Below are positions 1 to 64,000 of a stretch of DNA of 64,000 bases, piece after piece. The translations under genes and the position numbers were made by a program. The stretch covers positions 1 through 64,000 of the IMG/VR virus record IMGVR_UViG_3300017917_003822. One strand, 5' to 3'. A model generated the notes under the pieces. The model was not told where the DNA came from and ran no database searches. It was given only the letters and a program-made list of their open reading frames with translations. The number at the start of each line of letters is the position of its first letter. Positions within the stretch are counted from its first letter, which is position 1.

Positions 1-1704
1 AGTGGTTCATCAGGAACTAGCGGGTCATCAGGAACTTCAGGAACAAGAGGATCCTCTGGATCTAGTGGTTCAAGCGGTTCATCAGGATCTAGTGGTTCAT
101 CAGGAACTAGTGGAGTTAATGGAACACCGGGATCTAGTGGTTCGTCAGGAACAAGTGGAACAAGTGGAGTTAATGGAACACCAGGAACCCCAGGATCTAG
201 TGGTTCATCAGGAACTAGTGGAGCTAACGGAACCCCAGGATCTAGTGGTTCATCAGGAACAAGTGGAACTAGTGGAGCTAACGGAACCCCAGGATCACCA
301 GGAACCCCAGGATCAAGTGGTTCGTCAGGAACTAGTGGAGTTAACGGAACCCCAGGAACACCAGGATCAAGTGGTTCGTCAGGATCTAGTGGGACATCTG
401 GACCTTCTACTAATATAAATGCCACAAACACAACAACTAACACCACATATTATCCGGTTTTTGTTACTGGTGCTGGTGGATCTACTCCTTGGATTAGAAC
501 AACTGCTAATGCATTTACATTTAATGCAGGCACTAATGTACTAACTGCAGACTCTATAACTGCAAATACCCGAATGGATGCTCCTATTTACTATGATTCT
601 AATAATACACTGTATTATGTGAACCCGGCAAGTACATCCAGACTGGATATATTGGAGGTAAATAAAACCATAGATGCTGTTACCTCAGTAACAGCCCCTA
701 TTTTCTTTGACAGAGATAATACCACATATTATGCTAATCCTGCAAGTACATCCAGATTATATGCGATAGATGTGGTAGACCTACTTAGTGTTGCTGCTGG
801 TACTATTCAGGGTAGATTCCACGTTTTCCAATATACTAATTTAGGTGGAACTGCTGGTAATAGCTTAATCCTACAGACCCTTGAAAACACTGGAGGATCT
901 GGGGGTAACAGAGTATTTATAAAAGATTATGCTTTTAGAGACGCTACGGGAACATCTTGGACAACTTGGAGACACCACAACTCCATTGATGTTGACGGGG
1001 TTTATAATACCCCTGGAACCAATACTAGAACATTCTGGGAAAGAGATCCTCTTAGCCAGGTACACTATTTTGGATCTAGCGCAAGCTACACTCTGACGAT
1101 AGACTCTGCAAATAACGTTGTTATTGCAAATAACATAGAAGTACAGGCTAATTCATCAGGTATTTACAGCGATGGTGGAGATTTAGCTGTAGGTGATTTT
1201 AATGGAAATGGTTACGGTGTTTCCCTTTATGCTAACGGTAATCAAAACTTCTCGGTGGCTGAGACTGTTATATATGCATACCAACCTTTAGCATACTATA
1301 ATCTTATTGGTACTGGTACTGTAAATGGTGAGATTGCATACTGGGGCGGGGGATCTGTAACAGCGGGACAATTATATTACTATAACTCTTCCGGTAACTG
1401 GGTTGATGCGGATGCAGATGCAGCTTCCACCGCAACAGGTTTACTAGCAATTGCTAGAAGTACAGGTACAGCATCTAACGTGGGAATGCTTTTAAGGGGG
1501 CATGCAAGATTCACTGCAAATTCAAATTACACGGCTCTTACAACAGTGGGTGCTCCTCTTTACATTTCAACAACCGCTGGAGGATTCTCACAAACCGCAC
1601 CAAACGGAACTGGTGATATTGTAAGGATTATCGGTTATGTCCAAAGTACAGCAAACGATCAGATCTATTTCTGTCCGGATACGACTTGGATTGAACTGGT
1701 ATAA
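1..1704 (+). CDS. Tail fibre-like protein with Ser/Thr-rich collagen-like (Gly-X-Y) stalk; 5'-truncated by the window edge
   Basis: Frame 1 is open from base 1 into the listed 574..1704 ORF. It has 45 uninterrupted Gly-X-Y triplets (4..408), a duplicated APIxxDxxNTxYYxNPASTSRL motif and a C-terminal beta-rich domain ending IYFCPDTTWIELV. Confidence 0.8.
   Translation, partial: SGSSGTSGSSGTSGTRGSSGSSGSSGSSGSSGSSGTSGVNGTPGSSGSSGTSGTSGVNGTPGTPGSSGSSGTSGANGTPGSSGSSGTSGTSGANGTPGSPGTPGSSGSSGTSGVNGTPGTPGSSGSSGSSGTSGPSTNINATNTTTNTTYYPVFVTGAGGSTPWIRTTANAFTFNAGTNVLTADSITANTRMDAPIYYDSNNTLYYVNPASTSRLDILEVNKTIDAVTSVTAPIFFDRDNTTYYANPASTSRLYAIDVVDLLSVAAGTIQGRFHVFQYTNLGGTAGNSLILQTLENTGGSGGNRVFIKDYAFRDATGTSWTTWRHHNSIDVDGVYNTPGTNTRTFWERDPLSQVHYFGSSASYTLTIDSANNVVIANNIEVQANSSGIYSDGGDLAVGDFNGNGYGVSLYANGNQNFSVAETVIYAYQPLAYYNLIGTGTVNGEIAYWGGGSVTAGQLYYYNSSGNWVDADADAASTATGLLAIARSTGTASNVGMLLRGHARFTANSNYTALTTVGAPLYISTTAGGFSQTAPNGTGDIVRIIGYVQSTANDQIYFCPDTTWIELV
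4..408 (+). repeat. 9-nt-period coding repeat, 45 x Gly-X-Y (GSS, GTS, GTP, GVN, GAN)
   Basis: Direct translation of frame 1: a GGN codon every 9 nt from 4 to 400. Confidence 0.95.
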
Positions 1705-1721
1705 AAGATCAGAATAAAATT

Positions 1722-2288
1722 ATGTATTATTTAAATCAAAAACTGGTGTTTGAAGATGATATGATTTATTTTTTGAATAAATCAGGCAACAGACATGAGG
1801 TTATGATGAGTTGGGAAGACCCCTTAATGAAGGCCTCAGCGGATTTCATTTGTCAAAATGGCGGACATATATTGGAAATTGGATTTGGTATGGGCATTTC
1901 TGCAAACTACATTCAACAAAACCAAATACTTTCGCATACCATCATTGAGAGTCATCCCGATGTTATACCAAGAGCTTTAGCATGGGCAGAGAATAAACCG
2001 AATGCCACTATAGTTCAAGGAAACTGGTACGATGTCTTACAAAATCTTGGTGTCTATGATGGTATTTTTTATGATACTTATGGTGACGAGGATTTTAGAA
2101 AATTTCCTGCATCTGTGTTACAGTTAGGCAAACCTGGAACTCTGTTGACTTTTTGGAATCCATTCTCTGAGCCTTCGAATATATTTGGGTTTGATGATGC
2201 TGAATATGATGTACATAATGTAAATCCCCCAAAAAATTCATATTTTGAATTCGATAAATATTATTTACCTAAAATCATAATGAAATAA
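1722..2288 (+). CDS. Class I SAM-dependent methyltransferase, GAMT/Rmt2-like
   Basis: VMMSWEDPLM, motif I ILEIGFGMG, HTIIESHP, YDGIFYDTY. Confidence 0.8.
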   Translation: MYYLNQKLVFEDDMIYFLNKSGNRHEVMMSWEDPLMKASADFICQNGGHILEIGFGMGISANYIQQNQILSHTIIESHPDVIPRALAWAENKPNATIVQGNWYDVLQNLGVYDGIFYDTYGDEDFRKFPASVLQLGKPGTLLTFWNPFSEPSNIFGFDDAEYDVHNVNPPKNSYFEFDKYYLPKIIMK

Positions 2289-2974
2289 TGCCAACTACAA
2301 CAGTAAACGCAACATACCAGGGATATGTTAGAAGAAGAATAATTAACTATATTGATTGGATTCTTGATGTTCGTGATGGTTTAAGCGGAACTCCCGTTAC
2401 CATCACTACCAATACATCAACTTCTCTTGCTATTGAGACGACCGAGACTGTTACCAGGTTGGGTTCTGATGGAATTTGTTCGCGAACTTTTTTATATTTT
2501 GACCTATCCAGTGTTCCTGGAATAATAACAGGAGCAACTTTGAGTGTTTTTGGATTTACTCCAAGTATGTTAAATACTATAACTGTTAAAAGCACAGCTT
2601 GGTCAGGTAGCAATTCTCTGGTTGCTAATGATTTTAGTGCGATAGATTTCAGTACACCTTACAGTAGTTCTCTACTTAGTTGGAGTACGACGGGATATAA
2701 CGACTTCGTAATGAACAGTACAGCTGTTTCCGATATGGTTGCTAATGGATACCTTAATATTGCAGTGATAGAGGCAGATTATGATTATGGTAGTAATTAT
2801 CCACCATTCGGAACTAATAATCAAAATGGTGTTGAATTTTTGGATGCAACATCTCCCATTAAATTAACAGTAACTTACATTAGTATCGAGCCTCTAGGTT
2901 TATCCCCTCTATTAGTAAATAAAATAAATGGAACATCATTTAGTAATATTTCTAAGGTAATAGGTGCGGGATAA
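2288..2974 (+). CDS. Putative virion/fibre-associated beta-rich protein
   Basis: T/S-rich; RTFLYFDLSSVPGIITGATLSV resembles DNRLRE/CBM-like domains; lies in the fibre locus. Confidence 0.5.
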   Translation: MPTTTVNATYQGYVRRRIINYIDWILDVRDGLSGTPVTITTNTSTSLAIETTETVTRLGSDGICSRTFLYFDLSSVPGIITGATLSVFGFTPSMLNTITVKSTAWSGSNSLVANDFSAIDFSTPYSSSLLSWSTTGYNDFVMNSTAVSDMVANGYLNIAVIEADYDYGSNYPPFGTNNQNGVEFLDATSPIKLTVTYISIEPLGLSPLLVNKINGTSFSNISKVIGAG

Positions 2975-3005
2975 TAAAAAATAAATAACCATTTCTTGAT
3001 AAATT

Positions 3006-3419
3006 ATGCCACTACCAGCATCTGGACCATTAGGTTTATCTGACATAGCACTCGAATTAGGGCTTTCTCTTAGTAACGTATCTCTGAGAAGTATGTCAAA
3101 CACGGCTGGGTTCACTACTCCCGATGCTATAAGTGAATTTTACGGATATAGTGCGTACACACTCTATGCTCTTGCTTGGTCTGCGTACGGTCCATGTAGT
3201 TATGTTTATTATGATATTTACCTAAGTGGAGATGGTAAATATTACGTAACAAATGACGGAGGATCTACATTTTCTCTAATGTATAGTGTTGCTGAATTTT
3301 GGTATGAATATCTATATTATGATCCGAATTTCATGGCCGATGTGTTTAATGCATATAGTGTAAATACAACATCCACCGTGATAAATGATGATGGGATATT
3401 TTTAAACAATTGTTTTTAA
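3006..3419 (+). CDS. Small tail fibre-associated protein
   Basis: N-terminus MPLPASGPLGLSDIALELG...ISEFYGYS is typical of small phage fibre-tip proteins. Confidence 0.55.
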   Translation: MPLPASGPLGLSDIALELGLSLSNVSLRSMSNTAGFTTPDAISEFYGYSAYTLYALAWSAYGPCSYVYYDIYLSGDGKYYVTNDGGSTFSLMYSVAEFWYEYLYYDPNFMADVFNAYSVNTTSTVINDDGIFLNNCF

Positions 3420-3430
3420 TAATCAAACTC

Positions 3431-3742
3431 ATGATAGAAAAAATTAAGGAAATAACGATAGATGGGATGGGCACAGCTACTGAGATTTTTTATGAAACTA
3501 GTAGCAGAGGAGCTAAGGAAAATGAGATGCTTGTCTATTATCATCTAAGAGATGTGTCACAATCCACAGTGGCTTTTGATTCTAGAACGAATCAAAATGT
3601 GATTTTACCATATAAGATTGTAAAACGTCAAAGAATTGTGGTTGTTGGGGAAGATTTAATTATGTTAAATCTTGATCCTTTGCATGCCAGGGATATAGCG
3701 GTAAGAGAATCCGGAGTGGAATTAGACAGCGATAATAATTAA
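3431..3742 (+). CDS. Hypothetical protein
   Basis: ORF in operon context; ATG at 3431 preferred over 3410. Confidence 0.6.
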   Translation: MIEKIKEITIDGMGTATEIFYETSSRGAKENEMLVYYHLRDVSQSTVAFDSRTNQNVILPYKIVKRQRIVVVGEDLIMLNLDPLHARDIAVRESGVELDSDNN

Positions 3743-3806
3743 TCACCGAAACTTTTTTGAGTTTCTTTGATAGAGAAGTTGTAGATTTTAATCCAATCGT
3801 CGACAT

Positions 3807-4394
3807 ATGATTTTTAATCAACCCCATAACGACCCTCAAAATTATTACTGGTTTCCTTCAGGTTTTAGTAAAGATGAGCTTGATAGAATATACAGTGATG
3901 TAGCAGAGTTACCCTTTGATCTGGCTACAGTAACAAACGGTACCGATCAGGACGAACATAAAAAAATTAGAAGCTCGTCAATTAAATGGATTCCCAAGGA
4001 TACCAAATGGAACTGGTTATACACAAAATTAATGAATCAAGCCACCGAAGCAAATAATGCTCTCTGGAATTTCGATCTTCTATCAGCGCCTGAATTGATC
4101 CAATATACTGAATATTACGCCTCAGAGGACGGACATTATGATTGGCATCAGGATATTGGTGGAGGTCCAGCAAGTCACCGAAAAGTTTCCATAACTGTCC
4201 AATTATCATCACCTGATGAATACGAGGGAGGTGATCTCGAATTATGGCAGGGTGCATCGGCCATACAGACAGCTCATAGAGGTGCAGGTGTCGTCTTTAT
4301 ATTTCCTAGTTATATGATGCATAGGGTCACTAGAGTCACCAAAGGTACTCGTAGAAGTTTCGTCTTATGGGTTGGAGGATCACATTATAAATAA
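3807..4394 (+). CDS. 2OG-Fe(II) oxygenase (prolyl-hydroxylase/PKHD-like)
   Basis: HxD (YDWHQD), distal His and Arg (MMHRVTRVTKGTRRSFVLW), YEGGDLEL. Confidence 0.9.
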   Translation: MIFNQPHNDPQNYYWFPSGFSKDELDRIYSDVAELPFDLATVTNGTDQDEHKKIRSSSIKWIPKDTKWNWLYTKLMNQATEANNALWNFDLLSAPELIQYTEYYASEDGHYDWHQDIGGGPASHRKVSITVQLSSPDEYEGGDLELWQGASAIQTAHRGAGVVFIFPSYMMHRVTRVTKGTRRSFVLWVGGSHYK

Positions 4395-4399
4395 TAATT

Positions 4400-5605
4400 A
4401 TGATAACCTGTGGTATAGTATCAGTTTTGATAGGTAGAGAATTTTCATTAGACCCTCTGCTGAATTATTTTAATAGAGTAGAAATTCCATATGGGGTTTA
4501 TGCAAATCTATATTTAGTATTGGGTTGTGATAACGAATTTGAAAACATACTAAAAAATAAAATCGAGGGTTTAAAATTGGGTAGAAGATACCTAAATATT
4601 AACTTTATTCCTGGTAACTTAAGATCTAATCCTGATTGGAATTGGGTTGAATGGGAAACACTTAGTAGAATAGAAAAAAAAGAAGATAAACATAAATTTG
4701 CTCTGGAGAACATCGAGATCGGGCTAGAGGCGGCAAAAAATGAAACTTATATTCATTTTGTTGATGATGATACGATACCACCCAACAATGCTTTAGTTGA
4801 TCTATTGGAATCATATCGGAAGATTGATAATTGTGGAATAGCCAGCGGAATCTATTTTAATAAAACATGGGTTGAACCAACAATAGCCGTTAGTAAAATA
4901 GAGGCATCAAGAAGAATAGTAGCTAGTTTTGTAAAAGAAACTTGGAGAGGGTGTTCGATTGATGATTTAGCAATTGAAAATTATAAAGACGTAGGATTTG
5001 TGGGAAATGGATGTATGTTGGTCTCTGGTGAAGATTTAAAAAAAATACTTCCCCTGTCTGAATGGCGGGAGGAAGATGATGATATAGCTCCTCCTGATTT
5101 TATAATATGTAGAAGAATTAGAAGACTGGATAGGGTCATATCCATGGTGCCATCGGTTATAGCTGAGCATCTAGATGAATCCGGAAATCCTGTTGGTCTT
5201 ACTTTGGATTATCTGAGAAATGTAAAAAATTCGGAGGGTGAATTTAACTTTCTTGTTACCCATTACGATGAGTACCTAGATTATACTTCATTAAGTAAAC
5301 AGTATGATGAAATACTAGTTCTACATCATAGAGAAATTCATGATGAAATACCCAGTAAATTACTAGATATCGATAATATAAGAATTATAAGGAGAAGTAT
5401 CAAAGAAACCTGCGAAAGATATAAAAGATATAAAAACGTTGACGGAAACTCCATGAAATATGCAGTTTTAGAAGAGATGCACAATTTTGTGATAGATAAA
5501 TCGAATTATATTGCTTACCATTATGATTCTTTAACAAATACAATATTAAGAGTTCCTTTATTAGATAGCAGGAACTTGAAAAAATTATTAAATCAAAAAC
5601 CATGA
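4400..5605 (+). CDS. GT-A fold (GT2-like) glycosyltransferase
   Basis: YIHFVDDDTIPP DxD motif, VGFVGNGCMLV, PDFIICRR, AEHLD. Confidence 0.7.
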   Translation: MITCGIVSVLIGREFSLDPLLNYFNRVEIPYGVYANLYLVLGCDNEFENILKNKIEGLKLGRRYLNINFIPGNLRSNPDWNWVEWETLSRIEKKEDKHKFALENIEIGLEAAKNETYIHFVDDDTIPPNNALVDLLESYRKIDNCGIASGIYFNKTWVEPTIAVSKIEASRRIVASFVKETWRGCSIDDLAIENYKDVGFVGNGCMLVSGEDLKKILPLSEWREEDDDIAPPDFIICRRIRRLDRVISMVPSVIAEHLDESGNPVGLTLDYLRNVKNSEGEFNFLVTHYDEYLDYTSLSKQYDEILVLHHREIHDEIPSKLLDIDNIRIIRRSIKETCERYKRYKNVDGNSMKYAVLEEMHNFVIDKSNYIAYHYDSLTNTILRVPLLDSRNLKKLLNQKP

Positions 5606-5856
5606 GCGATCAAATAAAATTGTCTCCTGAGGAGATAGAAATAGCTAACCAATTTTATAATAAGAGAACCGAGTATTTAGTTAGGTTAGGTGAGATAAAG
5701 CTTGCCGAGATTACTAATAAAAAAATTGTAGAGGAGACTTATTTCAATTTAACTGAGCTGAATACAAGGGAAACTCAATTTATGGGAGATATGCGGGAAA
5801 GATATGGAGTCGGTTATATAGATTTAGTCGAGGGGTATTATATTAAGAAATCCTGA
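5602..5856 (+). CDS. Small coiled-coil protein (paralog of 6285..6560)
   Basis: C-terminal YGVGYIDLVEGYY matches YGNGKLDFQTGIF of 6285..6560. Confidence 0.65.
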   Translation: MSDQIKLSPEEIEIANQFYNKRTEYLVRLGEIKLAEITNKKIVEETYFNLTELNTRETQFMGDMRERYGVGYIDLVEGYYIKKS

Positions 5857-5882
5857 TATATAAATAAATAACCTCGAATAAT

Positions 5883-6206
5883 ATGACCTACACTTGGGAA
5901 ATAACTAACATAAAAACCGCGGATGTCGGAGATTTTCAGAATGCGGTAATCCAAACATATTGGATAAAAAAAGGAATAGACGAAAAGGGAAAGGTTGGTT
6001 TGTTCAATGGAGCAACCCCAATCCCAACCGAAACCCTCAATAATGAAAATTTCATTCCATATACTCAACTAACAGAAGAGATTGTATTAGGTTGGATTCG
6101 TAGCTATATTGATGAAACATACGAACAACATATAAACAACCAAATACAAAAGCAAATCGACGATCAGAATATAAAGAATCTCGATCTCCCATGGGCTTCA
6201 TCATAA
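5883..6206 (+). CDS. Conserved small phage protein, putative tail fibre assembly-associated
   Basis: TYTWEI...FIPYTQLTEEIVLGWI...LPW pattern; preceded by the late promoter motif. Confidence 0.6.
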   Translation: MTYTWEITNIKTADVGDFQNAVIQTYWIKKGIDEKGKVGLFNGATPIPTETLNNENFIPYTQLTEEIVLGWIRSYIDETYEQHINNQIQKQIDDQNIKNLDLPWASS

Positions 6207-6284
6207 TATATCGAACGTATTGAAATGAAATCTTTACAACGAAACTATTTTAAATAAATCCACTAAAAAATTAAAAATAAAATT

Positions 6285-6560
6285 ATGGAAGATAAGCCAT
6301 TTAAATTACCAGAGGATCTTCTGCTAGAAATCCAAGGTTTAAAAGATGAACTAACAGAAAATGTAGTTAGAATAGGAAAATTAAACGTTCAGAAAGCTTT
6401 TTATGAAAAAGATCTGAATATGATAAATCTTGAATTAGATGCTCTTTATGGGCAGGCCGAAGTTCTTTCCAAAAAAGAGGAGGATCTTCAGGCTAAAGTA
6501 GTTTCGCTTTACGGAAACGGAAAACTTGACTTTCAGACCGGGATTTTTACGAACGAATAA
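6285..6560 (+). CDS. Small coiled-coil protein (paralog of 5602..5856)
   Basis: Heptad pattern and shared C-terminal YGxGxxD motif. Confidence 0.65.
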   Translation: MEDKPFKLPEDLLLEIQGLKDELTENVVRIGKLNVQKAFYEKDLNMINLELDALYGQAEVLSKKEEDLQAKVVSLYGNGKLDFQTGIFTNE

Positions 6561-6575
6561 AAACAACATCCCGCT

Positions 6576-7541
6576 TTGAATAGCAGCATTAAAAAAATAT
6601 TATACATCACGCCTCATCTTTCCACTGGTGGACTTCCCCAGTATCTATGGAAAAAGATTGAGGCTTTTAATTCTTATTTTGATATTCATTGCGTTGAGTA
6701 TAGCTATTTAGGTGATGCTTATGTTGTCCAGAGAAATAGAATATCGAATCTTTTGGGAGAGAGGTTCATTCCTATACATGGTAACGGTGAGAAACTACTG
6801 GAAGTAATCTCTGACATAAATCCCGATATTATTCACTTCGAGGAGTTCTGTGAAAGCTTTGTTCCTGACGATGTTCTATCCAAAATATTTTCAAATACTA
6901 GAGACTACCTAATATGTGAAACATGCCACAGTTCAGTGACCGACGTGGAGAGCAAAATATACAGACCAGATATGCTTATAATGGTCTCTAAATGGATTGA
7001 TGATAAATTTAAAAAACTGGGAATACCCTCAAGAATACTTGAATATCCAATAGAAAACAAAATCCCTGATAAGTATCTAAGTATGGCTTATTTAGGTCTG
7101 GATCCCAATTTTAAACATGTTATAAATGTGGGACTTTTTACTCCAGGAAAGAATCAGTCAGAAATCTTTGAATATGCAAGGTTGTCGTTAAAGAATGGAC
7201 TTCCGATAAAATATCATTTCATTGGAAATACTGCTGATAACTTTAGAGATTATTGGGAACCTCTTCTTTCAGATGTTCCTGATAATTGCGTTATTTGGGG
7301 GGAAAGAAACGATGTGGATCTTTTTTATCAGGCTGCTGATATTTTTCTTTTCACCTCAAATTTTGAATTAAATCCGCTTTCTATAAAAGAGGCATTATCA
7401 TGGGGACTTCCCTCTTTTTTTAAAAGACTCCCAACTTATTTAGATACCTATGATAATAATTCTAACGTTTATTACCTAACTGAGAATATCGAGACAAATT
7501 TTTCTATAATTATAAATACACTCAATCAGGAATGGAGATAG
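6576..7541 (+). CDS. GT-B (GT4-like) glycosyltransferase
   Basis: PHLSTGGLPQY, NVGLFTPGKNQ, FYQAADIFLFTSNFELNPLSIKEAL (ExxxxxxxE). Confidence 0.85.
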   Translation: MNSSIKKILYITPHLSTGGLPQYLWKKIEAFNSYFDIHCVEYSYLGDAYVVQRNRISNLLGERFIPIHGNGEKLLEVISDINPDIIHFEEFCESFVPDDVLSKIFSNTRDYLICETCHSSVTDVESKIYRPDMLIMVSKWIDDKFKKLGIPSRILEYPIENKIPDKYLSMAYLGLDPNFKHVINVGLFTPGKNQSEIFEYARLSLKNGLPIKYHFIGNTADNFRDYWEPLLSDVPDNCVIWGERNDVDLFYQAADIFLFTSNFELNPLSIKEALSWGLPSFFKRLPTYLDTYDNNSNVYYLTENIETNFSIIINTLNQEWR

Positions 7542-8734
7542 GTGCAAGTTCTAGATTTATCTATGATGATATAAAAAAATCTGAAGGTGTTTATGTTGAA
7601 TTAAACGTGACCCCTCAGATTTATATGTCTTTTGACTATACTCCAAAAATAACAATCACCGGTAGACCGATCGGGGATAATCCGACTAAATATACAACCA
7701 TCATAAAGGATGGATCTGATGTCATCTATAATACCGAGATCCATGCTGGCATGTTTTCGAGCTCCTTCAGGAGAGGGGTTTTTGATTGCAGAATGGAGGT
7801 TTATGCTGATAATTTATTGATTAAGGAGTTTTCTTTATATGATTATCTTAGAAGCGGTAAAGTCTGTGTTTCTATTGATAGTGCTTCTTTGGGTGATACC
7901 ATAGCTTGGATTCCTTATATAGAGGAATTCAGAAAGGTTTATCAAGTTGAGAATCTGATCGTTACAACATTTTATAATGATCTTTTTGAAACCCAATACG
8001 ATCAAATTAAATTCATGCATCCCGGCTATCGTGAGTCAGGAATGGATGTTATCATCGGTATAGGTTGGTATCATGAGGATGATAGAAATATGCATAAAAT
8101 AGATCCGAGAACAATACCACTTCAGAAAGTTAGCAGCGATATTTTAGGATTGGATTACCTGGGAGAAATTAGACCTCAAATAAATAGGGATATAAAATCT
8201 AGACCCACTTCAAAAAAATATGTCTGTATTGCAACCGAATCCACTGCAGGTGCAAAGTACTGGCATTATCCCGGTGGATGGCAAAGACTTGTTAATCTTC
8301 TTAAGATGGTGGGATACGATGTCGTAGTTATACAGAAAGAAAAAAATACACTTTCTAGAGTTATCGACAAGAGCGGTGATATACCATTTTCGGATAGAAT
8401 CAGCGACCTTTTGCAATGTGAATTTTTCATCGGTCTAAGTTCCGGTTTATCTTGGCTTTCTTGGGGTCTTGGAATTCCCACGGTGGTCATTTCAGGATTT
8501 ACCGAACCGTATTTAGAATTCTCAGACAGATGTCTGAGAATAATAAACAGAAATGTTTGCCATGGATGCTTTACGAACCCGAAAAATAAATTTGATAGAG
8601 GTGATTGGTGGTGGTGTCCGGAGCACAAGGGAACTGAAAGATCCTTTGAATGTACACGCACTATAAAACCTGAGGATGTTTTTATCTCAATATTGGACTG
8701 GGTAGAATCTGATTATTCCTCAAGATGTAACTAA
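7532..8734 (+). CDS. Autotransporter-type protein O-heptosyltransferase (Aah/TibC-like)
   Basis: SLGDTIAW, KYW, FFIGLSSGLSWLSW, VVISGFT and the four-Cys iron finger CHGC...FDRGDWWWCPEHKG...FECTRTI. Confidence 0.85.
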   Translation: MEIGASSRFIYDDIKKSEGVYVELNVTPQIYMSFDYTPKITITGRPIGDNPTKYTTIIKDGSDVIYNTEIHAGMFSSSFRRGVFDCRMEVYADNLLIKEFSLYDYLRSGKVCVSIDSASLGDTIAWIPYIEEFRKVYQVENLIVTTFYNDLFETQYDQIKFMHPGYRESGMDVIIGIGWYHEDDRNMHKIDPRTIPLQKVSSDILGLDYLGEIRPQINRDIKSRPTSKKYVCIATESTAGAKYWHYPGGWQRLVNLLKMVGYDVVVIQKEKNTLSRVIDKSGDIPFSDRISDLLQCEFFIGLSSGLSWLSWGLGIPTVVISGFTEPYLEFSDRCLRIINRNVCHGCFTNPKNKFDRGDWWWCPEHKGTERSFECTRTIKPEDVFISILDWVESDYSSRCN

Positions 8735-8748
8735 CCTTTTTAATAGCG

Positions 8749-8756
8749 GATATATA
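8749..8756 (+). promoter_or_regulatory. Late promoter motif GATATATA (neck/terminase operon)
   Basis: Exact copies upstream of many structural genes; analogous to the T4 late promoter TATAAATA. Confidence 0.75.
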
Positions 8757-8775
8757 ATCAAAGTATCTAGCTATA

Positions 8776-11265
8776 ATGAATTTTTACCCAGAAGATAAAT
8801 TTCCTAAGAAAGGAACATCAGTTAAAAACGGGAACGGCGAACAGTATGATTTGTCGGATCCTAGATATAACTATCATGACGGTCTACAGAACACATCCAA
8901 GATAAAGGAATCGTCTACCGATAATATCTACTCCACTCCGGGTGCTGCTGAAGCAAGATCCCAACAAATAGGTTGTGGTGGATATCACGAGGTTGTTATT
9001 GACGGGAACACTTATTATAAACCTTGTTCGTCACCTTCTTATTACGAAACTAGAATGGAGCAACTGGAAAGTGCTCTTAATTTTACGTATATTGGTAGCT
9101 ATAGGGTACTAAGTTGGGATAAGCCATTTGAATATGTTACTAAGTTTAAAGGGTGGATAATAGATGCCCTAAATAGCAATAACACAGGGTCCAGACTGGA
9201 TGCCAACGACATAGCCATAGATTTCAGATATAGCATAGATGGAAAAACTTGGTCTCTTTGGACAAATGTTGGTACTGCTCTTGGTGGTCTTACCAATGAA
9301 TTCTCTGATATTTTTGAAATTGATCTTGATCCCTCCAACAAATTCTATCCCGAATTTAGATTTACATCGGTCCTGATCAATGATGACGGTACAATAATTT
9401 ATAACACCAATGAACCCATAGATCCTTCAATAGTCATAGTAAGCTTTGAACTTGATTTAGATTATGCGCCAGCACCTGAGGTTGTTATTTATAAACCAGC
9501 CCCGATATGTTCTAATGAGATATCAAATAGACCCGTAGTTTTCTCTGATTGTAAATTTACATTTAATCCCTATGCTGTAAATAGAGCTTTGAATTTATAT
9601 CAGGATCTAAGTTTGATGGTTAATAATATCTTCGGATTAGAAGCAAATTATTACTCAGTTCAACCACAAGCTAGAGGAAAGGATGTTATATTAAGAGAAT
9701 ATACGATTTTTAATGTAGTTGATGAGAAATGTGTAAAAGTTCTTGTCCCACAAAATCAGTTTCCTGACAATAAGATCAACTTCGATCCTTTTGGACTTCA
9801 ATTCGAGGAACCTTTTGAAATTCAGATTGATAAGAAGTATTTCGAGGGTATTTTTGGTAAAGGTTCTCAACCAAGAAAAAGAGACATTTTATACTTCCCG
9901 CTAACAAATAGAATCTATGAAATAAATTCAACTTATTTATTTAGAGATTTTATGAACGCTCCGGTTTATTTTAAAATCGAGCTTAAAAAATACAGTCCAA
10001 AAAGTAACACGTATTTTCAAGATCCAGCTTATAAAGAGGAGCTTGATGGCATTACTCTGACGACCGAGAGTCTATTTGGTGAGGAGACAAAAGCGGAAGA
10101 ACTTAAAGTTTCCAAACCTCAGCAATATGCAACTACAATAACCCAGATGTCTCAGGATCCTATTAGATCCTATGTTTATAAGGACCTTGCCATAATAGGT
10201 TATGATTTAAATAACAATTGGACTATAGTTCTGAATAATTATTATGACCTATCGGATGCTTTTGCTGACAATTCTGAATTTGGTTACGATCCGAGGAGGT
10301 ATAGAAATGCTATTAGATATAAAGTTTTACCTGAACTTGGTTCTAAGGGTGAATTAGCCTACACCTGCTGGTTTAGTTTGAGAGATTATTATGATAATCA
10401 GCAGATGTTAAAAAGACCATATCCCATATTGAATCTTACTCTAGAATCGTTTGATTCGGAACATCTTCACTTTAATAGTTATCCGAAAAGACATAGATTG
10501 TCACAGTGGGAATCTTATGCTTCAAATCCTGAAGGATATGTCTCTATACAGGGTGACAAGTTGCATTCTGGTGGGTATGAAGTTTTAGGTGTTATTGACG
10601 AGTATAGATTCATAGTTAAAAATAACTCAATGAATTTTGCTGAAGGTACGATCATCTGGAAAATGCAGAAGGCTCAAAGTAGAAATCTGATAAGTGGTCT
10701 GTATGAATCCGAAGATGGAGACATTAAGGGAATTAGAATAGATCTGATACACTCGGGGGTTACTGATGAATCTACAAATCCATTTCTTGGACAGGGAAGT
10801 TTAGTTATTAGACTCAATGATAAAATCATAAACTCACCGATTCAATTTACACCAGAGTATGGAAGCTGGTATGGTGTAGTAATAAACGTTTCAAATGTAT
10901 ATAAGCAAATAGCAGCCAATATTTGGGAGATGTCATATGATCCAACTAATCCTAACGATCAGTCGAGTAAACTTAATAAGGTTCACGAGGAAGTTAGAAT
11001 GTTTACAGATCCGATAACATTTAAAGCACCTTCTGATGTTGTTAGTGATACTGCCAGTCCTTATTATGGAACTGATAATAACTCTTATAAGATATACACT
11101 GGACCTATATACTTGAGTAATGTTAGATTATTCAAAAATATGATAGATATAGACAATCAATCAATAGTTCTGAACCAAAACATAGTGAGAGATGCACAGC
11201 TCGCTCACATTATTGACAACGCCAAGCCTCTATTAAACATGCCTAAGTTTGCAAGAAATAGATAA
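8776..11265 (+). CDS. Enlarged neck/head-closure protein (T4 gp14-like core)
   Basis: Central FGLQFEEPFEIQIDKKYF...PRKRDILYFPLTNRIYEI resembles gp14; lies upstream of the terminase genes. Confidence 0.6.
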   Translation: MNFYPEDKFPKKGTSVKNGNGEQYDLSDPRYNYHDGLQNTSKIKESSTDNIYSTPGAAEARSQQIGCGGYHEVVIDGNTYYKPCSSPSYYETRMEQLESALNFTYIGSYRVLSWDKPFEYVTKFKGWIIDALNSNNTGSRLDANDIAIDFRYSIDGKTWSLWTNVGTALGGLTNEFSDIFEIDLDPSNKFYPEFRFTSVLINDDGTIIYNTNEPIDPSIVIVSFELDLDYAPAPEVVIYKPAPICSNEISNRPVVFSDCKFTFNPYAVNRALNLYQDLSLMVNNIFGLEANYYSVQPQARGKDVILREYTIFNVVDEKCVKVLVPQNQFPDNKINFDPFGLQFEEPFEIQIDKKYFEGIFGKGSQPRKRDILYFPLTNRIYEINSTYLFRDFMNAPVYFKIELKKYSPKSNTYFQDPAYKEELDGITLTTESLFGEETKAEELKVSKPQQYATTITQMSQDPIRSYVYKDLAIIGYDLNNNWTIVLNNYYDLSDAFADNSEFGYDPRRYRNAIRYKVLPELGSKGELAYTCWFSLRDYYDNQQMLKRPYPILNLTLESFDSEHLHFNSYPKRHRLSQWESYASNPEGYVSIQGDKLHSGGYEVLGVIDEYRFIVKNNSMNFAEGTIIWKMQKAQSRNLISGLYESEDGDIKGIRIDLIHSGVTDESTNPFLGQGSLVIRLNDKIINSPIQFTPEYGSWYGVVINVSNVYKQIAANIWEMSYDPTNPNDQSSKLNKVHEEVRMFTDPITFKAPSDVVSDTASPYYGTDNNSYKIYTGPIYLSNVRLFKNMIDIDNQSIVLNQNIVRDAQLAHIIDNAKPLLNMPKFARNR

Positions 11266-11268
11266 AAT

Positions 11269-12051
11269 ATGCCAAGAAGAAAACCAAAACCAGAAAAAGT
11301 AGTACAGGAAAAAATCAAGGAAAGCTTAGATTCCATTATTATGGAGGAAGCTTTAGATAGTATTTTACCTAATACTGATGAATTACCGAGAATAAAAACA
11401 ACAGAAATGATGGATTTTGCGGGCGAAAAGTCTACAGCTTTATCAGAGGCTAAAGCACTATTAGATTCCATTACTAAGTTTTATGTTGATCTCGATCAAT
11501 CTGAATCACATGTCGAATTTAAGAAGAAAGCAGATACTCTAAATCTTTCTGCCATGATGTTTCAGCTAAAATCTGCTCAACATGCAATCACCAAGATACT
11601 TGAGGAAATAGATCTAGGTAATATGCACCCAAGATTATTTGAAGTTCTTGCACAGCTGCAATCCCAGATAATGCAAATGCCTAAAGATTATCAGGCTTAT
11701 TTGGAAAAAATGGAACAGAACTATAAAAAAACCAAGATGGAAATCGAGGAAAAAAGACACGCTGGTGGTATGGTTTTAGATCACGTTCAGACCCAGGATG
11801 GAACTTATATAGCATCACAATCCCAATCCGAAGGAGGATTAAGATCTAGAGGAACGAGAGGAATAATGGAGGGATTAAGAGATATAATCGGTTCTGAAAT
11901 AGTTGACGTTAAACCTGAGGTGATAGATCCTAATGCGGTTGTGAATGCTAGAGAAAAGAAAATAATAGATGCACAAAATCCAATGAGACAGGATCCAGAT
12001 ACACACGAAGATCTGGATGAGTTTGAAATTGAGGATGATATACTAGAATAA
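11269..12051 (+). CDS. Probable terminase small subunit
   Basis: Helical protein with a HPRLFEVLAQL motif, immediately upstream of TerL. Confidence 0.55.
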   Translation: MPRRKPKPEKVVQEKIKESLDSIIMEEALDSILPNTDELPRIKTTEMMDFAGEKSTALSEAKALLDSITKFYVDLDQSESHVEFKKKADTLNLSAMMFQLKSAQHAITKILEEIDLGNMHPRLFEVLAQLQSQIMQMPKDYQAYLEKMEQNYKKTKMEIEEKRHAGGMVLDHVQTQDGTYIASQSQSEGGLRSRGTRGIMEGLRDIIGSEIVDVKPEVIDPNAVVNAREKKIIDAQNPMRQDPDTHEDLDEFEIEDDILE

Positions 12052-12052
12052 C

Positions 12053-13876
12053 ATGGAGGATATATTAGAAAATGGCGTCCAACAGGAAACTAGTTATTGG
12101 ACGACTGCCAGGATAGACGAACTTTTAAGAAGAGTTGATGAAGAGGGCTTGGATTATAAAAGCGTGGAAAATCCCTTTCATGACAATAACCCAGAACTTA
12201 AGAGAGCAAACGTTCTTTGGGAGTATACAAAGGAGGAAATCCTTGAGATGAAGAAATGTGCAGAGGACGTTACTTATTTTGCTAAATATTGTAAGGTAAT
12301 GACGGACACTGGATTGGAATACATTAGGCTTCGTGATTATCAGGAGTCGGTTCTGCGGGAATATCAAGGAAGTAGATTTAACATCTTCTTGGCTCCAAGA
12401 CAGGTTGGTAAATCCATTACCTCTTCCATAATTCTTGTCTGGTATCTTCTTTTTAACCACGATAAGAACGCTATGATTCTGGCAAACGTAGGGGATACTG
12501 CGGAAGAATTGATGGATAAGATTAAGTCTATCATAAAAGGTCTTCCATTCTTCTTAAAACCTGGTATAATGGTCAATAACGTGATGTCCATGAGGTTTGA
12601 TAATGGATGTAGAGTTTTAGCAAAAACAACAACTAAAACTTCCGGTATTGGTTTTACCATACATTTTCTATATATGGACGAGTTTGCCCATATTAACCCC
12701 AACTTTATAGAGGCTTTCTTTAGATCAACATACCCAACGGTCTCCTCCTCTAAAGTTTCTCGAATCATAATCACATCCACTCCCAACGGGATGAATAAGT
12801 TCTATGAAATTTATCAGGGAGCACTGGACGGTGAAAATAGTTTTAATCCAATTAGGGTTGACTGGTGGCAAGTTCCCGGAAGAGACGAAGCTTGGAAACA
12901 GAAAGAAATAGGTAACCTTGGTAGTGAGGAATTATTCAATCAAGAATATGGAAATCAGTTTTTAAGTTCGTCCAGTCTTTTACTTGGATCTAGTGAACTT
13001 AAGAAGATAAGGAGAAATGAGGTTGAGTATACATGGAGGGAAATTGGATGCCTTCATGATAATAATATAAATTATGAAAATCTAATTTGGCATCCCAAAT
13101 TTGATCTTGATAAATGTGATTCGCCGGGTAAAAAATTCGTTCTTTCGATAGATCTTAGTGCTGGAGGGAAGGGAGATTTTACAGTTATTAATATATTTAA
13201 AGTTACACCTCTACCAAGAGCTGTTATTGAGAGGATAGATGATTATGAGGACGAGGCAGACTTCTTTGGACTTGTGCAGATCGGAGTTTTTAGAGACAAC
13301 GAGATTAAGCTCGAGGAGTTTACTAAATTAGTACAATTACTGTGTAGTGATCTTTTCACCGTCGACAGAGTTAAAATAGCCTTGGAGATGAATTTTAAAG
13401 GAGAGCTACTTTATGATAAATTAACATCTAGGGATGATTTTTATGACGAGATGTTTTTATTTACCAAACACAGCGAAAGTGCTAGAGTTCTAAAACCTGG
13501 AATAAAGTACAATGAAAAAAATAAGATGAAATACTGCGAAGTTCTAAGAAGTCTTATTAAGGAGGATCGTATATTAGTAAATGAAAAAAAATGGACTATA
13601 CCTGAGCTTTTCACTTTCGGTTTAAATTCTAGAGGTACGTATTCAAGTCAGAGCGGTCATGATGATGTTGCAATGACACTTGTCAACCTTCCTGGTTTAT
13701 TTGATGGCTATGATTTCAACCAGATGGTAGGGGACGTTTTCGATGAACTGGAGGATAACTCATACAAGGACACTATTATTAGAAAAATAGAGGGCGGACA
13801 GGTATTCGATGAAAATCACAGAGGTCCTAGCACCAAGGACGGAAGAAGCTATGGTGATTTCAGTAAATTGATGTAA
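12053..13876 (+). CDS. gp17: Terminase large subunit (T4 gp17-like)
   Basis: LRDYQ adenine motif, APRQVGKS Walker A, LYMDEFA Walker B, ITSTPNG, nuclease IDLS...GHDD. Confidence 0.97.
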   Translation: MEDILENGVQQETSYWTTARIDELLRRVDEEGLDYKSVENPFHDNNPELKRANVLWEYTKEEILEMKKCAEDVTYFAKYCKVMTDTGLEYIRLRDYQESVLREYQGSRFNIFLAPRQVGKSITSSIILVWYLLFNHDKNAMILANVGDTAEELMDKIKSIIKGLPFFLKPGIMVNNVMSMRFDNGCRVLAKTTTKTSGIGFTIHFLYMDEFAHINPNFIEAFFRSTYPTVSSSKVSRIIITSTPNGMNKFYEIYQGALDGENSFNPIRVDWWQVPGRDEAWKQKEIGNLGSEELFNQEYGNQFLSSSSLLLGSSELKKIRRNEVEYTWREIGCLHDNNINYENLIWHPKFDLDKCDSPGKKFVLSIDLSAGGKGDFTVINIFKVTPLPRAVIERIDDYEDEADFFGLVQIGVFRDNEIKLEEFTKLVQLLCSDLFTVDRVKIALEMNFKGELLYDKLTSRDDFYDEMFLFTKHSESARVLKPGIKYNEKNKMKYCEVLRSLIKEDRILVNEKKWTIPELFTFGLNSRGTYSSQSGHDDVAMTLVNLPGLFDGYDFNQMVGDVFDELEDNSYKDTIIRKIEGGQVFDENHRGPSTKDGRSYGDFSKLM

Positions 13877-13923
13877 TAAGTACCTTTTAACAGAGCCTCA
13901 CCAATAATTCTTGTTTCTTTTTT

Positions 13924-13931
13924 GATATATA
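13924..13931 (+). promoter_or_regulatory. Late promoter motif GATATATA (tail sheath)
   Basis: Intergenic exact copy. Confidence 0.75.
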
Positions 13932-13960
13932 GTCTAGAAGCAAAAATATCTTGAAAAATA

Positions 13961-16900
13961 ATGGCAAATAAGGTAAAAATAGACTACTCACAGTTTAGAG
14001 CATCTGGAGTTTATACGTTAGAATTTGACGCATCACAAAATGTTATTCTAACATCTCAAACTATCAGATTGGTTGTAGGTTTCTCTAATAGGGGGCCTTT
14101 CAACACTCCGGTCTATATCCCAGACGTAACAACTCTTATATCTATTTTTGGTGACATAGACAGATCACTAGAAAATAAAGGATCTTTCTTTCAGAGATCA
14201 ATCTTAACTTGTTTAAATACTGGTCCAGTCTTTGCATTAAATCTATTAAGATTAAATGACGACGAAGAATCTGCTGATCCAGATAGAGTTACGTATCAAT
14301 CATATTCTGTTGATACAGAGGAAGCTAACGGTGTTGTAACAAACAGACTTTATTCCTCGTATTATAACAAGGAAAGATTTTGGTTCGCTGACCCGAACTA
14401 CTTCCTTGCAACATTAAGCGTTGCTGATCAGGGTAAACTTTTCAATTTAACAAACCTTGGAAAATCCCCTATGAGTATAATTGTTAGAAAGTCTACGGAT
14501 TCTTCTAGACCACTCAGAGGTTATGATATTTTCGCAATTGACTGGTATGGCGCTGATAATGTGCCAAGTTTTATGCATCCTTACGACTACATCTCTGATT
14601 ATTTCATAGATGTTATTGCTGTTTTTGGAGATTGGACTAATTATCAGGCTCTTGCAATAGATCCTAAATGGAGCACGTATTTCACGAATAACGGGTTTAT
14701 CAAGAGTAGAATAGATCAATTCTTAGCAGATCCTGACGTTTCTATAGTTACTTCCGTGACCGGATGTATAATTCCAGATTTTGTCGATCTTAATGGAGTC
14801 AATCAGTATATCCAGACTCTTATTAATAACGGAACCCCTTCAACAGGACTATTCTGTGCTATTGACGAACAAGCATTTGATGATATTTGTCAGAATCCTT
14901 CCAAGATAGATTTGGTTGGTAACCATTTAATTGACGAACTATCAGGCGATAGGGACTTAGCTACCCCGAGAATTAACTTCCTAAGTTATGACCAGGTTTT
15001 AGTAGCTGATTATTTATATTCACAAAACGTTGTTGGTGTTACTGGAGCTACTGGATTTAACAGTGCAACCGGAGCAACCGTTTACACTACTGGAGCTAAA
15101 GTTGGTACACTTTTCACATTAACTGGCTCTGCTGGTACAACAGCAGGGGTTGCTTATCAGTCTTTTGAGGCTTATAATCCTAATGCTTATGATGGAGGTT
15201 TACATTATCTTCAAACATCTGGAACTTATGGTACAACTGCTGGTTATATGCAGAATACAGCGGATGTAAATGAGCTTAAAACTTTCCTAAGTGTTACTTC
15301 TTCTGATGATCAGAAATTCATACTAGGTGTGGTTTCTGGATACACCGGAGGATTAACCGGATCTTTAATAAACCAATTTGCTGAAGCTGATATAGTTAAA
15401 CTTAAAGTAACTGGTACTAGAGAGATTGGTGGAGCGCTTAGAATTTTCTTCACCCACCCATTAGATACCTCTTTTTATAGATCTCAGGGTATAACTGTTA
15501 CTCCTACCTACAATTTAACATCTTACAATACTGGTGCTTCCGGAAGTAATCAACCTTTCTATACCGATTCTTATCAATTTGGTAACTCTGACTATCTGGA
15601 TATAACAAGTGTTTCTACACCTAATGGCGTTACTGGTCCAGGTGCTCCTCTTGGAGTTTCCAATGTTATAGTTGCTTATAATGCTTCGGATTTATATCAG
15701 GATAATAAATATTCAGAAATAAATGACGGTGATCTTGCATGGACGGATTCAACAGGAACTCAAGTTAGATACCTAGGATTCGAAGAAACTGTAGATAGAG
15801 ATCAATTCAATCTTGTTTACACTAGGGCTTTCAGTAATGTTGATAGAGATGATGCTACAATCACAAACATACCTGCTTTTGGTACAACCTATGCTTCCGA
15901 TAATATTGGTTATCCGGTAGATGCACAAAACTTTGATATAGTATCACAAGAAGGATCAATTAATCAATTTGTAGATTGTACAAGAATAGATGTTACTACA
16001 TTCACTGTTGGTCTTGATTCGAACGGTAATGTTCCTTTCTCTGTAGGTGATTTGGTAGTTTCGACTGATCTTGATATTTGCGATCCTGCAACAGGAAACA
16101 GACAAAACAGATTGGCTAAAATAACTTCTGTGTCTAGAACAACAACAGCTGGTTTATATAGAGTAGTCTCAGCTAGACCTGTACTTTACTATTCGACCGC
16201 TAATGGAGTTAGAGTTCAGAAATTCCTATCTATTGCTCAATTTACAAGATCATTCGATTTCACTTATCTTTCAGGATTTACCATGACTGATTGGCATAGA
16301 CCTAACGGAAGTGATGCTAGAATATCTGAGATTTTAGATGTTATGTACAATACAAACGTAGCTAAAACATTAGCTTCTAAGGATGTTATTTCCTTCAGAT
16401 ATATTGTAGATACGTTCTCTGGACAGATTTTACCTAATTCTAAATATCAGCTTAGTAGACTTGCTAAATTAAGACAACAAGCACTTGCTATAATAAATGC
16501 ACCTTCGATGGCTCAATTTAGAAGTAGCACTGATCCTAGATTTACTGATGCACCAACAGCATCTAATCCATATCCTAAGTTAAATACAGCTTATATAGCT
16601 GAAGGAGGTAATTTATCTCTTAATCCTTCATACACATTCAGCTTACCTACTGAAGAAGATGGATCTAAATTCTGTGGATTCTATTCACCTTATATTACGG
16701 TTAGAGAATCAAACAGAAATATAGACGTTCCTCCGGCAGCTTACGTTTCTAATAACTTTTTAAGAAAATTTGCTAACGGAGAACCTTATGCAATCATCGC
16801 TGGACAGAAAAGAGGGGTAATAAGCGGATCTAATGTAGTTGGTGTTGAATACGACTTCACCGATGAGGACAGAGGAAATTTAGAACCTTTCGGAATAAAT

Positions 16901-17314
16901 CCTATTATAAAGAGAAGAGGAGTTGGTGTGGTTATATTTGGTAACCAAACTGCTTATCAGCAAGTTAACTCAGCATTCAATCTAGTTCACGTAAGAGACC
17001 TTTTAATTAGTATAGAAAGCGACGTACAGGAGATTTTATCTAATTATCTATTTGATTTCAATGACGACTCGATCAGACTTGAAATTAAAACTCTAGTTGA
17101 TAACTATTTAGATGGTGTAAGAGCAGGAGGTGGTATTTATGCTTACCAGACTATTATGGATGCATCTAACAATACTCCAGCTATTATAGATATGAATATG
17201 GGTATAATCGACGTTATCATCGAACCTGCTAGAGGAATCCAGAAATTCATCAATAGAATCACTGTTACTAGAACAGGTGGAATCGCAGCGGGTGGATTTG
17301 TACAGTTTGTATAA
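13961..17314 (+). CDS. gp18: Tail sheath protein with a large G/T/S-rich insertion
   Basis: SGVYTLEFD, GPFNTPV, PPAAYV, INPI...VIFGNQT, VRDLLI, NNTPAIID. Confidence 0.95.
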   Translation: MANKVKIDYSQFRASGVYTLEFDASQNVILTSQTIRLVVGFSNRGPFNTPVYIPDVTTLISIFGDIDRSLENKGSFFQRSILTCLNTGPVFALNLLRLNDDEESADPDRVTYQSYSVDTEEANGVVTNRLYSSYYNKERFWFADPNYFLATLSVADQGKLFNLTNLGKSPMSIIVRKSTDSSRPLRGYDIFAIDWYGADNVPSFMHPYDYISDYFIDVIAVFGDWTNYQALAIDPKWSTYFTNNGFIKSRIDQFLADPDVSIVTSVTGCIIPDFVDLNGVNQYIQTLINNGTPSTGLFCAIDEQAFDDICQNPSKIDLVGNHLIDELSGDRDLATPRINFLSYDQVLVADYLYSQNVVGVTGATGFNSATGATVYTTGAKVGTLFTLTGSAGTTAGVAYQSFEAYNPNAYDGGLHYLQTSGTYGTTAGYMQNTADVNELKTFLSVTSSDDQKFILGVVSGYTGGLTGSLINQFAEADIVKLKVTGTREIGGALRIFFTHPLDTSFYRSQGITVTPTYNLTSYNTGASGSNQPFYTDSYQFGNSDYLDITSVSTPNGVTGPGAPLGVSNVIVAYNASDLYQDNKYSEINDGDLAWTDSTGTQVRYLGFEETVDRDQFNLVYTRAFSNVDRDDATITNIPAFGTTYASDNIGYPVDAQNFDIVSQEGSINQFVDCTRIDVTTFTVGLDSNGNVPFSVGDLVVSTDLDICDPATGNRQNRLAKITSVSRTTTAGLYRVVSARPVLYYSTANGVRVQKFLSIAQFTRSFDFTYLSGFTMTDWHRPNGSDARISEILDVMYNTNVAKTLASKDVISFRYIVDTFSGQILPNSKYQLSRLAKLRQQALAIINAPSMAQFRSSTDPRFTDAPTASNPYPKLNTAYIAEGGNLSLNPSYTFSLPTEEDGSKFCGFYSPYITVRESNRNIDVPPAAYVSNNFLRKFANGEPYAIIAGQKRGVISGSNVVGVEYDFTDEDRGNLEPFGINPIIKRRGVGVVIFGNQTAYQQVNSAFNLVHVRDLLISIESDVQEILSNYLFDFNDDSIRLEIKTLVDNYLDGVRAGGGIYAYQTIMDASNNTPAIIDMNMGIIDVIIEPARGIQKFINRITVTRTGGIAAGGFVQFV

Positions 17315-17359
17315 TTAATATTAGATGATTTCGGAGATAAAAGATAAATATAACTAACT

Positions 17360-17914
17360 ATGGCAGGACTATCACATTTTCAAAATTCACTTTCAGCTAT
17401 AAACAAATTTGAACCTGTTTATCTGAACCAGTTCGAGGTAACAATTATACCTCCTGCTGCTGTTGCTGGTGGTGAAATATTACTCCAACATGTTAGCAAA
17501 GTTAGTGGACTTTCTTTGGATAAAAATCCTGGTGTTACTAGCCAGAAATATAAGTTCGCTAAAAGGAACTATGCGGGAGCTAAGCCAGAAAACACTTTTA
17601 TGGATGTGAGTATAAGCTTTAGCGTCAATTTAAATGATGCTAATTCGATGTATGTCTTTAAAACATTGAGACAATGGTCTGATTTAATTTACAATCCATT
17701 AACCGGTGCAATGGGTCTTAAAAATGATTATACGGGTACTATTGTTATCTCGATATTTAATAAACAGGGAGATGTTTTTAGAAGAATAACATGTAGAGAT
17801 TGCTTCCCGACAAAACCTATTTCACCAATGAATCTGAACTATACATCTACGGATCTGTATAAAATAGATGATATGACTTGGGCGGTTGATTACTGGGAAG
17901 ATTTATTCCTATAA
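17360..17914 (+). CDS. gp19: Tail tube protein, copy 1 (gp19-like)
   Basis: Follows the sheath gene; NQFEV, RQWSDLIYNP, CFP, DYW. Confidence 0.85.
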   Translation: MAGLSHFQNSLSAINKFEPVYLNQFEVTIIPPAAVAGGEILLQHVSKVSGLSLDKNPGVTSQKYKFAKRNYAGAKPENTFMDVSISFSVNLNDANSMYVFKTLRQWSDLIYNPLTGAMGLKNDYTGTIVISIFNKQGDVFRRITCRDCFPTKPISPMNLNYTSTDLYKIDDMTWAVDYWEDLFL

Positions 17915-17929
17915 AATAAGAAAAAATAA

Positions 17930-18505
17930 ATGGCAGGATTACCACATTTTACAAATTCTAGAGCTGCAATAAGCAATTTCGAACCAGTTTATTTAAACCA
18001 ATTTGAGGTTCTAATAAATCCTCCAGCTGGTATAGTTGATGCTTCCACAACCTTTAATGGCGAAGGAATATTAGCTCAGCAAGTTAAATCTATAACAGGA
18101 TTGGCTGTAGATATTGCACCTGCTCAGACTATTAATCAGAATTATAAATTTGCTACCAGACGATATGCTGGTGGTGAGCCTTCTCAGAGTGATATGACTC
18201 TGACCATGGAGTTTGAAGTCAATTTAAACGATGCAAATTCGATGACCGTTTATAAAATTCTTAGACAATGGTCAGATTTAATCTATAATCCACTTACCGG
18301 TGCTATGGGTATAAAATCTGATTATGTTGGTTCTATGTCTATATCTATTTTTAACAAGAGAGGTGACGTTTTCAGAAGAATTAGAATACCTTCGTGTTTT
18401 TTAAGTGAAGCGATAAACCCGATGGAACTTGATTATGAACAAGCAACTATCTATAGCATAACTACAAGCTGGGTGTGTGACTATTGGGAAGATTTATTCC
18501 TATAA
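17930..18505 (+). CDS. gp19: Tail tube protein, copy 2 (gp19-like)
   Basis: Clear paralog of 17360..17914 (FEPVYLNQFEV, RQWSDLIYNPLTGAMG, DYWEDLFL). Confidence 0.85.
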   Translation: MAGLPHFTNSRAAISNFEPVYLNQFEVLINPPAGIVDASTTFNGEGILAQQVKSITGLAVDIAPAQTINQNYKFATRRYAGGEPSQSDMTLTMEFEVNLNDANSMTVYKILRQWSDLIYNPLTGAMGIKSDYVGSMSISIFNKRGDVFRRIRIPSCFLSEAINPMELDYEQATIYSITTSWVCDYWEDLFL

Positions 18506-18534
18506 AATTAGTCTATATAAAATACTATAAAAAT

Positions 18535-18559
18535 GAGGTCAATTTTGGCCTCTTTTTTT
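18535..18559 (+). terminator. Intrinsic terminator after the tube genes
   Basis: GAGGTCAA-TT-TTGGCCTC hairpin followed by a T tract. Confidence 0.7.
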
Positions 18560-18594
18560 GTTTTTGGTTATATAATACATAAATAAAAAAAATT

Positions 18595-19689
18595 ATGGAT
18601 AACATATCACCAGAAGAAATTCTAAAGAGAAAAGAAATTGACGGGGGAATCCAGTATGATGACCCAGTTGAGACCGGTCCAGATCCCGGGAAAGATGAAC
18701 CTAACTTAGCAATACAACCGGAGCAATTTAAGAAATCCGAACCAGGTATTGTCTCAGAAACACCGAATTTAAAAATGGAGCAACCAGCTAAAAATATATA
18801 TTCGGAACAACCAGTGAATAGCTTTGGTAAAGCACAATCTGTCTCGCCGGCTTTTGATACTGGATGGAAAAATTTACCTGTTGAAATATTACCTTCGAAG
18901 GGAATGTTTTATCCCGAGGGTACTAAATTAGCAATAAGAGCCGCTGAAGTTAGAGAAATCAGACATTTTTCCACTATTGACGATGACGATAGATTGGATA
19001 TAGAGGATAAGTTAAGCTATATCTTGGATAGATGTTTAAGAATGGATTTTCCTAACGAAGGTGTGGTTTCATATTTGGACCTTAAACAAGAGGACAGGTT
19101 TTTTATAATAATGGCTATTAGGGATCTAACTTTTGTAAAGGGTGAGAATTCAATTATATTACAACTAGATAAGACATGTAGAGAAACTCCTGATTGCCCA
19201 TACAGGGATGGTATAGAATTAAGAACCGGAGTTTTAAGTTCCTATGAGCTTGATAATAAAATATTAGAATATTACAACCCGGAGAGTAGATCCTTTATAT
19301 TTGATGTTAGAAAAATAGGTAAAAAAATAGAAATGTTCATCCCAAGTATCGGAGTAACTAAGGCTATTTCTAAGTTCGTATCCGATATGGCAAAAAAAGG
19401 AACTGATATCGACGAAGGATTTCTTAAGATAGCACCATTCCTTTTTGAAGAATGGAGAGACTTGACTTCCGATAAGATATCACTTAGAATGAGGGAAAGT
19501 GATTATTGGACTAAGGAGGAATATAGCTTATATTTCGAATTGTCAGAAAAAATAAAATTAGGAACTGAGTTAACTGTTAAGCAAAAGTGCGCAGTGTGCG
19601 GTGATGAGGAGGTCACCGCAGGCATCAACTTTCCCAGCGGGATCAGATCTCTTTTCGTTATTTCAGATATCTTTAGAGAACTTCTTTGA
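18595..19689 (+). CDS. Baseplate hub assembly/tail chaperone (T4 gp26-like)
   Basis: LPSKGMFY, DRFFIIMAIRDLTF, two Cys pairs (CRETPDC, CAVC); lies between tube and tape measure genes. Confidence 0.75.
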   Translation: MDNISPEEILKRKEIDGGIQYDDPVETGPDPGKDEPNLAIQPEQFKKSEPGIVSETPNLKMEQPAKNIYSEQPVNSFGKAQSVSPAFDTGWKNLPVEILPSKGMFYPEGTKLAIRAAEVREIRHFSTIDDDDRLDIEDKLSYILDRCLRMDFPNEGVVSYLDLKQEDRFFIIMAIRDLTFVKGENSIILQLDKTCRETPDCPYRDGIELRTGVLSSYELDNKILEYYNPESRSFIFDVRKIGKKIEMFIPSIGVTKAISKFVSDMAKKGTDIDEGFLKIAPFLFEEWRDLTSDKISLRMRESDYWTKEEYSLYFELSEKIKLGTELTVKQKCAVCGDEEVTAGINFPSGIRSLFVISDIFRELL

Positions 19690-19861
19690 TATCAAGTTTA
19701 GATTGTGGCACGAACATAAAATAGATCCCGATTGGTTAGAATCTATTCCGTTCTATGAATATCAGATATGGTTAGACAAGCTTAACGCAGCAATTGAACA
19801 GGAAAATGCAGAGAAACAGAGTGAAGGTGGTGTTAAACAGATATTTAACCTAACCAGATAA
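19601..19861 (+). CDS. gp51-like hub assembly protein, possibly made by +1 frameshift from the upstream gene
   Basis: SLENFFDIKFRLWHEHKIDPDWLESIPFYEYQIWL resembles T4-like gp51; overlaps the gp26-like gene by 89 nt in the +1 frame. Confidence 0.65.
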   Translation: MMRRSPQASTFPAGSDLFSLFQISLENFFDIKFRLWHEHKIDPDWLESIPFYEYQIWLDKLNAAIEQENAEKQSEGGVKQIFNLTR

Positions 19862-19884
19862 AATATATACAGTAATTATAAAAC

Positions 19885-21387
19885 ATGGCCATAGATCAGA
19901 AACTTATATCCTCTCTATTAGATTTATCTAGAAACGTAGATAAACTCTCCGGTGACATTAAAAAGAATACGGAGACGACAACCGAACTTGTAGCTACGCA
20001 AGAAAAAAGTGTAGATAGTAACAAGGAAATCGGGAAAGTAGCTGAAAGTATAAAGGGTCTGGATTTAAAAAGTTTAAAGGGGGATTTCTCTGAATTAACT
20101 AAAAGCATCAGTGGACTTGATTTTAAGAATCTTTCCACTGATCTTAAATCATTAGACTTTAAGGGACTTTCAAATAGCATCAAATCGCTGGATCTTAAAA
20201 GCGTAACTAGCGATCTTAAAAATTTAGACTTCAAGAATCTATCTAATACAATCAAGGATTTTGATGTAAAAAACATAGCTAGCACGATAAAGGACCAGGG
20301 AATAAAAAACGTAGTCTCTGGATCTGTTGGGGGATTATTGAAAAAAGGTAAGGGTATACTTGGTTCCTTTGCTGATGGCGGAGATGTTAACAAGACTGGT
20401 AACTATCTTGTTGGTGAAAAGGGACCGGAAGTAGTTAAGTTAAATGCAGGATCTGTCGTTATACCCAATAATATTTTAAAAGAAAGGCAGGATATTTTAA
20501 AAAAATTAGGAGCTGACGCTCCTAGCGAAAAGGAAATATCAAGAAAAAGAAATGAATTACTCCTAAGTGATCCTGATTATTATTCGGATGAACCTGGTTG
20601 GTTGGAGGAGGACATTAATTCATATCTGGAGGGTCTTCAGGGAAAATCAACATCACTATTCACCCCGGAGGATTTAAAGAAGCTAAGCAAACCAGTGGAT
20701 AATAAAGCTGAAGCCTTGGTAAATCCTTTATCGACCCCAGCAAAAAATGACAAGAAAGAAAAAAATAAGAAGGACGAACCCAAATTAAAGGAAAAGAAGG
20801 ACGGACTATTTTCTAAAATTTTTGGTAAGAGTGATAAGAGTGAAATTAAAGGATCTGAGATTGTATCTAATACACCATCTAAGGATAAAGTTTTTGATAA
20901 GAATAGCATATTGACTCAGGGATCTAGTTTACTGAAAGGTGCCAGCGGTCTTTTGAATAATGAATTTGGTGGGAAGCTGAATATGGCGGGTGATATACTA
21001 AGTAAAGGAACAGAACTGGGCAAAAAAATAAAAATGCCTTCAATCGAGACCAGAACTCCTGAATTAAAAACTCCGGAAATTAAAACTGACATAAAGAAAC
21101 TTTCACCCCAACCCCAACCTAAGCCATCCAAGGTTGCTGAAACTAAAAATGAATCCCAATCTCAGGAAGTTCTTAAAAATGAAATAATTGAAACAGGTTC
21201 AGCTAAATCTGAAGCTAAAACTCCTGAATCTACAAATTCTAATCAGCAAGGAACCAATCCAACAATGACGTCCAAGGATATTGAGGAAATGAAAGCTGCA
21301 CTAGTTAGAATAGCTTCGCTGTTGGAGGGCCCGTTGAATGTTGCTCCTATGGAGAGACCATTTAGACCCGATTCAAGAAGAATATAA
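19885..21387 (+). CDS. Tape measure / baseplate hub protein (putative)
   Basis: Position after the chaperones; 12-aa LDFKxLSxxxKS repeats; FADGG...LVGEKGPEVV motif common in tape measure proteins. Confidence 0.6.
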   Translation: MAIDQKLISSLLDLSRNVDKLSGDIKKNTETTTELVATQEKSVDSNKEIGKVAESIKGLDLKSLKGDFSELTKSISGLDFKNLSTDLKSLDFKGLSNSIKSLDLKSVTSDLKNLDFKNLSNTIKDFDVKNIASTIKDQGIKNVVSGSVGGLLKKGKGILGSFADGGDVNKTGNYLVGEKGPEVVKLNAGSVVIPNNILKERQDILKKLGADAPSEKEISRKRNELLLSDPDYYSDEPGWLEEDINSYLEGLQGKSTSLFTPEDLKKLSKPVDNKAEALVNPLSTPAKNDKKEKNKKDEPKLKEKKDGLFSKIFGKSDKSEIKGSEIVSNTPSKDKVFDKNSILTQGSSLLKGASGLLNNEFGGKLNMAGDILSKGTELGKKIKMPSIETRTPELKTPEIKTDIKKLSPQPQPKPSKVAETKNESQSQEVLKNEIIETGSAKSEAKTPESTNSNQQGTNPTMTSKDIEEMKAALVRIASLLEGPLNVAPMERPFRPDSRRI

Positions 21388-21427
21388 AAAATTCAGTTTA
21401 ATATTTTTTTATTTCGTACTTTTGTAT

Positions 21428-21435
21428 TACATTTG
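21428..21435 (+). promoter_or_regulatory. Bacteroidota-type housekeeping promoter -7 element (TACATTTG)
   Basis: Matches TAnnTTTG; same element at 35230 and 54658, variant at 41715. Confidence 0.65.
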
Positions 21436-21446
21436 TGGATAATCAA

Positions 21447-22037
21447 ATGGAAGAGAGCTTTATGATACAAACCTACGAAGAATACCCAGATCTGTCATTC
21501 ATGACTGACGAATTTATATCCCTTCCGTTCTGGAGAGTTAGAAAAAAAGAAAATGGGACTTTCGAGGTTTCCAGCTTTCCAAAAAAAATTAAAAATTTAA
21601 ATATAGGTATCGAAAATAGAGATACCATATATTTAGAGATGGCATCTGTTTGGTCCAAGAATTCATATTGTAGTCGAATGAAGGTGGGATGTCTTATAGT
21701 TAAGAACAAATCCATCATATCTGACGGATACAATGGTTCTCCAACCGGATTCCCAAATATTTGTGAAAGTGAAGATAATGTAACCTTACCATACGTTCTC
21801 CATGCGGAGGCAAATGCAATCACTAAGTTGGCAAAGGGAACCCAGAGTTCCGATGGATCTACTCTCTATGTAACTCTGTCCCCGTGCTTTGAGTGCTCAA
21901 AACTAATAATACAATCCGGTATAAAAAGAGTTATTTTTTCTGAGGTTTACAGAAAACCTGAATCCCTGTCTTTCCTGGTCGAGGGAGGAGTAGAAATTAT
22001 AAGATTCTCGAATAACCAAGATAAAACCCAAATTTAA
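21447..22037 (+). CDS. dCMP deaminase
   Basis: HAEANAI and SPCFEC zinc motifs, DGYNG. The GTG at 21435 overlaps the promoter, so ATG 21447 or 21462 is preferred. Confidence 0.92.
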   Translation: MEESFMIQTYEEYPDLSFMTDEFISLPFWRVRKKENGTFEVSSFPKKIKNLNIGIENRDTIYLEMASVWSKNSYCSRMKVGCLIVKNKSIISDGYNGSPTGFPNICESEDNVTLPYVLHAEANAITKLAKGTQSSDGSTLYVTLSPCFECSKLIIQSGIKRVIFSEVYRKPESLSFLVEGGVEIIRFSNNQDKTQI

Positions 22038-22040
22038 TAT

Positions 22041-22649
22041 ATGCAACAAAAAGAAAAAAACATTCAGAAGATCGCGGAGGATTTTATCACTCTAAAGAAT
22101 GACAAAAATTTTAAAATTTTATTTGAGAGACTTAGACCAGGTATATTGAACCACTGCTTTCTTATTCTTAAAGAACAGGAACTTGCTGAGGATGCATTCA
22201 TAAATACTATGTCAAAGATATGGTTGAAAATAGACCAGTATAACGATGAGAGAGGAAATTTTTCAACTTGGTGTTATAACATAGCAAGAAATGAATCTTT
22301 GCTTCTAATGAAATCTAGAAAAAGATATCACAGTCACACGGACAGTGAACTTGAATTTCTTTCCTCGCAAAACACAATCGGTGATTCTGTTCAGTATTAT
22401 ACGATAGACGACGACCCAACTTATGCTTTCTACAATGAGGGTTCAGATTTGGATGTGGTGTATGAGTCAGTACTGGATGAAATTAGAGAATTACCCGAAT
22501 TATATAGGGATATTATGATCGATAGGGAAATCAATCATATGAAATATAAGGACATAGCGGAAAAATATGGAATCAAGAAAAGATCCATAGCAACCAGAAT
22601 TCGTAGAGCTAGAGGTAAAATAAGAAAAAAAATAGACGGGAAACAATAA
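22041..22649 (+). CDS. ECF-type sigma-70 factor
   Basis: Region 2 AEDAFINTMSKIW...FSTWCYNIARN; region 4 LPELYR...MKYKDIAEKYGI...TRIRRAR. Confidence 0.9.
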   Translation: MQQKEKNIQKIAEDFITLKNDKNFKILFERLRPGILNHCFLILKEQELAEDAFINTMSKIWLKIDQYNDERGNFSTWCYNIARNESLLLMKSRKRYHSHTDSELEFLSSQNTIGDSVQYYTIDDDPTYAFYNEGSDLDVVYESVLDEIRELPELYRDIMIDREINHMKYKDIAEKYGIKKRSIATRIRRARGKIRKKIDGKQ

Positions 22650-22666
22650 TTGTTCCTAGTGCTATA
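22640..22666 (+). promoter_or_regulatory. ECF-like promoter GAAAC-N17-CTATA
   Basis: Same spacing at 6241, 23943, 36589 and 60040, and at 29421 with GAAAT. Confidence 0.65.
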
Positions 22667-22681
22667 AAAAATAAAAAATCT

Positions 22682-23125
22682 ATGCTTAGATTATTTAAAG
22701 TTATAAAAGAGATATCACTTTATCGTGAATATGTCAGAATTATAAAAAAAGAAGAGACAGATTCCCCAATTTGGGCAAGAAGAAATCTTCGTAGGGATTA
22801 TCTTAACCGAATCTATACCGTGGTAAATTTACCCCCTCAGGTACTTTTATCTGTCGATTTACCTAGAGATGCAAGACCTTCGTTCGTTATCAGCGAACTT
22901 AAGCCAACTAATGAATATTTCAAATCACTTAACCTTGAAGAACTCTTAACCATGTGGATAGAGCCTGTTAAAGGGACTGATGAGGAATCATATCTTGCTG
23001 TTTATCAGTTTCTGTTCAGACATCTAAGTTGGTTATGGATTCTAAGATTTTTAATTGAAATCTCCTTAATTACTTTTATTATTATTAAATGGGATTGGGT
23101 TTTAAATCTATTTAACTTAGCATAA
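22682..23125 (+). CDS. Hypothetical protein with C-terminal transmembrane helix
   Basis: Hydrophobic C-terminus WLWILRFLIEISLITFIIIKW. Confidence 0.65.
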   Translation: MLRLFKVIKEISLYREYVRIIKKEETDSPIWARRNLRRDYLNRIYTVVNLPPQVLLSVDLPRDARPSFVISELKPTNEYFKSLNLEELLTMWIEPVKGTDEESYLAVYQFLFRHLSWLWILRFLIEISLITFIIIKWDWVLNLFNLA

Positions 23126-23943
23126 TGAGGCCGGAAATACTAGCTCTCAAGAACGAAATAGAAAAAAAATTAGAATTCTTTACTAATGACAATAAATTCT
23201 CATTTGATGAAGAATCTCATACCTATAGATATGGTGGAATAAAATACGATTCTGTTACCACTTTTCTAAAGACATTTAAGGTACCTTTTGATAGGGAATA
23301 TTGGTCGAAGAGAAAAGCACAGGAAGCTGGAGTTGACGTTTCTATCATACTTAATGAATGGCAGAATAAAGCTAACGTAGCTAATGATCTTGGTACCAGG
23401 GTCCATAAATTCATAGAGGATTTTTGGAGCGGACTAAATCCGGAAATACCTGAATTTGATCCAGACGATGAGTATTCAAAGAGAGTTCATAAATTTATTG
23501 ACCTGTATAAGAGAAAACTTCACGTTTTCGTTCCATTAAAATCTGAACTTAGAATATTTTGTAAAAAGTGGAGACTTGCAGGTACTATAGACCAACCTCT
23601 TCTTTTCTGGGACGAGAAAAGACAGAAAGTTTTTTTAATAATAGGAGACTGGAAAACTAACGGAGATTTTAAGCATGATGATCATCCTAAGGGTAGATAT
23701 AAAAAACTTCTTAGACCATTTTCTCATCTATGGGAAAACCAGCATAACGAGTATTCCATACAAATAAGTCTATATAGATTGATGTTAGAAGAGGAGGTTG
23801 GAATTGAAACAGAGAGTGGATTTCTTTGTCATATAGGACCTGACGAATTACCAAAATTATATCCAGCAAAAGATCTGAGAGAACCCCTAAGAGCCTATTT
23901 GGATCAGAATAGAATTAGTTTTGATATTTTTGATCTTAGATAG
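23125..23943 (+). CDS. PD-(D/E)XK exonuclease
   Basis: FDEESHTY, SVTT, GTRVH, AGTID, IGDWKT, YSIQISLY. Confidence 0.85.
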   Translation: MRPEILALKNEIEKKLEFFTNDNKFSFDEESHTYRYGGIKYDSVTTFLKTFKVPFDREYWSKRKAQEAGVDVSIILNEWQNKANVANDLGTRVHKFIEDFWSGLNPEIPEFDPDDEYSKRVHKFIDLYKRKLHVFVPLKSELRIFCKKWRLAGTIDQPLLFWDEKRQKVFLIIGDWKTNGDFKHDDHPKGRYKKLLRPFSHLWENQHNEYSIQISLYRLMLEEEVGIETESGFLCHIGPDELPKLYPAKDLREPLRAYLDQNRISFDIFDLR

Positions 23944-23987
23944 AAACAAAATACAACAAACCGACTAGAAAAATAAAAAAAGAAAAT

Positions 23988-24521
23988 ATGTCAACAAGTA
24001 AAAAACAAGAAAAATTAATTACATCAGAATCTCCTCTACCTGGAGGATCTAACGAAATTGATTTCAGTACGATGGGTCAGGATATGGGTATTTCGTACGA
24101 CCAGGAAAGAGTTGATGAAATCCAAAACGCAATTAATGCAAAGAAGGAAGAAATCAAATCTAAGGTTTATGCAGTATCATGTAACGATGAGCTTTTCGCA
24201 GAATATGAATCCTTCATGGTAAATAAAGCGGAATGGAATTCAACTGAAGCCCTTGGTGTCGTGGAAGTTAATAGAAACATCAGAAAAATCAAAAAGGAGG
24301 GAATCAAGGATAATACTATCTATATGGGGGCACTTCCATTAGAGGCTAGTCATTATTTTCTTTCTAAATCCAAAGGAACTGGACTTAAGAGTGCAGAAGA
24401 TTTTATTAAGCTATTTAAAGCTTTCGATCAGGCTTTATCCGATGCAAAAGAGGATGCTGCACAAATAAAAGAAATGGAAAAACAATTAGCTGCAGCAATG
24501 CAGGGTATCTCTTTAGGATAA
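23988..24521 (+). CDS. Hypothetical protein
   Basis: 177-aa ORF with its own ECF-like promoter (23943) and a downstream terminator. Confidence 0.7.
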   Translation: MSTSKKQEKLITSESPLPGGSNEIDFSTMGQDMGISYDQERVDEIQNAINAKKEEIKSKVYAVSCNDELFAEYESFMVNKAEWNSTEALGVVEVNRNIRKIKKEGIKDNTIYMGALPLEASHYFLSKSKGTGLKSAEDFIKLFKAFDQALSDAKEDAAQIKEMEKQLAAAMQGISLG

Positions 24522-24540
24522 ACTAAAAAAATAATACTCA

Positions 24541-24571
24541 AAAAACCAGCTTTATCATGCTGGTTTTTTTT
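24541..24571 (+). terminator. Intrinsic terminator
   Basis: AAAAACCAGC-TTTATCAT-GCTGGTTTTTTTT. Confidence 0.85.
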
Positions 24572-24618
24572 GTGAGAACTCTTTTTGGATATATAAAAAA
24601 ATAAAAACACTTTAGATT

Positions 24619-24921
24619 ATGAAACTATTAGAAAAAATCAAAGGTAATTTTGAAATTATCGTGTTATGCTTACTAGCAGTTATTTTTATTAGACAGTGCG
24701 GTGCAAATCGTGACATCGATAAATTAGCAAAACAATCAAAAATTCAAACATCAATTCTTGATTCTATTTCTTCTAAGGAGGAATTGAGAATTCTTTTGGA
24801 AATTGAAGGACTAAAATCCGAGAAAAGAATGATCCAATCAACGGATAGAAGAATATTGGATGTTAATCGTCAGACCGAAATTGATGAAGAAATAAAAAAA
24901 TTAGAGAAATCTAAAAAATAA
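24619..24921 (+). CDS. Membrane-anchored coiled-coil protein
   Basis: N-terminal hydrophobic helix ending RQC, followed by a coiled coil. Confidence 0.65.
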   Translation: MKLLEKIKGNFEIIVLCLLAVIFIRQCGANRDIDKLAKQSKIQTSILDSISSKEELRILLEIEGLKSEKRMIQSTDRRILDVNRQTEIDEEIKKLEKSKK

Positions 24922-24927
24922 TCGACG

Positions 24928-25566
24928 ATGAGTAAAAAGGCTGTTAGTTATTTCATTATAGGGACTTTCGTCAGTCTATATTTAATGGTTTCGGTAATTT
25001 CTACTATCCACGTTATAGACTTCTTTAAGATCTCAAATCCAACCTGGCTTGCTGTTAGCTTAGCAATAGCTTTTGAAATAGGTGCTGCTGCTTCGTTAGC
25101 TTCTCTGATCTCACTAGATAAAATGAATAAGGGAATGGTATGGGGACTTTTTATAATATTGACTCTCATGCAAGCGATGGGTAATACATATTATGCATAC
25201 ACACATCTCGAAAACTATCAGGGGTGGATAGAGCTTTTTGGATTATCTGAGGAGGACGTCATATACCAGAAAAGAATGCTTTCTATTATAAGTGGTGCGG
25301 TTTTACCTGTTGTTGCCCTTGGATTCATTAAATCCCTGGTTGATTATATAAAACCTGATGAAACTAAGGAGACTCTTCCCGAGCAACCTGTAGATGCTAA
25401 TGCTGAAATGGCGACAGATACTCCTTTTATCAAGGATGAATCTGGTGATACTATTATAGATCTAGCATCTTCGGATAATATGATACCTTCGGACTACGTG
25501 GATGAACTGATGACTCCAGCAAACAAAAACAGGGTTTCGCTTGAAATTGACCCGACAAAACTTTAA
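24928..25566 (+). CDS. Multi-pass membrane protein (about 4 TM)
   Basis: Four hydrophobic segments and an acidic C-terminal tail. Confidence 0.7.
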   Translation: MSKKAVSYFIIGTFVSLYLMVSVISTIHVIDFFKISNPTWLAVSLAIAFEIGAAASLASLISLDKMNKGMVWGLFIILTLMQAMGNTYYAYTHLENYQGWIELFGLSEEDVIYQKRMLSIISGAVLPVVALGFIKSLVDYIKPDETKETLPEQPVDANAEMATDTPFIKDESGDTIIDLASSDNMIPSDYVDELMTPANKNRVSLEIDPTKL

Positions 25567-25581
25567 AAATAATTAATAAAA

Positions 25582-26256
25582 GTGACAGATTCTGAAACAG
25601 TAAACAATGATAATTTTGATGGAGGTACATCGAGTCAGGTGGGAGACATAAACCTGATTGGAGGTAATTCGGAATTTGCAATATCTCCATCAGGAGCTAC
25701 GGCTGGATTTGATATTAAATATAAGAATATAGCCGAAACCATGCCTGATCTGGAGATAATCGAAGCTACTTTTCAGAGGTTCAATGATCCAAATGAGGTT
25801 GAATTTATAAAGGAATCTTTTGAGGTTGTATACCAGGATAAGACATTAGATAAACTGGATGTTGTTGATTTCTTCCATCCTCTCCAAAGTTTTTCTAACT
25901 ATCAAAAACAAACTTTCGTTATTCTTCCTCAAACATCAGCTAATTTGGACCCTTCGTCATTCACGAGTACCAACGGTGAAGTTTCTATGCTGATAGCTAA
26001 AGCGGAATACCTTCCTGGTACCCCCATTGAGGAAAAGATTATTTTTTGGGATTATAAGGGTAATCAGAGAAATATAATGGGAGAAATAATGATTTTAACC
26101 GGTGCAATAAAGGAGAATCTTTCTTGGAAGGGATGGGACGTTGACCCTTTTTCGACATATGGACACACAGGACCTGCTAATTCGGCCAACGGAGGATTTA
26201 TATTCACGAATCCAACAGATTCGGAGGTACAATTAACAGTAATAACAGCAAATTAA
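25582..26256 (+). CDS. Putative structural protein (paralog of 26258..26755)
   Basis: Shares WxYKGN...MGExMxLxG...GW...GGxxFxNP with the next gene. Confidence 0.65.
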   Translation: MTDSETVNNDNFDGGTSSQVGDINLIGGNSEFAISPSGATAGFDIKYKNIAETMPDLEIIEATFQRFNDPNEVEFIKESFEVVYQDKTLDKLDVVDFFHPLQSFSNYQKQTFVILPQTSANLDPSSFTSTNGEVSMLIAKAEYLPGTPIEEKIIFWDYKGNQRNIMGEIMILTGAIKENLSWKGWDVDPFSTYGHTGPANSANGGFIFTNPTDSEVQLTVITAN

Positions 26257-26257
26257 T

Positions 26258-26755
26258 ATGGCAACTCAACCGATAACCTGTCCTTATGATGTACTTGAAG
26301 GATTTAGATTTTATAGAGGTGATTTAGTACTAGATAACGGCTTAACTAACAATCCACCGAAATATCTCTCTCTTAAGGATCTCAATATACCCGTTGATAA
26401 ATTCTCCAGAAGTAGAGTTACTCTTAAACCCGGAGGATATTCTCTTCTGAGTCAAACTGATATTGGTGACGAATATGGGTATGTTTCTTTTATAGCTGTG
26501 AAAGCGATATATCCCACTTCAACAGTGGAGTCAAGAAAATATATAAACTGGACATACAAGGGAAACACTAACTATATGGGGGAACTTATGGTTCTTTCTG
26601 GACAGAGAACATCTTCTACTGATTCAGAATTCGAGGGTTGGAATCTATCAAAACCTGGCACTATTCCCGAGAATGATCCAGGAAACGGTGGTATAGTTTT
26701 TTATAACCCTAGCACTGAAACCACAGTTAAGTTAGAAATATTGGTGTGTGGGTGA
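26258..26755 (+). CDS. Putative structural protein (paralog of 25582..26256)
   Basis: Shares WxYKGN...MGExMxLxG...GW...GGxxFxNP with the previous gene. Confidence 0.65.
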   Translation: MATQPITCPYDVLEGFRFYRGDLVLDNGLTNNPPKYLSLKDLNIPVDKFSRSRVTLKPGGYSLLSQTDIGDEYGYVSFIAVKAIYPTSTVESRKYINWTYKGNTNYMGELMVLSGQRTSSTDSEFEGWNLSKPGTIPENDPGNGGIVFYNPSTETTVKLEILVCG

Positions 26756-26808
26756 TAAAATGTGACAATAACATTAAATATATACTAAAAGTTTCTTGTC
26801 CTTAGTTG

Positions 26809-26816
26809 GATATATA
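26809..26816 (+). promoter_or_regulatory. Late promoter motif GATATATA
   Basis: Intergenic exact copy. Confidence 0.72.
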
Positions 26817-26841
26817 ATAAACAGTAAAAAAAAAGTAAACC

Positions 26842-29220
26842 ATGGACTTTATAAACCAAGTTAAAAATTTAAAAGAACTAACAAAATCACCAGAGGTAAG
26901 AGCTTTGTGTGAAAGCTTCCTTAGAGGTGAATCTGTTTCTAAGGATCAATTGATAGCTTCTATCAACGAACATAACGATTCAGAGACGATACAAATCAAT
27001 GAAACTCCAAGCATTACTAATCACATGGATGCTATAAGGAGAGAGGAGACCGAGGTTTCTAAGAAAACCGCTGCTGCTCTTATGGAGTCTTGGGGAGGAT
27101 TGGGATCAAGAACATCTTCTAACTCAGGATCTTACTTAAATAAATCGGAGGAGATTGAGAAAAAATCAGAAACCCTTTTTGAGAATATCTCAAAGGTAGC
27201 TTCATCAGACCCAGCTACTATCTCTTTTATGGATTCACAGAGTATAAAAAATCTTGGAGTTATTGAAGCGATTTCTAAATTGAAGGAATCATCAATTTAC
27301 ACATACCCAAAAGCTAAAATCGTTTGTGAGCAATATCAGAATCTTATCGTAAATAAGAGATTGCCTGAATTTGCAGTTATAAACAATTTTATAGCTGAAT
27401 TGGAATCTTTCAGCTGGGACAACACTGTTACCCCTATAGCTGATGATCTTAAATCCAAAGCTAAGAAATATTCAAGAGAGATAGAAGTTGCTAAAGTGTT
27501 GGAATCTATTAAGGGTAGTGGTAGTTCTTCTTTCTATTCTGAACTTTCTGAAACTTTAAATTCTTGGTTGGTTTCTGAGAGTAAGTCAAATGGTCTTTTA
27601 GTTAAAAATATTTCTAAATACAGCTTTAACCCAGTAGTCAGAAATCTTATAAACTTTTTAAATGTTCATGAGAGCAATGACACAAGAAAATTAGAAATCC
27701 CAGTAAATGCTCAGGGTGAATCTAGTGTATCTAAAGTATATTCTCCGGTTTTATTTGAGAACGGAAGAACTTTTTTCTATATAGGTGAATCTGTATTTGA
27801 AGCAACCGAGGATGAGCTTGTTAAACTTACCGAAAGCCAGCTATCTTCTCTTCCTGCTGATTATATTAAATTGGTTGAAGTTTCTAAGAAACCTCATGTT
27901 GCTATCAACGAGAATGGTATTTCAATCAAATTTGGTAAGAAAATAGTTAGATTGATCGAAGAGAATGAAAAAGTTGAAGTTTACTTAGGTAAAGATAAAC
28001 TTAAATTTGGTGAAGTTTCAGGACTTGCTAAAATATTAGGATTAGAGTCTGGCTCTTATTTCGGTGTTAATGAATCTGAAGTTGTTAATGACACTCTGGT
28101 TCTTTACACGAACTATTCTAACATAGTAGAATTAGATTTTGCTAAAAACATTTCTTCCAACATATATGAGGGAGTTTGTGTTAATCTATTCAAATGGAAC
28201 AATCAAATTTATGTTCAGAAGATTAACCAAACAATGAATGAAAATTCTATATTCAAGGTAAATGGAACACAGGCGGTATCTATGGTTAAATCTTATTTAA
28301 GATATGATATTTCCGAAGGTTTAACTGAATTTCTTGAGGGTGAGAATAAAATTAAATCTGTCATGATAAATGACAGAAATAAAGTTCTGGAAAATATCAC
28401 TAAGGTTGAGAATGAAATTCTTAAATTGAATTCATTGATGGAATCAACTCCTCTTTATAGAGAATCTAAAGAAATTTTATCTGCTAAATCTATTCTTGAA
28501 AAAGAACTATTAGTACTAAGAGAAAAATGGAATCAGATTAATTCTGAGCTTTCTAAGATTGATGAAGAGATTAAAATCGCATCTTTAATTAATATCTCGG
28601 AGGATGAGAAATTTAATATTGGTGATTTTATTAAAGTTAAGGAATCTGGAGAAACCGGAAAAATCATATCAGTAGACGGAACATCAGGAAGATACACTGT
28701 TCTTTTAGATAGCGGAAAGACCTCGGATTTCTTAGTTAACGAGATTTCTGATCTTGAGGAGGCACTAAGTCAGGCAGCTGAAAAAAATGCTGAAGATGCT
28801 GAAGATGAAGGACAAGAAGAAGTTAAAGAATCTAATAACTTGAACAAGTCTGATTTAAGTATCGAAGAACAAAAAAATCTTTTAAAAACTTTTGCTGAGG
28901 GACACGGATTTTCTAAAGCCCCAAAAGGAGAGGGTGATTCTATAGAAATGGGATTAGATTCTTTACATGGCTATAATATCACAATGAATGAAGGAAAGGA
29001 TAAAAAAGAGGAAGGGGATTTAGCAAAAGCTCCAGGTAACAACAAGAAGGAAAAAGGTAAAGTTGAAGGTGAAGATCTTTTAGCTGACGCTCCTGAAACT
29101 AAGGATAAGACTGAATTTGATGCTGAGGATGCTGATGGAGAAAAATATGAAATTGGTTACAATCTTAGAGAGGGTAACGAAGAAGGATTAGACGAATCTG
29201 AGGTTTTAAAAAAAAAGTAA
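26842..29220 (+). CDS. Large late protein, probably head-associated; KOW/SH3-like module, acidic tail; -1 frame extension to 29381
   Basis: Late promoter at 26809; many I/L-x-E sites; FNIGDFIKVKESGETGKIISVD; ends in an A9 run before TAA. Confidence 0.7.
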   Translation: MDFINQVKNLKELTKSPEVRALCESFLRGESVSKDQLIASINEHNDSETIQINETPSITNHMDAIRREETEVSKKTAAALMESWGGLGSRTSSNSGSYLNKSEEIEKKSETLFENISKVASSDPATISFMDSQSIKNLGVIEAISKLKESSIYTYPKAKIVCEQYQNLIVNKRLPEFAVINNFIAELESFSWDNTVTPIADDLKSKAKKYSREIEVAKVLESIKGSGSSSFYSELSETLNSWLVSESKSNGLLVKNISKYSFNPVVRNLINFLNVHESNDTRKLEIPVNAQGESSVSKVYSPVLFENGRTFFYIGESVFEATEDELVKLTESQLSSLPADYIKLVEVSKKPHVAINENGISIKFGKKIVRLIEENEKVEVYLGKDKLKFGEVSGLAKILGLESGSYFGVNESEVVNDTLVLYTNYSNIVELDFAKNISSNIYEGVCVNLFKWNNQIYVQKINQTMNENSIFKVNGTQAVSMVKSYLRYDISEGLTEFLEGENKIKSVMINDRNKVLENITKVENEILKLNSLMESTPLYRESKEILSAKSILEKELLVLREKWNQINSELSKIDEEIKIASLINISEDEKFNIGDFIKVKESGETGKIISVDGTSGRYTVLLDSGKTSDFLVNEISDLEEALSQAAEKNAEDAEDEGQEEVKESNNLNKSDLSIEEQKNLLKTFAEGHGFSKAPKGEGDSIEMGLDSLHGYNITMNEGKDKKEEGDLAKAPGNNKKEKGKVEGEDLLADAPETKDKTEFDAEDADGEKYEIGYNLREGNEEGLDESEVLKKK

Positions 29221-29381
29221 GTCGTAATTTCTACTTCGCGCCACAAGCAGAAGATCAGAATAAACCGGGTGAACCTTTTGTACAATCGTCCGAGGGTAAG
29301 TTAAGTAAAGCACCTGATGGAAAGAATATAATAGATAAGGATAACGAAGATAACGAAGAATCTGAAGAATCTAAGGAATAA
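29208..29381 (+). other. A9 / A_AAA_AAG slippery site and 54-codon -1 frame extension
   Basis: The -1 frame reads VSRNFYFAP...LSKAPDGK...EESKE* (TAA 29379-29381), ending just before the terminator. Confidence 0.6.
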
Positions 29382-29384
29382 GAC

Positions 29385-29418
29385 AAAAGAATGTAGCTAT
29401 ACGCTACATTCTTTTTTT
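29385..29418 (+). terminator. Intrinsic terminator
   Basis: AAAAGAATGTAGC-TATAC-GCTACATTCTTTTTTT. Confidence 0.85.
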
Positions 29419-29420
29419 AT

Positions 29421-29448
29421 GAAATCTTTCCCTATTTTTTGACTAAAA
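29421..29448 (+). promoter_or_regulatory. ECF-like promoter GAAAT-N17-CTAAAA upstream of the late sigma gene
   Basis: Same 17-nt spacing as the other copies. Confidence 0.6.
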
Positions 29449-29486
29449 TATAGACCCGAATTAAACAAATTAAACTCAAACTATTA

Positions 29487-29846
29487 ATGACAAAAATTTA
29501 TGTAAAGAATAGCGAGCTCATGGCAGCAGTTATAGAATCAAAGAATGCTGGAAAATTAACACCTGAGACCATAGAGATGTTCAATCTTATGATAGAGGGA
29601 ATATCTAAAAAAATGTCATATAAGGATCCTGAGGATAAAGAGGATTGCATGGCTTTTGCTATGGAGGACTTATGTAAATATTGGAATAGATTCAATCCTG
29701 AAAAATCAAACAATCCGTTTGCGTATTTCACTCAGATTGCAAAGAATGGTTTTGCTAAAGGTTGGAAAAAACTACATCCGCCAAAAAATCCTAAAACTAT
29801 ACCCTTTAGTTATATTACAGGGGAGGATAACTCATATAACGTATAA
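29487..29846 (+). CDS. gp55: Late-transcription sigma factor (T4 gp55-like)
   Basis: YVKNSEL, FNPEKSNNPFAYFTQIAKNGF. Confidence 0.88.
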   Translation: MTKIYVKNSELMAAVIESKNAGKLTPETIEMFNLMIEGISKKMSYKDPEDKEDCMAFAMEDLCKYWNRFNPEKSNNPFAYFTQIAKNGFAKGWKKLHPPKNPKTIPFSYITGEDNSYNV

Positions 29847-29855
29847 TTATTGATT

Positions 29856-30341
29856 ATGACTGATATAAAAAAAGTAAAACCGAACGGTGAATACAGATCT
29901 GGAAAATATGAACCAAAAAATCCGGAGAAATATATCGGTGATATCCATAATATAATTTTCAGATCTTCCTGGGAATATAGATTTTGCACATATTGTGACA
30001 CTAATGATTCCATACTAAAATGGAGTTCAGAACCTTTGTCCATAGATTATTATAATCCATTGGATAAAAAAACACACAAGTATAATGTTGATTTTTATAT
30101 GAAGGTGCTGAAAGAAAGCGGGGAAACCCAGGAATGGATTATCGAGATAAAACCAGAAAACCAAACTAAGAAGCCTATTTATGAGGGAACTATGACCGTA
30201 GCCAAACTTAAATCATATAATAGAAACATGCAGATTTGGATTACAAATCAGGCCAAATTCAAAGCTGCCAAAGAATGGGCGGAAAAAAGAGGTTATAGAT
30301 TCGGTGTGATCGATGAGAATTTTTTATTTAAAAGCAAGTAA
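29856..30341 (+). CDS. gp4: Head completion nuclease (T4 gp4-like, TnsA fold)
   Basis: PKNPEKYIGD, FRSSWE, WSSE, IEIKP, NQAKFKAA. Confidence 0.9.
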   Translation: MTDIKKVKPNGEYRSGKYEPKNPEKYIGDIHNIIFRSSWEYRFCTYCDTNDSILKWSSEPLSIDYYNPLDKKTHKYNVDFYMKVLKESGETQEWIIEIKPENQTKKPIYEGTMTVAKLKSYNRNMQIWITNQAKFKAAKEWAEKRGYRFGVIDENFLFKSK

Positions 30342-30943
30342 TGTATAACGATCTAGTTCTCCAGTATAAAGAATCCTTAAATAAATCGGATGACATTTTT
30401 TCAGCAACTGATGATTTTTTTTTAAAAAAATATTTTAAAAATGAATCAGTGGAGAGAAAATTTACTCCTCCTTTTGTACCAGGAGAGATTTACACTTTCC
30501 TATACCAAACGGATTCCGAGGTAAATGAGAAAAGACCCTTTATAGATAGAATGCCTTTGATTATATGTACAGATACGTTTAATACAAAGGAATCAGGTAC
30601 GATAATTAAGGGAATAGATCTAATAACAGTGCCACCGAGAATCAGGATTGATATCATCGGAAAAATCTATGACAATTTTAGCGAGCAGATAAAGTCCAAT
30701 GACTCATCATATACTAAAGGAGGAGCTAAATCGCCAATAAATTTGAAGGATCAGGTATTAAAAGTTTTGCTAAATAATACTGGTTATGTGAATTCTCTCT
30801 TCGGATTTAAGTACAAGTTTATAAGATCTCCCAAAGTTATATCCTCCGATGACTGGGCAAAGATACCATATTTGAGAGTAAATTTTATAGAGGGCTTACC
30901 TATACAATCGATATATAATGAATATCAATCGAAATTAATTTAG
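30341..30943 (+). CDS. DNA end protector protein (T4 gp2-like)
   Basis: PGEIYTFLY, DRMPLI, GIDLITVPP; adjacent to gp4. Confidence 0.7.
   Translation: MYNDLVLQYKESLNKSDDIFSATDDFFLKKYFKNESVERKFTPPFVPGEIYTFLYQTDSEVNEKRPFIDRMPLIICTDTFNTKESGTIIKGIDLITVPPRIRIDIIGKIYDNFSEQIKSNDSSYTKGGAKSPINLKDQVLKVLLNNTGYVNSLFGFKYKFIRSPKVISSDDWAKIPYLRVNFIEGLPIQSIYNEYQSKLI
30910..30917 (+). promoter_or_regulatory. Late promoter motif GATATATA (portal genes)
   Basis: Exact copy in the 3' end of the gp2-like gene, about 60 nt before portal 1. Confidence 0.65.
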
Positions 30944-30976
30944 TTTTTTCGATAAAATGAATAAAGTATTTAATAA

Positions 30977-32572
30977 ATGGCAGGTTTCGTAGATAATAAT
31001 AATCCATCACAAACCCCTGTTATACAGAGGATAAGGGAATCTGTGAGAAAGATCAGCACCTTTGGAATGAAGTATGATGACATGGTAATCAGAAATTCCC
31101 AAGCTGTTGGTGTAACAGAGGCGGCTTTCCTTAATAAAAATAAATCCAATGTCGAGGACGAGAGTATGTTATGGACGCTTGCTAAGCAAGATGTATCTTC
31201 CCGCCAGTTCATTGGTTATTTTGATAAGGATTATAAGGGAAAGAGAGATTTTCTAAGAAAGTTTTCGCTGAATCCTGAGATTGAATGGGTACTTGATACA
31301 ATTTGTGACGAGGCGGTTTCATATGATCCCTCCAATTTTTTTGCATATCCTGATTTTATAGATCTTACTGACATTAATGAAAAATTAAAAGAGGATCTAT
31401 ATGAAACATATAAAAAGATTTATGATATCTGGGGGTTTTCTGATGATATTACCGGTTGGCAGTATTTTAGACAATTTATTGTCGATGGATTCCTAGCATT
31501 TGAAATCATTTATGATGACAAGGGACAGAATATAATAGGTTTCAAGGAGCTTGATGCTGTTACTTTGGTACCGAGTGTTGAAAAACAAATAGACGGATCT
31601 TTTGTAAATACATGGACACAATATCCTCAGGACCCTAAAAGAAAGAGAGTTCTTTATGATCCTCAGATTATCTATATTTCTTACGCTAAGGGTAACTCAA
31701 TATCAAGAATAAGCTACATCGAGAGATTAATTAGACCTTATAATATACTTCGGATTATGGAGTATACTCGTGTTATTTGGTCTGTTATGAATGCATCATT
31801 TAAGCTTAAAATGACCGTTCCTATCGGGTCAAAATCTCCTCAAAAAGGTATGCAGACTCTAGGTGAGTTGATGAGTATCTATAAGGAGGATATTGAACTT
31901 AATGATGAAAGTGGCGAATTAACAATTGACGGTAGACCAAAAATACAATTCTATAAGAATTACTTGATGCCATCCGGAGTTAATGGAACTCCAACTATAG
32001 AACCTCTAAATACCGAGGGTCCTAATCTTAATGATCCGCAACCGCTGGCATATTTCTTTGATAAATTTATTCTTGAATCTAAGGTACCTCCATCGAGATT
32101 TCATAATCCTGACGGTGGTAGTACATCACCATATTCCAACGGAGCCGAAGGATTGGATAAGGAGGAAATAAGATTTGCTAAATTTATATCTAGACTTAGA
32201 TCGGTTTTCCAGGAAATATTAGTTAAACCTCTGTGGATACAGATGGTTAAAAAATATCCAAAACTGGAGGATGATTTTCTTTTTAAGAGTCAATTGGGAT
32301 TAGATTATTTTTCAGATAATCCATTTAAACTAAATCAGGAGATGGATATGATGAATAAGAAAAAAGAAGCTATAGTATCCATGAGTGGTTTGATTGGAGA
32401 TGATGAAAAACCATTCTTCTCTAATGCATTTCTTATTGAGACGTATCTTGGATTATCTAAGCAGGATATAGACGCAAATAAGGAGGCGATCGAGAGAAAA
32501 GAGAAAGCTAAAAAGAAAAAGGAGAAAGAAGGCGGTGAGGAAGAAGAAGGAACACCGGAAGTAACACTATAA
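30977..32572 (+). CDS. gp20: Portal protein, copy 1 (T4 gp20-like)
   Basis: PEIEWVLDTICDEAV, FIVDG, SYIERLIRPYNILRIME, VPPSRF, EEIRFAKFISRLR. Confidence 0.92.
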   Translation: MAGFVDNNNPSQTPVIQRIRESVRKISTFGMKYDDMVIRNSQAVGVTEAAFLNKNKSNVEDESMLWTLAKQDVSSRQFIGYFDKDYKGKRDFLRKFSLNPEIEWVLDTICDEAVSYDPSNFFAYPDFIDLTDINEKLKEDLYETYKKIYDIWGFSDDITGWQYFRQFIVDGFLAFEIIYDDKGQNIIGFKELDAVTLVPSVEKQIDGSFVNTWTQYPQDPKRKRVLYDPQIIYISYAKGNSISRISYIERLIRPYNILRIMEYTRVIWSVMNASFKLKMTVPIGSKSPQKGMQTLGELMSIYKEDIELNDESGELTIDGRPKIQFYKNYLMPSGVNGTPTIEPLNTEGPNLNDPQPLAYFFDKFILESKVPPSRFHNPDGGSTSPYSNGAEGLDKEEIRFAKFISRLRSVFQEILVKPLWIQMVKKYPKLEDDFLFKSQLGLDYFSDNPFKLNQEMDMMNKKKEAIVSMSGLIGDDEKPFFSNAFLIETYLGLSKQDIDANKEAIERKEKAKKKKEKEGGEEEEGTPEVTL

Positions 32573-32576
32573 TAAA

Positions 32577-34202
32577 ATGGCAGGATTTTTAGATTATTTA
32601 AAACCCAATCAATCTGCTCTAGGTAACATATTAAAAAACCTGGGGAACATATCAAAATTTGGTATGCAATATGATGATATGGTTGTGAGAAATTCACAGG
32701 CCATCGGTAAAACTGAGGGTTATTTCTTTAACCAGGAAGGAACAGGATTCACACAAAACGATGCCTTTTATTGGACAGCTTCCTATCAGGATACTAAGGT
32801 AAGAAAATATATTGCATATTTTGACAAGGACTATATAGAAAAAAGAAACTATCTCAGAAAGTTTTCTTTGAACGGAGAAATTGAATTCATATTAGATACT
32901 GTTGCTGATGAATCGATATGTTATGATGACAGGAATTATTTTGCACAACCCTCCTTTATAAATATAGATTTAAAGGATAAAATTAAGGAGGAGATGTCAA
33001 ATCATTATAATAGGCTGTATAATGTTTTTGGATTTCAGAACAGTGTTTTAGGTTGGCAGTATTTTAAACAGTTTTTAATTGACGGATTCTTAGCATTTGA
33101 AATTATTTATGATAACAAGGGAAAGGAAATCATAGGATTTAAAGAGTTGGACCCATCGTCTCTACAGCCCGTTGTTGAGAAAGTTGGCGAGACTGAATAT
33201 AAACAGTTTTGGATACAATATCCAAAAAATCCTCAGATGACTAGGAAACTTACTAACGAGCAGATCATTTATATTTCTTATGCGAAAGGAAATAGTATAT
33301 CGAGAGTAAGCTACATCGAAAGACTTGTTAGATCATATAACATTTTAAGAATCATGGAGAATTCCAGAGTTATCTGGAATGTTATGAATGCTTCATATAG
33401 ACTTAAGTTTATTATACCCATCGGTAGTCAGTCTCCACAGAAGGCTATGCAGACACTTGGCCAATTGATGTCTAATTATAAGGAGGACATTTCGATTAAT
33501 GATGCATCCGGTGAGTTAACAATAAATGGAAGACCAAAAGTTCAGTTTTATAAGAACTACCTATTCCCAGAGAAGGACGGTGTATCACCTCAGATAGAAT
33601 CTTTAAATCCAAGCGGACCTGATTTTAATGTAATGGAGAATGTTCTTTATTTCTTCAATAAGCTTAAAATGGATTCAAAAATTCCTTATGCTAGATTTGC
33701 ATCAAAGAATGGTACACCAGCCAACTATCAGATTTCCATAGATCAATTGGAGCGGGATGAAATTAGATTCGAGAAGTTCCTTAGAAGATTAAGATCCATA
33801 TTTCAGGAAATATTAGTCAAACCCCTTTATATTCAGATGTGCCTAAATCATCCCGAGTTATCTAAGGATAAGAGTTTCAAAGCTAACATAGGACTTAATT
33901 TCTACAGGGATAGTGAATTTGAGGAAATGGTTGAGATGACTGGATACACCAAAAGAAGTGAATTTATTAAAGGTCTGGGTGAGTTAAAAGTTAAATTTGG
34001 AGAAGAAGAAAAACCATACTTTGATAACGACTTTCTTATTCAGAGATTCCTTGGTATGAATCCTGATCAAATTAAAATGAATAAACTCTACAAAGAAAGA
34101 GAGGATAAAGCTGCTGAAAAAGCTAAAGGTGCTGAAGGTGCTGAAGGAGAAACAGAGGGAGCAGCTGAGGGAGAAGAAACAACACCGGAAGTAACGCTAT
34201 AA
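32577..34202 (+). CDS. gp20: Portal protein, copy 2 (T4 gp20-like)
   Basis: Same motifs as copy 1 (SYIERLVRSYNILRIME, IPYARF, RDEIRFEKFLRRLR); full length. Confidence 0.92.
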   Translation: MAGFLDYLKPNQSALGNILKNLGNISKFGMQYDDMVVRNSQAIGKTEGYFFNQEGTGFTQNDAFYWTASYQDTKVRKYIAYFDKDYIEKRNYLRKFSLNGEIEFILDTVADESICYDDRNYFAQPSFINIDLKDKIKEEMSNHYNRLYNVFGFQNSVLGWQYFKQFLIDGFLAFEIIYDNKGKEIIGFKELDPSSLQPVVEKVGETEYKQFWIQYPKNPQMTRKLTNEQIIYISYAKGNSISRVSYIERLVRSYNILRIMENSRVIWNVMNASYRLKFIIPIGSQSPQKAMQTLGQLMSNYKEDISINDASGELTINGRPKVQFYKNYLFPEKDGVSPQIESLNPSGPDFNVMENVLYFFNKLKMDSKIPYARFASKNGTPANYQISIDQLERDEIRFEKFLRRLRSIFQEILVKPLYIQMCLNHPELSKDKSFKANIGLNFYRDSEFEEMVEMTGYTKRSEFIKGLGELKVKFGEEEKPYFDNDFLIQRFLGMNPDQIKMNKLYKEREDKAAEKAKGAEGAEGETEGAAEGEETTPEVTL

Positions 34203-34224
34203 TTCTTTTTTTAAAATTCCATTA

Positions 34225-35199
34225 ATGAAATTTGATTTTTCAAGATTATTTTCTAAAAGTAAAATACTCGTAATTGGCGATGTTATGCTGGATCATTATG
34301 TTCTTGGTTCAGTTTCGAGAATTTCGCCAGAAGCACCAGTTCCTGTTCTAGTTAGGGAATCTGAGAGTCATTATTTGGGTGGTGCAGGTAACGTTTTTTC
34401 TAATATACATTCTCTAGGTGGGAATGGTGATATAATTTCCGTGATTGGAGACGATTTTAATGGTGAATATATCGAGAAAATGATTTTTGATAAATCCACA
34501 TTAAGTGTTCTTATTAAGGATAAAACAAGAAAAACCACCATAAAATCCAGATACATCGGAAATTCTCATCAATTACTTAGGGTTGATGACGAGGATTGTC
34601 TGGACATTAATCAGGAAATCCAATTACATTTTATGGAGAGACTTAATGCAATCATAGACTTCTACGATTGTGTTATTATGGAAGATTATAATAAGGGACT
34701 TTTAACCCCCGAAATAATAAAAAATGTTGTTAATCTATGTAGATCGAAGGGAAAGAAACTTATAGTTGATCCTAAAATAAGAAACGTTGATTTCTATAAG
34801 GGTTGCTCCGTTCTTAAACCTAATTTTTCGGAATTTTGTATTCTTGCAAATAAGAAGATGAACGTTTCAGATTTTGATTTAATAATAGAGGAGGCCAGAA
34901 AGATTATAAAAAAAATGGATCTCGAGTCTATCTTGGTAACTTTGTCTGATTCTGGAATCCTCTATGTTAGCAAATACGAATCGTACCACAGTCCGGGTTA
35001 TCCAATAAAAGTATCCGATGTTTCCGGAGCTGGCGACACAGTCACCGCTATGTTCTCCCTGTGCTGGTCGTCCGGTGTCGATTTAAAAGAGACTTTGGAT
35101 CTTTGCAATGTAGCAGGATCTATAGCTTGTTCGTTTGTTGGTGCTGTTTCCGTAAACATAGAAGATGTAATTAACAGCGAACATCTAAAAAATCTGTAG
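34225..35199 (+). CDS. rfaE1: D-glycero-D-manno-heptose-7-phosphate kinase (HldE/RfaE domain I, PfkB family)
   Basis: VIGDVMLDHY, RISPEAPVPV, GGAGNV, LLRVD, DYNKG, VDPK, DVSGAGDT. Confidence 0.92.
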   Translation: MKFDFSRLFSKSKILVIGDVMLDHYVLGSVSRISPEAPVPVLVRESESHYLGGAGNVFSNIHSLGGNGDIISVIGDDFNGEYIEKMIFDKSTLSVLIKDKTRKTTIKSRYIGNSHQLLRVDDEDCLDINQEIQLHFMERLNAIIDFYDCVIMEDYNKGLLTPEIIKNVVNLCRSKGKKLIVDPKIRNVDFYKGCSVLKPNFSEFCILANKKMNVSDFDLIIEEARKIIKKMDLESILVTLSDSGILYVSKYESYHSPGYPIKVSDVSGAGDTVTAMFSLCWSSGVDLKETLDLCNVAGSIACSFVGAVSVNIEDVINSEHLKNL

Positions 35200-35229
35200 T
35201 TAATATTTTTTCTGTCCGGGTTTCTTTAT

Positions 35230-35237
35230 TATATTTG
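35230..35237 (+). promoter_or_regulatory. Bacteroidota-type -7 promoter element (TATATTTG)
   Basis: TAnnTTTG about 20 nt upstream of the ligase ATG. Confidence 0.65.
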
Positions 35238-35256
35238 TGGAAATTAAAAAACAAAT

Positions 35257-36588
35257 ATGATACAGGAACTAAGATTATTTAAAACCCTCGAGAATCTAAC
35301 TGGTGAAGGTTCTCAAAAATCTAAACAAAATTTAATTGCTGAAAATCTAAATGAAAGATTTTCATATATGTTGGATGTTTGTTACAATCCTTTCATCACC
35401 ACTAAACTCCATAAGATTGCATTTAATGAATCATTGTCAGATAGCAATCCTAATCATTGGGAAGATTTCAAAACACTCATAGAGGAGCTTAAAACAGCTC
35501 CTGCAGCAAACGATTCTCTCCGAAATAGAGCTCAGAATCTTATATCTCAGAAAATTTCGGATGATCCAGCGGAGGATCTTGAGCTTAGAACTGTTCTTAT
35601 GAAGATTTTCACCAAGAGAATGAATATCGGAATCGGTGCCAAATTAATCAATAAAGCTGTTAAAAGGGAGCTAATTCCCGATCCGTCACTTATGTTGGCA
35701 ACTGATGATCACGAGACCATAGAGAAATGGGAAAAAATATACTGCGAGGAAAAGTATGATGGGGTGAGAGTTATTGCTCTTTATAAAAACGGAGAGTTTT
35801 CTTATTTTACCAGGGCTTTCAACGAGCTTGATTCCACATGCTTTCCTAAGATAACTTTTGATCTTAAAACCTGTATGATAAACAGCGGTTTAAAGGGTGA
35901 TTGGTTTTTTGATGGCGAATTGACAGATTTGAATAGAAAATCAGTAAGCGGTAAAGTTACCCAGATATTAAAAGGAAAGGTTGATTCTTCGATAGAGTCA
36001 GGTTTACTTTTTAATGTGTTTGATTTGGAGGAAGCTTCAACACTGGAGAAAGGTTCAGGTATCATTGATTACAAAACGAGGAGAGATACTCTGGAAGTAG
36101 TGCTTAAAAACATAGATGAAAATTCACCGATTAAATTAGCACAAATGTGGGAGCTTGATGATGTTAGTGAGGTTGCTACTATTTATAAAAGATTGGTTGA
36201 CGTTGGCGGCGAAGGCGTTATTTGTAAAGACAATGGAATTTATGAATGCAAGAGATCAAAATCTTGGGTTAAATTTAAGGAGGTGAATGATTGCGATCTT
36301 GAGATAGTTGGTTGGTATCCTGGTGAAGGTAAAAGGGAAGGTTTTATTGGAGGTTTTATTTTAACTGACAGCTCAAAAACACTAAATGTAAGAGTTGGGG
36401 CTGGGTTTACTGATAATGATCTAAAAACTCTAAGTCAGGATCCGGACTCACATATCGGAAAAATAGCAGCTATTCAGTATAACGTAACGATTACCGACAA
36501 GCACGGTAACAGATCTTTGTTTCTTCCTAGATTCATAGAGGTCAGATCTGATAAAAGCTCACCTGATGATTTTTCGGGCAAATTTTAG
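35257..36588 (+). CDS. lig: ATP-dependent DNA ligase
   Basis: EEKYDGVR (KxDG), FDGE, EGVICK, WVKFK, FLPRF. Confidence 0.95.
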   Translation: MIQELRLFKTLENLTGEGSQKSKQNLIAENLNERFSYMLDVCYNPFITTKLHKIAFNESLSDSNPNHWEDFKTLIEELKTAPAANDSLRNRAQNLISQKISDDPAEDLELRTVLMKIFTKRMNIGIGAKLINKAVKRELIPDPSLMLATDDHETIEKWEKIYCEEKYDGVRVIALYKNGEFSYFTRAFNELDSTCFPKITFDLKTCMINSGLKGDWFFDGELTDLNRKSVSGKVTQILKGKVDSSIESGLLFNVFDLEEASTLEKGSGIIDYKTRRDTLEVVLKNIDENSPIKLAQMWELDDVSEVATIYKRLVDVGGEGVICKDNGIYECKRSKSWVKFKEVNDCDLEIVGWYPGEGKREGFIGGFILTDSSKTLNVRVGAGFTDNDLKTLSQDPDSHIGKIAAIQYNVTITDKHGNRSLFLPRFIEVRSDKSSPDDFSGKF

Positions 36589-36616
36589 GAAACAAGCTTC
36601 TGAATATCAACTAGAA
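36589..36616 (+). promoter_or_regulatory. ECF-like promoter GAAAC-N17-CTAGAA
   Basis: Upstream of the clamp loader operon. Confidence 0.65.
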
Positions 36617-36621
36617 CAATT

Positions 36622-37566
36622 ATGATACAAGAATTATTAACAGAGAAACTTAGACCGAAGGAACTTAGACATATGATCCTTCCGGAGAGAATATCAAGAA
36701 TATTCGAGAATGGACTTAATCAAAATGTTTTGTTAAGTGGACCTCCTGGTTGTGGTAAAACAACTTTAGCTAAAATTTTAGCTGCTCCATATCCCCATAT
36801 TTTTATAAATGGTTCGGACGAGAGCTCAGTAGAAACCCTACGTGTGAAAATTAACGATTTCTGCTCCACGATTTCTGTTATGGATGGTAAATCCTCCAAG
36901 AAAGTGGTTATATTGGATGAGTTTGATGGTGTTTCTGATCAGTTTCATAAAGCTTTACGTGGAACCATAGAGAAATTCGCAGGAAATACTCGATTTGTTG
37001 CTACCTGTAACTATATAAATAAAATTCCTGACGCGATACAAAGTAGATTTGAGGTCATAGATTTTAATCCAGTAAATAGCGAAGAGGAGGAATCTTTAAA
37101 AAAGGAATGGAATAAAAGGGTCAGTCTTATTCTATCTAGACTTAATATAGAAATAGACGAGGATTCTTTATTTGAATTCCAAAAGAATTATTACCCAGAT
37201 TTTAGATCAGCTCTGAATAAAATTCAAAGTTGGAATATTGAGAAAGTTAAGGTTGTTGATTCCAAGAAAATGAGTGAACTTGGATGGTCATATGAATCTC
37301 TATATGAGCTTATAATCTCATCTAAAGACCCTGTTGTTAACTACCAGATAATAGTTGGTGAATACCAAGGTAAGGTTGATGATGTTATGTCAGCACTGGG
37401 TGAGGAGTTCATTAAATGGATCATTGACAATAAACCAGAGTTTAAGAAGATAATTCCTGCTGTGATTGTCCTAGTCGCTGATCATCAGGCACAGAGAAAC
37501 CAGGTTATCGATCCAATGGTCTCACTACTTTCTCTAGTCTTTCAGATACAGAAATTAGTAGAATAA
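36622..37566 (+). CDS. gp44: Clamp loader AAA+ subunit (gp44/RFC-like)
   Basis: EKLRP, GPPGCGKTT, ILDEFD, TCNY, IQSRF. Confidence 0.93.
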   Translation: MIQELLTEKLRPKELRHMILPERISRIFENGLNQNVLLSGPPGCGKTTLAKILAAPYPHIFINGSDESSVETLRVKINDFCSTISVMDGKSSKKVVILDEFDGVSDQFHKALRGTIEKFAGNTRFVATCNYINKIPDAIQSRFEVIDFNPVNSEEEESLKKEWNKRVSLILSRLNIEIDEDSLFEFQKNYYPDFRSALNKIQSWNIEKVKVVDSKKMSELGWSYESLYELIISSKDPVVNYQIIVGEYQGKVDDVMSALGEEFIKWIIDNKPEFKKIIPAVIVLVADHQAQRNQVIDPMVSLLSLVFQIQKLVE

Positions 37567-38097
37567 ATGAGAAGGGTAATATTAGTTGGTAAGGGGGGAT
37601 CAGGTAAGGATTACGCTAGGAAAATACTAGAGGACAAGGGATTTAGATATTGCATTTCTCATACAACTAGACCACCTAGAGAAGGGGAGGTTAACGGGAG
37701 AGATTATAATTTTATATCTAGGGATTCTGCAGCTCATCACTATATTCCTAATAATCTTTTCTATGAGTACGTGATATTCAATAATTGGTTATACGGAACA
37801 ACCAAGGAAGAATTTGAAAAATCCAACCTTTTCATAATGACTCCCTCCGGTGTATCTAAGCTTTTGCCCGAAGATAGAAGGGAATCTTTTATAGTTTATT
37901 TTGACATTGATATAGAAACTAGACGCGGGAGATTAAGTGAGAGAAGGGATGCAGATAACGTCGAGAGAAGGCTGGAGGCCGATGATTTAGATTTTGAAAA
38001 CTTTACAGATTTCGATCATAGAATAGTAGATCCCGAATTTATAATTGAGGGAGACTGGACCGACGTTGAAAGATATAAAATTAAACAATTACAATAG
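37567..38097 (+). CDS. gmk: Guanylate kinase-like protein
   Basis: GKGGSGKD, SHTTRPPREGEVNGRDYNF, YGT. Confidence 0.85.
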   Translation: MRRVILVGKGGSGKDYARKILEDKGFRYCISHTTRPPREGEVNGRDYNFISRDSAAHHYIPNNLFYEYVIFNNWLYGTTKEEFEKSNLFIMTPSGVSKLLPEDRRESFIVYFDIDIETRRGRLSERRDADNVERRLEADDLDFENFTDFDHRIVDPEFIIEGDWTDVERYKIKQLQ

Positions 38098-38102
38098 AAA
38101 GT

Positions 38103-39251
38103 ATGGTTAATATACTGATAGATGGGAATTACATATTCCATAAAACATTTGGGATATTTGGTGGATATGGGAACGTGGATCCCGGTAAAATATTAAAAGA
38201 TAAATCTGAACAAGCTGCTTTTATAAGAAAAGTATCTACCGATTTGTGCTCGTCATTAAAGATGATACCACAGGGAGGAAGATTGGTTTTCACTGCAGAT
38301 AGTAGAAGTTGGAGGAAGGATGTAGAAATAGAGGATGGCGGATATAAATCAGGAAGAGTTAAAGATGAAACTGTTGACTGGTCGATATTTTTTGAACTTA
38401 TGCATTCATTCGGTACACATTTAGAAAAAATGGGATTTATTTTTTCTAAGGTTGATGGTGCCGAGGGTGACGATCTTTTAATGTTTTGGTCCGATTATTT
38501 CAATTCACAGAACGAGAATTGTATTATTATAACCGGAGACGGAGATTTGCATCAGTTAGCAAAAATATCTGATGATTCATGGACAGCCATATGGAACAAT
38601 AACTCAAAGAAAAATACGATCTATGTTCCCAATGGGTGGAAACAACTTTGGCTTGATCGAAGTGAATCTGTTAGCATATTTAATATGTCATCAGCAATCT
38701 CTCCGGAAAAAGAAAGATTCAAAGATTTTTTAAAGAAGGTTAAATTGGAAGAGGTTGAGAGTAGACCTTTCATATTTAAAAAGATCCTTGTTGGTGACGA
38801 TGGAGATTCTGTTCCCTGCGTCTGGAGCTATTCGCAAAATAACAAGGTTGTTAATTTTACACCAAAAAAAGCTGAGACAGCATATGCTGCATTTCTTGAA
38901 TCTGAGTGGTGTGACAAAACTTTTGAATATCTACTTACTTCACCGGAGAGTGATGATTTTTTAAAATGGTTGAGTGGAGTGATTATCAGAACATCCAAAG
39001 GAATTGATAGTTCCGAAAACAGAGAAAAGGTTAAATCCAATATACTTCGTAATTTTAAACTTATGTGGTTAAATTCCCTTATGATACCAGATTTTGTTTC
39101 TCTGGGTTGTAAAAGTGAAATAAACCGAGGATTGGCTTTGGAAAAAAGATCTGTAACATTAGACAGAATAAAAATACTAGAGGGTACAGAATGGGTTACG
39201 CAGGGATATCAGCCTAAGGGATTTGATCCATTTGAACATCTTTTAAAGTAA
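38103..39251 (+). CDS. rnh: 5'-3' exonuclease / T4 RNase H-like
   Basis: LIDGN, SWRK, EGDD, GDGDL, GDDGDSVP. Confidence 0.85.
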   Translation: MVNILIDGNYIFHKTFGIFGGYGNVDPGKILKDKSEQAAFIRKVSTDLCSSLKMIPQGGRLVFTADSRSWRKDVEIEDGGYKSGRVKDETVDWSIFFELMHSFGTHLEKMGFIFSKVDGAEGDDLLMFWSDYFNSQNENCIIITGDGDLHQLAKISDDSWTAIWNNNSKKNTIYVPNGWKQLWLDRSESVSIFNMSSAISPEKERFKDFLKKVKLEEVESRPFIFKKILVGDDGDSVPCVWSYSQNNKVVNFTPKKAETAYAAFLESEWCDKTFEYLLTSPESDDFLKWLSGVIIRTSKGIDSSENREKVKSNILRNFKLMWLNSLMIPDFVSLGCKSEINRGLALEKRSVTLDRIKILEGTEWVTQGYQPKGFDPFEHLLK

Positions 39252-39262
39252 AAATTCTTATC

Positions 39263-39682
39263 ATGCAACTTTTCGATATAGTTAAAAATATATTTTCCAC
39301 CAATAATAAGACATGGAAATCTGTTGGTAGAAATGACAAATCCAGGAATTTCTTTATGATTAACCGGATTATGTCAATCCAATTCCCCATACAAGCCAAC
39401 CAATTTAATAAACTTAGAGTTTCTCCACCTCCTGTGGTTGATTGGTGGAGAGATACTCTGTCCCATAGATTTAGTAAACCTCCTGTATGGATCTATACGA
39501 AAACAAAAAAAGTAGAGAAAGAGGATGTTTCCAAAGTCAAGGAATCTCCTGAGGTCGAATCCTTTATTAGGGAAAAATATAAAGTAACCAAAAGAGATTT
39601 AGCTCAATTAAAACAGTTCTATCCGGAAAAATATCAGGAATGGATTTCAGATATTGCCGATCAAACTGGACTTCAAAAATAG
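39263..39682 (+). CDS. Probable clamp loader small subunit (gp62-like)
   Basis: LFD...FFMINRIMS...ANQFN pattern; same operon as the gp44-like gene. Confidence 0.5.
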   Translation: MQLFDIVKNIFSTNNKTWKSVGRNDKSRNFFMINRIMSIQFPIQANQFNKLRVSPPPVVDWWRDTLSHRFSKPPVWIYTKTKKVEKEDVSKVKESPEVESFIREKYKVTKRDLAQLKQFYPEKYQEWISDIADQTGLQK

Positions 39683-39697
39683 ACGATATATAGAGGG

Positions 39698-40249
39698 ATG
39701 GGAAAGGTAAATAATAAATTGGTTGATAAAGTAATCTCAAGTTTAGATTGGGATGCTATCTACGAGGTTAACAACTGTTTTAAACATGGTGTTGGTGACG
39801 GAACCTCAGCTATTCCTGGGATTAAAAGAAAGCCTTTTGCTGACGGAATAACTAAATCGGATCTTAAAAACGAACTTAAGGGTCTTCTTAAATACGTTAT
39901 AGAAAATGATCTCTCTGAATTGATCTATGGCTATTGGATGATATTTTGGAATAATGCCGAGTGGACCGAAGAATCAATTAGCCAACTGAGGGACCAATAC
40001 GAGGATGAGGATACCGATGAATTTGAGCAGATTGTTCTGGATTCAACTCTTGAAGTAATATACTCACCTCAGAGGGTTTTTGCTATCGAAAATTCCCAAT
40101 TAAAAAATATCAGGACTGAGGATTCCGATATTAATAAACTAGAATCTATGCTTAAGAAAGCATTAGATGGAGAGCAGTATGAATTAGCATCTAAAATAAG
40201 GGATGTTATCAAACTGCACAAAAATAACCCGGAGGAGTCGGATAAATAG
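39698..40249 (+). CDS. Protein with C-terminal UvrB/UvrC (UVR) coiled-coil motif
   Basis: LESMLKKALDGEQYELASKIRDVI. Confidence 0.7.
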   Translation: MGKVNNKLVDKVISSLDWDAIYEVNNCFKHGVGDGTSAIPGIKRKPFADGITKSDLKNELKGLLKYVIENDLSELIYGYWMIFWNNAEWTEESISQLRDQYEDEDTDEFEQIVLDSTLEVIYSPQRVFAIENSQLKNIRTEDSDINKLESMLKKALDGEQYELASKIRDVIKLHKNNPEESDK

Positions 40250-40253
40250 TCTA

Positions 40254-40733
40254 ATGAAACACATAATCCCAATAAACGAATTTGATAGTAATGCATTTGG
40301 AGACACCTACGGATATGGTGGAGCTAATGGCGTACTTAAAATAAACTATAAGCCCTTCAGCGATCTTTCAGTTTCTGTTGGACCTGACCCTAATGTTGAT
40401 AGGACTGTAAAGGGATCTGAATTTCAGTTAGGTGATGTTATAATTGCTGAACCGTTGCATTCTAAGAAAAAAGTCATTGGTGTTATAGTTAGATCATTTA
40501 GAAACCCGGACAATCAGCAATATAGATATTTCATTCAAGTTTATAATAAAGGTAAAAAAACGGAGAGAGTTATCGAGGTCAAATCTAATACTGCCAAATT
40601 TGCGGAAGGTGGAGATCACGGAAACATGGAGACTATTTCTAAATATAAAAACAATGAGATACCAAGTTCTGCTTTCAATTCAAAAACAGTTTATAGTTCG
40701 AATGAACTTGGTTTAGAAACTACGGGAGGATAA
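40254..40733 (+). CDS. Hypothetical late protein with capsid-targeting-like leader
   Basis: GATAAATA at 40241, then MKHIIPINEF; start at 40254 preferred over 40203. Confidence 0.65.
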   Translation: MKHIIPINEFDSNAFGDTYGYGGANGVLKINYKPFSDLSVSVGPDPNVDRTVKGSEFQLGDVIIAEPLHSKKKVIGVIVRSFRNPDNQQYRYFIQVYNKGKKTERVIEVKSNTAKFAEGGDHGNMETISKYKNNEIPSSAFNSKTVYSSNELGLETTGG

Positions 40734-40757
40734 TTTTTATCCGGAACTAATTCCGCT

Positions 40758-41690
40758 ATGTATGATACAAAGAATAAAGGTATTCTTATGGTATCAGGAA
40801 ACAGCAATCAAAACATTTCTTATATTGGACTTCCCAAGAGAAGCATAAAGGGTGATTTTACCATCACCTCCTATGATGATATGTTGGCTCTTATCTTGGA
40901 TGTCTGTACGATTAACTCTGGACTTATGGCAAAAACCATATGTCTGGACGTAAATGAATTGAATCTATCACCATCTTTTTTTGATGACACAATAGAGGAG
41001 GAAAATCCCAATATATCAGAAAAAATAAATGAAATAAACTCTCTGATAAATAAAAATTCTCTAAGAATTTGTTTTTTTGTCGGTAAGGATTATTTTCTGG
41101 GTAGTCAATTAGAGCATGTTAAAAACAACACAGTATCCTTGCTCAATATACTTGGATCCATATTAGATCTTCTGGGAGTTAATTATCCTTCCATTATAGT
41201 TAGAGTAGGATCTGCTTACGGCAACAGAAAGGTAACCATGAAATCTTTTTGCGAGAGAATTTCCCTATTAGATAAATCAGCGTCGAATAAGCTTTGCGTT
41301 ACCAATGACGAGAAACCAAGTCTTTTTTCAATAACGGATCTTTTATCTGGTATTTATTATGAATCCGGGATTCCACTTTGCTTTAGATCCTTACCCCATC
41401 AATTTAATGACGGAGGTCTGAGTTTCAGAGAAGCTCTTTTTCTTTCCAGTTCAACCTGGAAATCCGAACATAAGCCATTTTTCATACATGCAGAATCTAG
41501 CGAAATAAATGAACATGGAATCTCACTTTCTCCGATTCCTTCTTCTTTACTAACTAGAAGAATTCCAACTTTTGGTTTAGATTGTGATATTATCATAGAT
41601 TCACCTCTCGGAGAATCCGCTTATATTGATTATATGAAGGTTCATAAATCTCTTCCTCCGGTTGTTATAAATAAAATTTCCAAGAAATAA
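40758..41690 (+). CDS. UV-damage endonuclease UvsE-like TIM-barrel protein, degenerate active site
   Basis: IIVRVGSAYG, LCVTNDEK, ALFLSSSTW, PFFIHAES; the start may be 40788. Confidence 0.6.
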   Translation: MYDTKNKGILMVSGNSNQNISYIGLPKRSIKGDFTITSYDDMLALILDVCTINSGLMAKTICLDVNELNLSPSFFDDTIEEENPNISEKINEINSLINKNSLRICFFVGKDYFLGSQLEHVKNNTVSLLNILGSILDLLGVNYPSIIVRVGSAYGNRKVTMKSFCERISLLDKSASNKLCVTNDEKPSLFSITDLLSGIYYESGIPLCFRSLPHQFNDGGLSFREALFLSSSTWKSEHKPFFIHAESSEINEHGISLSPIPSSLLTRRIPTFGLDCDIIIDSPLGESAYIDYMKVHKSLPPVVINKISKK

Positions 41691-41739
41691 TTTTTATTTT
41701 CCGACTTTCTCGATTATATTTACAGAAAAATAAATAAGC

Positions 41740-42441
41740 ATGTTTACTAAGGATACCATACAAAATTTTCTATATTTCGATGTTGAAACTGCATCTCTTT
41801 ACCCATCACTCGATGAAATGTATAAAGAAAACTATAGATTATTTCACCTTTGGAAAAAGAGAGAGGAGTATTATAAAGGGGCTTATCCAAAGTTAGCTGA
41901 TTTGGATCCTGATGAAATATACAATCAAAAAGCAGGATTGGAACCAGAGTTTTCTAGAGTTGTTTGCGTTACATTTGGCTCTTATAGCGACGACGGCGAA
42001 AAGAGATTCATGTCATTCTCAGGTGAAGATGAGGTTGACATTCTAACTAAAAGTAACAAGGTTCTAAATAATGCTATGGTCAAAAATTGGAAATTGTGTG
42101 GCCATAATATAAAGGGATTTGATGTTCCATGTCTAGGTAAGAGAATGATATACAATGGAATAAATCCATCACCCAATCTAAGAACATGGGATAAAAAGCC
42201 GTGGGAGATGCCCTACGTTGACACTTCAGAGATTTTTTCCTTTGGTAGCTGGATTCATCAAAAATATTTAAGTTTGGATCTTTTGTCTTGTTCTCTGGGA
42301 ATACAATCACCAAAGGATGATCTTGATGGATCCAAAGTTAATTCCACTTATTGGATAGAAAAAGATTATGAAAAAATAGCAACATATTGCGAATCTGACG
42401 TTAAAACCGTAATGGATGTCATGGAAAAAATATGTTTTTGA
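41740..42441 (+). CDS. DEDD 3'-5' exonuclease (PolB-exo-like)
   Basis: FDVET, GHNIKGFD, YCESDV. Confidence 0.88.
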   Translation: MFTKDTIQNFLYFDVETASLYPSLDEMYKENYRLFHLWKKREEYYKGAYPKLADLDPDEIYNQKAGLEPEFSRVVCVTFGSYSDDGEKRFMSFSGEDEVDILTKSNKVLNNAMVKNWKLCGHNIKGFDVPCLGKRMIYNGINPSPNLRTWDKKPWEMPYVDTSEIFSFGSWIHQKYLSLDLLSCSLGIQSPKDDLDGSKVNSTYWIEKDYEKIATYCESDVKTVMDVMEKICF

Positions 42442-42466
42442 AGTAAATAAAAAACACTAATACATT

Positions 42467-42505
42467 AAAAGCTTTTCTCGATATATAGAGAAAAGCTTTT
42501 TTTTT
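42467..42505 (+). terminator. Terminator hairpin whose loop is the late promoter motif
   Basis: AAAAGCTTTTCTC-GATATATA-GAGAAAAGCTTTT followed by a T tract. Confidence 0.75.
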
Positions 42506-42506
42506 A

Positions 42507-43322
42507 GTGGATACAGTATTACAATTTACGGAATTTTTAAATAACAGGAATAGCTTACTCAACGAAAGGGAAATAAACCCGTTCTATCACGATGAGTTGA
42601 ATCCGGTTTTTTGGACAAAGAAAAAGGATAGATCTGGTAACGATAAATGGGTCTTTGATCAGAGAGTAAGAAGGAAGTTGCTTCGCATAGCTAAGGAATT
42701 TTTTAGTGAATTTGAAAATATCCTGAAGGAAAAGGATATAGTTGATGTTCAGCTTACTGGGTCTCTAGCTAATTATAACTACACTGATTTCTCGGATCTT
42801 GACGTTCATATCATAGTCAATCTTAAGGGCATTGATGATGATAATCCCCAAATACTTAAAAAAGCCATAGACGGAGTAAGATTTGCATGGAATTTAAGAC
42901 ATGATATAACCATTAGAGGATATGACGTTGAATTGTATATACAGGATAAAGACGAACCCCACACAGCATCGGCTCTTTTCTCTTTACAGGATAATGAATG
43001 GATAAAATCTCCAATATATGATCCACCTGCTGTGGATGAGAGAGACGTTGAGAAAAAATACAACGGTATAGTTGCCGACATTGAACAGTTACATTCGAGA
43101 TTAATGGTCGATTCTATATTACCAACCAACGCTAGACAACTTTATAAAAGATGCATAAAACTTAAAACTAAGATCTTCAAGATGAGAAAAGAAGGTTTAG
43201 CCAAAGGTGGTGAAATGTCGATAGGAAATTTAGCTTTTAAAAAGCTCAGAAATGAGGGATATATAGAAAAATTGATAACTATCATATCAAAGTCATACGA
43301 CAAGATTTACACAGAAAAATAA
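42507..43322 (+). CDS. Pol-beta superfamily nucleotidyltransferase
   Basis: LTGSLANYNYTDFSDLDVH (GS...DxD), third acidic residue in YDVELY. Confidence 0.8.
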   Translation: MDTVLQFTEFLNNRNSLLNEREINPFYHDELNPVFWTKKKDRSGNDKWVFDQRVRRKLLRIAKEFFSEFENILKEKDIVDVQLTGSLANYNYTDFSDLDVHIIVNLKGIDDDNPQILKKAIDGVRFAWNLRHDITIRGYDVELYIQDKDEPHTASALFSLQDNEWIKSPIYDPPAVDERDVEKKYNGIVADIEQLHSRLMVDSILPTNARQLYKRCIKLKTKIFKMRKEGLAKGGEMSIGNLAFKKLRNEGYIEKLITIISKSYDKIYTEK

Positions 43323-43330
43323 GATAAAAA

Positions 43331-45940
43331 ATGATTATATTATTACCCAAGAAGGCTGAATATAAGATAGGTGAGGATTTCCCCTTTTTAACTGTCCCTC
43401 TAGAGATGGAAAATTCAGAAAATGCATCATTTGAGGATTTCCAATGGTGGTCAACTTCAGAGGATTTTCAGAAATGGCTAAAGAATAATCCTAGAGAATG
43501 GGTAGCTGATTCTGAGAATATGCAAAAATATGGTGATTTAACATCATATCTTAAGGAAAATTACGGGTTAAATATCGATCAATTGGACGTTGTTATTAAT
43601 GAAGAAACTGGTGTGGTTTCGTTTAGTGATTTTTCCAAACTGAATGAGCAGACTTCAGGTAAAGCTGATGAGGATCCAAAATACAGAGAAGCAATAAAAT
43701 TTCACTTTGCATACAATAAACTTAGATCCGAGGGTAAAATTGATGAAACTTTAAGTCCTACTGAAATTCCGGTTGGAAGTGATAAAGCAATTTTTGTTTG
43801 CGGCGAAGACCCAAATACCGGAGATAACATTTTAGAAACTTTAAAAGCAGTTAGAGCAACTGGTTTTAGTAAAACCAGCAGCGATTCTAAGATCACTTTA
43901 TTGAAAGTTTCGGAAATGGTACCCGGAGGTCCTATAGCTGATGATGAAACTGCTGAGGGTCTAACTCAAAGAATTATACAGGACGCATCAATTCTTGCTG
44001 CAATGGGAGGAGCTGGTATAGTTCTTTTCGGAGCTCTTAAATTAGCAGGAAGTGCTTGGGCAGGTAACAGACTACTAAAAACCATATCAGGATTTACTCC
44101 GGCTGGAAAGGCGGCGGCTCAAGCTTCTAAGGGAGCTGGATGGATGAGTAAATTTAAATCTTATTCTAGTGCTGGTATAAAGAGTCTATGGGGAACTGCT
44201 AAAGATATGGCTTTGCTTAAAAACACTAGAACTGTGGGCTCTGCGGTAGCTAGAGGAGCCAGAGGAGCCAAAGCAGCATACACTTTGGGTAAAGTTGGAC
44301 CAAAGGGTGCACTAAAAGCTTTTGGTAAAGGTCTAAGTAGAGGAGCTACTCAGGGAGGAGCTAAATTGATTCCTTTTGTCGGTGAGGTTCTGATGGTTGT
44401 TGATGCTGTTGGATCTACTTGGAACTGGTTTAGCGATAAACAGGCACCTAAATACACGGAGGTTAAGGAATTTGCCCATAATGAGATGGACCCTAAGAAA
44501 CTTCCTATTGGCGTTCCTATTACTATTTGTTGGTCTCAGCCAGCTGGTGGTGGATGGGGAAGTGTTACTAGTTTCTTATTCAATAACGAAACCAGAACAA
44601 CCGCTGAATTCATAAAAATTGCGGACAAGAATAACTATTCCATTCTTATATTAACTCAGGTTAACTCTAAAGCTGTGCAGAAACAAATAGCCGAACACGA
44701 TTTGGTTTTGATTGCTCTTGATAATAATGATATCGTAAATGATCAGGGAGGATTTCTAAACACGGTGGCAAGAGTTTTTGATAACGAGGATCTTGATTTT
44801 AAAATATCATATGTTGATGGTATATCTAAAATAGCAACTATTTTTAATTTTCAGGGAATGTGCGACTGGAGCGTTTTAGAGGAAGCTATGCAAAATGCAT
44901 CAGATCAGCTCATAGTATCTGACACGAGTGCTCCTGCAACTTATGAGTTCTATTATGAGGATTCTGAAGATAATATAATTAATGTATCGGGTAGACTTAT
45001 GACCGATGAGGAATTAAGATCAACATCTCAATCAGATATAGAGAAAATATTCCTACCCAAGGATGACAAAACCCCATACGGTACCAATCCGGGTGAAAAA
45101 TCGAAAGATTCTAAGAATGAAAGTGAAAATTTAGTAGGCTATAACTTACTCGTCAATGAATCCGGTGTGATAACAAATTTTGGTGACTTTAATAGGAGAT
45201 TGGATTCAATCGATCCAGATCAGATTAATGAAAAAGAGGGATCAGGTGATCAGATAAAACTTGATCGGGATCAATTATCCGGACCTGCTAAGGTTGCAAT
45301 CTATTGGGTAACTGACAGAGAATATGCTGATCCGGATCTTAGAAAATATAAAGCTGGTTTATTTACAAACTTTACGATAGAACCTAAGGATTATGATGCT
45401 AAGAAGGGTCAATCCATAGAAGTGGAGGTTAATACTGTTAATGAGGATATAGAAAATCCAAAAAGAGGTATTTACACATTCAAGAAAGTTAAGGATGAAG
45501 ACAATAAGAAGGAGGAAGATGGTAAAATCGTAAAAGTAACAAAACCTAAAACCGAAGAGGATGACAAAGTAACAGCTCAGGATTCGGGTACTAGCGTATC
45601 TGATGATTACTATATCAAGGTTGATCCTAAGGACGTCCAGATCAAGGATAGAAGAAGTTCCACGGTAATTAGGGATAATTCCGTAACTGGTGGGATAAAT
45701 TTAATTGACAAATTCCTTACAGATAAAGAGAAGGAAGTATTGGGTATACAAGATTGGAAAGCTATTACTTTCGCTAAAGCTCTACAAGACAATAGAGGAG
45801 ACGTAGTTGAAGTTAAGTTAAAGAACAGATTTGCAGCTTTCGGTGATAAAACAAGAAAATATAGAGTTACTGATGGAGAATCTTTCCAGATAGCTAAGAA
45901 TTTCGCTTCTGAGGTTGAAGAAAGAATAAAATATGAATAA
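43331..45940 (+). CDS. Large putative internal virion/ejection protein
   Basis: GATATATA at 43258; Gly/Ala-rich hydrophobic region; internal SFSDFSKLNE motif. Confidence 0.55.
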   Translation: MIILLPKKAEYKIGEDFPFLTVPLEMENSENASFEDFQWWSTSEDFQKWLKNNPREWVADSENMQKYGDLTSYLKENYGLNIDQLDVVINEETGVVSFSDFSKLNEQTSGKADEDPKYREAIKFHFAYNKLRSEGKIDETLSPTEIPVGSDKAIFVCGEDPNTGDNILETLKAVRATGFSKTSSDSKITLLKVSEMVPGGPIADDETAEGLTQRIIQDASILAAMGGAGIVLFGALKLAGSAWAGNRLLKTISGFTPAGKAAAQASKGAGWMSKFKSYSSAGIKSLWGTAKDMALLKNTRTVGSAVARGARGAKAAYTLGKVGPKGALKAFGKGLSRGATQGGAKLIPFVGEVLMVVDAVGSTWNWFSDKQAPKYTEVKEFAHNEMDPKKLPIGVPITICWSQPAGGGWGSVTSFLFNNETRTTAEFIKIADKNNYSILILTQVNSKAVQKQIAEHDLVLIALDNNDIVNDQGGFLNTVARVFDNEDLDFKISYVDGISKIATIFNFQGMCDWSVLEEAMQNASDQLIVSDTSAPATYEFYYEDSEDNIINVSGRLMTDEELRSTSQSDIEKIFLPKDDKTPYGTNPGEKSKDSKNESENLVGYNLLVNESGVITNFGDFNRRLDSIDPDQINEKEGSGDQIKLDRDQLSGPAKVAIYWVTDREYADPDLRKYKAGLFTNFTIEPKDYDAKKGQSIEVEVNTVNEDIENPKRGIYTFKKVKDEDNKKEEDGKIVKVTKPKTEEDDKVTAQDSGTSVSDDYYIKVDPKDVQIKDRRSSTVIRDNSVTGGINLIDKFLTDKEKEVLGIQDWKAITFAKALQDNRGDVVEVKLKNRFAAFGDKTRKYRVTDGESFQIAKNFASEVEERIKYE

Positions 45941-45976
45941 TTCTAAAAAAATGTAAAAAATACTGAAATCAGTATC

Positions 45977-45984
45977 GATATATA
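45977..45984 (+). promoter_or_regulatory. Late promoter motif GATATATA (protease-capsid operon)
   Basis: Intergenic exact copy. Confidence 0.78.
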
Positions 45985-46010
45985 AGAAACATAAAAAAGA
46001 AGATATAAAA

Positions 46011-47960
46011 ATGCCAACAACTCAAAAATTGAACGAAGATTTGGTCTTTATTCTTGAAAGACAGAACACAATTCTCGAATCTAAGAAGACAGATTCTGAA
46101 GAGTATGTCTTAGAAGGTACTGCTGCTGTTTTCGGAAAAGAAAATAATAACAACAGGATCTATGAAGAGGCTGAATATTTACCTCATTTAAATTACCTTA
46201 AAGACAAAATAGCTCAGAAAAGGTTAGTTGGTGAATTAGATCACCCTGAGAAATTTGATGTCTCATTAAAGAACATCTCACATATCATTACTGACCTTAG
46301 CTATGATAAGCCGAGCAGAGAAATCAAAATTAAGGTGAGACTTCTGGACACCCCAGCGGGTCAAATTGCTAAAAAGCTAGTTGATGCTGGAGTTCCTTTA
46401 TCGATATCGTCTAGAGCTGCTGGAGCAGTTGGTAACGATAAGAAAGTACAAATCAAAAAAATATTCACGTACGATTTAGTTGCAGACCCTGGATTTCAGG
46501 ATGCACAATTAGAAAGAGTATATGAGAGTGCAGGTTATACATTTGAAGAATTCTTTCAAATGAGAAACAATAGCATCTTATCTGATCTAGTTTGTGTAAA
46601 TGAATCATTAGGTCTAGAAAATGAATCTTCAGTGAAGATATATAAAGTTGAAAACAACGAAGAATTCAACAATCTCGTATCAAAATCAGACAAAAATAAA
46701 ACAATCCTCATGGAGAATAATGAATTTGTTACTGCGAAAGAACTTAACGAATATTCAATTTTCTTGAAAAAAGAAATGGATTCGATGAAGACTACATTGG
46801 CAGAAATTAAAGAACAGAAAGAAAAAATAAGCGAATCAGCTGGAGAATCTAACACATCTGAGTTAGAAGAAAGAGTAGCAAAACTTGAAAAGTACTCTGA
46901 ATATCTTGCTGAAAATTTGGACAATGCTATTAAATACGGTGAGTATTTAGCAGAGAATCTTGATTCAAGCATCAGTTATAGCAAATACTTAGCTGAAAAC
47001 CTGGATAAAAATATTTCTTATTCTAAATATTTAGCTGAGAATGTAGATAAATCTATCTCTTATTCTGAATATGTTGCTGAGAGCGTTGATAAGTCTATCG
47101 AGTATTCCAAATATCTTGCTGAAAAAGTAGATCAGAACATTCAATATTCTGAGTATTTAGCAGAGAATTTAGATAAAGGTATTGCTTACAGCGAATATCT
47201 AGGAGAAAACTTAGATAAAGGTATTGCTTATACTGAGTATGTTGCTGAAAAATTAAATGATGGCATTGAATATTCTGAGTATTTAGGTGAAAACTTAAAT
47301 AAAGCGATCCAATATTCTGACTATTTAGCAGAAAATCTTAACAGAGGATTAGATTATTCTGAATATTTAGCAGAAAAAGTTAAAAGATCTATCTCTTACA
47401 GTGAATATATAGCAGAAAACGTTAACAACGGAATAATGACTAATAAGGAATCTTTAAGAGAAAGTGTTGATCTTTCAGCTCAAGCAGGTTTAAATGAATC
47501 TGGATTTGCTGGAGATTACAATAATCTTTCATCACAAATTGATAGTTTGATAGAATCAGTTAAAACACAAAAAACTGAATCAAATATAAACGAAGCTTCT
47601 AGATCAATAGAAGCACCAGCCGACACACAAAAGGCAGAAGCTCTTAACGAAGAGGAGAACACTAACAAAACTGGTCTTAAGTTTATCGACGAAATGCCTG
47701 AAGAATATGCACAGGTTTGGGAATCACTTAATGAGGGACATAAGCAATCAATTATTGCTCAAAGTAACTTCTATAGATTGGATACACCATACCAAATCAA
47801 AAACTTCTGGTCAACACGTCAACTTGGAACTAAAACAGTTGGAGTTCAAAAATTAGACGAGAGCGAAAACGTAGCTCAGACAAATGCAACACAAGCTTAT
47901 TCAAGTGATTACATGAATTATATAGCTTCTGCATTAGAGCAAAAATTCGTAAGACGATAA
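46011..47960 (+). CDS. gp21: Prohead protease (gp21-like) fused to a repeat-containing scaffold
   Basis: NNNNRIY, GELDHP, LDTPAG, ISSRAAG, YDLVADPGF; C-terminal 14-aa repeats. Confidence 0.92.
   Translation: MPTTQKLNEDLVFILERQNTILESKKTDSEEYVLEGTAAVFGKENNNNRIYEEAEYLPHLNYLKDKIAQKRLVGELDHPEKFDVSLKNISHIITDLSYDKPSREIKIKVRLLDTPAGQIAKKLVDAGVPLSISSRAAGAVGNDKKVQIKKIFTYDLVADPGFQDAQLERVYESAGYTFEEFFQMRNNSILSDLVCVNESLGLENESSVKIYKVENNEEFNNLVSKSDKNKTILMENNEFVTAKELNEYSIFLKKEMDSMKTTLAEIKEQKEKISESAGESNTSELEERVAKLEKYSEYLAENLDNAIKYGEYLAENLDSSISYSKYLAENLDKNISYSKYLAENVDKSISYSEYVAESVDKSIEYSKYLAEKVDQNIQYSEYLAENLDKGIAYSEYLGENLDKGIAYTEYVAEKLNDGIEYSEYLGENLNKAIQYSDYLAENLNRGLDYSEYLAEKVKRSISYSEYIAENVNNGIMTNKESLRESVDLSAQAGLNESGFAGDYNNLSSQIDSLIESVKTQKTESNINEASRSIEAPADTQKAEALNEEENTNKTGLKFIDEMPEEYAQVWESLNEGHKQSIIAQSNFYRLDTPYQIKNFWSTRQLGTKTVGVQKLDESENVAQTNATQAYSSDYMNYIASALEQKFVRR
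46890..47435 (+). repeat. 13 x 42-nt (14-aa) coding repeat, consensus xYSEYLAENLDKxI
   Basis: Counted from the translation. Confidence 0.92.
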
Positions 47961-47990
47961 AAAATAAAACAAAAAAAAGTAAATAAAATC

Positions 47991-49709
47991 ATGAAATTGA
48001 TTAACGAACAAGAAATCTATGATACCTGGTCTCCGATTATCGAGAGCAAAGCAGGAATCACTGATTCAAGCAAAAAAGAGTGGTTAACTAAATATTGTCA
48101 CTATCACTCATTAAACGAGTCTGCTGGTGCATACCAATCATTAGGAGTTGTAAACGGTATGGGTGCTGTAGCTCCACCTGCTTTCCCTGGTGCTAACATC
48201 GGTGGTAATGCATTCTCAACTGGTGCTAATGCAGGTTTCTATAACCAAACTTGGCAAGGTTCAGGAGATAAATTCCCTTCATTGTTACCTTTAGCTATTC
48301 AGGTAGCTGCTAAAACAATCGGGTTTGATATCGTTCCTGTTATCCCTATGTCAGGTCCAACTGGTATCTTATCTTACTTAGATTATGTATACGCAGGTGG
48401 TAAATTAGCTGGTGCTACTTCAGCTGCTTCTGGAGACAGTTTATCTAAAGCTCCTGCAATGATTAAATTCCCTGTTTACCAAGGATCATCATCTGGTGCT
48501 ACTGGTGCTACAGCTGGAACTTTCACTGTTGGACAATCTTACACAGTAACTAACGCTGGTACATTAACTTTAACTTTCGTTGGACTTTCTAGAATTGATG
48601 GTTTCCCAATCTTCGAAATCACAAACATCACTGATGGTTACAACGTAGCTGCTATCGTAAATGGTACTTCTGTACAAGTTGGTTCTACTGGTATGTATAC
48701 TGGTACTTCAGCTTCATCTAACGGTTACGTTGCTCAGTTAGTTAAAGCTTTAGAAGATCACATCCAAGGATTCTCTGGTGCTGGTTTCAACAACGACGCT
48801 GATTGGCAAGGTCCTTATGTTGATGGTACTAAAACTTACAACCCAATGTTAAGAGGTGTTGGTGAGTCTAACTACTACAACTCAATGGGTCTTTCTACTT
48901 TCACTAAGTTCGTAGAAGCTGACACTTTCCAAGTTGCTGCTTCAGTTACAACTGAGCAAATCCAAGACCTTAACAAACAATTCGGTATCGACGTTATCTC
49001 AATGATCGAGAACGCATTAGTTAATGAGGTTTCACAAGCAATTAACAAGCACATCCTTTCAAGAGCATTTGCTTTAGGTTGGTCTAACCACGTTCAATTC
49101 AACAATGTTGAAAACCAAAACTTGAACTTGAACTTAGTACTTAACGGTTCTGCTGGTACTACTGCATCTTACGTTAACAAGTCTGATGTAAATGTATCTA
49201 TGGCTATCCCTGCAGGTCCTGCATCAACTTCTTTCGAGAACTTATCAACTTTACAAAGAAGATTATTCTCTAGAATCCTTGCAGCTGCAAACGTAGTAGC
49301 TAACAGAGGTAGAAGAGGTCCTGCTAACTTCATCGTAACAAACGCTGCAGTTGCAAGTGCACTTCAAGATATCTCTCAGTTCACTTTCGCTCCATTCTCT
49401 AACACTTTAACTCAAAATAACGGTACTTTATACCCTGTAGGTTCTCTTGCTGGTATGACAGTTTACGTAGATCAGAACATGAACTACTCCGATACTAGAG
49501 TATTAGTTGGTAGAAAAGGTGGTGATGATGAACCAGGTCTTAAATTCATGCCTTACATGATGGCAGAGTCAATTCAGACAATCTCTGAAGGTACAATGTC
49601 ACCTAAGATCGCAGTTAAATCTAGATACGCTCTAGTTGAAGCTGGTATGTTACCTGAAACTATGTACTTAACATTCTATGTTAATGTACCTGCTGGAGGT
49701 TTAGCATAA
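47991..49709 (+). CDS. gp23: Major capsid protein (T4 gp23-like)
   Basis: WSPIIE, VPVIPMSGPTG, RRGPANF, FMPY, PKIAVKSRY; strongly biased codon use. Confidence 0.96.
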   Translation: MKLINEQEIYDTWSPIIESKAGITDSSKKEWLTKYCHYHSLNESAGAYQSLGVVNGMGAVAPPAFPGANIGGNAFSTGANAGFYNQTWQGSGDKFPSLLPLAIQVAAKTIGFDIVPVIPMSGPTGILSYLDYVYAGGKLAGATSAASGDSLSKAPAMIKFPVYQGSSSGATGATAGTFTVGQSYTVTNAGTLTLTFVGLSRIDGFPIFEITNITDGYNVAAIVNGTSVQVGSTGMYTGTSASSNGYVAQLVKALEDHIQGFSGAGFNNDADWQGPYVDGTKTYNPMLRGVGESNYYNSMGLSTFTKFVEADTFQVAASVTTEQIQDLNKQFGIDVISMIENALVNEVSQAINKHILSRAFALGWSNHVQFNNVENQNLNLNLVLNGSAGTTASYVNKSDVNVSMAIPAGPASTSFENLSTLQRRLFSRILAAANVVANRGRRGPANFIVTNAAVASALQDISQFTFAPFSNTLTQNNGTLYPVGSLAGMTVYVDQNMNYSDTRVLVGRKGGDDEPGLKFMPYMMAESIQTISEGTMSPKIAVKSRYALVEAGMLPETMYLTFYVNVPAGGLA

Positions 49710-49727
49710 TCTTAACCGATATAAATC

Positions 49728-49762
49728 AAGAAACCCTAGGATTAATCCTAGGGTTTCTTTTT
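49728..49762 (+). terminator. Strong terminator after the capsid gene
   Basis: Perfect 32-nt palindrome AAGAAACCCTAGGATTAATCCTAGGGTTTCTT followed by Ts. Confidence 0.88.
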
Positions 49763-49770
49763 GTGTGTGG

Positions 49771-49778
49771 GATATATA
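49771..49778 (+). promoter_or_regulatory. Late promoter motif GATATATA
   Basis: Intergenic exact copy right after the capsid terminator. Confidence 0.75.
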
Positions 49779-49804
49779 GAACATAAAAAACAAATTGTTT
49801 GTAA

Positions 49805-50947
49805 ATGAAAAATATACCATCTTTTAGCGAGTTTAAGAAATATGGAGATCTGCTGGAGAAAGCTGATCCCAGATTAATTCATGAACTTAAGTCCTTGGAC
49901 AAGGTGGAGCCTTATCACTCGGTCAATGAGGGTCAATTGATGAACGTTCTAAAAAACAATCTATCTAAATTTTTTCTTGGATCTATGTCAAGAATAAATA
50001 TGATAGATCAGGCTAGAAAAATCATACTTGATCTGGAGCTGGATATAGTTGAGAAGAAGCACGAATTCGAGAAAGCTATAGATAAGCTCGATAGTCAGAT
50101 AGACGGTCTTTCTAGAATAGGAGATAGAGAAAAAATAATATCTCTGGAGAGGGAAAGAGAAGCAAAAGCTAAGGAGATGGAAACATACCTTAAAGCACAA
50201 AGACTCAAGATAAAAAAATCTAAGGATGTTGCTTCGAGATTAGCTGATGATAATGCCAGAAGAAAACAATATCTTTTAGCCGGTTATGCAGAGGACGAGA
50301 TAGCAATAGCTGAGCTTGAATATAAACTAGCTGTTGAAAGAGCCGAAGAGCAGAGTAAGATAACGGAATACAAGGAAAAAATAGAATCAGCTAAAAAAGA
50401 AGCTGAGGAAAAAGCTAGGGAGATAAACGACAAAACTGAGGAAGATCTTAAAAACAAGGAAGCCGGGGTAGAGCTTTTAGTGGATCCCGAAAAAGAAAAA
50501 AGAAAAATTTCTAGCAGAAAAGGTAAGGATGTTATACAAAGAAAGAATGAGCTTGTAAAAGAAATTGCCGATTTGAGATCCGAACTTGAAAGAAAACTGA
50601 TTTCTTTTAAAAATAAGGTCGAGAAAACACCTAAAGGTGTTAGCCCGAGATATCTTAGCAGCATGGAGATGGAGCTGCTAGAAATCACTTCTTCCATAGA
50701 TGCCAAGGAAAATCTTTTATCTCTATTCAGAAAGATCGGAAAAACCGAAGAACAGATAACCAAAGTTTTAAGTAATGAATCTAAATTAACCAAGATTTTA
50801 AATCAAATAAATCAGGAAGTTGGCGATGCCAATGATATTAACTCTGGAACCAAGAAGCTAGCGGCAGATCTCTTTTCATCACTAAAATCTGGAGGTAAAA
50901 TAGATCCTCAAAAAATTAAAAATGTAATATCCAAATTAAACGATTAA
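49805..50947 (+). CDS. Coiled-coil putative internal head protein
   Basis: Leader MKNIPSFSEF; distant paralog of 50949..51839. Confidence 0.65.
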   Translation: MKNIPSFSEFKKYGDLLEKADPRLIHELKSLDKVEPYHSVNEGQLMNVLKNNLSKFFLGSMSRINMIDQARKIILDLELDIVEKKHEFEKAIDKLDSQIDGLSRIGDREKIISLEREREAKAKEMETYLKAQRLKIKKSKDVASRLADDNARRKQYLLAGYAEDEIAIAELEYKLAVERAEEQSKITEYKEKIESAKKEAEEKAREINDKTEEDLKNKEAGVELLVDPEKEKRKISSRKGKDVIQRKNELVKEIADLRSELERKLISFKNKVEKTPKGVSPRYLSSMEMELLEITSSIDAKENLLSLFRKIGKTEEQITKVLSNESKLTKILNQINQEVGDANDINSGTKKLAADLFSSLKSGGKIDPQKIKNVISKLND

Positions 50948-50948
50948 T

Positions 50949-51839
50949 ATGACTCTTAATTTTAAAGAATGGGAAAAATTGAACGAAGCCAATGTTTTTG
51001 ATAAAATAAAAGATTGGTTTAGCAGCAATTTTGGTGGGTCAATAGGTAAACTTGACGGGTTACTTTATGATTATAAAAATGCTGAGCTTGAGTTCGTTGA
51101 TGAGTGGGAGGAGATCCTAGTCGAAATAGATAAACTTGAACTTGAAAAGGGACAGGCAAAAAATGACCCAGCGGAAGTTAAAAAAGCTGAAAGATACATT
51201 CAAAGAAATAATCAAGTCCTGGTTAATTCAAAAAAAGCCCATGCTAAAAAAATTGACAGCCTGATGGTTAAGGTCAAACAATTAATAGGTGATAGTAGAA
51301 AGCTTCAAAACTACTGGGAAATGAATAAATCCAAGATTGATGCTGAGGTTGCTGAGGAGATGTATAAGAGATCTAAAGATCTCGCAGATACTTCGACCTC
51401 TAGGGAGCTTTATAACACCTATAAAAATGCGGTTTTAAAAGCTAAAGAAAGGGATATTGAATTTAGAGATCAATATGGTGATCTTATTAGAAGAGAAGGA
51501 AAAAGAGAGATCCCAAAAATAAAAAATGCGGCTCAATCAACCGAAGCTTCAGCGGATCTTTATGGTTCTATGTCATTGTCTGATTTTACTAAAGCAGTTT
51601 CAGATCTTACTTCGACACAAGCTAAAAGCTTGGTTTCTGAACTCATCAAAGCAAGAAATGAGCTATATGTACAGATGGACTTAGAAAGAGATGCTCTTAA
51701 TGCAGAAATTGCTAGCAAGACAGGATCCGGATCGACCAGAGAAGATGCTGCTAAAAAAATAAAAGAAATCCGTGAGAAATACATGGAGAAAATTAGAGAT
51801 CTCAGATCCAAAATAACAATAACTAGAAAGTATGCTTAG
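50949..51839 (+). CDS. Coiled-coil putative internal head protein
   Basis: Leader MTLNFKEWEKLNE. Confidence 0.65.
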   Translation: MTLNFKEWEKLNEANVFDKIKDWFSSNFGGSIGKLDGLLYDYKNAELEFVDEWEEILVEIDKLELEKGQAKNDPAEVKKAERYIQRNNQVLVNSKKAHAKKIDSLMVKVKQLIGDSRKLQNYWEMNKSKIDAEVAEEMYKRSKDLADTSTSRELYNTYKNAVLKAKERDIEFRDQYGDLIRREGKREIPKIKNAAQSTEASADLYGSMSLSDFTKAVSDLTSTQAKSLVSELIKARNELYVQMDLERDALNAEIASKTGSGSTREDAAKKIKEIREKYMEKIRDLRSKITITRKYA

Positions 51840-52089
51840 TTTTAATGAATTTAGACTATCTGAGGCTTCCGAAAATACGAAAGCACAGGAAATCAAACTT
51901 GAGATTGCTAAGAAATTTGATGAGATCTCCGAGATAAAAAAATCAAAGAAGGAGGGTGATGTTAATTCAGAGGTTGATGCGTTAAACAAGCAGGCAGCAG
52001 CTTATTTACAAATTTCGACCCTTATGAAATCACTCTCGACTGAAATAAAAGCCAGTGCTGCCAAAGGTGGTTCAACTAATATATATTAA
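51832..52089 (+). CDS. Small putative internal head protein
   Basis: Leader MLSFNEFRLSE. Confidence 0.6.
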   Translation: MLSFNEFRLSEASENTKAQEIKLEIAKKFDEISEIKKSKKEGDVNSEVDALNKQAAAYLQISTLMKSLSTEIKASAAKGGSTNIY

Positions 52090-52093
52090 AGAA

Positions 52094-54580
52094 ATGATGA
52101 ACAAGAATCCGTATTTAAATAACCTAGTAGCAAGATCTCTTTTTGAGAATCACTACGAAAAAATTTTTGAGAACGAGAAGGTCGATGCCTTATTAAATAA
52201 AATTTCAGATAACGCTCTTGATGCATTCAAAATATTAACTTTTGATCTTGCACCGTCCAGAGACAGAAATCCTGATATTATGAGGGTTAAATTATCTGAC
52301 ATTAGCAATTCTGATAATGTTAAGGAGCTTACAGCCAAACTTCTTGATTATGCTGATGATAATGATCTCCTTAATCCGAAATACGCAGAGACAAAAAGAC
52401 TTTATTTAGAGGCTCTTAAAAAATTATCAGCTGCTCTAAATAGAGCTGTTGAGATAGGTAAAGATAAGGACGAGGTTATATTAAAAGCTTTTAAAAAATC
52501 TCCACTTAAACTTCAGAATACATTAGATAACATAGCTAAGGATGCTGAAGAAGCTCTGAAAGCTAAAAAGAAAAATGAATCTGAGGATTTTATCGGAAAT
52601 CCTATTTTTGAATCTATATTCACCGGCTATAGAGGTAGAGTTGAGAATTTGAAAAAGTTACTAGCTAATCTAATTACTTCTTCCGAAGGTAAGGATCAAA
52701 GAAACGGGTATGGTAGGGACTGGAAAAGAACCTTCATAGATCTTGATGAGAAAAGGAAAGTCCTGGATACCACAAGAGGAGGTTTCGGTGAGAAGGATAA
52801 AAAAGCTCTTGATGAGCTTGAGAAACAGGTTGAAAAATTCCAGGATGATTTTAATAAGTCTATAATTCAAGCAGCAAACAGATCTCTTCAGAATTTGGAG
52901 GACGATGAGGAAGTTTATACTTCTTATTCTGATGTTACTGAATTGACAAACACTGCTCTTGACCTTCTAACAAGAGCAAAAGCACAGTATTCTATAACTG
53001 CCAAAGAAATAAAAGAAGATCAGATAGCAGAAGAAAATACCGTAATTAAATCGGTATTTCCACTTAAGAGAGGTGACGCTGATACTGATAAAAAAATCAA
53101 AGGTAGCGGACTTATCTATGCTATACAAAGTGCACTTGTGAATGGTATACCTTCCGCTGGGAAGCTGATAAGATCTAAAGGAGGTCCTAATGGTAAATAT
53201 GGACCAGCAACAACCGCTGTAGTTTCGACCTTACAAAAAATAATTGGTAATAAAAATACCAATGGTGAGATGGATAAGGTTTTATTGGATGATATAATTT
53301 CTTCTGATTGGGTGTCTGAAAAAGACAAAAAAGCTATACAGAAATCTCTGGAGGTGGTTAGAAACAAAATGAATGAAAGCACCAGTCCAGTTATTAGCCT
53401 TTCAGATTTTGGTAAAATTTACGAGGGAAAAATTGTAATAAATAATGCAGATTTCGAGAAAGAGCTTGATGTCCAATATAAAAATATTGGAGGTTCTCTA
53501 CCTGGTAAAAAAGAAACTCACGAATCACCAAAGAGCGGAGGATCATCATCCGGTGTTAAGACTCTGGCCAAAAATTTAAGATCTGCTTATAATTTAAAAA
53601 TAGAGGACGAGGATTTTCTTAAGCAAGATGGGTCGCTAAGATCAGTGTACAGTCCACAGTTTATAAAAGCTTGGAACTCAACATTGGAAAAAATAATAGC
53701 AGATAAAAAAGTTGAGGAATATTCATACTTTTTCTTTTCCGGTGGGGTCTATAATATAAATCTATCATCGAGCTCACTAAAAAATCCATGCAATTGGAAT
53801 AAATGGGCTGACGCAAGAGGAATAAAAACATTAGGTAATGATGATGCTACTGACTTTATTGAAAACTACTTAAAGGGTTGGAAAACTTTCGGTATGATCA
53901 GACCTGGATTTAGATATGATGGAATCAGATCTTTACTTAAAGAAAATGCACAGAACGATTCTCTTGATTTAAGTTCAGCATACGAGATGATGGACACCTC
54001 AATCAAAAATAAAAGTATTCCTTTTATTGATTTTGATAACTTAAAGGGTGATATATCTAAAGCATTCGGTTTAGCTTTACAGAAAGGTGAAAAAAATCCG
54101 GATTTAGGTAAAGAGGAATTCGTTGCAATAAACAATTTCCTAGTTATGGTAGCCAATGCTATTACTTTCGACGGTAGCAAATTTATAAGTTGTCTTAAAT
54201 GGATACATGATAATCTTTTGGGAGAGTCCACAGCTAAGAGAATAAAGAGAGATCAGATGTTTTCGGTTACTAATGAGGATAAAGACAGCGGAAAAATGTT
54301 AGGCTTTGACGGTTCAAGTATAGTTTCGTCAACTTCCAAAAAGATAGCAGATAAGAAGCTAAATAAAAAGTCCGATGTTAGTGAGGATCTTCCTGGATTA
54401 AAGGTTCTTGCAGAGACTGGTCAGGACTCACAGATCAAAGAAGCTCTTGCTAAGAACTGTTATTATATGGGAGCTGACATATACCCTAGTATCAAAATAC
54501 ATTTAAAGAGAATGAATGCTACCAATTTTGAACAAGTTCCTCAGACTTCTCCTTTTAAATGTAAGGAATTTAAAGTCTAA
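52094..54580 (+). CDS. Large virion-associated protein with a peptidoglycan-binding-like motif
   Basis: PLKRGD...AIQSAL...NGKYGPATTAVVSTLQ resembles PG_binding_1; ATG at 52094 preferred. Confidence 0.6.
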   Translation: MMNKNPYLNNLVARSLFENHYEKIFENEKVDALLNKISDNALDAFKILTFDLAPSRDRNPDIMRVKLSDISNSDNVKELTAKLLDYADDNDLLNPKYAETKRLYLEALKKLSAALNRAVEIGKDKDEVILKAFKKSPLKLQNTLDNIAKDAEEALKAKKKNESEDFIGNPIFESIFTGYRGRVENLKKLLANLITSSEGKDQRNGYGRDWKRTFIDLDEKRKVLDTTRGGFGEKDKKALDELEKQVEKFQDDFNKSIIQAANRSLQNLEDDEEVYTSYSDVTELTNTALDLLTRAKAQYSITAKEIKEDQIAEENTVIKSVFPLKRGDADTDKKIKGSGLIYAIQSALVNGIPSAGKLIRSKGGPNGKYGPATTAVVSTLQKIIGNKNTNGEMDKVLLDDIISSDWVSEKDKKAIQKSLEVVRNKMNESTSPVISLSDFGKIYEGKIVINNADFEKELDVQYKNIGGSLPGKKETHESPKSGGSSSGVKTLAKNLRSAYNLKIEDEDFLKQDGSLRSVYSPQFIKAWNSTLEKIIADKKVEEYSYFFFSGGVYNINLSSSSLKNPCNWNKWADARGIKTLGNDDATDFIENYLKGWKTFGMIRPGFRYDGIRSLLKENAQNDSLDLSSAYEMMDTSIKNKSIPFIDFDNLKGDISKAFGLALQKGEKNPDLGKEEFVAINNFLVMVANAITFDGSKFISCLKWIHDNLLGESTAKRIKRDQMFSVTNEDKDSGKMLGFDGSSIVSSTSKKIADKKLNKKSDVSEDLPGLKVLAETGQDSQIKEALAKNCYYMGADIYPSIKIHLKRMNATNFEQVPQTSPFKCKEFKV

Positions 54581-54604
54581 TACGTAGCAACATATATTTT
54601 TAGT

Positions 54605-54632
54605 AAGGAGGGATCTAAGATCCCTCCTTTTT
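54605..54632 (+). terminator. Intrinsic terminator
   Basis: AAGGAGGGATCT-A-AGATCCCTCCTT followed by Ts. Confidence 0.85.
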
Positions 54633-54657
54633 ATTTTTAATCCCCGGATTTTTTTTC

Positions 54658-54665
54658 TATATTTG
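54658..54665 (+). promoter_or_regulatory. Bacteroidota-type -7 promoter element (TATATTTG)
   Basis: TAnnTTTG upstream of the kinase-asnB pair. Confidence 0.6.
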
Positions 54666-54722
54666 CACCAGGTGAAATTAAATGTAACTATCGGGGTATA
54701 ATAACATGTAAATATAAAAATT

Positions 54723-55304
54723 ATGCTATACGTATTTGAAGGACCAAGGAATTCTGGTAAATCTTTCCTTTCTGATTACATATCAAAGAAATTTGATATA
54801 CAAAGATATCAATTTGCCTTTGCTGAGTATTTCTCAAGACTTAATATGGAAAGTCAGAATAATAGGGAGGCTCATGCATTTGCAATGGGTAAGGAACTAA
54901 TGATTATGCAGCTTTTTAAAGAGTTAAACGTCAAACTTGAAGGTGGTGAGAATTTCTCCCTTATTCACGATAGAGGTATCTTAACAGTATTGGCATGGGG
55001 AATAATGGAGGGTAGGATAACTGAATCTGAGATGGAAGATCAAATACAAATGTTATTCGATCTTGATTTAATGAGGGAGGTCACTTTTATTTTTATTACC
55101 GGAGATAATCCAAACAAGAATGATAGAAATAAGGATCAATGGGATAGGATAGATGGCGATAATAGAGAACTTGAATCCTATTTGAAAGTTATCTCCAAAA
55201 TAAGTGAATATGGAAATGCCAGAATATGCTTGTTTAAAAATACATTCGATGACAATTCACTACTAGACATAACACAAACTTTCGAGAATATTTTATTTAA
55301 TTAA
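54723..55304 (+). CDS. P-loop nucleotide kinase (dNMP/thymidylate kinase-like)
   Basis: FEGPRNSGKS, IHDRG. Confidence 0.75.
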   Translation: MLYVFEGPRNSGKSFLSDYISKKFDIQRYQFAFAEYFSRLNMESQNNREAHAFAMGKELMIMQLFKELNVKLEGGENFSLIHDRGILTVLAWGIMEGRITESEMEDQIQMLFDLDLMREVTFIFITGDNPNKNDRNKDQWDRIDGDNRELESYLKVISKISEYGNARICLFKNTFDDNSLLDITQTFENILFN

Positions 55305-55306
55305 TT

Positions 55307-56713
55307 ATGTGCGGAATACTACTTACTACACAAGCAAAATCAAATCCGAATGTACTGGATTCTATAAAACACAGAGGTATAGAGAGCTCAAGTGAATCTT
55401 TCGGCGATATAACATTATGTCATCATAGATTACCGATACAAACCCTGGATGGTGATAATTGGAATCAACCAATTGAAATAAGTGACGGCATTTATATGAT
55501 GTTCAACGGGGAGATTTTTAATTATGATTCTAATATATTTGAATCTGACACTGAATATTTATGCGATCTGTTTAAAAATTATAAAGGGGGAAATTTAGAA
55601 TTCTTTGCTGCAATGTACATTCCGCATATTATAAAATGGGATGGTTTTTGGGCTATCGTTATTTATAATTCCAAAAATGGTGATGTTGTTTATTTTACTG
55701 ATCCTCTGGGTAAAAAATGCCTTTATAAGAATGAACTGGGAGAAATTTGTTCGGAAATAAAAGGTCTTTACACTGAACAATCGGAGTTCGATGAGAAGTT
55801 TATAAGCTCCGTCAGAAAATGGGGCTATAATACGGATAATAGAACAGCTTATAGTAATATAAAGAGGGTTTTACCAAATACCATCTACTACCATAATATG
55901 CAATCCCCTTTGTTCGAACAAACATACAGAGAATATTATAGAGCTTGGGATTTACCTATACCCGAGTTAGTGGGTGCTGATTATGACACCCATGTTGATT
56001 GGTTATGGGACAAGATGTTCGAAAGTGTTTCGAACAGGTTGGTTTCTAAGAATTACCCGATCTCGATATTGGTTTCAGGTGGGTTAGATTCCTCCATAAT
56101 TGCCGCTATTTTAAAAGAAATGAATGCCAAGGTAACTTGGTTTAGTATAGAGAATGGAGAAACCCCCTTTGTTAATGATTTAGGAGCTCATTTAGACACT
56201 TCTGTAACTTTTCTTGACTATGATATGGATCAGGAAAAAAATGGAGCTATATACGCTTTATGGAACGAAAGCCCAATCGATCTCGGTTCTGTTATACCGC
56301 AGTATCACCTATTTGAGGCAATTAGAAAAAGTACAGATTATAGAATAGTTATAAGCGGGGATGGATCGGATGAACTTTTCGGTGGATATTCTAGGATTCA
56401 TGAGTATGATTCTCAAAAATCTGATATATTTGAGGAACTATCATTCTACCATCTTCCACGATTGGATAAAATGTCAATGGCACATACACTGGAGTTGAGA
56501 AGTCCATTTTTAAACTTAGATATAGTTAGATTTGCAATGCACCTTCCGCTTGAATGGAGAAAGGATAAAAAAATTCTCAAGGATACTTTTGGTCCGATGC
56601 TTCCCGAGTCAATAATAAATAGGAAAAAAGAGGCTCTTAAAAATCCGGAGATAAAACAAGATAAACTTGCATACAGACAAAAAGCTGTGGATCTATTTCT
56701 CACTTTTTCTTAA
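55307..56713 (+). CDS. asnB: Asparagine synthetase B-like glutamine amidotransferase
   Basis: N-terminal MCG, HRG, FNGEIFN, SDTE, SGGLDSS, GDGSDELFGGY, ELRSPFL. Confidence 0.9.
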   Translation: MCGILLTTQAKSNPNVLDSIKHRGIESSSESFGDITLCHHRLPIQTLDGDNWNQPIEISDGIYMMFNGEIFNYDSNIFESDTEYLCDLFKNYKGGNLEFFAAMYIPHIIKWDGFWAIVIYNSKNGDVVYFTDPLGKKCLYKNELGEICSEIKGLYTEQSEFDEKFISSVRKWGYNTDNRTAYSNIKRVLPNTIYYHNMQSPLFEQTYREYYRAWDLPIPELVGADYDTHVDWLWDKMFESVSNRLVSKNYPISILVSGGLDSSIIAAILKEMNAKVTWFSIENGETPFVNDLGAHLDTSVTFLDYDMDQEKNGAIYALWNESPIDLGSVIPQYHLFEAIRKSTDYRIVISGDGSDELFGGYSRIHEYDSQKSDIFEELSFYHLPRLDKMSMAHTLELRSPFLNLDIVRFAMHLPLEWRKDKKILKDTFGPMLPESIINRKKEALKNPEIKQDKLAYRQKAVDLFLTFS

Positions 56714-56766
56714 CATCGAATATTCGGATGTTCTTTGGATATATAGTTTAAAATAAAAATCAAAGA

Positions 56767-57411
56767 ATGTCAAATATAAAAAAATTCGAAGATTTTCCGT
56801 ATGATCCTTCACCGATTAACGAGGGATTTCTTGATGATGTTACTAGCATTATAGGAAAAATGGTTCCTTTCTTGGGAACTGGTTTTATCAAAACAATCAA
56901 GCAGAAATTAGCGGCTACTCTTTTAGAAAAGCTAGGTATAATGGAAAATACAGCAGCTTCTACGATAGTTCAGGAGTTGGTTGATTCGATAGAGGTTAAG
57001 GAAATGCCTGGATTATTAACTGGGGAAAATGCAAATGCAGAGTTTCTTGCACCAAGATTGGCACAGGCAGTTCAGGAATATATCCAAAGAAAAGGTTTCG
57101 ATTCATTATACGCCCCATTTGGTATAGATCCAAATGGATGGTTAGCCTCAACTATAAGAGAATCGTTCCAGGAGGAAGTTGGCAAAGAGAGATTGACTAA
57201 CTTCTTTTTAAAAGCTCTTGGTAGTGAACCTGTTGGTAGAGATTTAATAGGTAAACTTGATGATAAAAGCAAGGACCAATTTAAAGATGCCTTATCTCAG
57301 CAGTTAGCTAAAGAATACCCGACAAAGGTTAAATCTGAAGGTGGATCAAAAGGTTTTATGGATACTGTAGGTTCCATTTGGGATAGCTTTTTGGGAGGAT
57401 CTAATAAATAA
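56767..57411 (+). CDS. Putative internal head protein
   Basis: Late promoter at 56738; leader MSNIKKFEDF...INE. Confidence 0.6.
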   Translation: MSNIKKFEDFPYDPSPINEGFLDDVTSIIGKMVPFLGTGFIKTIKQKLAATLLEKLGIMENTAASTIVQELVDSIEVKEMPGLLTGENANAEFLAPRLAQAVQEYIQRKGFDSLYAPFGIDPNGWLASTIRESFQEEVGKERLTNFFLKALGSEPVGRDLIGKLDDKSKDQFKDALSQQLAKEYPTKVKSEGGSKGFMDTVGSIWDSFLGGSNK

Positions 57412-57424
57412 TTAATAAATTACT

Positions 57425-57763
57425 ATGAATCAACAAAACGTAGCAAAAAGGGAAATTCTGGATTATAAAGAATTTCTGGGTAAAGTTCACGATGATACTT
57501 ATAAACCATTTTCGGCTGAAAATCAAACTCCGCAACCAGAAAAAACTGGTCTTTCTAAGATAACCAGAGAGCCTGCATTTGATTATGCTGGGTATGCTGA
57601 TTCTGTTTTTGCCGGCACATCTAAGGTTGACGTTCCTGGATATAGAATTTCGATAGGGGATAAATCTGGTATGGCTGATGCTTCCGGTGCTAGTGGAATA
57701 TTTAACATGGGTGCAGCAAATGAATCTGAAGAATTTACAATTAAGAAATTAAACGATTTTTAA
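57425..57763 (+). CDS. Hypothetical protein
   Basis: ILDYKEFL near the N-terminus, IKKLNDF at the C-terminus. Confidence 0.6.
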   Translation: MNQQNVAKREILDYKEFLGKVHDDTYKPFSAENQTPQPEKTGLSKITREPAFDYAGYADSVFAGTSKVDVPGYRISIGDKSGMADASGASGIFNMGAANESEEFTIKKLNDF

Positions 57764-57770
57764 TAAAATA

Positions 57771-57799
57771 AAAAAAGCCAGACATCGTCTGGCTTTTTT
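57771..57799. terminator. Bidirectional terminator between convergent genes
   Basis: AAAAAAGCCAGAC-ATC-GTCTGGCTTTTTT. Confidence 0.88.
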
Positions 57800-57805
57800 G
57801 TGAAC

Positions 57806-58531
57806 TTATGATACGTATTCTATAAATTTTTCTTTGGCTAGCTTGTAGATTTCAGAATTCTCATCGAAGTTTTCGTATATCTCTATAACGTGTAGATCTG
57901 GTGATATCTTTTTTTCCGCAGAAAATTCTTCCAATATCTCGTGGTAAATGTACTCGTAATTTAGGGAGAAAGTCTGATTTTTTATGTGTATTTTTTTAAG
58001 AACACAAATTTGTTTGTCGCCTTCCTTTGTTTTCATGATAACCGAACCCTGCCAATAGTAGGATATTATTTTATCAGTAATCATATTTCTGACTATCAAT
58101 ATTCCGGAATTACTCTTTTCGTTGATTTCTAATAAATTTCCAGGATTTACCCTAAATATTCTTATTTTTGATTCTTCTTCCTTCAATATGTCTAAGCAAA
58201 CCTCTGAATATTCATATAAAGTTTCCAGCGAGGATTCAACTATTTTCGTGATTGTATCCTTTTCGATTTCCGATAATTTTTCGTATTTGAATTTTTTAAT
58301 AAGATCTTTTTCCTCATTTTTGAGTTGTCTTATTATGGACTGGTTGATTTTTTTAGTCTCTTTAAATTCATTCAGTATCTTAACTATATTCGAAACTGAT
58401 CTCAGTATAGAATAGCAATTTTCAGCATCTAAATTTTTGCTAATTGATTTTAGATAATCTAATAAGATGTATTCCTTGTGCTCCGGGTCTATTGGATCTT
58501 TTATGAACCAAATTGGACTTATATTCTTCAT
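57806..58531 (-). CDS. Hypothetical protein (only convincing minus-strand gene)
   Basis: 241-aa ORF filling the gap and ending at the bidirectional terminator; WFIKDPIDPEHKEYILLDYL. Confidence 0.8.
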   Translation of the reverse strand: MKNISPIWFIKDPIDPEHKEYILLDYLKSISKNLDAENCYSILRSVSNIVKILNEFKETKKINQSIIRQLKNEEKDLIKKFKYEKLSEIEKDTITKIVESSLETLYEYSEVCLDILKEEESKIRIFRVNPGNLLEINEKSNSGILIVRNMITDKIISYYWQGSVIMKTKEGDKQICVLKKIHIKNQTFSLNYEYIYHEILEEFSAEKKISPDLHVIEIYENFDENSEIYKLAKEKFIEYVS

Positions 58532-58619
58532 ACTCCAACTTTTTAAAAAACATGCTTTCCTTATATATTTGAAATATAAAAATGTTACAAAAGGATATAT
58601 AGAATAAAAAAAAAGAAGA

Positions 58620-59069
58620 ATGTCAAGAATATACGACTACACAGCGTTTTCAGGAAATTCGAGCAAGGGTGGAAATACCAATGATTATTCTTTTGGTATT
58701 GATATGAAATATGTTGATATTGATCTTTTCGGTAGACCTGAAGAATATGAGGACATTAGCGATGCCAAGGCTTTTATTGAATATTCTGTTGATTTGGTGG
58801 TAAAAAAAGGAGGGATCGACGGGATGATCTTTAATGTAAATTCAATAGAGTTAGAATTTGAGGTTGATGATTATCCGAATGGATCTAAGGAATTTGATAT
58901 TGATCTTATACCAGGAAAAACTGTAGATTACAGTCAGATAAAAACAGAGATTCATGAAAGTCCAATCCCAACTTATCCTGATAAAATCGAGATAAACATG
59001 AATAAATCCACAGATCCCAAAAACTTTGACATAACCGTTTATTTTGGAAATGATGTCAGATATAGATAA
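58620..59069 (+). CDS. Hypothetical late protein
   Basis: GATATATA at 58594; acidic, beta-rich. Confidence 0.65.
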   Translation: MSRIYDYTAFSGNSSKGGNTNDYSFGIDMKYVDIDLFGRPEEYEDISDAKAFIEYSVDLVVKKGGIDGMIFNVNSIELEFEVDDYPNGSKEFDIDLIPGKTVDYSQIKTEIHESPIPTYPDKIEINMNKSTDPKNFDITVYFGNDVRYR

Positions 59070-59070
59070 A

Positions 59071-60024
59071 ATGAGAGTTTTAAATTTCAAAGATTTCATA
59101 TTAAATGAATCTGATTCCGGGGGTTACGGAATTCCCGACGTTAAGAATATCATGGATGATGGTTATGAATTAACTGCGGAGGATTTTGTTGGTCAAAAAT
59201 CAACACCACCGGTGGGAAAAATATTGGTTGTTGATGATAGCAATAATTCACTAACCCTATCTTTCAGAGATAGATCAGGTAAGATGGACAGAAAGCTGAT
59301 GGTAGGTAAGGATTCCGTTAAATTCTCAAAGAATTCGGATGGGAACTATATAATAAAAATAGATCCAAACCTTAGATGGTTGAATACCGGTAACAATAGG
59401 GAAAATATAGAGGATTTTATAGAGGATCTGATAAATTGTAAATTGGATTCTGAGAATCATGAAAGTAGATTTATTGACGGTATTAAGGATGATGTTTATT
59501 TCATAATGGATATTCTTGGAATTCCTTGTGAAGTTTCAGATATTAAGAAAATAGAGGACAATAAATATGAGATTACTTTGGATAATGACATGGTGATTGA
59601 TGTTAAAAAGAGATCATCGGATGACCTTGTTGGTAATTTTGATATTTATAAAAAACATTCTGATGTTTATCCGTCCGTTACAATAAAGAGCGATTTAGGA
59701 AAGATGCATTTCAATTTCGATCAGGATAATCTTGATGGTAATGAGGAGGTTGAATCGGATATAACTGACGTAAGTAAAAATGATTACTTAAACTTCCTTC
59801 TTAAGAAATCACTTGGTTTAGAAACTACCGCCGACGAGGAAAGACTATATAATCACTTCTTAGAAGTTATAGATTCTAAAGATTGGGAATATTCTGAAAT
59901 AGACGAAGAGGAAAAAAAGGAGAGGGGTAGAAAAACTCAAAAATATATAAAGAAACTTAAGAAACTTGTATTATCATTCCTACCGGAAACTAAGATTCGT
60001 GAGATTTATCCTGATAAAAATTAA
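59071..60024 (+). CDS. Putative internal head protein
   Basis: Leader MRVLNFKDFILNES; start at 59071 preferred over 59044. Confidence 0.65.
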   Translation: MRVLNFKDFILNESDSGGYGIPDVKNIMDDGYELTAEDFVGQKSTPPVGKILVVDDSNNSLTLSFRDRSGKMDRKLMVGKDSVKFSKNSDGNYIIKIDPNLRWLNTGNNRENIEDFIEDLINCKLDSENHESRFIDGIKDDVYFIMDILGIPCEVSDIKKIEDNKYEITLDNDMVIDVKKRSSDDLVGNFDIYKKHSDVYPSVTIKSDLGKMHFNFDQDNLDGNEEVESDITDVSKNDYLNFLLKKSLGLETTADEERLYNHFLEVIDSKDWEYSEIDEEEKKERGRKTQKYIKKLKKLVLSFLPETKIREIYPDKN

Positions 60025-60044
60025 ATAACACCAATTAACGAAAC

Positions 60045-60083
60045 AAAGACCATTCTAGATTCTACAATTTAGGATGGTTTTTT
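60045..60083 (+). terminator. Intrinsic terminator with G-U pairs
   Basis: ACCATTCTAGATT-CTAC-AATTTAGGATGGT followed by a T tract. Confidence 0.65.
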
Positions 60084-60146
60084 ATTGCTGGCTTATGCTC
60101 GGACAAATAGAAACAATCCTCTTAAAGAAATGTAAAATATATAAAG

Positions 60147-60821
60147 ATGCGTGATTTTATTGCTCTTTTATTTGGAAAAAACAAAAAAAGTAAAAAAATG
60201 GAAATAACACAAAAAACCCTGGATGAGGCTAGATCTATGTACTCAAACATGGATTTCCAGTGGATTAAGGGTGATGATGCTCTCTCATTAGAAACTTTCA
60301 AATCCATAAACATGGTGGGTGATCTAGCCTTTATCGAGTTTGCTAGCGGTAAAAGAATTAACATGGAACTTTTGGATGAATATATGACATATTTCCCATC
60401 CCAACCAAAAACGAATTCATTGCCACCCGTACGTACCGAACAACAATCTTTTGTCGAGCCGCCAAGAATTTCCACAGTAACGGAGGTTGTTTACAAGGAT
60501 CAACAACAATCTTCAGTAGATATCGACTCTCCGATATATAAGCTATTAAGAAAGCAAAAAAAGAACATTGTTGAGGTTTCTATAAAAATGAAGCTTAATC
60601 TTCCTCCTAAGGATCTGTATGGTGTTCTTTCTAGCTCCTTTGAGGATGCGGATAACGAGATTATAAACTTTGTTTTGGATGGAGTTGATATTGATGATAT
60701 TAAGGCTTCTTTAGCTGAATCGATCAAGAAAACATACTATTCAGTCAGCAAACCAGAATCAGTAAAATCCGGAGCTTCTGAAAAAAACACAAACAGAAAG
60801 AATTCAACAGAAAATGAATAA
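60147..60821 (+). CDS. Hypothetical protein
   Basis: Long ORF in operon; the start may be 60198. Confidence 0.7.
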   Translation: MRDFIALLFGKNKKSKKMEITQKTLDEARSMYSNMDFQWIKGDDALSLETFKSINMVGDLAFIEFASGKRINMELLDEYMTYFPSQPKTNSLPPVRTEQQSFVEPPRISTVTEVVYKDQQQSSVDIDSPIYKLLRKQKKNIVEVSIKMKLNLPPKDLYGVLSSSFEDADNEIINFVLDGVDIDDIKASLAESIKKTYYSVSKPESVKSGASEKNTNRKNSTENE

Positions 60822-61395
60822 AGAAAAAGTTTTACTTAACACCAAAAAATTCGATGTTGTTGAGAGAGGGGATAAACCAGGTATAGTTTCCAAAGTTGAA
60901 ACCGTAATGCTTCTACCTTTTATTACCGACGATAACGGGCTCCCATTAATGCTTGGAGTTCTGAAGGAAAGAAATCTTTTCAGAGAGGGTGGATATGCAC
61001 TGTCTCTCATCACAGGTACCTGCGAGGAAGAAGATCCAGATTATCTTCAAACGGCTAAGAGGGAACTTAAGGAAGAATCTGGTTATGACGTTCCTGATAA
61101 TAATAAATGGTATTTTCTAGGAACCGTTACTGCAACTAAATTCGTTGAAAAAGAATACCCATGTTTTGCAATTGATGTTACTGGGATAGAGAAAGGCGAT
61201 CCACAAACGGATGGATCTGAGCAAGAGGCTCTTTCATCTTTCCATTTTATTCCTGCCAACGACGTGGTTAAATCTAAGGATGTTTTCATACCTGCATTAT
61301 TTCTTAAACTTTTTAAGTTCGTTGTTGGTATGGATTTATATAACAGAGATGATTCAGTTTTTACTAAAAGTAAAGGATTCACAGCAGAAATTTAA
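60814..61395 (+). CDS. NUDIX hydrolase
   Basis: Nudix box GTCEEEDPDYLQTAKRELKEESGY. Confidence 0.88.
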   Translation: MNKEKVLLNTKKFDVVERGDKPGIVSKVETVMLLPFITDDNGLPLMLGVLKERNLFREGGYALSLITGTCEEEDPDYLQTAKRELKEESGYDVPDNNKWYFLGTVTATKFVEKEYPCFAIDVTGIEKGDPQTDGSEQEALSSFHFIPANDVVKSKDVFIPALFLKLFKFVVGMDLYNRDDSVFTKSKGFTAEI

Positions 61396-61416
61396 AGATT
61401 TAAACATTTTCATTTT

Positions 61417-61716
61417 ATGAGTAATAGAAGAGAACGAAGACAGATACTTAGAAGAATGGGACTTCTTTCTGAGGTTAAGTCCAAAAAAAATACACTAGAA
61501 AATTCCATCGAAGATGGAAAAAACAAGCACCGTCAGCATTTACAAAGGGTTAAAAATGATTTAATAAAAAAAGAGAAAGAAAAATCGACTAAATCAGAGA
61601 ATTCTGATGACTTTTTCTTTTATAGAAATCAAAATAATGAGTACTCCTCATTAAAATCAATCTTATTAAATAGAGATTGGAGTAACTTCGAATCGGAAGA
61701 TAGTGATGCAGAGTAA
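61417..61716 (+). CDS. Basic hypothetical protein
   Basis: ORF starting MSNRRERR. Confidence 0.6.
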   Translation: MSNRRERRQILRRMGLLSEVKSKKNTLENSIEDGKNKHRQHLQRVKNDLIKKEKEKSTKSENSDDFFFYRNQNNEYSSLKSILLNRDWSNFESEDSDAE

Positions 61717-62035
61717 AAATAAAATAAACTTCTACATATCAAGATATTCACCAAAGGAGGCTAAAAAAAGAGCTACTGATGGGAATGATTTCTATGTGGT
61801 TGACATTTCCAAAATAATAAGGGAACTTGGATATGAATTGGACAATCTTTCCGATGAATCTGAGTTTATAATAAACTACACCATTCGCAAGAAAATCTTA
61901 CAAGGAATATATAGTACAAAGTGTGACGGTATACTTGTGTGCTATAAGAGTCTTTCCGATGATTTTCTTGAAAATCTGGAGATTTTTCTGGATGAACATG
62001 TAGAAGAATTTGAGTATACCATTCACAGTCTTTAA
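61706..62035 (+). CDS. Hypothetical protein
   Basis: ORF in operon context. Confidence 0.6.
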   Translation: MQSKNKINFYISRYSPKEAKKRATDGNDFYVVDISKIIRELGYELDNLSDESEFIINYTIRKKILQGIYSTKCDGILVCYKSLSDDFLENLEIFLDEHVEEFEYTIHSL

Positions 62036-62053
62036 AAAAAAGATTAATGGTAA

Positions 62054-63904
62054 ATGCCAAATGGACCTAGTGCTCAAGAGCAACTTTTAAGACAGAATGT
62101 TTCTGATGTAGTAAACAGAAACAGTAATCTCGGATCTAATAATCCATTTAAAGGACCTACTGCTAGGAGTCTCTTCTATGATGCTGGGAGGAGAAATCCA
62201 AGCAAATATGGTCAGTTTTTATTCTATGCTTTAGGTAACAATGATAATAACTTTGTTGACGCCTATTATAAATCTGAGAATGCTCAATATAATAGGAAAG
62301 TATCCTCTTTAAAATCAAAAAATCCATCTGCCGGATATCTCGTAAGAGAAACAGCAACGCTGGAAGCACTTAGTGCCAATCCCAATGGTATCCTTTCTGG
62401 ATTAGTTTCTAATTTCGAAAAAAACATAGTCGGTGGGTTATCCGCACCTTATTATTGGAAGGATTTCTTATACTGTAAGTATTATGGTACAATACCAAAT
62501 AACTACATGATAACATTGAGAAGGTTTCCTACACCAGTTTTGGATAATCTCTCGGTTCCGGATTCCATAAAATCTTCGGAATCTTATAGAACCCAGGGAG
62601 CGGGAAGACCCGTTGCCCAAGCAGTAACTTGGTTTGGTGGGAATACCGGAAACACTTTAAGTTCTCTTATTGAATTTAGTACTGGACTTGAATGGGCACC
62701 AAGATCTCAATCCGATATAATAGAGCAGGAAGCTTTTTCTAAGGGTTTCTTTAATGATCTACCTTTTCAATGGTTTTCTCAGGCAGCTAGAGCAGCTACA
62801 GGAACGGATGCACTTAGTAATGGTGCCAATGTTATCGGGGAGTCAGCAGTTATTGGTTTCGATCCAAATAACACATCCATAGAAAATCAAAGGTTTAGAG
62901 GTTTAAGAGACAGAGCGAAGGACGGTAGAATGGGTCTTCTTAGTGAATATCAATGGGTTCCTATGGATGTCGTGAAGGACACTCAAGTTAGAACTTCTGG
63001 ACTTAAATTCACTTGGGGTGGACTAAGTATTGTTTTTGAATATGATTTGACCTCGGTCGGTGAGGTCAATACGAAGGCTGCTATGCTGGATATTCTCGGT
63101 AATTTACTTTCTATTGGAACCAATTATGGTAATTTTTTAACTCCCGATGTTCGATATCAATCTAATTTTGCTGGTATTGGTTTCCCTGGTGGTGATGCTG
63201 GACTTGCTCTGTTTTACAAGGACCCTTTGGCATTTTTGCTCTCCTATGGTGAAAAGATAGTTAACCCGAAGGGTGATGCCATCAAATCCGCTCAGGATGC
63301 ACAGATAACTGGACAAATAAATCCATCGGATTCTTCCAGTGGTACTTTTGATACCGAGGTTGCTGATCTAAAAGCACAGCTTTCTAAAATTAGTGAGGAT
63401 GGTATAAGTATAGATAAAATTAAAGATCTAGCTAAAAAATTTCCCGCAGCTTTTGGTAGAATATTACAGGGTGTAGTTACTCCGGATTTTTTAGAAAAAT
63501 ATCAAGCTTCTGCAAGTTTGCTGACTGGTGCTCCCATAGGGGAATGGCATTTGACGATAGGCAATCCTTGTAACCCGATTGCTATGATTGGAAATCTTAT
63601 ATGCGACGATGTTAAAATAACTTTTGGCGACACCTTGGGTCCTGATGATTTTCCAACCACACTTAAAGCAACATTTACCCTTGCGCATGCAAGAGCAAGA
63701 GAAAGAGGTGAGATCGAAAGTATATTCAACCGAGGGGATGGTAGATTGTATCAAACAACACTTAGTACATCTTCGAGTTCTCAATCTTATAGTGCATTTG
63801 CAGATACTGCGGGTAATATTTTAAGCGAGCAAACTAAGGATAATATACTTAATTTCAATTTTTATAAATCTGGATTACCAGATCAACAATCGCCAAATCA
63901 ATAA
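62054..63904 (+). CDS. Probable baseplate/tail-tube initiator (gp48/gp54-like) structural protein
   Basis: C-terminal WHLTIGNP...IGNLICDDVKITF...FPTTLKATFTL resembles tube-fold baseplate proteins. Confidence 0.5.
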   Translation: MPNGPSAQEQLLRQNVSDVVNRNSNLGSNNPFKGPTARSLFYDAGRRNPSKYGQFLFYALGNNDNNFVDAYYKSENAQYNRKVSSLKSKNPSAGYLVRETATLEALSANPNGILSGLVSNFEKNIVGGLSAPYYWKDFLYCKYYGTIPNNYMITLRRFPTPVLDNLSVPDSIKSSESYRTQGAGRPVAQAVTWFGGNTGNTLSSLIEFSTGLEWAPRSQSDIIEQEAFSKGFFNDLPFQWFSQAARAATGTDALSNGANVIGESAVIGFDPNNTSIENQRFRGLRDRAKDGRMGLLSEYQWVPMDVVKDTQVRTSGLKFTWGGLSIVFEYDLTSVGEVNTKAAMLDILGNLLSIGTNYGNFLTPDVRYQSNFAGIGFPGGDAGLALFYKDPLAFLLSYGEKIVNPKGDAIKSAQDAQITGQINPSDSSSGTFDTEVADLKAQLSKISEDGISIDKIKDLAKKFPAAFGRILQGVVTPDFLEKYQASASLLTGAPIGEWHLTIGNPCNPIAMIGNLICDDVKITFGDTLGPDDFPTTLKATFTLAHARARERGEIESIFNRGDGRLYQTTLSTSSSSQSYSAFADTAGNILSEQTKDNILNFNFYKSGLPDQQSPNQ

Positions 63905-63910
63905 TAAAAA

Positions 63911-64000
63911 ATGGGATATTTTAATATAGATACTCTATCGAAAAATAAATCGGTATTTAATCCAAGAACATCTTTGGAATCTACCAGCAGCTATGGTATA
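63911..64000 (+). CDS. Start of a gene truncated by the window edge
   Basis: ATG after an A-rich leader; frame stays open to the end (MGYFNIDTLSKNK...). Confidence 0.55.
   Translation, partial: MGYFNIDTLSKNKSVFNPRTSLESTSSYGI

What the first reader, a model, noticed from the sequence alone, without database searches (positions are those of the whole stretch)
1..8734. Candidate phage-encoded virion protein O-heptosylation and modification system
Seen: within 8.7 kb there is a fibre gene with 45 Gly-X-Y triplets whose X/Y positions are mostly Ser/Thr, a SAM methyltransferase, a 2OG-Fe(II) hydroxylase, GT2, GT4 and an enzyme with the Aah/TibC signature (SLGD.IAW, GLSSGLSW, four-Cys iron finger). 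An HldE-type heptose kinase is encoded at 34225. Known: Aah/TibC transfer heptose from ADP-heptose onto serines of repetitive autotransporter adhesins, and HldE kinase catalyses a step of ADP-heptose synthesis. Inference: the phage contributes to its own nucleotide-heptose supply and glycosylates its fibres or virion, with the other enzymes extending or capping the glycan. This would be a phage analogue of giant-virus fibril glycosylation.
Basis: partly seen in the sequence, partly recalled or inferred. Interest (0 to 1): 0.88.

Follow-up and report, generated by a model that had tools for sequence, protein, structure and literature searches.

The report
Phage fibre sugar-coating gene module
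A very large environmental phage carries, next to a collagen-like fibre gene, a close structural relative of the bacterial enzymes that attach heptose sugars to adhesins, and the same pairing recurs in hundreds of phages and some bacteria, which points to a so far undescribed way of sugar-coating virus fibres.

Summary
Window 1-1704 is the 3' part of a fibre gene with 45 unbroken Gly-X-Y triplets, 77% Ser/Thr at X/Y. Gene 7532-8734 is a real TibC/Aah-type protein O-heptosyltransferase: NCBIfam TIGR04414 scores 255 bits (cut-off 200), PDB TibC E 1e-50, model TM 0.81-0.86, and the catalytic Asp, four sugar-binding residues and four iron cysteines are all kept. It does not group with LPS heptosyltransferases. 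Gene 34225-35199 is a heptose-7-phosphate kinase. The methyltransferase, 2OG oxygenase and GT4 are confirmed. The 'GT2' is supported only as a GT-A fold.

Comparative work added three things.
- At least 574 IMG/VR contigs carry this enzyme, usually with a GT4 partner and a collagen-like fibre within 10 kb.
- The family tree splits into an autotransporter-linked clade and a sister clade. The sister clade holds all phage enzymes and the bacterial enzymes that sit beside (Gly-Ser/Thr-Ser/Thr)n lipoproteins, and it has a shortened 'thumb'.
- The genes between fibre and GT4 are a hypervariable tailoring cassette.

Only the kinase step of ADP-heptose synthesis is encoded in the 74 kb I could read. 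Glycosylation of the fibre is inferred, not shown. I rate it a new variant of a known kind.

The parts
1..1704 (+). 3' part of a collagen-like fibre gene, cut by the contig end. Bases 4-408 encode 45 G-X-Y triplets with 77% Ser/Thr and 9 Pro at Y. A 430-aa Thr/Ala/Gly/Asn-rich non-collagen C-terminal domain follows. This is the proposed acceptor.
   Evidence: translation, triplet counts; PHROG tail-fibre families, E 3e-23; window starts at contig position 1; only GXY ORF in the window.
1722..2288 (+). SAM-dependent methyltransferase, guanidinoacetate-N-methyltransferase-like. Part of the variable tailoring cassette.
   Evidence: PDB GAMT, E 5e-18; precomputed PF27704; weak PF13649. Homologues lie next to fibres in L133, L166 and L169.
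2288..2974 (+). ORF of 228 aa, Ser/Thr-rich, with no family match. Specific to this phage's cassette.
   Evidence: no hits; absent from close relatives; one weak homologue in L166.
3006..3419 (+). ORF of 137 aa, unknown function, specific to this cassette.
3431..3742 (+). ORF of 103 aa, unknown function, specific to this cassette.
3807..4394 (+). 2OG-Fe(II) oxygenase of the prolyl-hydroxylase-type (PKHD) family. Proposed hydroxylase of the Y-position prolines of the fibre.
   Evidence: PF13640, E 1.6e-13; phrog_61; PiuC. Its homologue is present only in loci whose fibres carry Y-position Pro.
4400..5605 (+). GT-A fold glycosyltransferase with an invariant DDD (DXD) motif, 'GT2-like'. Part of the variable cassette.
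   Evidence: invariant H119-F-x-D122-D-D-T; model pLDDT 84; GT-A hits at E 2e-10; two homologues named GT2-like by JGI. No Pfam or PDB sequence hit.
5602..5856 (+). Small ORF of 84 aa that resembles orf91 by eye. Unknown function.
   Evidence: weak homologue next to the TibC-like gene in L143/L146.
5883..6206 (+). DUF7936 protein of 107 aa.
   Evidence: precomputed PF25590.
6285..6560 (+). Small protein of 91 aa, rich in Leu, Glu and Lys, conserved immediately upstream of GT4 throughout the phage clade. Unknown role, possibly an adaptor or chaperone.
   Evidence: present at 36-81% identity in essentially all clade loci that show a GT4.
6576..7541 (+). GT4 (GT-B) glycosyltransferase, the conserved partner of the heptosyltransferase. 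Its end overlaps the next gene by 10 bases.
   Evidence: PF00534, E 3.5e-9. Present in 67 of 72 viral loci with at least 2.5 kb upstream. Fused to the TibC-like domain in about 700-aa proteins (P0071, P0089, P0090, P0101, P0104, P0111) and in the 1226-aa protein of Mel-JY01.
7532..8734 (+). TibC/Aah-type iron-finger protein O-heptosyltransferase (BAHT family), sister-clade form with a shortened beta-hairpin thumb.
34225..35199 (+). [quoted passage not shown] A core gene of the clade, between the second portal paralogue and DNA ligase.

Best explanation
The region is a virion-fibre glycosylation module of a huge T4-like phage; the window is the first 64 kb of a 270-kb contig.

Proposed mechanism:
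1. In the host cytoplasm the TibC/Aah-type enzyme (7532-8734) transfers heptose from ADP-heptose onto Ser/Thr of the (Gly-Ser/Thr-Ser/Thr)n collagen-like part of the fibre (1-1704).
2. The conserved GT4 partner (6576-7541) adds the next sugar.
3. A lineage-specific cassette between fibre and GT4 tailors the glycan. In this phage the cassette holds a GT-A glycosyltransferase and a SAM methyltransferase.
4. The 2OG-Fe(II) oxygenase most likely hydroxylates the Y-position prolines of the collagen-like repeats.
5. The phage heptose-7-phosphate kinase (34225-35199) raises flux through the host ADP-heptose pathway.

Shown: the identity and intact active site of the enzymes; the gene linkage in phages and bacteria; the separate clade with a shortened thumb.
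Inferred: the acceptor, the donor sugar, the order of steps and the biological purpose. A variable glycan coat on a fibre could serve adsorption, protection or surface specificity.
For: Enzyme identity:
- TIGR04414 scores above its curated cut-off, and TibC structures match at E 1e-50.
- TibC D110, T226, K230, R286, W305 and C339/342/358/370 correspond to window D122, T238, K242, R289, W308 and C343/346/362/374. These are invariant or nearly so in 24 relatives.
- The model has pLDDT 86 and TM 0.81-0.86 to TibC, including the N-terminal beta-barrel, against 0.4-0.5 to WaaF/WaaC.

Linkage in phages:
- The core order orf91-GT4-TibC-neck-TerL-sheath is conserved.
- A GXY ORF lies within 10 kb in 47 of 80 viral loci, and 38 of those have at least 60% Ser/Thr. 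None occurs in 17 control loci covering 283 kb.
- The fibre sits on either side and either strand of the enzyme gene.
- The cultured Microcystis phage Mel-JY01 has an 805-aa GTS/GSS fibre followed by a GT4-TibC fusion protein.

Linkage in bacteria:
- All 13 bacterial enzymes with a (G-S/T-S/T)n ORF 107-982 bp away fall in the same 100%-supported clade as the phage enzymes.
- None of the 58 members of the other clade has such a neighbour, and 5 of 6 tested there have an AIDA-type autotransporter gene downstream.

Heptose as the sugar:
- All four sugar-binding residues are conserved.
- The heptose kinase is syntenic in 16 related contigs and shares a contig with the TibC-like gene in 7.
- Other TibC-bearing phages encode GmhA (LR756504), HldD plus a GT9 (L144), or the kinase (LR756501).

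Tailoring cassette: relatives carry sulfotransferases with APS kinase, DegT with an acetyltransferase, GT8/GT9/GT2 enzymes, or a CxxxCxxC-type (radical-SAM-like, by eye) protein at the same position.

2OG oxygenase: its presence goes with Y-position Pro in the fibre (p 7e-6; the loci are not independent).
Against: - There is no biochemical evidence for any step.
- TibC recognises a beta-helix strand-loop-strand motif through its iron finger and works as a dodecamer (PMC4358343). A collagen-like triple helix or an unfolded Gly-Ser repeat is a very different acceptor.
- The thumb needed for the dodecamer is 9-10 residues shorter here.
- Some relatives keep GT4 and the TibC-like gene next to fibres with only 12-24% Ser/Thr: GAQ type in L119-L121 and L131, GPQ type in L156.
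- In 33 of 80 viral loci no GXY ORF was seen. Several of these are cut short upstream of the enzyme gene, but not all.
- Only one pathway step, the kinase, is encoded in the 74 kb I could read, and its TIGR02198 score is just under the curated cut-off.
- The other 196 kb of the contig were not examined.
Confidence: 0.6

Rival explanations
1. The TibC-like enzyme and its partners glycosylate another virion protein rather than the collagen-like fibre. Candidates are the 829-aa neck protein just downstream, the capsid or the sheath. On this view the fibre is merely a neighbour in the structural module.
For: The TibC-like gene always lies directly upstream of the neck/terminase/sheath block in the window's clade. 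Some relatives have fibres poor in Ser/Thr. In mycobacteriophages the known glycosylated virion proteins are capsid and tail-tube subunits (my own knowledge of Freeman et al. 2023; the topic is mentioned in PMC11256854).
Against: In more distant phages the neck block is absent but the fibre is still adjacent, in either orientation (L147, L159-L165, L169, L180). The same holds in Mel-JY01. Bacterial members of the clade sit beside Gly-Ser/Thr repeat proteins with no phage genes around them.
Confidence: 0.15
2. The module modifies the host rather than the virion. For example it heptosylates host surface lipoproteins or adhesins, or remodels the envelope, to block superinfection or alter the cell during infection.
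For: Bacterial members of the clade appear to act on exported lipoproteins. Phage glycosyltransferases that convert host surface structures are well known (my own knowledge). The kinase could feed LPS core synthesis.
Against: The cassette shows none of the membrane-translocation proteins (flippase, polymerase, GtrA/B type) among its Pfam matches. The enzyme does not resemble LPS heptosyltransferases. The module is embedded in, and co-oriented with, the late structural genes. Its strongest conserved neighbour is a phage fibre that carries the same repeat type as the bacterial partners.
Confidence: 0.1
3. The enzyme has the TibC fold but has changed donor, transferring a hexose or another nucleotide sugar. 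The heptose kinase would then be unrelated to it.
For: The kinase is 26 kb away in a replication-gene neighbourhood. The position of TibC Pro300, which tunes heptose stereoselectivity, is Ser here and Gly in most of the clade. Cassette enzymes in relatives point to diverse sugars.
Against: All four sugar-binding residues and the catalytic Asp of TibC are conserved. Heptose-pathway genes of different steps recur in TibC-bearing phages. Ser at the Pro300 position is the Aah state, which accepts both ADP-heptose epimers (PMC4358343).
Confidence: 0.12

Closest known systems
Bacterial autotransporter heptosyltransferases (BAHT: TibC of ETEC, Aah of DAEC; NCBIfam TIGR04414; PDB 4rap/4rb4; PMC4358343)
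   Same: Same family by curated HMM. Same fold: N-terminal beta-barrel, GT-B catalytic core and 1Fe-0S iron finger. Same catalytic Asp, the same four sugar-binding residues and the same four iron cysteines. The presumed mode of action is also the same: cytoplasmic O-heptosylation of Ser in a highly repetitive structural protein encoded next door.
   Different: It belongs to a separate, well-supported sister clade. The beta-hairpin thumb that builds the TibC dodecamer is 4-10 residues shorter: 28-29 or 34 aa, against exactly 38 aa in all 58 autotransporter-linked members. The neighbouring repeat protein is a collagen-like fibre in phages, or a Gly-Ser/Thr repeat lipoprotein in bacteria, not an AIDA-type beta-helix autotransporter. 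It has a conserved, sometimes fused, GT4 partner and a variable tailoring cassette, which implies an oligosaccharide rather than single heptoses. It is encoded by a virus.
Mycobacteriophage virion glycosylation (phage-encoded glycosyltransferases modifying capsid and tail-tube subunits; my own knowledge of Freeman et al. 2023, referred to in PMC11256854)
   Same: Phage-encoded glycosyltransferases are placed in or near the structural genes and modify virion proteins in the cytoplasm before assembly.
   Different: The enzyme families, the sugar and the target differ. Here the target would be collagen-like fibre repeats rather than the C-terminal tails of capsid or tube proteins. The system here includes a nucleotide-sugar pathway gene and a hypervariable cassette.
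Giant-virus fibril and collagen modification (Mimivirus fibril glycans; the Mimivirus L230 collagen lysyl hydroxylase/glucosyltransferase; chlorovirus prolyl 4-hydroxylase), from my own knowledge
   Same: A virus encodes collagen-like proteins together with a 2OG-Fe(II) hydroxylase, glycosyltransferases and sugar-nucleotide enzymes, so it makes its own glycosylated fibres without host machinery.
   Different: The proposed linkage is Ser/Thr O-heptose made by a BAHT enzyme, not hydroxylysine-linked glucose. The host is a bacterium. None of the genes was shown to be orthologous.
O-glycosylated collagen-like exosporium glycoprotein BclA of Bacillus spores (my own knowledge)
   Same: A bacterial-world collagen-like G-X-T repeat region is heavily O-glycosylated on Thr, which shows that such repeats are workable acceptors.
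   Different: Different glycosyltransferases and sugars (rhamnose-based oligosaccharides). It is not viral.
LPS core heptosyltransferases WaaC/WaaF (GT9, PF01075)
   Same: Distantly related GT-B catalytic core that uses ADP-heptose.
   Different: PF01075 scores 16.6 bits, below its cut-off of 22. E. coli WaaC/WaaF gave no tblastn hit to the window. TM is only 0.4-0.5. They lack the beta-barrel and the iron finger, and their acceptor is a lipid-linked glycan.

Membership tests
BAHT / TibC-Aah protein O-heptosyltransferases (TIGR04414) | Scores above the curated family cut-off of the equivalog model | tested here: met
   255.2 bits against a cut-off of 200, E 9e-76, covering model positions 37-369 of 374.
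BAHT / TibC-Aah protein O-heptosyltransferases (TIGR04414) | Catalytic base Asp110 and sugar-binding Thr226, Lys230, Arg286, Trp305 (PMC4358343) | tested here: met
   They align to D122, T238, K242, R289 and W308. D, K and W are (near-)invariant, while T and R vary in a minority (T/S and R/I/T) across 94 family members. The residue list comes from the paper.
BAHT / TibC-Aah protein O-heptosyltransferases (TIGR04414) | 1Fe-0S iron finger: four cysteines (TibC C339, C342, C358, C370) | tested here: met
   C343, C346, C362 and C374 align and are invariant. Iron binding itself cannot be tested here.
BAHT / TibC-Aah protein O-heptosyltransferases (TIGR04414) | Protomer architecture: N-terminal flattened beta-barrel plus GT-B core | tested here: met
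   The AlphaFold model has pLDDT 85.9, with strands at 29-101 followed by the GT-B core. TM is 0.81-0.86 to all TibC chains over 380-395 columns.
BAHT / TibC-Aah protein O-heptosyltransferases (TIGR04414) | Beta-hairpin thumb (Phe265/Val266 tip) that mediates the ring dodecamer | tested here: not met
   The segment from window G261 to R289 is 28-29 aa, against 38 aa in all 58 autotransporter-linked members. The alignment shows a 9-residue gap over the TibC thumb, and the model shows no hairpin there. The oligomeric state itself cannot be tested with these tools.
BAHT / TibC-Aah protein O-heptosyltransferases (TIGR04414) | Acceptor is an AIDA/TibA-type autotransporter encoded next to the enzyme | tested here: not met
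   No autotransporter domain occurs in the window's genes. The neighbour is a collagen-like fibre. Control loci of the other clade do have AIDA/autotransporter genes downstream.
BAHT / TibC-Aah protein O-heptosyltransferases (TIGR04414) | Transfers heptose from ADP-heptose to protein Ser | not testable with these tools
   This needs an enzyme assay or mass spectrometry.
LPS heptosyltransferases (GT9, PF01075: WaaC/WaaF) | Pfam GT9 match above the gathering score, and closest structures are WaaC/WaaF | tested here: not met
   16.6 bits against a cut-off of 22. No tblastn hit with E. coli WaaC/WaaF. TM 0.37-0.52, against 0.81-0.86 to TibC.
Heptose-7-phosphate kinase (HldA / HldE domain I, TIGR02198) | Family model match and closest solved structure | tested here: inconclusive
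   314.6 bits, just under the curated 345, but 240 bits above the next family. The top PDB hit is HldA 4e84 at E 1e-49, against 1.5e-9 for ribokinase. It is 33% identical to the E. coli HldE N-domain. In practice it is a heptose kinase.
Bifunctional HldE | C-terminal adenylyltransferase (cytidylyltransferase-like) domain | tested here: not met
   The protein has 324 aa with only a PfkB domain. The E. coli HldE C-domain has no hit in window 1-74 kb.
Complete phage-encoded ADP-heptose pathway | gmhA, gmhB, hldC and hldD present | tested here: not met
   None was found in contig positions 1-73,904, by tblastn with the E. coli K-12 proteins or by precomputed Pfam. The remaining roughly 196 kb of the contig were not examined.
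Prolyl-4-hydroxylase-type 2OG-Fe(II) oxygenases (PF13640) | Pfam match above cut-off; a substrate with X-Pro-Gly sites | tested here: met
   51.8 bits against a cut-off of 27. The fibre has 9 G-X-P triplets, and Y-position Pro goes with presence of the gene in relatives. Hydroxylation itself was not tested.
GT2 glycosyltransferases (PF00535) | Pfam GT2 match; GT-A fold with DXD | tested here: inconclusive
   No Pfam match. The GT-A fold and an invariant DDD motif are supported. GT2 members are among the top structural hits (K4CP, hyaluronan synthases), but so are GT25-type collagen glycosyltransferases.

The most novel reading that the evidence does not exclude
The phage enzyme represents a distinct, thumb-shortened sister clade of the autotransporter heptosyltransferases, whose acceptor is a (Gly-Ser/Thr-Ser/Thr)n or collagen-like repeat. 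That would be a second, previously unrecognised class of protein O-heptosylation. Hundreds of environmental phages, many of them very large, would use it to build hypervariable glycans on virion fibres (methylated, sulfated or aminated, depending on the cassette). Gammaproteobacteria and methanotrophs would use it on small acidic lipoproteins.
Probability: 0.5. Interest if true: 0.82.

Novelty: new variant of a known kind. Interest (0 to 1): 0.72.

Why it matters
Protein O-heptosylation is so far known only for bacterial autotransporter adhesins. Virion glycosylation in phages is documented for only a few groups. If this module works as proposed, four things follow.

- Many environmental phages, including some of the largest known, would coat a collagen-like fibre with a glycan of their own making. 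The variable cassette suggests that this glycan is under diversifying pressure, as O-antigens are. That bears on adsorption, host range and particle stability in nature.
- It would define a new acceptor class for a structurally unusual enzyme family.
- It would explain why phages carry isolated ADP-heptose pathway genes.
- It would give a simple test system, because the fibre fragment and the enzyme can be co-expressed in E. coli K-12, which makes ADP-heptose.

Tried and rejected
- Megablast of window 1-9000 against 50,697 phage records found nothing. The nearest relatives were found only at protein level: huge uncultured phages LR756500-504.
- I first thought the viral loci were missing from the script sandbox. 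They were stored in multi-record files.
- Sequence searches of the 'GT2' protein against Pfam, NCBIfam, PHROGs and PDB gave nothing. Only fold comparison was informative.
- Translating the large upstream gene of L016 in frame 1 gave the wrong frame, and I did not pursue it. No GXY run was found in that locus.
- I did not walk the whole 270-kb contig for heptose genes, because each look-up adds only 10 kb. I stopped at 74 kb.
- Five literature searches for phage-encoded TibC/BAHT enzymes, collagen-like fibres with heptosyltransferases, or Mel-JY01 found no paper describing this system.
- I considered and rejected LPS heptosyltransferase. I also rejected DNA glycosylation, because nothing in fold, residues or context suggests it.
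- An lysogenic-conversion-type envelope modification is kept only as a low-probability rival.

Full report
**Where the window comes from.** The window is the first 64 kb of a 270,629-bp metagenomic contig, JGI Ga0192394_135162, also listed as IMGVR_UViG_3300017917_003822. It encodes T4-type portal, terminase, sheath, major capsid (Gp23) and neck proteins. At protein level its nearest relatives in a phage database are uncultured huge phages of 460-735 kb, LR756500-504. There is no nucleotide-level match. G+C content is about 35%, and nearly all genes are on the + strand.

**Check of the observation.**
- Fibre. Frame 1 of bases 1-1704 is one open reading frame cut by the contig end. Its residues 2-136 are 45 uninterrupted Gly-X-Y triplets. 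X is S20/T19/V3/A2/P1 and Y is S30/P9/N5/R1, so 77% of X/Y positions are Ser/Thr. It matches phage tail-fibre PHROGs through this region.
- Methyltransferase. 1722-2288 matches guanidinoacetate N-methyltransferase structures at E 5e-18.
- 2OG oxygenase. 3807-4394 is a PF13640 2OG-Fe(II) oxygenase. It resembles PKHD-type hydroxylases.
- 'GT2'. 4400-5605 has no sequence-level family match. It has an invariant HFVDDDT motif. Its model (pLDDT 84) matches GT-A glycosyltransferases: chondroitin polymerase K4CP, human collagen galactosyltransferase COLGALT1, the LH3 glycosyltransferase domain and hyaluronan synthases, at E about 1e-10 and TM about 0.4. 'Glycosyltransferase' is therefore supported, while 'GT2' is only a fold-level call.
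- GT4. 6576-7541 is a GT4.
- Heptosyltransferase. 7532-8734 overlaps the GT4 gene by 10 bases. It scores 255 bits on TIGR04414 (cut-off 200) and E 1e-50 against TibC structures.
- Kinase. 34225-35199 is a heptose-7-phosphate kinase. TIGR02198 scores 314.6 bits (cut-off 345). HldA structure 4e84 matches at E 1e-49, against 1.5e-9 for the next kinase family. It is 33% identical to the E. coli HldE N-domain.

**Is it really a TibC-type enzyme?** The structural paper on TibC (PMC4358343) names a catalytic base (Asp110), four sugar-binding residues (Thr226, Lys230, Arg286, Trp305) and four iron-binding cysteines (339, 342, 358, 370).
- In the pairwise alignment these correspond to D122, T238, K242, R289, W308 and C343/346/362/374 of the window protein. 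They are invariant or nearly so in 24 relatives and largely conserved in 94 family members.
- An AlphaFold model built on that alignment (pLDDT 85.9) superposes on every TibC chain at TM 0.81-0.86, including the N-terminal beta-barrel. WaaF and WaaC reach only 0.4-0.5.
- E. coli WaaC and WaaF find nothing in the window by tblastn.
[quoted passage not shown] That position is Ser in the window enzyme, as in Aah, which accepts both epimers.

**How common is it, and what sits next to it?**
- The protein has more than 2,100 relatives at E<1e-5 in the metagenomic protein collection. JGI's annotation names many of these 'autotransporter strand-loop-strand O-heptosyltransferase'.
- In a curated phage database only Microcystis phage Mel-JY01 and three huge uncultured phages have it.
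- In the window's own clade the order orf91-GT4-TibC-neck(829 aa)-orf260-terminase-sheath is conserved. GT4 and the TibC-like protein diverge faster (48-72% identity) than the neck and terminase proteins (76-95%).
- Everything between the fibre and orf91 is replaced from phage to phage:
  - methyltransferase, three unknown ORFs, 2OG oxygenase and a GT-A enzyme in the window;
  - two sulfotransferases, an FkbM-type methyltransferase and an APS kinase in L014 and L016;
  - several further, apparently paralogous ORFs of unassigned family and a CxxxCxxC-type protein in L007 (read by eye);
  - GT9, DegT aminotransferase, acetyltransferase and GT2 in L017.
- This looks like a glycan-tailoring cassette anchored by two constant enzymes.
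- GT4 accompanies the TibC-like gene in 67 of 72 viral loci with enough upstream sequence. It is fused to the TibC-like domain in about 700-aa proteins and in the 1226-aa protein of Mel-JY01. That is good evidence that the two enzymes act together.

**The likely acceptor in phages.**
- A Gly-X-Y ORF of at least 8 triplets lies within 10 kb of the TibC-like gene in 47 of 80 viral loci, and 38 of these have at least 60% Ser/Thr at X/Y.
- Several of the remaining loci are cut short upstream of the enzyme gene, and at least 17 of the 80 loci begin inside the fibre gene at a contig end, which suggests that the repeats break assemblies.
- No such ORF occurs in 17 control loci (283 kb) from the same kind of phages, nor elsewhere in the window.
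- The fibre can lie upstream on the same strand, or downstream on the opposite strand.
- In Mel-JY01 the 805-aa GTS/GSS fibre is on the + strand, just upstream of a Ser-rich structural protein and the GT4-TibC fusion. GenBank annotates two ORFs on the opposite strand there instead.

**Independent support from bacteria.** I built a tree of 94 enzymes: 14 phage and 80 bacterial.
- It splits with 100% SH-aLRT support into a 58-member clade and a 36-member clade.
- The 58-member clade has no Gly-Ser/Thr repeat neighbours. In 5 of 6 loci tested there, an AIDA-type autotransporter gene lies immediately downstream.
- The 36-member clade holds every phage enzyme and all 13 bacterial enzymes that have a (G-S/T-S/T)n ORF 107-982 bp away.
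- Those bacterial ORFs are mostly small lipoproteins with a lipobox, 15-26 GSS/GTS triplets and an acidic tail. They occur in Gammaproteobacteria and methanotrophs, in ordinary chromosomal surroundings.
- The two clades also differ structurally. The segment that forms TibC's beta-hairpin thumb, which is needed for the dodecameric ring, is exactly 38 residues in all 58 autotransporter-linked members. In the other clade it is 28-29 residues (23 members) or 34 residues (10 members). The model shows no hairpin there.
- The window enzyme is thus a family member by active site and fold. It fails two features tied to the autotransporter mode of action: the thumb and the acceptor type.

**Heptose supply.**
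- The kinase is a core gene of the clade. In 16 related contigs the order gp2, portal A, portal B, kinase, DNA ligase, clamp loader is the same.
- In 7 IMG/VR contigs the kinase and the TibC-like gene were both retrieved from the same contig.
- I found no gmhA, gmhB, hldC or hldD in contig positions 1-73,904. This rests on tblastn with the E. coli K-12 proteins and on precomputed Pfam annotation. About 196 kb of the contig remain unread.
- Other TibC-bearing phages carry other single steps:
  - GmhA, 66% identical to the E. coli protein, about 27 kb from the TibC-like gene in LR756504;
  - HldD, 42% identical to the E. coli protein, plus a GT8-GT9 fusion in L144;
  - the kinase in LR756501.
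- The best reading is that these phages reinforce single steps of a host pathway and do not encode it whole.

**The 2OG oxygenase.** It belongs to the prolyl-hydroxylase-type family. The fibre's prolines are almost all at the Y position, in G-T-P and G-S-P triplets. Y is the position hydroxylated in collagens (established knowledge). Among loci with a visible fibre, a homologue of this oxygenase is present where 3-20% of Y positions are Pro. It is absent where Y-position Pro is 0-3% (Mann-Whitney p 7e-6). The loci are not independent and some fibres are partial. I therefore assign it to fibre proline hydroxylation rather than glycan tailoring, with moderate confidence.

**Mechanism proposed.**
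- Shown: enzyme identities, conserved catalytic residues, gene linkage and the clade structure.
- Inferred: in the cytoplasm the TibC-like enzyme puts heptose on Ser/Thr of the fibre's Gly-Ser/Thr repeats, using ADP-heptose. GT4 extends the glycan. The cassette enzymes add or modify further residues. The oxygenase stabilises the collagen-like helix. The glycosylated fibre is then built into the virion.
- The fibre precedes the neck-protein gene, terminase and sheath, in a gene order that resembles the T4 late region. Whether it is a neck or a tail fibre is open.
- Rivals are listed with probabilities in the Rival explanations section: another virion protein as acceptor, a host target, or a changed donor sugar.

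**Novelty.** Five literature searches found no paper on phage-encoded TibC/Aah-type enzymes, nor on their link with collagen-like fibres. Automatic annotation already gives such genes the family name. The enzyme family, phage virion glycosylation in mycobacteriophages, and giant-virus fibril glycosylation are all known. I rate this a new variant of a known kind: the same catalytic machine in a distinct clade, with a different acceptor class, a fused or adjacent GT4 partner and a hypervariable tailoring cassette, widespread in environmental phages. Interest is 0.72.

Noticed in passing
window 30977-32572 and 32577-34202: Two tandem T4-type portal (gp20) genes, 52% identical to each other. Both are kept (each 78-94% identical to its counterpart) in 16 related viral contigs, always in the order gp2, portal A, portal B, heptose kinase, ligase. 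This is an old, maintained duplication that suggests a mixed portal ring or two portal roles.
   Followed up: partly
L012 (Microcystis phage Mel-JY01, PP395634.1) 635-3052, + strand: The GenBank record annotates two hypothetical proteins on the minus strand (1-651, 739-2298). On the plus strand, the same stretch encodes an 805-aa GTS/GSS collagen-like fibre. The 1226-aa 'methyltransferase FkbM' is in fact a GT4...TibC-type fusion protein.
   Followed up: yes
L013 8549-8923(-), 11205-11816(-), 12158-12619(-); also L018, L020-L024, L029, L052, L069, L071: Bacterial relatives of the enzyme are flanked by one to three small lipobox lipoproteins. Each is made of a (Gly-Ser/Thr-Ser/Thr)n run ending in a poly-Asp/Glu tail. 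This protein type had no Pfam hit on record in the one locus with precomputed annotation (L013).
   Followed up: partly
L014 3323-6731; L016 5839-8427: Relatives carry sulfotransferases plus an APS kinase, and in L016 a small cytidylyltransferase-like gene, in the cassette between fibre and GT4. This suggests sulfated glycans on phage fibres and phage-made PAPS.
   Followed up: no
window 6285-6560 and 5602-5856: orf91 is a small 91-aa protein (rich in Leu, Glu, Lys) conserved directly upstream of GT4 in the whole clade. orf84 looks like a diverged copy by eye. Function unknown.
   Followed up: partly
window 1; L003-L006, L009, L011, L117-L121 and others: Many related contigs begin or end inside or just beside the fibre gene. 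The collagen-like repeats evidently break metagenome assemblies, so full-length fibres are under-represented.
   Followed up: no
window 6576-8734 and 34225-35199 compared with their neighbours: GT4, the TibC-like enzyme and the heptose kinase are much more diverged between related phages (45-75% identity) than the adjacent neck, terminase, portal and ligase genes (69-95%). This hints at faster or diversifying evolution of the glycosylation genes.
   Followed up: no
LR756504.1 430086-430643: A 636-kb uncultured phage encodes a GmhA that is 66% identical to E. coli GmhA, which is unusually high for a phage copy and suggests a fairly recent capture from a bacterium.
   Followed up: no
L144 3765-4664: The HldD-like match (42% identity over 305 residues) runs beyond the end of the standard-code ORF (3765-4328), and ORFs in this viral locus look fragmented. 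Possible causes are stop-codon reassignment, frameshifts or sequencing errors.
   Followed up: no
window 21435-22037, 22041-22649, 29487-29846, 29850-30341, 37567-38097, 40758-41690, 55307-56713, 60814-61395: Other auxiliary genes in the window: dCMP deaminase, two sigma-70-type factor genes, a TnsA-like endonuclease just before gp2 and the portals, guanylate kinase, UvdE endonuclease, asparagine synthase and a NUDIX hydrolase.
   Followed up: no

What the first reader, a model, noticed from the sequence alone, without database searches (positions are those of the whole stretch)
15031..49166. Same short Gly/Ala/Thr/Ser motifs in insertions of unrelated virion proteins (possible glycosylation sequon)
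Seen: the heptapeptide GSAGTTA occurs in both the tail sheath (15125..15145) and the major capsid protein (49146..49166), with different codons. ATGAT occurs in both (sheath GVTGATG..SATGAT; capsid SSSGATGATAGT), and GATAG occurs in the capsid and in 25582..26256. Inference: these motifs appear to lie outside the conserved cores, and convergent surface loops acting as acceptor sites for the phage glycosyltransferases would mean that the whole particle is glycosylated.
Basis: partly seen in the sequence, partly recalled or inferred. Interest (0 to 1): 0.62.

Follow-up and report, generated by a model that had tools for sequence, protein, structure and literature searches.

The report
Shared capsid/sheath motif; phage protein heptosyltransferases
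The identical seven-residue stretch in the capsid and tail-sheath proteins of this jumbo phage is probably a coincidence within a real family of Gly-x-Thr-Gly loop motifs, but the phage does carry enzymes of protein-glycosylating families, so some virion glycosylation is plausible though not tied to these motifs.

Summary
GSAGTTA is encoded at 15125-15145 (tail sheath) and 49146-49166 (major capsid protein), and the ATGAT and GATAG matches are also real.

The exact heptapeptide is not special:
- About half of composition-matched shuffles of the window give some unrelated pair sharing a 7-mer.
- Only 2 of 120 homologues in each family carry it.

It does belong to a real motif class. G[AVST]TG occurs 37 times against 6.0 expected in the virion-gene region. 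It is not enriched in the rest of the genome or in T4. The motifs lie in variable insertions of conserved folds.

Glycosylation gains support from other genes:
- Gene 7532-8734 is a TibC/AAH-type protein O-heptosyltransferase with catalytic residues and iron-finger cysteines intact. A paralogue lies at 169345-171669.
- The phage also encodes GmhA, a heptose-7-phosphate kinase and partner glycosyltransferases.
- A core GT2+TPR enzyme resembles ThuS/SunS/GmaR.

The link between the motifs and the heptosyltransferase fails. A complete relative lacking the whole heptose system keeps the motifs and the same 4.4-fold enrichment. TibC modifies Ser, and the Ser form of the motif is not enriched.

The parts
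13961..17314 (+). Tail sheath gene (1117 aa). The N- and C-terminal cores are conserved. The variable middle insert is aa 347-756 (nt 14999-16228).
   Evidence: phrog_34521 tail sheath, E 3e-121. In 120 homologues, per-30-aa identity is 0.45-0.66 in the middle against 0.8-0.94 at the ends. The AF2 model has pLDDT 80-93 only for 347-756.
15125..15145 (+). GSAGTTA copy in the sheath (aa 389-395).
   Evidence: In the AF2 model it is a coil between beta-bridge residues 389 and 395, at pLDDT 84-90. The family consensus at this site is G-V-T-G-A-T-A-G-V. The exact heptapeptide is in 2 of 120 homologues.
15035..15079 (+). Sheath GVTGATGFNSATGAT (aa 359-373), which contains the TGATG and ATGAT motifs.
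   Evidence: G-[VIL]-T-G is conserved across the sheath family and in heptosyltransferase-less relative G003.
47991..49709 (+). Major capsid protein gene (572 aa, T4 gp23 type). Variable regions are aa 60-90, aa 138-250 (nt 48402-48740) and aa 380-415 (nt 49128-49235).
   Evidence: PF07068 and phrog_138. The PDB profile match to T4 gp23 aligns the conserved blocks on either side of 138-250. Conservation profile.
49146..49166 (+). GSAGTTA copy in the MCP (aa 386-392).
   Evidence: The family pattern is G-x-x-G-T-T-[SA]-x-Y. GTT is kept in 113 of 120 homologues and the exact heptapeptide in 2 of 120. The whole loop is absent in relative L066.
48495..48518 (+). MCP GATGATAG (aa 169-176). The first 18 nt are a 9-nt tandem duplication, GGTGCTACT then GGTGCTACA.
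   Evidence: codons. GATAG is kept in 95 of 120 homologues. Some relatives have three GAT units. The segment is coil between strands in the insertion-domain part of the model, at pLDDT 65-80.
25693..25707 (+). GATAG in ORF 25582-26256 (aa 38-42). The protein has unknown function.
   Evidence: No PHROG or Pfam match. Homologues have SGDTAS (G001) and NGATGS (G003) at this site.
7532..8734 (+). BAHT-family protein O-heptosyltransferase (TibC/AAH type, 400 aa).
   Evidence: PDB TibC 4RAP, E 9.5e-51, over residues 59-380 against 48-376. TIGR04414 scores 255 bits against a cut-off of 200. Asp110, Lys230 and Cys339/342/358/370 equivalents are present, and the beta-hairpin thumb is shortened by 9 residues.
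6576..7541 (+). GT1/GT4-type glycosyltransferase overlapping the heptosyltransferase start; probable glycan-extending partner.
   Evidence: PF00534, E 3.5e-9. It is lost together with the heptosyltransferase in G003. A paralogous GT1+FkbM gene precedes the second heptosyltransferase.
4400..5605 (+). Possible GT-A-type glycosyltransferase (weak).
   Evidence: PF00535 partial match, E 1.5e-3. A VDDDT motif is visible. No Pfam or NCBIfam hit passes threshold. It is absent from G001.
3807..4394 (+). 2OG-Fe(II) oxygenase of the prolyl-hydroxylase-like family.
   Evidence: PF13640, E 1.6e-13. Its role is unknown. It is not conserved in G001 or G003.
34225..35199 (+). [quoted passage not shown]
   Evidence: TIGR02198 scores 315 bits, just under the cut-off of 345. 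PF00294, E 8e-30. It co-occurs with the heptosyltransferase: present in G001 and absent in G003, G004 and G005.
5855..5862 (+). Promoter-like GATATATA motif heading the unit 5883-6206, GT1, heptosyltransferase. The same motif precedes neck (8749), sheath (13924), the portal unit (30910) and the protease-MCP unit (45977).
   Evidence: 15 matches in the window, all on the + strand, against 5.9 expected. Genome-wide there are 40 on + and 8 on -, mostly 12-37 nt upstream of starts.

Best explanation
The window is the start of a 270.6-kb jumbo phage related to Lak phages and 'moraphages', whose hosts are predicted to be Bacteroidota.

The identical GSAGTTA in sheath and capsid protein is a coincidence between two instances of a wider, lineage-specific class of short Gly-x-Thr-Gly and Gly-[AST]-Thr-[AS]-Gly segments. 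These segments populate the variable, loop-rich insertions that decorate the conserved folds of virion proteins:
- the MCP region between the blocks that align to T4 gp23;
- a second MCP loop after the long helix;
- the 410-residue middle insert of the sheath;
- the large fibre-like proteins.

The segments are inherited within each protein family. Some arise by tandem duplication of a 9-nt GGT-GCT-ACT unit. They are Thr-specific. They are kept with equal enrichment in relatives that have no heptosyltransferase. I therefore read them as turn- or loop-forming elements of exposed insertions, not as the heptosyltransferase's sequon (inferred).

Separately, the phage very probably glycosylates some late proteins. 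It encodes the following:
- two TibC/AAH-type protein O-heptosyltransferases;
- GmhA and a heptose-7-phosphate kinase, for the donor ADP-D,D-heptose;
- GT1, GT1+FkbM-methyltransferase and GT2 partners.

All of these were gained or lost as one unit, and all lie in units headed by the same promoter-like motif as the structural genes. The phage also has a clade-wide GT2+TPR enzyme that resembles peptide and flagellin glycosyltransferases.

What is shown: the sequence motifs, their statistics and conservation, the enzyme family assignments and the phyletic patterns. What is inferred: late expression, protein (virion) targets and surface exposure. No acceptor site is identified.
For: Coincidence:
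- In the window, 0.72 unrelated pairs are expected to share a 7-mer, with P(at least one) = 0.5.
- The exact heptapeptide is in 2 of 120 MCPs and 2 of 120 sheaths.
- The chance that random members of the two families are identical at these sites is about 4e-4.

The motif class is real:
- G[AVST]TG occurs 42 times against 9.7 expected genome-wide.
- It occurs 37 times against 6.0 expected in the 8.8-123 kb region, and 5 against 3.1 in the rest of the genome.
- T4 structural genes give 4 against 2.9.
- The Ser form G[AVST]SG has a ratio of about 1 in four of the five genomes and 1.5 in G004.
- Thr recurs at positions -1, +2 and +5, a period of three.
- Codons differ between copies, so the signal is at the protein level.

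Location:
- The motifs sit in variable regions.
- They are coil or hairpin in the confident model parts.

Independence from the heptosyltransferase:
- Complete relative G003 (430 kb) lacks both heptosyltransferases, both GT1 genes, GmhA, the kinase and one GT2.
- G003 still keeps the sheath, MCP and ORF-25582 motifs and a 4.4-fold enrichment, 53 against 12.2.
- MCP variable-region Ser and Thr content is equal with and without the enzyme.

Glycosylation machinery:
- GT2+TPR best matches ThuS (6.7e-7), GmaR (2e-6) and SunS. It is present in 16 of 17 related records and 10 of 10 complete ones.
- The promoter-like motif is shared with structural genes.
Against: - No direct evidence of any modification.
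- The MCP model is poor overall (pLDDT 52) and the sheath core is unmodelled, so outward orientation rests on analogy with T4 gp23 and gp18.
- A structural role for GxTG is a default reading. No known fold or motif explains it (Foldseek and VIA found nothing with Z of 5 or more).
- The enrichment tracks the clade-wide GT2+TPR gene: 4.3-4.6-fold where it is 72-83% identical, 2.7-fold where it is 33% identical, 2.1-fold in the one record without it, and none in T4. A sequon for that enzyme is therefore not excluded. That comparison has six genomes and is confounded by phylogeny.
- GmhB was not found. The adenylyltransferase candidate is weak and absent from G001, so the phage-encoded heptose pathway is incomplete.
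Confidence: 0.55

Rival explanations
1. The Gly/Ala/Thr/Ser motifs are convergent acceptor sites (a sequon) for phage glycosyltransferases, and capsid, sheath and fibres are all glycosylated. After this analysis the most plausible enzyme would be the clade-wide GT2+TPR protein, with the heptosyltransferase system as an accessory second layer.
For: - The motif class is enriched 6-fold, only in the virion-gene region, and is absent in T4.
- The motifs lie in variable loops.
- Identical short motifs occur in proteins with no detectable domain homology.
- The GT2+TPR enzyme resembles ThuS/SunS/GmaR and is core to the clade.
- Enrichment is highest in genomes with a close GT2+TPR copy.
- A TibC-type protein heptosyltransferase is present.
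Against: - The motifs are independent of the heptosyltransferase system.
- The exact heptapeptide is not conserved.
- Strict Thr specificity, and conserved flanking Gly residues, are also what a structural turn would show.
- The GT2+TPR similarity is modest (E about 1e-6), and its substrate is unknown.
- No modification data exist.
Confidence: 0.25
2. Pure composition and chance. Virion proteins are simply rich in G, A, S and T, so short shared strings have no meaning at all, including the motif class.
For: - The G+A+S+T fraction is 0.38 in the MCP and 0.32 in the sheath, against 0.25 genome-wide.
- A shared 7-mer somewhere in the window is expected half the time.
Against: - Shuffles that keep local composition in 12-aa blocks still give only 9.7 G[AVST]TG against 42 observed, and 1.1-1.2 G[AST]T[AS]G against 12 observed.
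- The Ser analogue and GTT are not enriched.
- T4 shows no enrichment.
- The motifs are conserved at fixed alignment positions.
Confidence: 0.07
3. The heptose genes and glycosyltransferases do not act on virion proteins. They act on phage DNA (heptosylated hydroxymethyl-pyrimidines) or on host envelope glycans.
For: - Phage glycosyltransferases that put heptose on 5hmC are documented (bioRxiv 10.1101/2023.12.21.572611).
- The genome has a thymidylate-synthase-family gene, a weak second copy, and a dCMP deaminase.
Against: - The enzymes match TibC/AAH at equivalog level, including the substrate-binding iron finger, and do not match T4 beta-GT-like DNA glycosyltransferases.
- No Tet/JBP domain was found, although that search had no positive control.
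- The genes sit in units headed by the same promoter-like motif as the structural genes.
- In Microcystis phage Mel-JY01 the homologous domain lies next to an annotated structural protein.
Confidence: 0.1
4. The shared motifs mark one mobile decoration domain inserted into several virion proteins, so they reflect homology and not convergence.
For: - The motif GxTGATAG recurs in the MCP, in the sheath family consensus and in the 96-aa ORF 265269-265559.
Against: - hhalign of the MCP insertion against the sheath insertion gives probability 0.8%.
- ORF 265269 against the MCP insertion gives 7%, and against the sheath 1.2%. All alignments cover only the 8-13 motif residues.
Confidence: 0.03

Closest known systems
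Bacterial autotransporter heptosyltransferases (BAHT: TibC, AAH), which modify TibA, AIDA-I and Ag43
   Same: The gene 7532-8734 product aligns over TibC residues 48-376 (E 9.5e-51) and passes NCBIfam TIGR04414. Catalytic Asp, Lys230 and the four iron-finger Cys are present. These are cytoplasmic enzymes that use ADP-D,D-heptose (PMC4358343). The phage supplies GmhA and a heptose-7-P kinase.
   Different: The enzyme is encoded by a lytic-type jumbo phage next to virion genes, not next to an autotransporter. The beta-hairpin thumb needed for the TibC dodecamer is shortened. The second copy is fused to a GT4-like N-terminal domain. The substrate is unknown. TibC acts on Ser in beta-helix repeats, and no such substrate was recognised here.
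Virion glycosylation in mycobacteriophages (Freeman et al. 2023, as summarised in PMC12619734)
   Same: Phage-encoded glycosyltransferases are proposed or shown to decorate abundant virion proteins such as capsid and tail tube.
   Different: In those phages the glycans sit at the C-termini of capsid and tail-tube subunits, according to PMC12619734. Here the candidate sites are internal loops, the enzymes belong to other families (BAHT, GT2+TPR), and nothing has been shown experimentally. I could not read the original paper.
GT2+TPR peptide/protein glycosyltransferases (ThuS, SunS; Listeria GmaR)
   Same: Gene 140013-141293 has an N-terminal GT2 domain followed by TPR-like repeats. Its best solved-structure matches are ThuS 7MSK, GmaR and SunS.
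   Different: Similarity is modest (E 7e-7 to 2.5e-4). No glycocin-like peptide or flagellin is present, and the target is unknown.
T4 gp23 insertion domain and outward sheath domains of T4 gp18
   Same: Lineage-specific insertions are carried on conserved HK97-like and sheath cores. The MCP conserved blocks align to gp23 on both sides of the variable region. The sheath C-terminal core matches sheath families.
   Different: The insertions are larger (410 aa in the sheath) and unrelated in sequence. They have no fold match with Z of 5 or more. Their outward orientation is inferred from my knowledge of the T4 structures and was not computed here.
Collagen-like Gly-X-Thr repeat glycoproteins (for example Bacillus BclA; from my own knowledge, not checked here)
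   Same: Thr recurs with a period of three around the motif, as G-x-T-G-x-T. Bona fide collagen-like proteins are present in the genome.
   Different: The MCP and sheath motifs are only 2-3 triplets long and sit in globular beta-rich domains, not in a triple helix. Collagen-like proteins do not co-occur with the heptosyltransferase: none in G001 (which has it), four in G003 (which lacks it).

Membership tests
BAHT (TibC/AAH autotransporter strand-loop-strand O-heptosyltransferase) | Sequence membership: NCBIfam TIGR04414 score above the curated cut-off (200 bits) | tested here: met
   7532-8734 scores 255.2 bits. 169345-171669 scores 199.9 bits, at the cut-off. TibC 4RAP gives E 9.5e-51 and 6.3e-36.
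BAHT (TibC/AAH autotransporter strand-loop-strand O-heptosyltransferase) | Catalytic Asp110 (D110A is inactive) and Lys230 | tested here: met
   SLGD aligns with TibC LGD(110), and GAKYW aligns with QAK(230)YW, in 7532-8734. The paralogue has AQAKHW aligned with good confidence. Its SLGDN rests on a weak alignment segment. Residue roles are from PMC4358343.
BAHT (TibC/AAH autotransporter strand-loop-strand O-heptosyltransferase) | Iron-finger: four Cys (339, 342, 358, 370) | tested here: met
   C-H-G-C ... W-C-P ... E-C-T in 7532-8734 and C-N-S-C ... W-C-P ... E-C-T in the paralogue. All four are aligned to the TibC cysteines.
BAHT (TibC/AAH autotransporter strand-loop-strand O-heptosyltransferase) | Beta-hairpin thumb (Phe265/Val266) mediating the dodecamer ring | tested here: not met
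   A 9-residue gap replaces the thumb in 7532-8734. In the paralogue the length is kept, but Gly and His replace Phe and Val. The oligomeric state may therefore differ. This is an assembly feature and not a catalytic one.
BAHT (TibC/AAH autotransporter strand-loop-strand O-heptosyltransferase) | [quoted passage not shown] | not testable with these tools
   Indirect only. The phage GmhA and heptose-7-P kinase co-occur with the enzyme. No autotransporter-like substrate was recognised.
   The exact GSAGTTA is in 2 of 120 homologues in each family, and Ser387 varies (S/A/G/T/N/L). The G-x-T-G, GTT and GATAG cores are conserved in 90-113 of 120.
   For the heptosyltransferase, G003 and the L027 record (both complete, both lacking it) keep the motifs. 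G003, the one tested genome-wide, has 4.4-fold enrichment against 4.3-4.6-fold in genomes that have it. For the core GT2+TPR gene the test is uninformative, because nearly all relatives have it.
   The motifs are in coil or hairpin segments of variable insertions. Particle-level orientation could not be computed. The MCP model has pLDDT 52 and the sheath core is unmodelled.
   Needs glycopeptide mass spectrometry of virions or of co-expressed proteins.
T4 gp23-type major capsid protein | Pfam PF07068 / PHROG major head protein match and alignment to solved gp23 | tested here: met
   PF07068 is precomputed for the protein and all 120 homologues. phrog_138 gives E 1.2e-35. The profile matches T4 gp23 6UZC at E 2.5e-8 in three collinear blocks.
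GT2+TPR protein glycosyltransferases (ThuS/SunS/GmaR-like) | GT2 catalytic domain followed by TPR repeats, with closest solved relatives being protein or peptide glycosyltransferases | tested here: inconclusive
   PF00535 matches aa 41-131. Best PDB hits are ThuS 7MSK at 6.7e-7, GmaR at 2.1e-6 and SunS at 1.4e-4. Designed TPR proteins match aa 219-336. The scores are modest, and catalytic residues were not checked.

The most novel reading that the evidence does not exclude
Virions of this clade of Bacteroidota jumbo phages are coated with phage-built glycans in two layers. First, a clade-wide GT2+TPR enzyme O-glycosylates Thr in the Gly-x-Thr-Gly loops of capsid, sheath and fibre insertions, so that the enriched motif is a viral O-glycosylation sequon. 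Second, an accessory, horizontally mobile module adds methylated heptose-based glycans to Ser in strand-loop-strand sites. That module comprises two TibC-type O-heptosyltransferases, GmhA, a heptose kinase, and GT1/FkbM partners. This would be the first phage use of the autotransporter heptosylation machinery.
Probability: 0.12. Interest if true: 0.85.

Novelty: new variant of a known kind. Interest (0 to 1): 0.6.

Why it matters
Virion glycosylation is established for only a few phages, the mycobacteriophages being the documented case cited here. It affects immune recognition and possibly receptor binding, stability and defence evasion.

TibC/AAH-type protein O-heptosyltransferases are known only from bacteria, where they modify autotransporter adhesins. 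Finding them in an abundant aquatic jumbo-phage lineage, together with phage-encoded steps of ADP-heptose synthesis, extends this machinery to viruses. I found homologues in only 4 of 50,697 deposited phage genomes. The one that lies in an annotated record is labelled 'methyltransferase FkbM'. No paper in the searchable library describes them.

The idea is directly testable, because E. coli already makes ADP-heptose. Co-expressing the phage enzyme with candidate virion domains should give +192 Da steps.

The Thr-specific GxTG enrichment in virion proteins (6-fold, and absent from T4) is an unexplained sequence signature. It is either a new viral sequon or a new structural motif of decoration domains.

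For the scan itself, the case shows that an eye-catching identical heptapeptide can be chance while the hypothesis it prompted still points at real biology.

Tried and rejected
- **Shared mobile domain.** hhalign of the MCP insertion, the sheath insertion, ORF 265269 and ORF 25582 gave alignments limited to the motif, with probability 0.2-7%. Rejected.
- **DNA-level element.** Codons differ among the 12 G[AST]T[AS]G copies. Rejected, apart from the local 9-nt duplication in the MCP.
- **T4-type late promoter TATAAATA.** 12 matches against 11.2 expected. Not used; GATATATA was found instead.
- **Structure mapping.** The AF2 model of the MCP with a 37-sequence alignment was poor (pLDDT 52). The sheath model was good only for aa 347-756. 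Foldseek against PDB gave no hit at E of 0.001 or below. VIA wide search gave a best Z of 4.9. Particle-level exposure could therefore not be computed.
- **GmhB phosphatase (TIGR01656).** Not found. The adenylyltransferase candidate 181015-181458 is weak (56 bits against a cut-off of 181) and is absent from G001, which has the heptosyltransferase.
- **The 686-aa cytidylyltransferase-like protein.** It is present in all relatives, so it is not specific to the heptose system.
- **Tet/JBP domain.** No match, but the control genomes gave none either.
- **Ser/Thr content of MCP variable regions against heptosyltransferase presence.** No difference: S 0.094 against 0.092, and T 0.125 against 0.124.
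- **Collagen-like proteins as the obligate heptosyltransferase substrate.** They do not co-occur: none in G001, four in G003.
- **Genes co-occurring with the heptosyltransferase.** I screened the 38 genes present only in genomes that have it. No obvious substrate or further sugar enzyme emerged; hits included Hsp70, an amidase, a Shedu-like protein and a GIY-YIG protein.
- **Pfam on the large fibre proteins.** This gave almost nothing that explains GxTG.

Full report
**Context**

The window is the first 64 kb of a single 270,629-bp viral contig (GC 36%, CheckV completeness 99%).

- Its major capsid protein (MCP, 47991-49709) is a T4 gp23-type protein (PF07068, phrog_138).
- The MCP is 46% identical to an uncultured megaphage, 39-40% to Prevotella Lak phages and 30-34% to Tenacibaculum and Flavobacterium jumbo phages.
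- The genome also encodes an Hsp70.
- It therefore resembles the recently described freshwater 'moraphages', which have predicted Flavobacteriia hosts and four core glycosyltransferase gene families (PMC12619734).
- Gene 13961-17314 is the tail sheath (phrog_34521, E 3e-121).
- ORF 25582-26256 matches no PHROG or Pfam family.

**The observation**

The two GSAGTTA copies share 18 of 21 bases, and 4 of 7 codons are identical.

- For this particular pair, a shared 7-mer has P of 0.003-0.005 under composition-matched shuffles.
Among the window's 67 proteins, 0.72 unrelated pairs are expected to share a 7-mer, with P(at least one) = 0.50.
- Genome-wide, 10-14 such pairs are expected and 26 are seen.
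- Among 120 homologues of each protein (82-95% identical MCPs, 65-99% identical sheaths), the exact heptapeptide occurs in only two of each.

The identity itself is best read as coincidence.

**What lies behind it**

The family alignments show that both sites belong to one pattern.

- At the MCP site the family reads G-x-x-G-T-T-[SA]-x-Y.
- At the sheath site the commonest form is G-V-T-G-A-T-A-G-V.
- That form is nearly the same as the other MCP motif, G-x-T-G-A-T-A-G-T-F, which 95 of 120 MCPs keep.

Tested against shuffles that preserve composition within 12-residue blocks, the results are as follows.

| Motif and sequence set | Observed | Expected |
|---|---|---|
| G[AVST]TG, whole genome | 42 | 9.7 |
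| G[AST]T[AS]G, whole genome | 12 | 1.1-1.2 |
| GTT, whole genome | 30 | 27 |
| G[AVST]SG (Ser analogue), whole genome | 10 | 10.6 |
| G[AVST]TG, 8.8-123 kb region | 37 | 6.0 |
| G[AVST]TG, rest of the genome | 5 | 3.1 |
| G[AVST]TG, 63 kb of T4 structural genes | 4 | 2.9 |

- The 8.8-123 kb region holds the virion genes identified here and the large fibre-like proteins.
- Around the motif, Thr recurs at -1, +2 and +5, which indicates short G-x-T triplet runs.
- In the MCP, GATGAT is a 9-nt tandem duplication, GGTGCTACT then GGTGCTACA. Some relatives carry three units.
- Codons differ among copies, so the signal is at the protein level.
- Profile-profile comparison finds no homology between the MCP and sheath insertions beyond the motif.

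**Where the motifs sit**

- MCP conservation drops in aa 60-90, 138-250 and 380-415.
- A profile search aligns the flanking conserved blocks to T4 gp23. On that basis aa 138-250 sits where I recall the gp23 insertion domain to be; its coordinates were not checked here.
- The sheath has conserved ends and a variable middle, aa 347-756.
- AlphaFold models were poor overall (pLDDT about 52) but locally usable.
- The sheath middle has pLDDT 80-93, with GSAGTTA as a loop between two bridge residues.
- The MCP insertion region has pLDDT 65-80, with SSSGATGATAG as coil between strands.
- Fold searches gave no informative match.

Outward exposure is inferred by analogy with T4 gp23 and gp18 and was not computed.

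**Glycosyltransferases**

The 'heptosyltransferase' is not an LPS enzyme.

- Gene 7532-8734 matches TibC (PDB 4RAP) at E 9.5e-51. It scores 255 bits on NCBIfam TIGR04414, 'autotransporter strand-loop-strand O-heptosyltransferase', against a cut-off of 200.
- The catalytic Asp110, Lys230 and all four iron-finger cysteines are aligned and conserved. The beta-hairpin thumb that builds the TibC dodecamer is shortened by 9 residues.
- A paralogue at 169345-171669 scores 199.9 bits and is fused to a GT4-like domain.
- Each copy is preceded by a GT1 gene. The second GT1 carries an FkbM methyltransferase domain.
- The phage also encodes GmhA (113718-114320, 234 bits) and a heptose-7-phosphate kinase (34225-35199, 315 bits). 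Both score just under their equivalog cut-offs.
- There is a weak adenylyltransferase candidate. GmhB was not found.
- TibC uses ADP-D,D-heptose and modifies Ser, not Thr. Its mapped sites lie in SASKVIQNSGGAVITNTSAAVSGTN (PMC4358343).
- A further gene, 140013-141293, combines a GT2 domain with TPR repeats. Its best solved relatives are the peptide and protein glycosyltransferases ThuS, GmaR and SunS.
- That GT2+TPR gene is present in 16 of 17 related records and in all 10 complete ones.
- An over-represented motif, GATATATA[GA], lies 12-37 nt upstream of many genes, including neck and sheath. It also heads the portal unit, several fibre-like genes and the units containing the glycosyltransferase, GmhA and kinase genes.
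- The motif occurs 40 times on the + strand and 8 times on the - strand. In the window there are 15 matches against 5.9 expected.
- This suggests co-expression with virion genes (inference).

**Testing the link**

- TIGR04414 homologues occur in 17 of 27 related viral records. Among complete genomes they are absent only from a roughly 430-kb subclade.
- One such genome, G003 (complete, with terminal repeats), lacks both heptosyltransferases, both GT1 genes, GmhA, the kinase and one GT2. The system therefore behaves as one gain/loss unit.
- G003 nevertheless keeps VVGITGATGF and ITGATAGV in its sheath, GATGATGATAASF in its MCP and NGATGSF in the ORF-25582 homologue.
- G003 shows the same enrichment, 53 against 12.2, or 4.4-fold. 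Two genomes with the heptosyltransferase show 4.3- and 4.6-fold.
- More distant genomes without it show 2.7- and 2.1-fold.
- Ser and Thr content of the MCP variable regions is the same with and without the enzyme.

The motifs are therefore not tied to the heptosyltransferase. They could still be acceptor sites for the clade-wide GT2+TPR enzyme. Enrichment roughly follows that gene, but the comparison has only six genomes and is confounded by phylogeny.

**Conclusion**

| Claim | My probability |
|---|---|
| The exact GSAGTTA is a specific sequon | about 0.05 |
| The GxTG-class motifs are acceptor sites | about 0.25 |
| Some late or virion proteins of this phage carry phage-made glycans | about 0.6 |

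- The best-supported reading is that GSAGTTA is a coincidence within a real, Thr-specific, lineage-wide motif class of exposed variable loops.
- The function of that motif class is unresolved and is most simply structural.
- The heptosylation module is an accessory system whose targets are unknown.
- DNA heptosylation, known for other phage glycosyltransferases, is a minor rival, because these enzymes are equivalog-level TibC/AAH relatives.

**Novelty**

- Homologues of the phage heptosyltransferase occur in only 4 of 50,697 deposited phage genomes. The one that lies in an annotated record is labelled 'methyltransferase FkbM'.
- Literature searches found no description of such enzymes in phages.
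- Neither reads tool (look-up of sequencing runs, read laying) was used. No sequence in the window was taken for human.

Noticed in passing
window 30977-32572 and 32577-34202: Two adjacent paralogous portal-protein genes. Both match phrog_213 (E 2e-55 and 4e-65) and they share many 7- and 8-mers.
   Followed up: no
window 17360-17914 and 17930-18505: Two adjacent paralogous tail-tube genes (phrog_32623 and tail-tube PHROGs).
   Followed up: no
window 5855, 8749, 13924, 24588, 26809, 30910, 39685, 42480, 43258, 45977, 49771, 56738, 58594 (+ strand), and 25 more sites in the rest of the genome: Promoter-like motif GATATATA[GA], mostly 12-37 nt upstream of start codons of structural and other genes. 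There are 40 on the + strand and 8 on the - strand; in the window 15 against 5.9 expected. The T4 late-promoter motif TATAAATA is not enriched. The phage encodes a gp55-like late sigma factor (29487-29846).
   Followed up: partly
G000:C1 124021-126984 (L092:21-2984): A 987-aa collagen-like protein made of (G-S-S-G-T-S)n triplets (30% Ser; Pfam Collagen E 2.6e-92) with a C-terminal Peptidase_S74 chaperone domain. A prolyl-hydroxylase-like 2OG-Fe(II) oxygenase lies at window 3807-4394. Shorter collagen-like stretches occur in 104482-106167 and 106169-108343.
   Followed up: partly
G000:C1 140013-141293 (L092:16013-17293): Clade-wide core GT2+TPR gene, 72-83% identical in all but one of the close relatives searched (61% in G020). 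Its best solved-structure matches are the peptide and protein glycosyltransferases ThuS, GmaR and SunS.
   Followed up: partly
G000:C1 178333-179229: A 298-aa paralogue of the MCP that shares the 8-mer RRGPANFI. It lies next to a thymidylate-synthase-family gene (177099-178319). It may be a vertex protein or a remnant.
   Followed up: no
G000:C1 76998-81917, 81961-82575, 188076-189212, 193262-194233 (-): Long poly-Thr and Thr/Ser linkers (TTTTTTTT, STTTIAPTTTT) shared among four otherwise different proteins.
   Followed up: no
G000:C1 265269-265559 (L099:1269-1559): A 96-aa ORF with its own GATATATA motif upstream. It shares the 8-mer GATGATAG with the MCP. Among the four relatives compared it has a homologue only in G001, which has the heptosyltransferase (77% identity), and none in G003, G004 or G005. 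No family match.
   Followed up: partly
L171 (Microcystis phage Mel-JY01, PP395634.1 4750-8430): A TibC-like domain forms the C-terminal part of a 1226-aa protein annotated 'methyltransferase FkbM'. It lies next to an annotated structural protein and near a 639-aa 'cytidylyltransferase like protein'. The same enzyme combination therefore recurs in a phage with a different (cyanobacterial) host.
   Followed up: partly
window 21435-22037, 22041-22649, 23125-23943, 35257-36588: dCMP deaminase, a sigma-factor-like protein, an exonuclease and an ATP-dependent DNA ligase are interleaved with structural genes, so the window is not a pure structural module.
   Followed up: no
G000:C1 128664-130553: Full-length Hsp70/DnaK gene (PF00012, E 3e-259). 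Among the four relatives compared it is present in G001 and absent from G003, G004 and G005.
   Followed up: no

What the first reader, a model, noticed from the sequence alone, without database searches (positions are those of the whole stretch)
19601..19861. Candidate +1 programmed frameshift joining gp26-like and gp51-like tail chaperones
Seen: between tube and tape-measure genes, the gp51-like sequence lies in the +1 frame overlapping the end of the gp26-like gene. There is no start codon near its conserved part (SLENFF...) and no A-rich leader of the kind other genes have. Three +1-compatible sites are in the overlap: TTT CCC A (19630), CTT TTC G (19651) and CTT TGA (19684..19689), the last matching the prfB shift codon pair. 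Known: lambda G/GT-type chaperones at this gene position use -1 shifts (-2 in Mu). Inference: a G/GT-like fusion made by a +1 (or -2) shift in a T4-like phage.
Basis: partly seen in the sequence, partly recalled or inferred. Interest (0 to 1): 0.68.

Follow-up and report, generated by a model that had tools for sequence, protein, structure and literature searches.

The report
Conserved +1 frameshift in tail chaperone
A 270-kb freshwater phage appears to make a short and a long version of one tail-assembly helper protein by letting some ribosomes slip one base forward, which suggests phage T4's long-puzzling proteins gp26 and gp51 are the same kind of pair made from two separate genes.

Summary
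Gene 18595-19689 lies between two tube genes and a tape-measure-like gene. Profile and fold comparisons place it in the T4 gp26/gp51 family. The +1 frame, open from 19574 to 19861, encodes the C-terminal piece that T4 gp51 has and gp26 lacks.

In every relative examined the extension is in the +1 frame:
- 157 loci of the window's clade
- 79 loci of a second clade
- ten deeper lineages, including phages PAU, PTm1, pT24, MA9V-1, MaF61 and Lak

About a quarter of variants have a +1-frame stop at 19625-19627 and no start codon before the conserved peptide. This rules out independent initiation and confines the shift to 19628-19689.

Two sites are invariant. UUU_CCC (19630) is favoured: nucleotide conservation begins there, +1 stops are avoided after it, and an in-frame UUU_C recurs in 10 of 11 lineages. 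CUU_UUC (19651; +1 or -2) remains possible. CUU_UGA (19684) is rejected.

Side finding: in 78 of 78 cyanophage-type loci gp26 ends in U_UUU_UUC, with the short gp51 in the -1 frame. T4 has two separate paralogous genes. No protein-level evidence exists.

The parts
17360..17914 (+). Tail tube-like gene 1 (context)
   Evidence: phrog_32623 at E 2e-38; tail tube PHROGs at E 3e-10.
17930..18505 (+). Tail tube-like gene 2, a paralog (context)
   Evidence: phrog_32623 at E 4e-30; tail tube PHROGs.
18595..19689 (+). 0-frame gene giving the short product (364 aa). It is a gp26-family hub/tail assembly chaperone homolog with a disordered N-terminal ~88 aa, cysteine pairs C195/C201 and C332/C335, and a C-terminal ...ELL tail. 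The stop is TGA at 19687.
   Evidence: ORF. hhalign N-domain versus the cyanophage/T4 gp26 profile: probability 89.6%, E 2e-6, against 0.2% for a reversed control. AF2 model plus Foldseek hits to T4-like baseplate hub proteins, E 1e-6 to 1e-3. The C-terminus resembles that of T4 gp26.
19625..19627 (+). Position where 25 of 97 unique family variants, and several variants of a second clade, carry a +1-frame stop. This sets the 5' limit of the shift window.
19630..19636 (+). Preferred shift site UUU_CCC_A. P-site tRNA-Phe would re-pair from UUU to UUC, with the rare CCC codon waiting in the A site.
   Evidence: Zero changes at all six positions across the clade, and invariant in a second clade. 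The conservation island begins here. CCC is 10% of Pro codons. An in-frame UUU_C recurs in 10 of 11 deep lineages while the next amino acid varies P/Q/R/L.
19651..19657 (+). Alternative shift site CUU_UUC_G: either a +1 slip of tRNA-Leu CUU>UUU, or a -2 slip of tRNA-Phe UUC>UUU.
   Evidence: Zero changes. NUU_UU(C/U) is present in 9 of 11 deep lineages. It aligns with the FF codons that form the cyanophage -1 heptamer.
19631..19861 (+). +1-frame coding part of the long product: a gp51-type C-terminal extension, 75 codons if the shift is at 19630 or 68 if at 19651. The stop is TAA at 19859-19861. The long product is 421 aa (422 if the shift is -2).
   Evidence: phrog_634 at E 3e-6. hhalign of the extension alone: probability 96.7%, E 5e-10. 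Third-position variability switches to the +1 frame.
19684..19689 (+). CUU_UGA, a prfB-like codon pair at the end of the 0 frame. Rejected as the site.
   Evidence: In several relatives TGA is replaced by a sense codon, and the CUU varies. The conserved gp51-homologous +1 peptide (SLENFF) lies upstream of it.
19666..19693 (+). Possible hairpin 3' of the sites (GAUAUC/GAUAUC stem). Not supported as a stimulator.
   Evidence: -6.6 kcal/mol, z -0.8 against shuffles. The region is too invariant for a covariation test.
19885..21387 (+). Tape-measure-like gene (context)
   Evidence: Weak tape-measure PHROG hits, E 5e-6 to 2e-3. It occupies the position directly after the chaperone gene.

Best explanation
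Gene 18595-19689 encodes a non-structural tail/hub assembly chaperone of the T4 gp26/gp51 family. Most ribosomes read it to the TGA at 19687 and make a 364-aa gp26-like protein. A fraction shift into the +1 frame shortly before the end and continue to 19861. They make a 421-aa protein whose extra C-terminal domain is homologous to the part of T4 gp51 that gp26 lacks.

The most likely event is a +1 slip of peptidyl-tRNA-Phe from UUU to UUC at 19630-19633, while the rare codon CCC waits in the A site. A slip at CUU_UUC (19651; +1 or -2) is the alternative, and both sites may contribute.

By position (tube, chaperone, tape measure) and logic (two products sharing an N-terminal part, the longer one rarer), the pair would work like lambda G/GT.

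Shown: the gene arrangement, its conservation, the homologies, and the lack of an alternative way to translate the extension. Inferred: that the shift is ribosomal, its exact site, its direction (+1 versus -2), its efficiency, and the chaperone function.
For: 1. Frame conservation.
- The extension is in the +1 frame with an open overlap in 5 of 5 annotated isolates (PAU, PTm1, pT24, MA9V-1, MaF61).
- The same holds in 6 of 6 huge-phage records, including Lak.
- It holds in 79 of 79 IMG/VR loci, in 157 loci once metagenome contigs are added, and in 79 of 79 loci of a second clade.

2. No independent start.
- 20 of 50 unique variants open the +1 ORF only 9 codons before the conserved peptide, with no ATG, GTG or TTG.
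- In those variants the first start codon is often 62 codons into a 68-codon extension.
- The window's GTG/ATG at 19601/19604 fall inside the conserved CxxCG codons and lie upstream of the +1 stop seen in relatives.

3. Dual-coding signature.
- 0-frame third positions change about 7 times per site upstream of 19630.
- They change 0 times in TTT CCC and CTT TTC, and rarely up to 19686. From there on variability sits at +1-frame third positions.
- The second clade shows the same pattern.
- Related-phage contigs in three metagenomes align only from 19629 to about 19716, without indels.

4. The +1 frame is kept open after 19630.
- 0 of 97 unique variants have a +1 stop in the next 19 codons.
- An A at 19644, which would create a +1 TAA, occurs only together with the rare CGA codon, in three sequence contexts.

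5. Homology.
- Window-lineage fusion profile versus cyanophage/T4 gp26-gp51 profile: probability 98-99%, E 1e-14 to 1e-18, over nearly the full length.
- The N-domain and the extension are each significant separately.
- The fold matches T4-like hub proteins.
- T4 gp26 and gp51 are paralogs (PF12322 for both; BLASTP E 2e-6). Only gp51 carries the extension.

6. Family precedent. 78 of 78 cyanophage-type loci have an invariant U_UUU_UUC heptamer one codon before the gp26 stop, with the gp51-like ORF in the -1 frame.

7. Literature. -1, -2 and +1 shifts are all known for phage tail-assembly gene pairs (PMC5009743).
Against: - There is no protein, ribosome-profiling or reporter evidence. One metatranscriptome holds two contigs inside the gene but none over the site.
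- No stimulatory element was found. The downstream hairpin is not better than shuffles, and the conserved GGAGG at 19608-19612 is 17 nt from the first site.
- Neither candidate site is avoided in frame elsewhere in the genome: TTT_CCC 8 observed against 9 expected, CTT_TTC 44 against 25. So neither is strongly shift-prone on its own.
- The site cannot be pinned down. Between the two sites some changes are synonymous in the 0 frame but radical in the +1 frame: TCT>TCC gives L>P, GGG>GGA gives G>D, and GCN variants give R/P/H in the second clade. This fits a shift at 19651 or a tolerant linker.
- Two lineages (MA9V-1, L011) lack UUU_C at the first position. Two others (pT24, Lak) lack NUU_UUC at the second.
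- The lambda-like function is by analogy only.
Confidence: 0.85

Rival explanations
1. The long product and the frame are the same, but the slip happens at CUU_UUC_G (19651-19657). It would be either a +1 slip of tRNA-Leu (CUU>UUU, junction ...IRSL|SLFQ...) or a -2 slip of tRNA-Phe (UUC>UUU, junction ...IRSLF|SLFQ...).
For: - The site is invariant.
- NUU_UU(C/U) is present in 9 of 11 deep lineages and in the second clade, with AUU or GUU.
- It aligns with the FF codons that form the -1 heptamer in cyanophages and with T4 gp26 'GLKEFF'.
- With UCU_CUU_UUC, both tRNAs can re-pair perfectly after a -2 shift (CUC, UUU).
- Between the two sites, some 0-frame-synonymous changes are radical in the +1 frame.
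Against: - Conservation and depressed synonymous change already begin at 19630, not 19651.
- +1 stops are avoided between the two sites through coupled changes.
- CTT_TTC occurs 44 times in frame in other long ORFs, more than expected.
- UUC is not a slow A-site codon.
- pT24 and Lak lack this site.
Confidence: 0.35
2. There is no recoding. The 86-codon ORF is a separate small gene, translated from GTG 19601 or ATG 19604, or by re-initiation after the upstream stop.
For: - The window itself has GTG and ATG at 19601/19604.
- GenBank annotators called small separate ORFs in PAU, PTm1, pT24, MA9V-1 and MaF61.
- One T4-like phage (Cygsa01) has a TAATG coupled start for its short gp51.
Against: - 25 of 97 variants have a +1 stop downstream of those codons (19625-27) and no start before the conserved peptide. 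The second clade is the same.
- The annotated small ORFs of the isolates begin inside or after the conserved peptide.
- The +1 relation would not be preserved in every lineage if the two genes were independent.
- There is no A-rich leader or Shine-Dalgarno sequence for the ORF.
Confidence: 0.05
3. A prfB-type +1 shift at the last sense codon, CUU_UGA (19684-19689).
For: The codon pair is identical to the prfB shift site and is present in most close relatives. Lak phages probably do use a stop-adjacent site, GAU_UUU_UAA.
Against: - In L063, L066-L069, L074 and L086, TGA is replaced by GGA or CGA, with a later TAA. CUU varies to UUU, AUU or CUA.
- The +1 peptide upstream of it (SLFQISLENFF) is conserved and homologous to cyanophage and T4 gp51.
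- Variation in 19657-19686 is at +1-frame third positions.
- There is no Shine-Dalgarno sequence 3 nt upstream.
Confidence: 0.03
4. An artefact or decay: an assembly indel, a pseudogene, or RNA polymerase slippage rather than ribosomal frameshifting.
For: Short T and C runs lie at both sites. The window comes from a metagenome assembly.
Against: - The arrangement is the same in cultured isolates and in hundreds of independent assemblies.
- A gap-free contig from another study spans 18628-20048, and no insertions or deletions were reported in four runs.
- Both frames are under purifying selection.
- Runs of 3-4 identical bases are far shorter than known transcriptional slippage sites (my own knowledge).
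Confidence: 0.03

Closest known systems
Lambda gpG/gpGT tail assembly chaperones and their counterparts in other long-tailed phages (Xu, Hendrix and Duda 2004, as reviewed in PMC5009743)
   Same: The gene sits between the tube and tape-measure genes. Two products share an N-terminal part, and the longer one is made by a programmed shift near the 3' end. The second ORF has no start of its own. The arrangement is conserved despite low sequence identity.
   Different: The frame is +1 (or -2) rather than -1. The protein family differs (T4 gp26/gp51, PF12322-like, with cysteine pairs) and there is no Pfam match to known chaperone families. The short product is 364 aa, much larger than gpG. Binding partners were not tested.
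Phage T4 gp26 and gp51 (hub assembly chaperone/catalyst; PMC3004832)
   Same: Homologous. The 0-frame product matches gp26, including the CxxC pair and the ...ELL C-terminus. The frameshift product matches gp51, including its extra C-terminal piece.
   Different: In T4 the two are separate, divergently transcribed, full-length paralogous genes. The FF codons of gene 26 are the non-slippery TTC TTT. Here one gene gives both forms. PF12322 itself does not score the window protein.
Short 'gp51' of cyanophages and marine T4-like phages (PMC3037559)
   Same: The same family and the same layout: gp26 is followed directly by a short gp51-like ORF that covers only the C-terminal piece. The slip site lies at an equivalent place in the protein.
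   Different: There the ORF is in the -1 frame, behind an invariant U_UUU_UUC heptamer one codon before the stop (78 of 78 loci). Many of those phages also have an ATG right after the stop.
Phage Mu (-2) and haloarchaeal myovirus HSTV-2 (likely +1) tail-assembly shifts (PMC5009743)
   Same: They reach the +1 frame in the tail chaperone gene of a contractile-tailed virus.
   Different: No sequence relationship was tested. The slip sequences differ.
prfB (CUU_UGA) and Listeria phage PSA/A118/A500 tsh (CCC_UGA) +1 shifts
   Same: A +1 slip of a P-site tRNA onto an overlapping near-cognate codon, helped by a slow A-site codon.
   Different: The slow codon here would be a rare sense codon (CCC), not a stop. 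No Shine-Dalgarno stimulator is at the right distance. The stop-adjacent CUU_UGA in the window is not the conserved site.

Membership tests
T4 gp26/gp51 family (Pfam PF12322, T4_baseplate) | Scores above the Pfam gathering threshold for PF12322 | tested here: not met
   No PF12322 hit for the window protein even at E<=10, and none in the whole 270-kb genome. T4 gp26 and gp51 score 216 and 178 bits.
T4 gp26/gp51 family (Pfam PF12322, T4_baseplate) | Profile-level homology of the N-terminal domain to gp26/gp51 | tested here: met
   hhalign, N-domain only: probability 89.6%, E 2e-6, 208 columns, against 0.2% for a reversed control. Full fusion: probability 98-99%.
T4 gp26/gp51 family (Pfam PF12322, T4_baseplate) | Same fold | tested here: met
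   AF2 model (core pLDDT 80-90). Foldseek against BFVD hits T4-like 'baseplate hub subunit / hub assembly protein' entries at E 1e-6 to 1e-3, TM about 0.45-0.6 by target.
T4 gp26/gp51 family (Pfam PF12322, T4_baseplate) | gp51-specific C-terminal extension | tested here: met
   The +1 ORF matches phrog_634 positions 59-115, the region that matches T4 gp51 residues beyond about 200. hhalign of the extension alone: 96.7%, E 5e-10.
G/GT-type frameshifted tail assembly chaperone pair | Located between the major tube gene and the tape-measure gene | tested here: met
   The order is sheath, tube, tube, this gene, tape-measure-like gene. The tape-measure assignment rests on weak PHROG hits.
G/GT-type frameshifted tail assembly chaperone pair | A second ORF overlaps the 3' end, lacks its own start, and keeps a conserved frame relation and slip sequence | tested here: met
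G/GT-type frameshifted tail assembly chaperone pair | Two proteins are actually made in a fixed ratio and are absent from virions | not testable with these tools
   No proteomic or reporter data are available. RNA contigs do not cover the site.
G/GT-type frameshifted tail assembly chaperone pair | The shared part binds the tape measure; the extension binds the tube or initiator | not tested
The claim rests on analogy.
G/GT-type frameshifted tail assembly chaperone pair | Sequence membership in a described tail-chaperone Pfam or PHROG family | tested here: not met
   The only hits are phrog_36717 (unknown function) and phrog_634 (hub assembly catalyst).
prfB-type +1 site | A conserved CUU_UGA with a Shine-Dalgarno sequence 3 nt upstream | tested here: not met
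   CUU_UGA is present in the window but not conserved. No Shine-Dalgarno sequence is adjacent. Conserved +1 coding lies upstream of it.

The most novel reading that the evidence does not exclude
The gp26/gp51 family is the G/GT equivalent of T4-related and many jumbo contractile-tailed phages, and the way the long form is made has changed repeatedly during evolution. Three solutions are seen: a +1 slip at UUU_C in a large clade of freshwater, marine and gut jumbo and megaphages (including PAU, PTm1 and Lak); a -1 slip at U_UUU_UUC in cyanophages and Aeh1-type phages; and gene duplication into two full-length genes in T4 itself. This would remove T4 as the stated exception to the conserved tail-assembly frameshift. 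[quoted passage not shown]
Probability: 0.7. Interest if true: 0.72.

Novelty: new variant of a known kind. Interest (0 to 1): 0.62.

Why it matters
Reviews state that the G-T tail-assembly frameshift is conserved in long-tailed phages 'except T4' (PMC5009743). [quoted passage not shown]

This locus shows one gene producing both a gp26-like and a gp51-like form by recoding. It therefore offers a testable explanation for both statements.

It also corrects the annotation of a core structural module in hundreds of jumbo-phage and cyanophage genomes. There the extension is currently called as a truncated small ORF, or reported as missing (Aeh1).

Finally, it gives a natural series in which homologous genes use +1 recoding, -1 recoding or duplication. 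That series is useful for studying how frameshift sites evolve and what sets their direction.

Tried and rejected
- Complex prediction with both tube paralogs and the 68-aa extension gave no answer (score 0.00). This is not evidence either way.
- Direct family scans for gp26 found nothing: Pfam at E<=10 and PF12322 over the whole genome. BLASTP against T4 gp26 and gp51 was not significant. Homology needed profiles and folds.
- The downstream hairpin 19666-19693 is no better than shuffled sequence (z -0.8). The alignment consensus kept only its inner part, and the region is too invariant for covariation.
- In-frame counts of TTT_CCC and CTT_TTC in other long ORFs of the genome showed no avoidance, so this did not discriminate between the sites.
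- blastn of the region against phage records found nothing.
- IMG/VR scans with PAU and PTm1 proteins returned only those phages themselves. A ten-sequence alignment was too divergent to search with.
- Seven full-text searches found no paper that links gp26/gp51, or the 'baseplate hub assembly catalyst', to frameshifting. PRFect and the P1 and Goslar papers were irrelevant. Subscription journals are not covered, so priority cannot be excluded.
- I considered SD-like stimulation by the conserved GAGGAGG at 19606-19612. The spacing is wrong for either site, and the genes here have A-rich leaders without a Shine-Dalgarno sequence.
Full report
WHAT IS THERE

The window is the first 64 kb of a 270,629-bp virus record (36% G+C, estimated 99% complete). 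The region reads as follows:
- sheath, 13961-17314
- two paralogous tube-like genes, 17360-17914 and 17930-18505
- a 364-codon gene, 18595-19689, ending in TGA
- a tape-measure-like gene, 19885-21387

The +1 frame relative to the 364-codon gene is open from 19574 to the TAA at 19859-19861. The +1 ORF matches phrog_634, 'baseplate hub assembly catalyst' (T4 gp51), at E 3e-6. The 364-aa protein matches only phrog_36717 (unknown function) and no Pfam family.

THE ARRANGEMENT IS CONSERVED

tblastn finds the 364-aa protein at 23-34% identity in jumbo and megaphages: Sphingomonas PAU, Tenacibaculum PTm1/PTm5/pT24, Chryseobacterium MA9V-1/2, Flavobacterium MaF61, the Prevotella Lak phages and six huge uncultured phages.

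- In the five annotated isolates a small 'hypothetical' ORF follows the gene, every time in the +1 frame. That frame is open 104-128 nt back into the upstream gene, and it encodes a conserved peptide upstream of the annotated start.
- The six unannotated huge-phage records show the same layout.
- In IMG/VR, 79 of 79 complete loci at 52-79% identity have the +1 layout. Adding metagenome contigs gives 157 loci and 97 unique sequences.
- A second clade around LR756502 gives 79 of 79. The 80th locus was an ORF-picking error of my script.
- In public runs the stretch is held in pond, lake, river, salt-marsh, wastewater and soil metagenomes from 17 studies. A contig from another study spans 18628-20048 without gaps, and no insertions or deletions were reported.

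So this is not an assembly error or a decaying gene.

INDEPENDENT INITIATION IS EXCLUDED AS THE CONSERVED MECHANISM

- In 25 of 97 unique variants, and in several of the second clade and in LR756500/LR756501, a +1-frame stop lies at the position of 19625-19627. That is downstream of the window's GTG/ATG at 19601/19604.
- In those variants there is no ATG, GTG or TTG before the conserved peptide. The first one is often 62 codons into a 68-codon extension, or there is none at all.
- The window's GTG/ATG are a by-product of the conserved CxxCG(D) codons in the 0 frame.

The shift window is therefore 19628-19689.

WHERE THE SHIFT HAPPENS

Parsimony counts on a tree built from the flanks show:
- about 7 changes per 0-frame third position upstream of 19630
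- zero changes at all six positions of TTT CCC (19630-35) and of CTT TTC (19651-56)
- few third-position changes in between
- from 19657 on, variation almost only at 0-frame first positions, which are +1-frame third positions. An example is AGA/GGA, which is R/G in the 0 frame but silent in +1.

So the +1 frame is translated well before the 0-frame stop. The +1 peptide SLFQISLENFF aligns with the cyanophage and T4 gp51 sequence. In several relatives TGA is replaced by a sense codon, and the preceding CUU varies. The prfB-like CUU_UGA is therefore rejected.

Four observations favour UUU_CCC over CUU_UUC:
1. The nucleotide conservation island starts sharply at 19630 in this clade and in the second clade. 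In the metagenomes, contigs of diverged relatives align only from 19629 to about 19716.
2. No +1 stop occurs in the 19 codons after 19631 in any of the 97 variants. The 0-frame-synonymous third-position A at 19644, which would create a +1 TAA, is seen only together with a change of the next codon from AGA to the rare CGA, in three sequence contexts.
3. Rare codons are maintained here (CCC 10% of Pro, GGG 10% of Gly, CTC 5% of Leu).
4. An in-frame UUU followed by C recurs in 10 of 11 deep lineages while the encoded next residue varies: CCC, CAA, CGA, and CUA in MA9V-1 at the second position. That is nucleotide-level conservation, not amino-acid conservation. A slip of tRNA-Phe from UUU to UUC improves third-base pairing (my own reasoning from wobble rules).

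Four observations argue the other way:
1. Some changes between the two sites are silent in the 0 frame but radical in +1: L>P, G>D, and R/P/H in the second clade.
2. CUU_UUC aligns with the FF codons that form the cyanophage heptamer.
3. UCU_CUU_UUC allows perfect tandem re-pairing after a -2 shift.
4. MA9V-1 and L011 lack UUU_C at the first position, whereas pT24 and Lak lack NUU_UUC at the second.

Lak phages have GAU_UUU_UAA at the 0-frame stop, an obvious +1 site. pT24 has AAA_A. Both fit +1 better than -2.

My estimate is UUU_CCC 55-60%, CUU_UUC about 35% (split between +1 and -2), and something else for the rest. Both sites could contribute, since they feed the same ORF. No stimulator was found, and neither site is avoided elsewhere in the genome. 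The efficiency is therefore probably low, or depends on context not recognised here.

WHAT THE PROTEINS ARE

- T4 gp26 (208 aa) and gp51 (249 aa) both match PF12322 over about 200 residues and match each other (E 2e-6). gp51 alone has about 45 extra C-terminal residues, the part covered by phrog_634.
- The window's 0-frame C-terminus (...KCAVCG...GIRSLFVISDIFRELL) resembles that of T4 gp26 (...KCPECG...IRGLKEFFELL).
- A profile of modelled fusion proteins from the window's lineages was aligned to a profile of cyanophage gp26-gp51 fusions plus T4 gp51. It scores 98-99% probability, E 1e-14 to 1e-18, over residues 98-413 of 421.
- The N-domain alone gives 89.6% (E 2e-6) and the extension alone 96.7% (E 5e-10). 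A reversed control gives 0.2%.
- An AlphaFold model of the 364-aa protein has a confident core (residues 89-344), a disordered N-terminal 88 residues and a low-confidence C-terminal tail. After its own relatives, it hits T4-like 'baseplate hub subunit / hub assembly protein' models in BFVD.

So the short product corresponds to gp26 and the long product to gp51. In T4 both are described as hub assembly chaperones. gp51 is required for assembly but absent from the particle (PMC3004832).

THE WIDER PICTURE (SIDE FINDING)

Sullivan et al. (PMC3037559) noted that cyanophage and marine vibriophage gp51 is only about 20% of the usual length, and that Aeh1 lacks it.

- In S-SSM7, S-RIM8 and Aeh1 the gp26 gene ends ...nnT TTT TTC Gnn stop, and the gp51-like peptide lies in the -1 frame. 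In S-RIM8 the conserved peptide precedes the annotated ATG. In Aeh1 it is unannotated.
- In 78 of 78 IMG/VR cyanophage-type loci the heptamer T_TTT_TTC is invariant, including the third base of the variable preceding codon. The extension is always in the -1 frame, and in several loci a -1-frame stop directly abuts the T run.
- T4 gene 26 encodes the same FF as TTC TTT and is followed by gene 25. Pseudomonas phage Cygsa01 has a TAATG coupled start.

The family thus shows -1 recoding, +1 recoding, coupling, and duplication into two genes. Atkins et al. state that G-T frameshifting is widely conserved 'except T4', and that -1, -2 and +1 are all used in tailed phages (PMC5009743). I found no paper linking gp26/gp51 to frameshifting. 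That search does not cover subscription journals.

VERDICT

It is a new variant of a known kind: a tail-assembly frameshift in a different protein family, reaching the +1 frame. Its added value is that it ties T4 gp26/gp51 to the G/GT principle. What remains inferred is the ribosomal nature of the shift, its exact site, direction and efficiency, and the binding partners.

Noticed in passing
L093-L095 and L097-L176 (cyanophage-type loci); e.g. L094:2660-2700: gp26 of cyanophages and of Aeromonas phage Aeh1 ends in an invariant T_TTT_TTC heptamer one codon before the stop, and the short gp51-like ORF is always in the -1 frame (78 of 78 loci). This looks like an unannotated -1 programmed frameshift. 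Aeh1, reported to lack gp51, encodes the extension in the -1 frame with no start codon.
   Followed up: partly
L001:3384-3560, L002:3336-3506, L003:3396-3533, L004:3396-3518, L005:3306-3527: The small 'hypothetical protein' ORFs annotated after the gp26-like gene are 5'-truncated calls of the +1-frame extension. This applies to MA9V-1 (MA9V1_007), MaF61 (ORF156), PAU (gp94), PTm1 (ORF-023) and pT24 (BPT24_131). The conserved peptide starts upstream of each annotated start.
   Followed up: yes
L007:3270-3300 and L008:3270-3350 (Lak phages): Lak phages lack the NUU_UUC site and have about 27 extra codons before the conserved extension motif. Their 0 frame ends GAT TTT TAA, a run of five T before a stop, which is a plausible relocated +1 site. 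In Lak-B5 the +1 frame contains one TAG (L008:3345), which fits the TAG reassignment reported for Lak phages (my recollection of the Lak phage literature; not checked here).
   Followed up: partly
window 19606-19620: GAG GAG GTC ACC GC, just after the CxxCG codons, is almost invariant at the nucleotide level, including synonymous positions. It contains GGAGG. A similar GAG GAG GTC is present in the second clade and in LR756501. The spacing (17 nt to the first site, 38 nt to the second) does not fit known Shine-Dalgarno stimulators. Its role is unexplained.
   Followed up: no
window 18595-18860: The first ~88 residues of the gp26-like protein are predicted disordered (pLDDT about 30) and poorly conserved, apart from a short N-terminal helix (NISPEEIL...). 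T4 gp26 has no such region.
   Followed up: no
L001, L003-L007, L010 extension C-termini: In the distant relatives the extension ends in a short basic motif such as (K/R)(M/V/I/L)PK..., for example ...FKMPKSPKFK, ...IPKMKR, ...RMPKMKKFW, ...KVPKFKTPKI and ...NIPKI. It could be a docking peptide. The window's clade ends differently (...IFNLTR).
   Followed up: no
window 17360-18505: Two adjacent tube-like paralogs (184 and 191 aa) have near-identical N- and C-termini. One may be the tube proper and the other a tube initiator.
   Followed up: no
window 18600-18778 and 19062-19289: Two contigs of a metatranscriptome run (X20) match inside the gp26-like gene at >=95% identity. This shows presence in an RNA library only. 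Neither contig covers the shift region.
   Followed up: partly
window 19629-19716: In three freshwater metagenomes many short contigs from diverged relatives align only to this ~90-nt island, where depth rises 2- to 5-fold. It is the most conserved nucleotide stretch of the locus and could serve as a marker for this phage group.
   Followed up: partly
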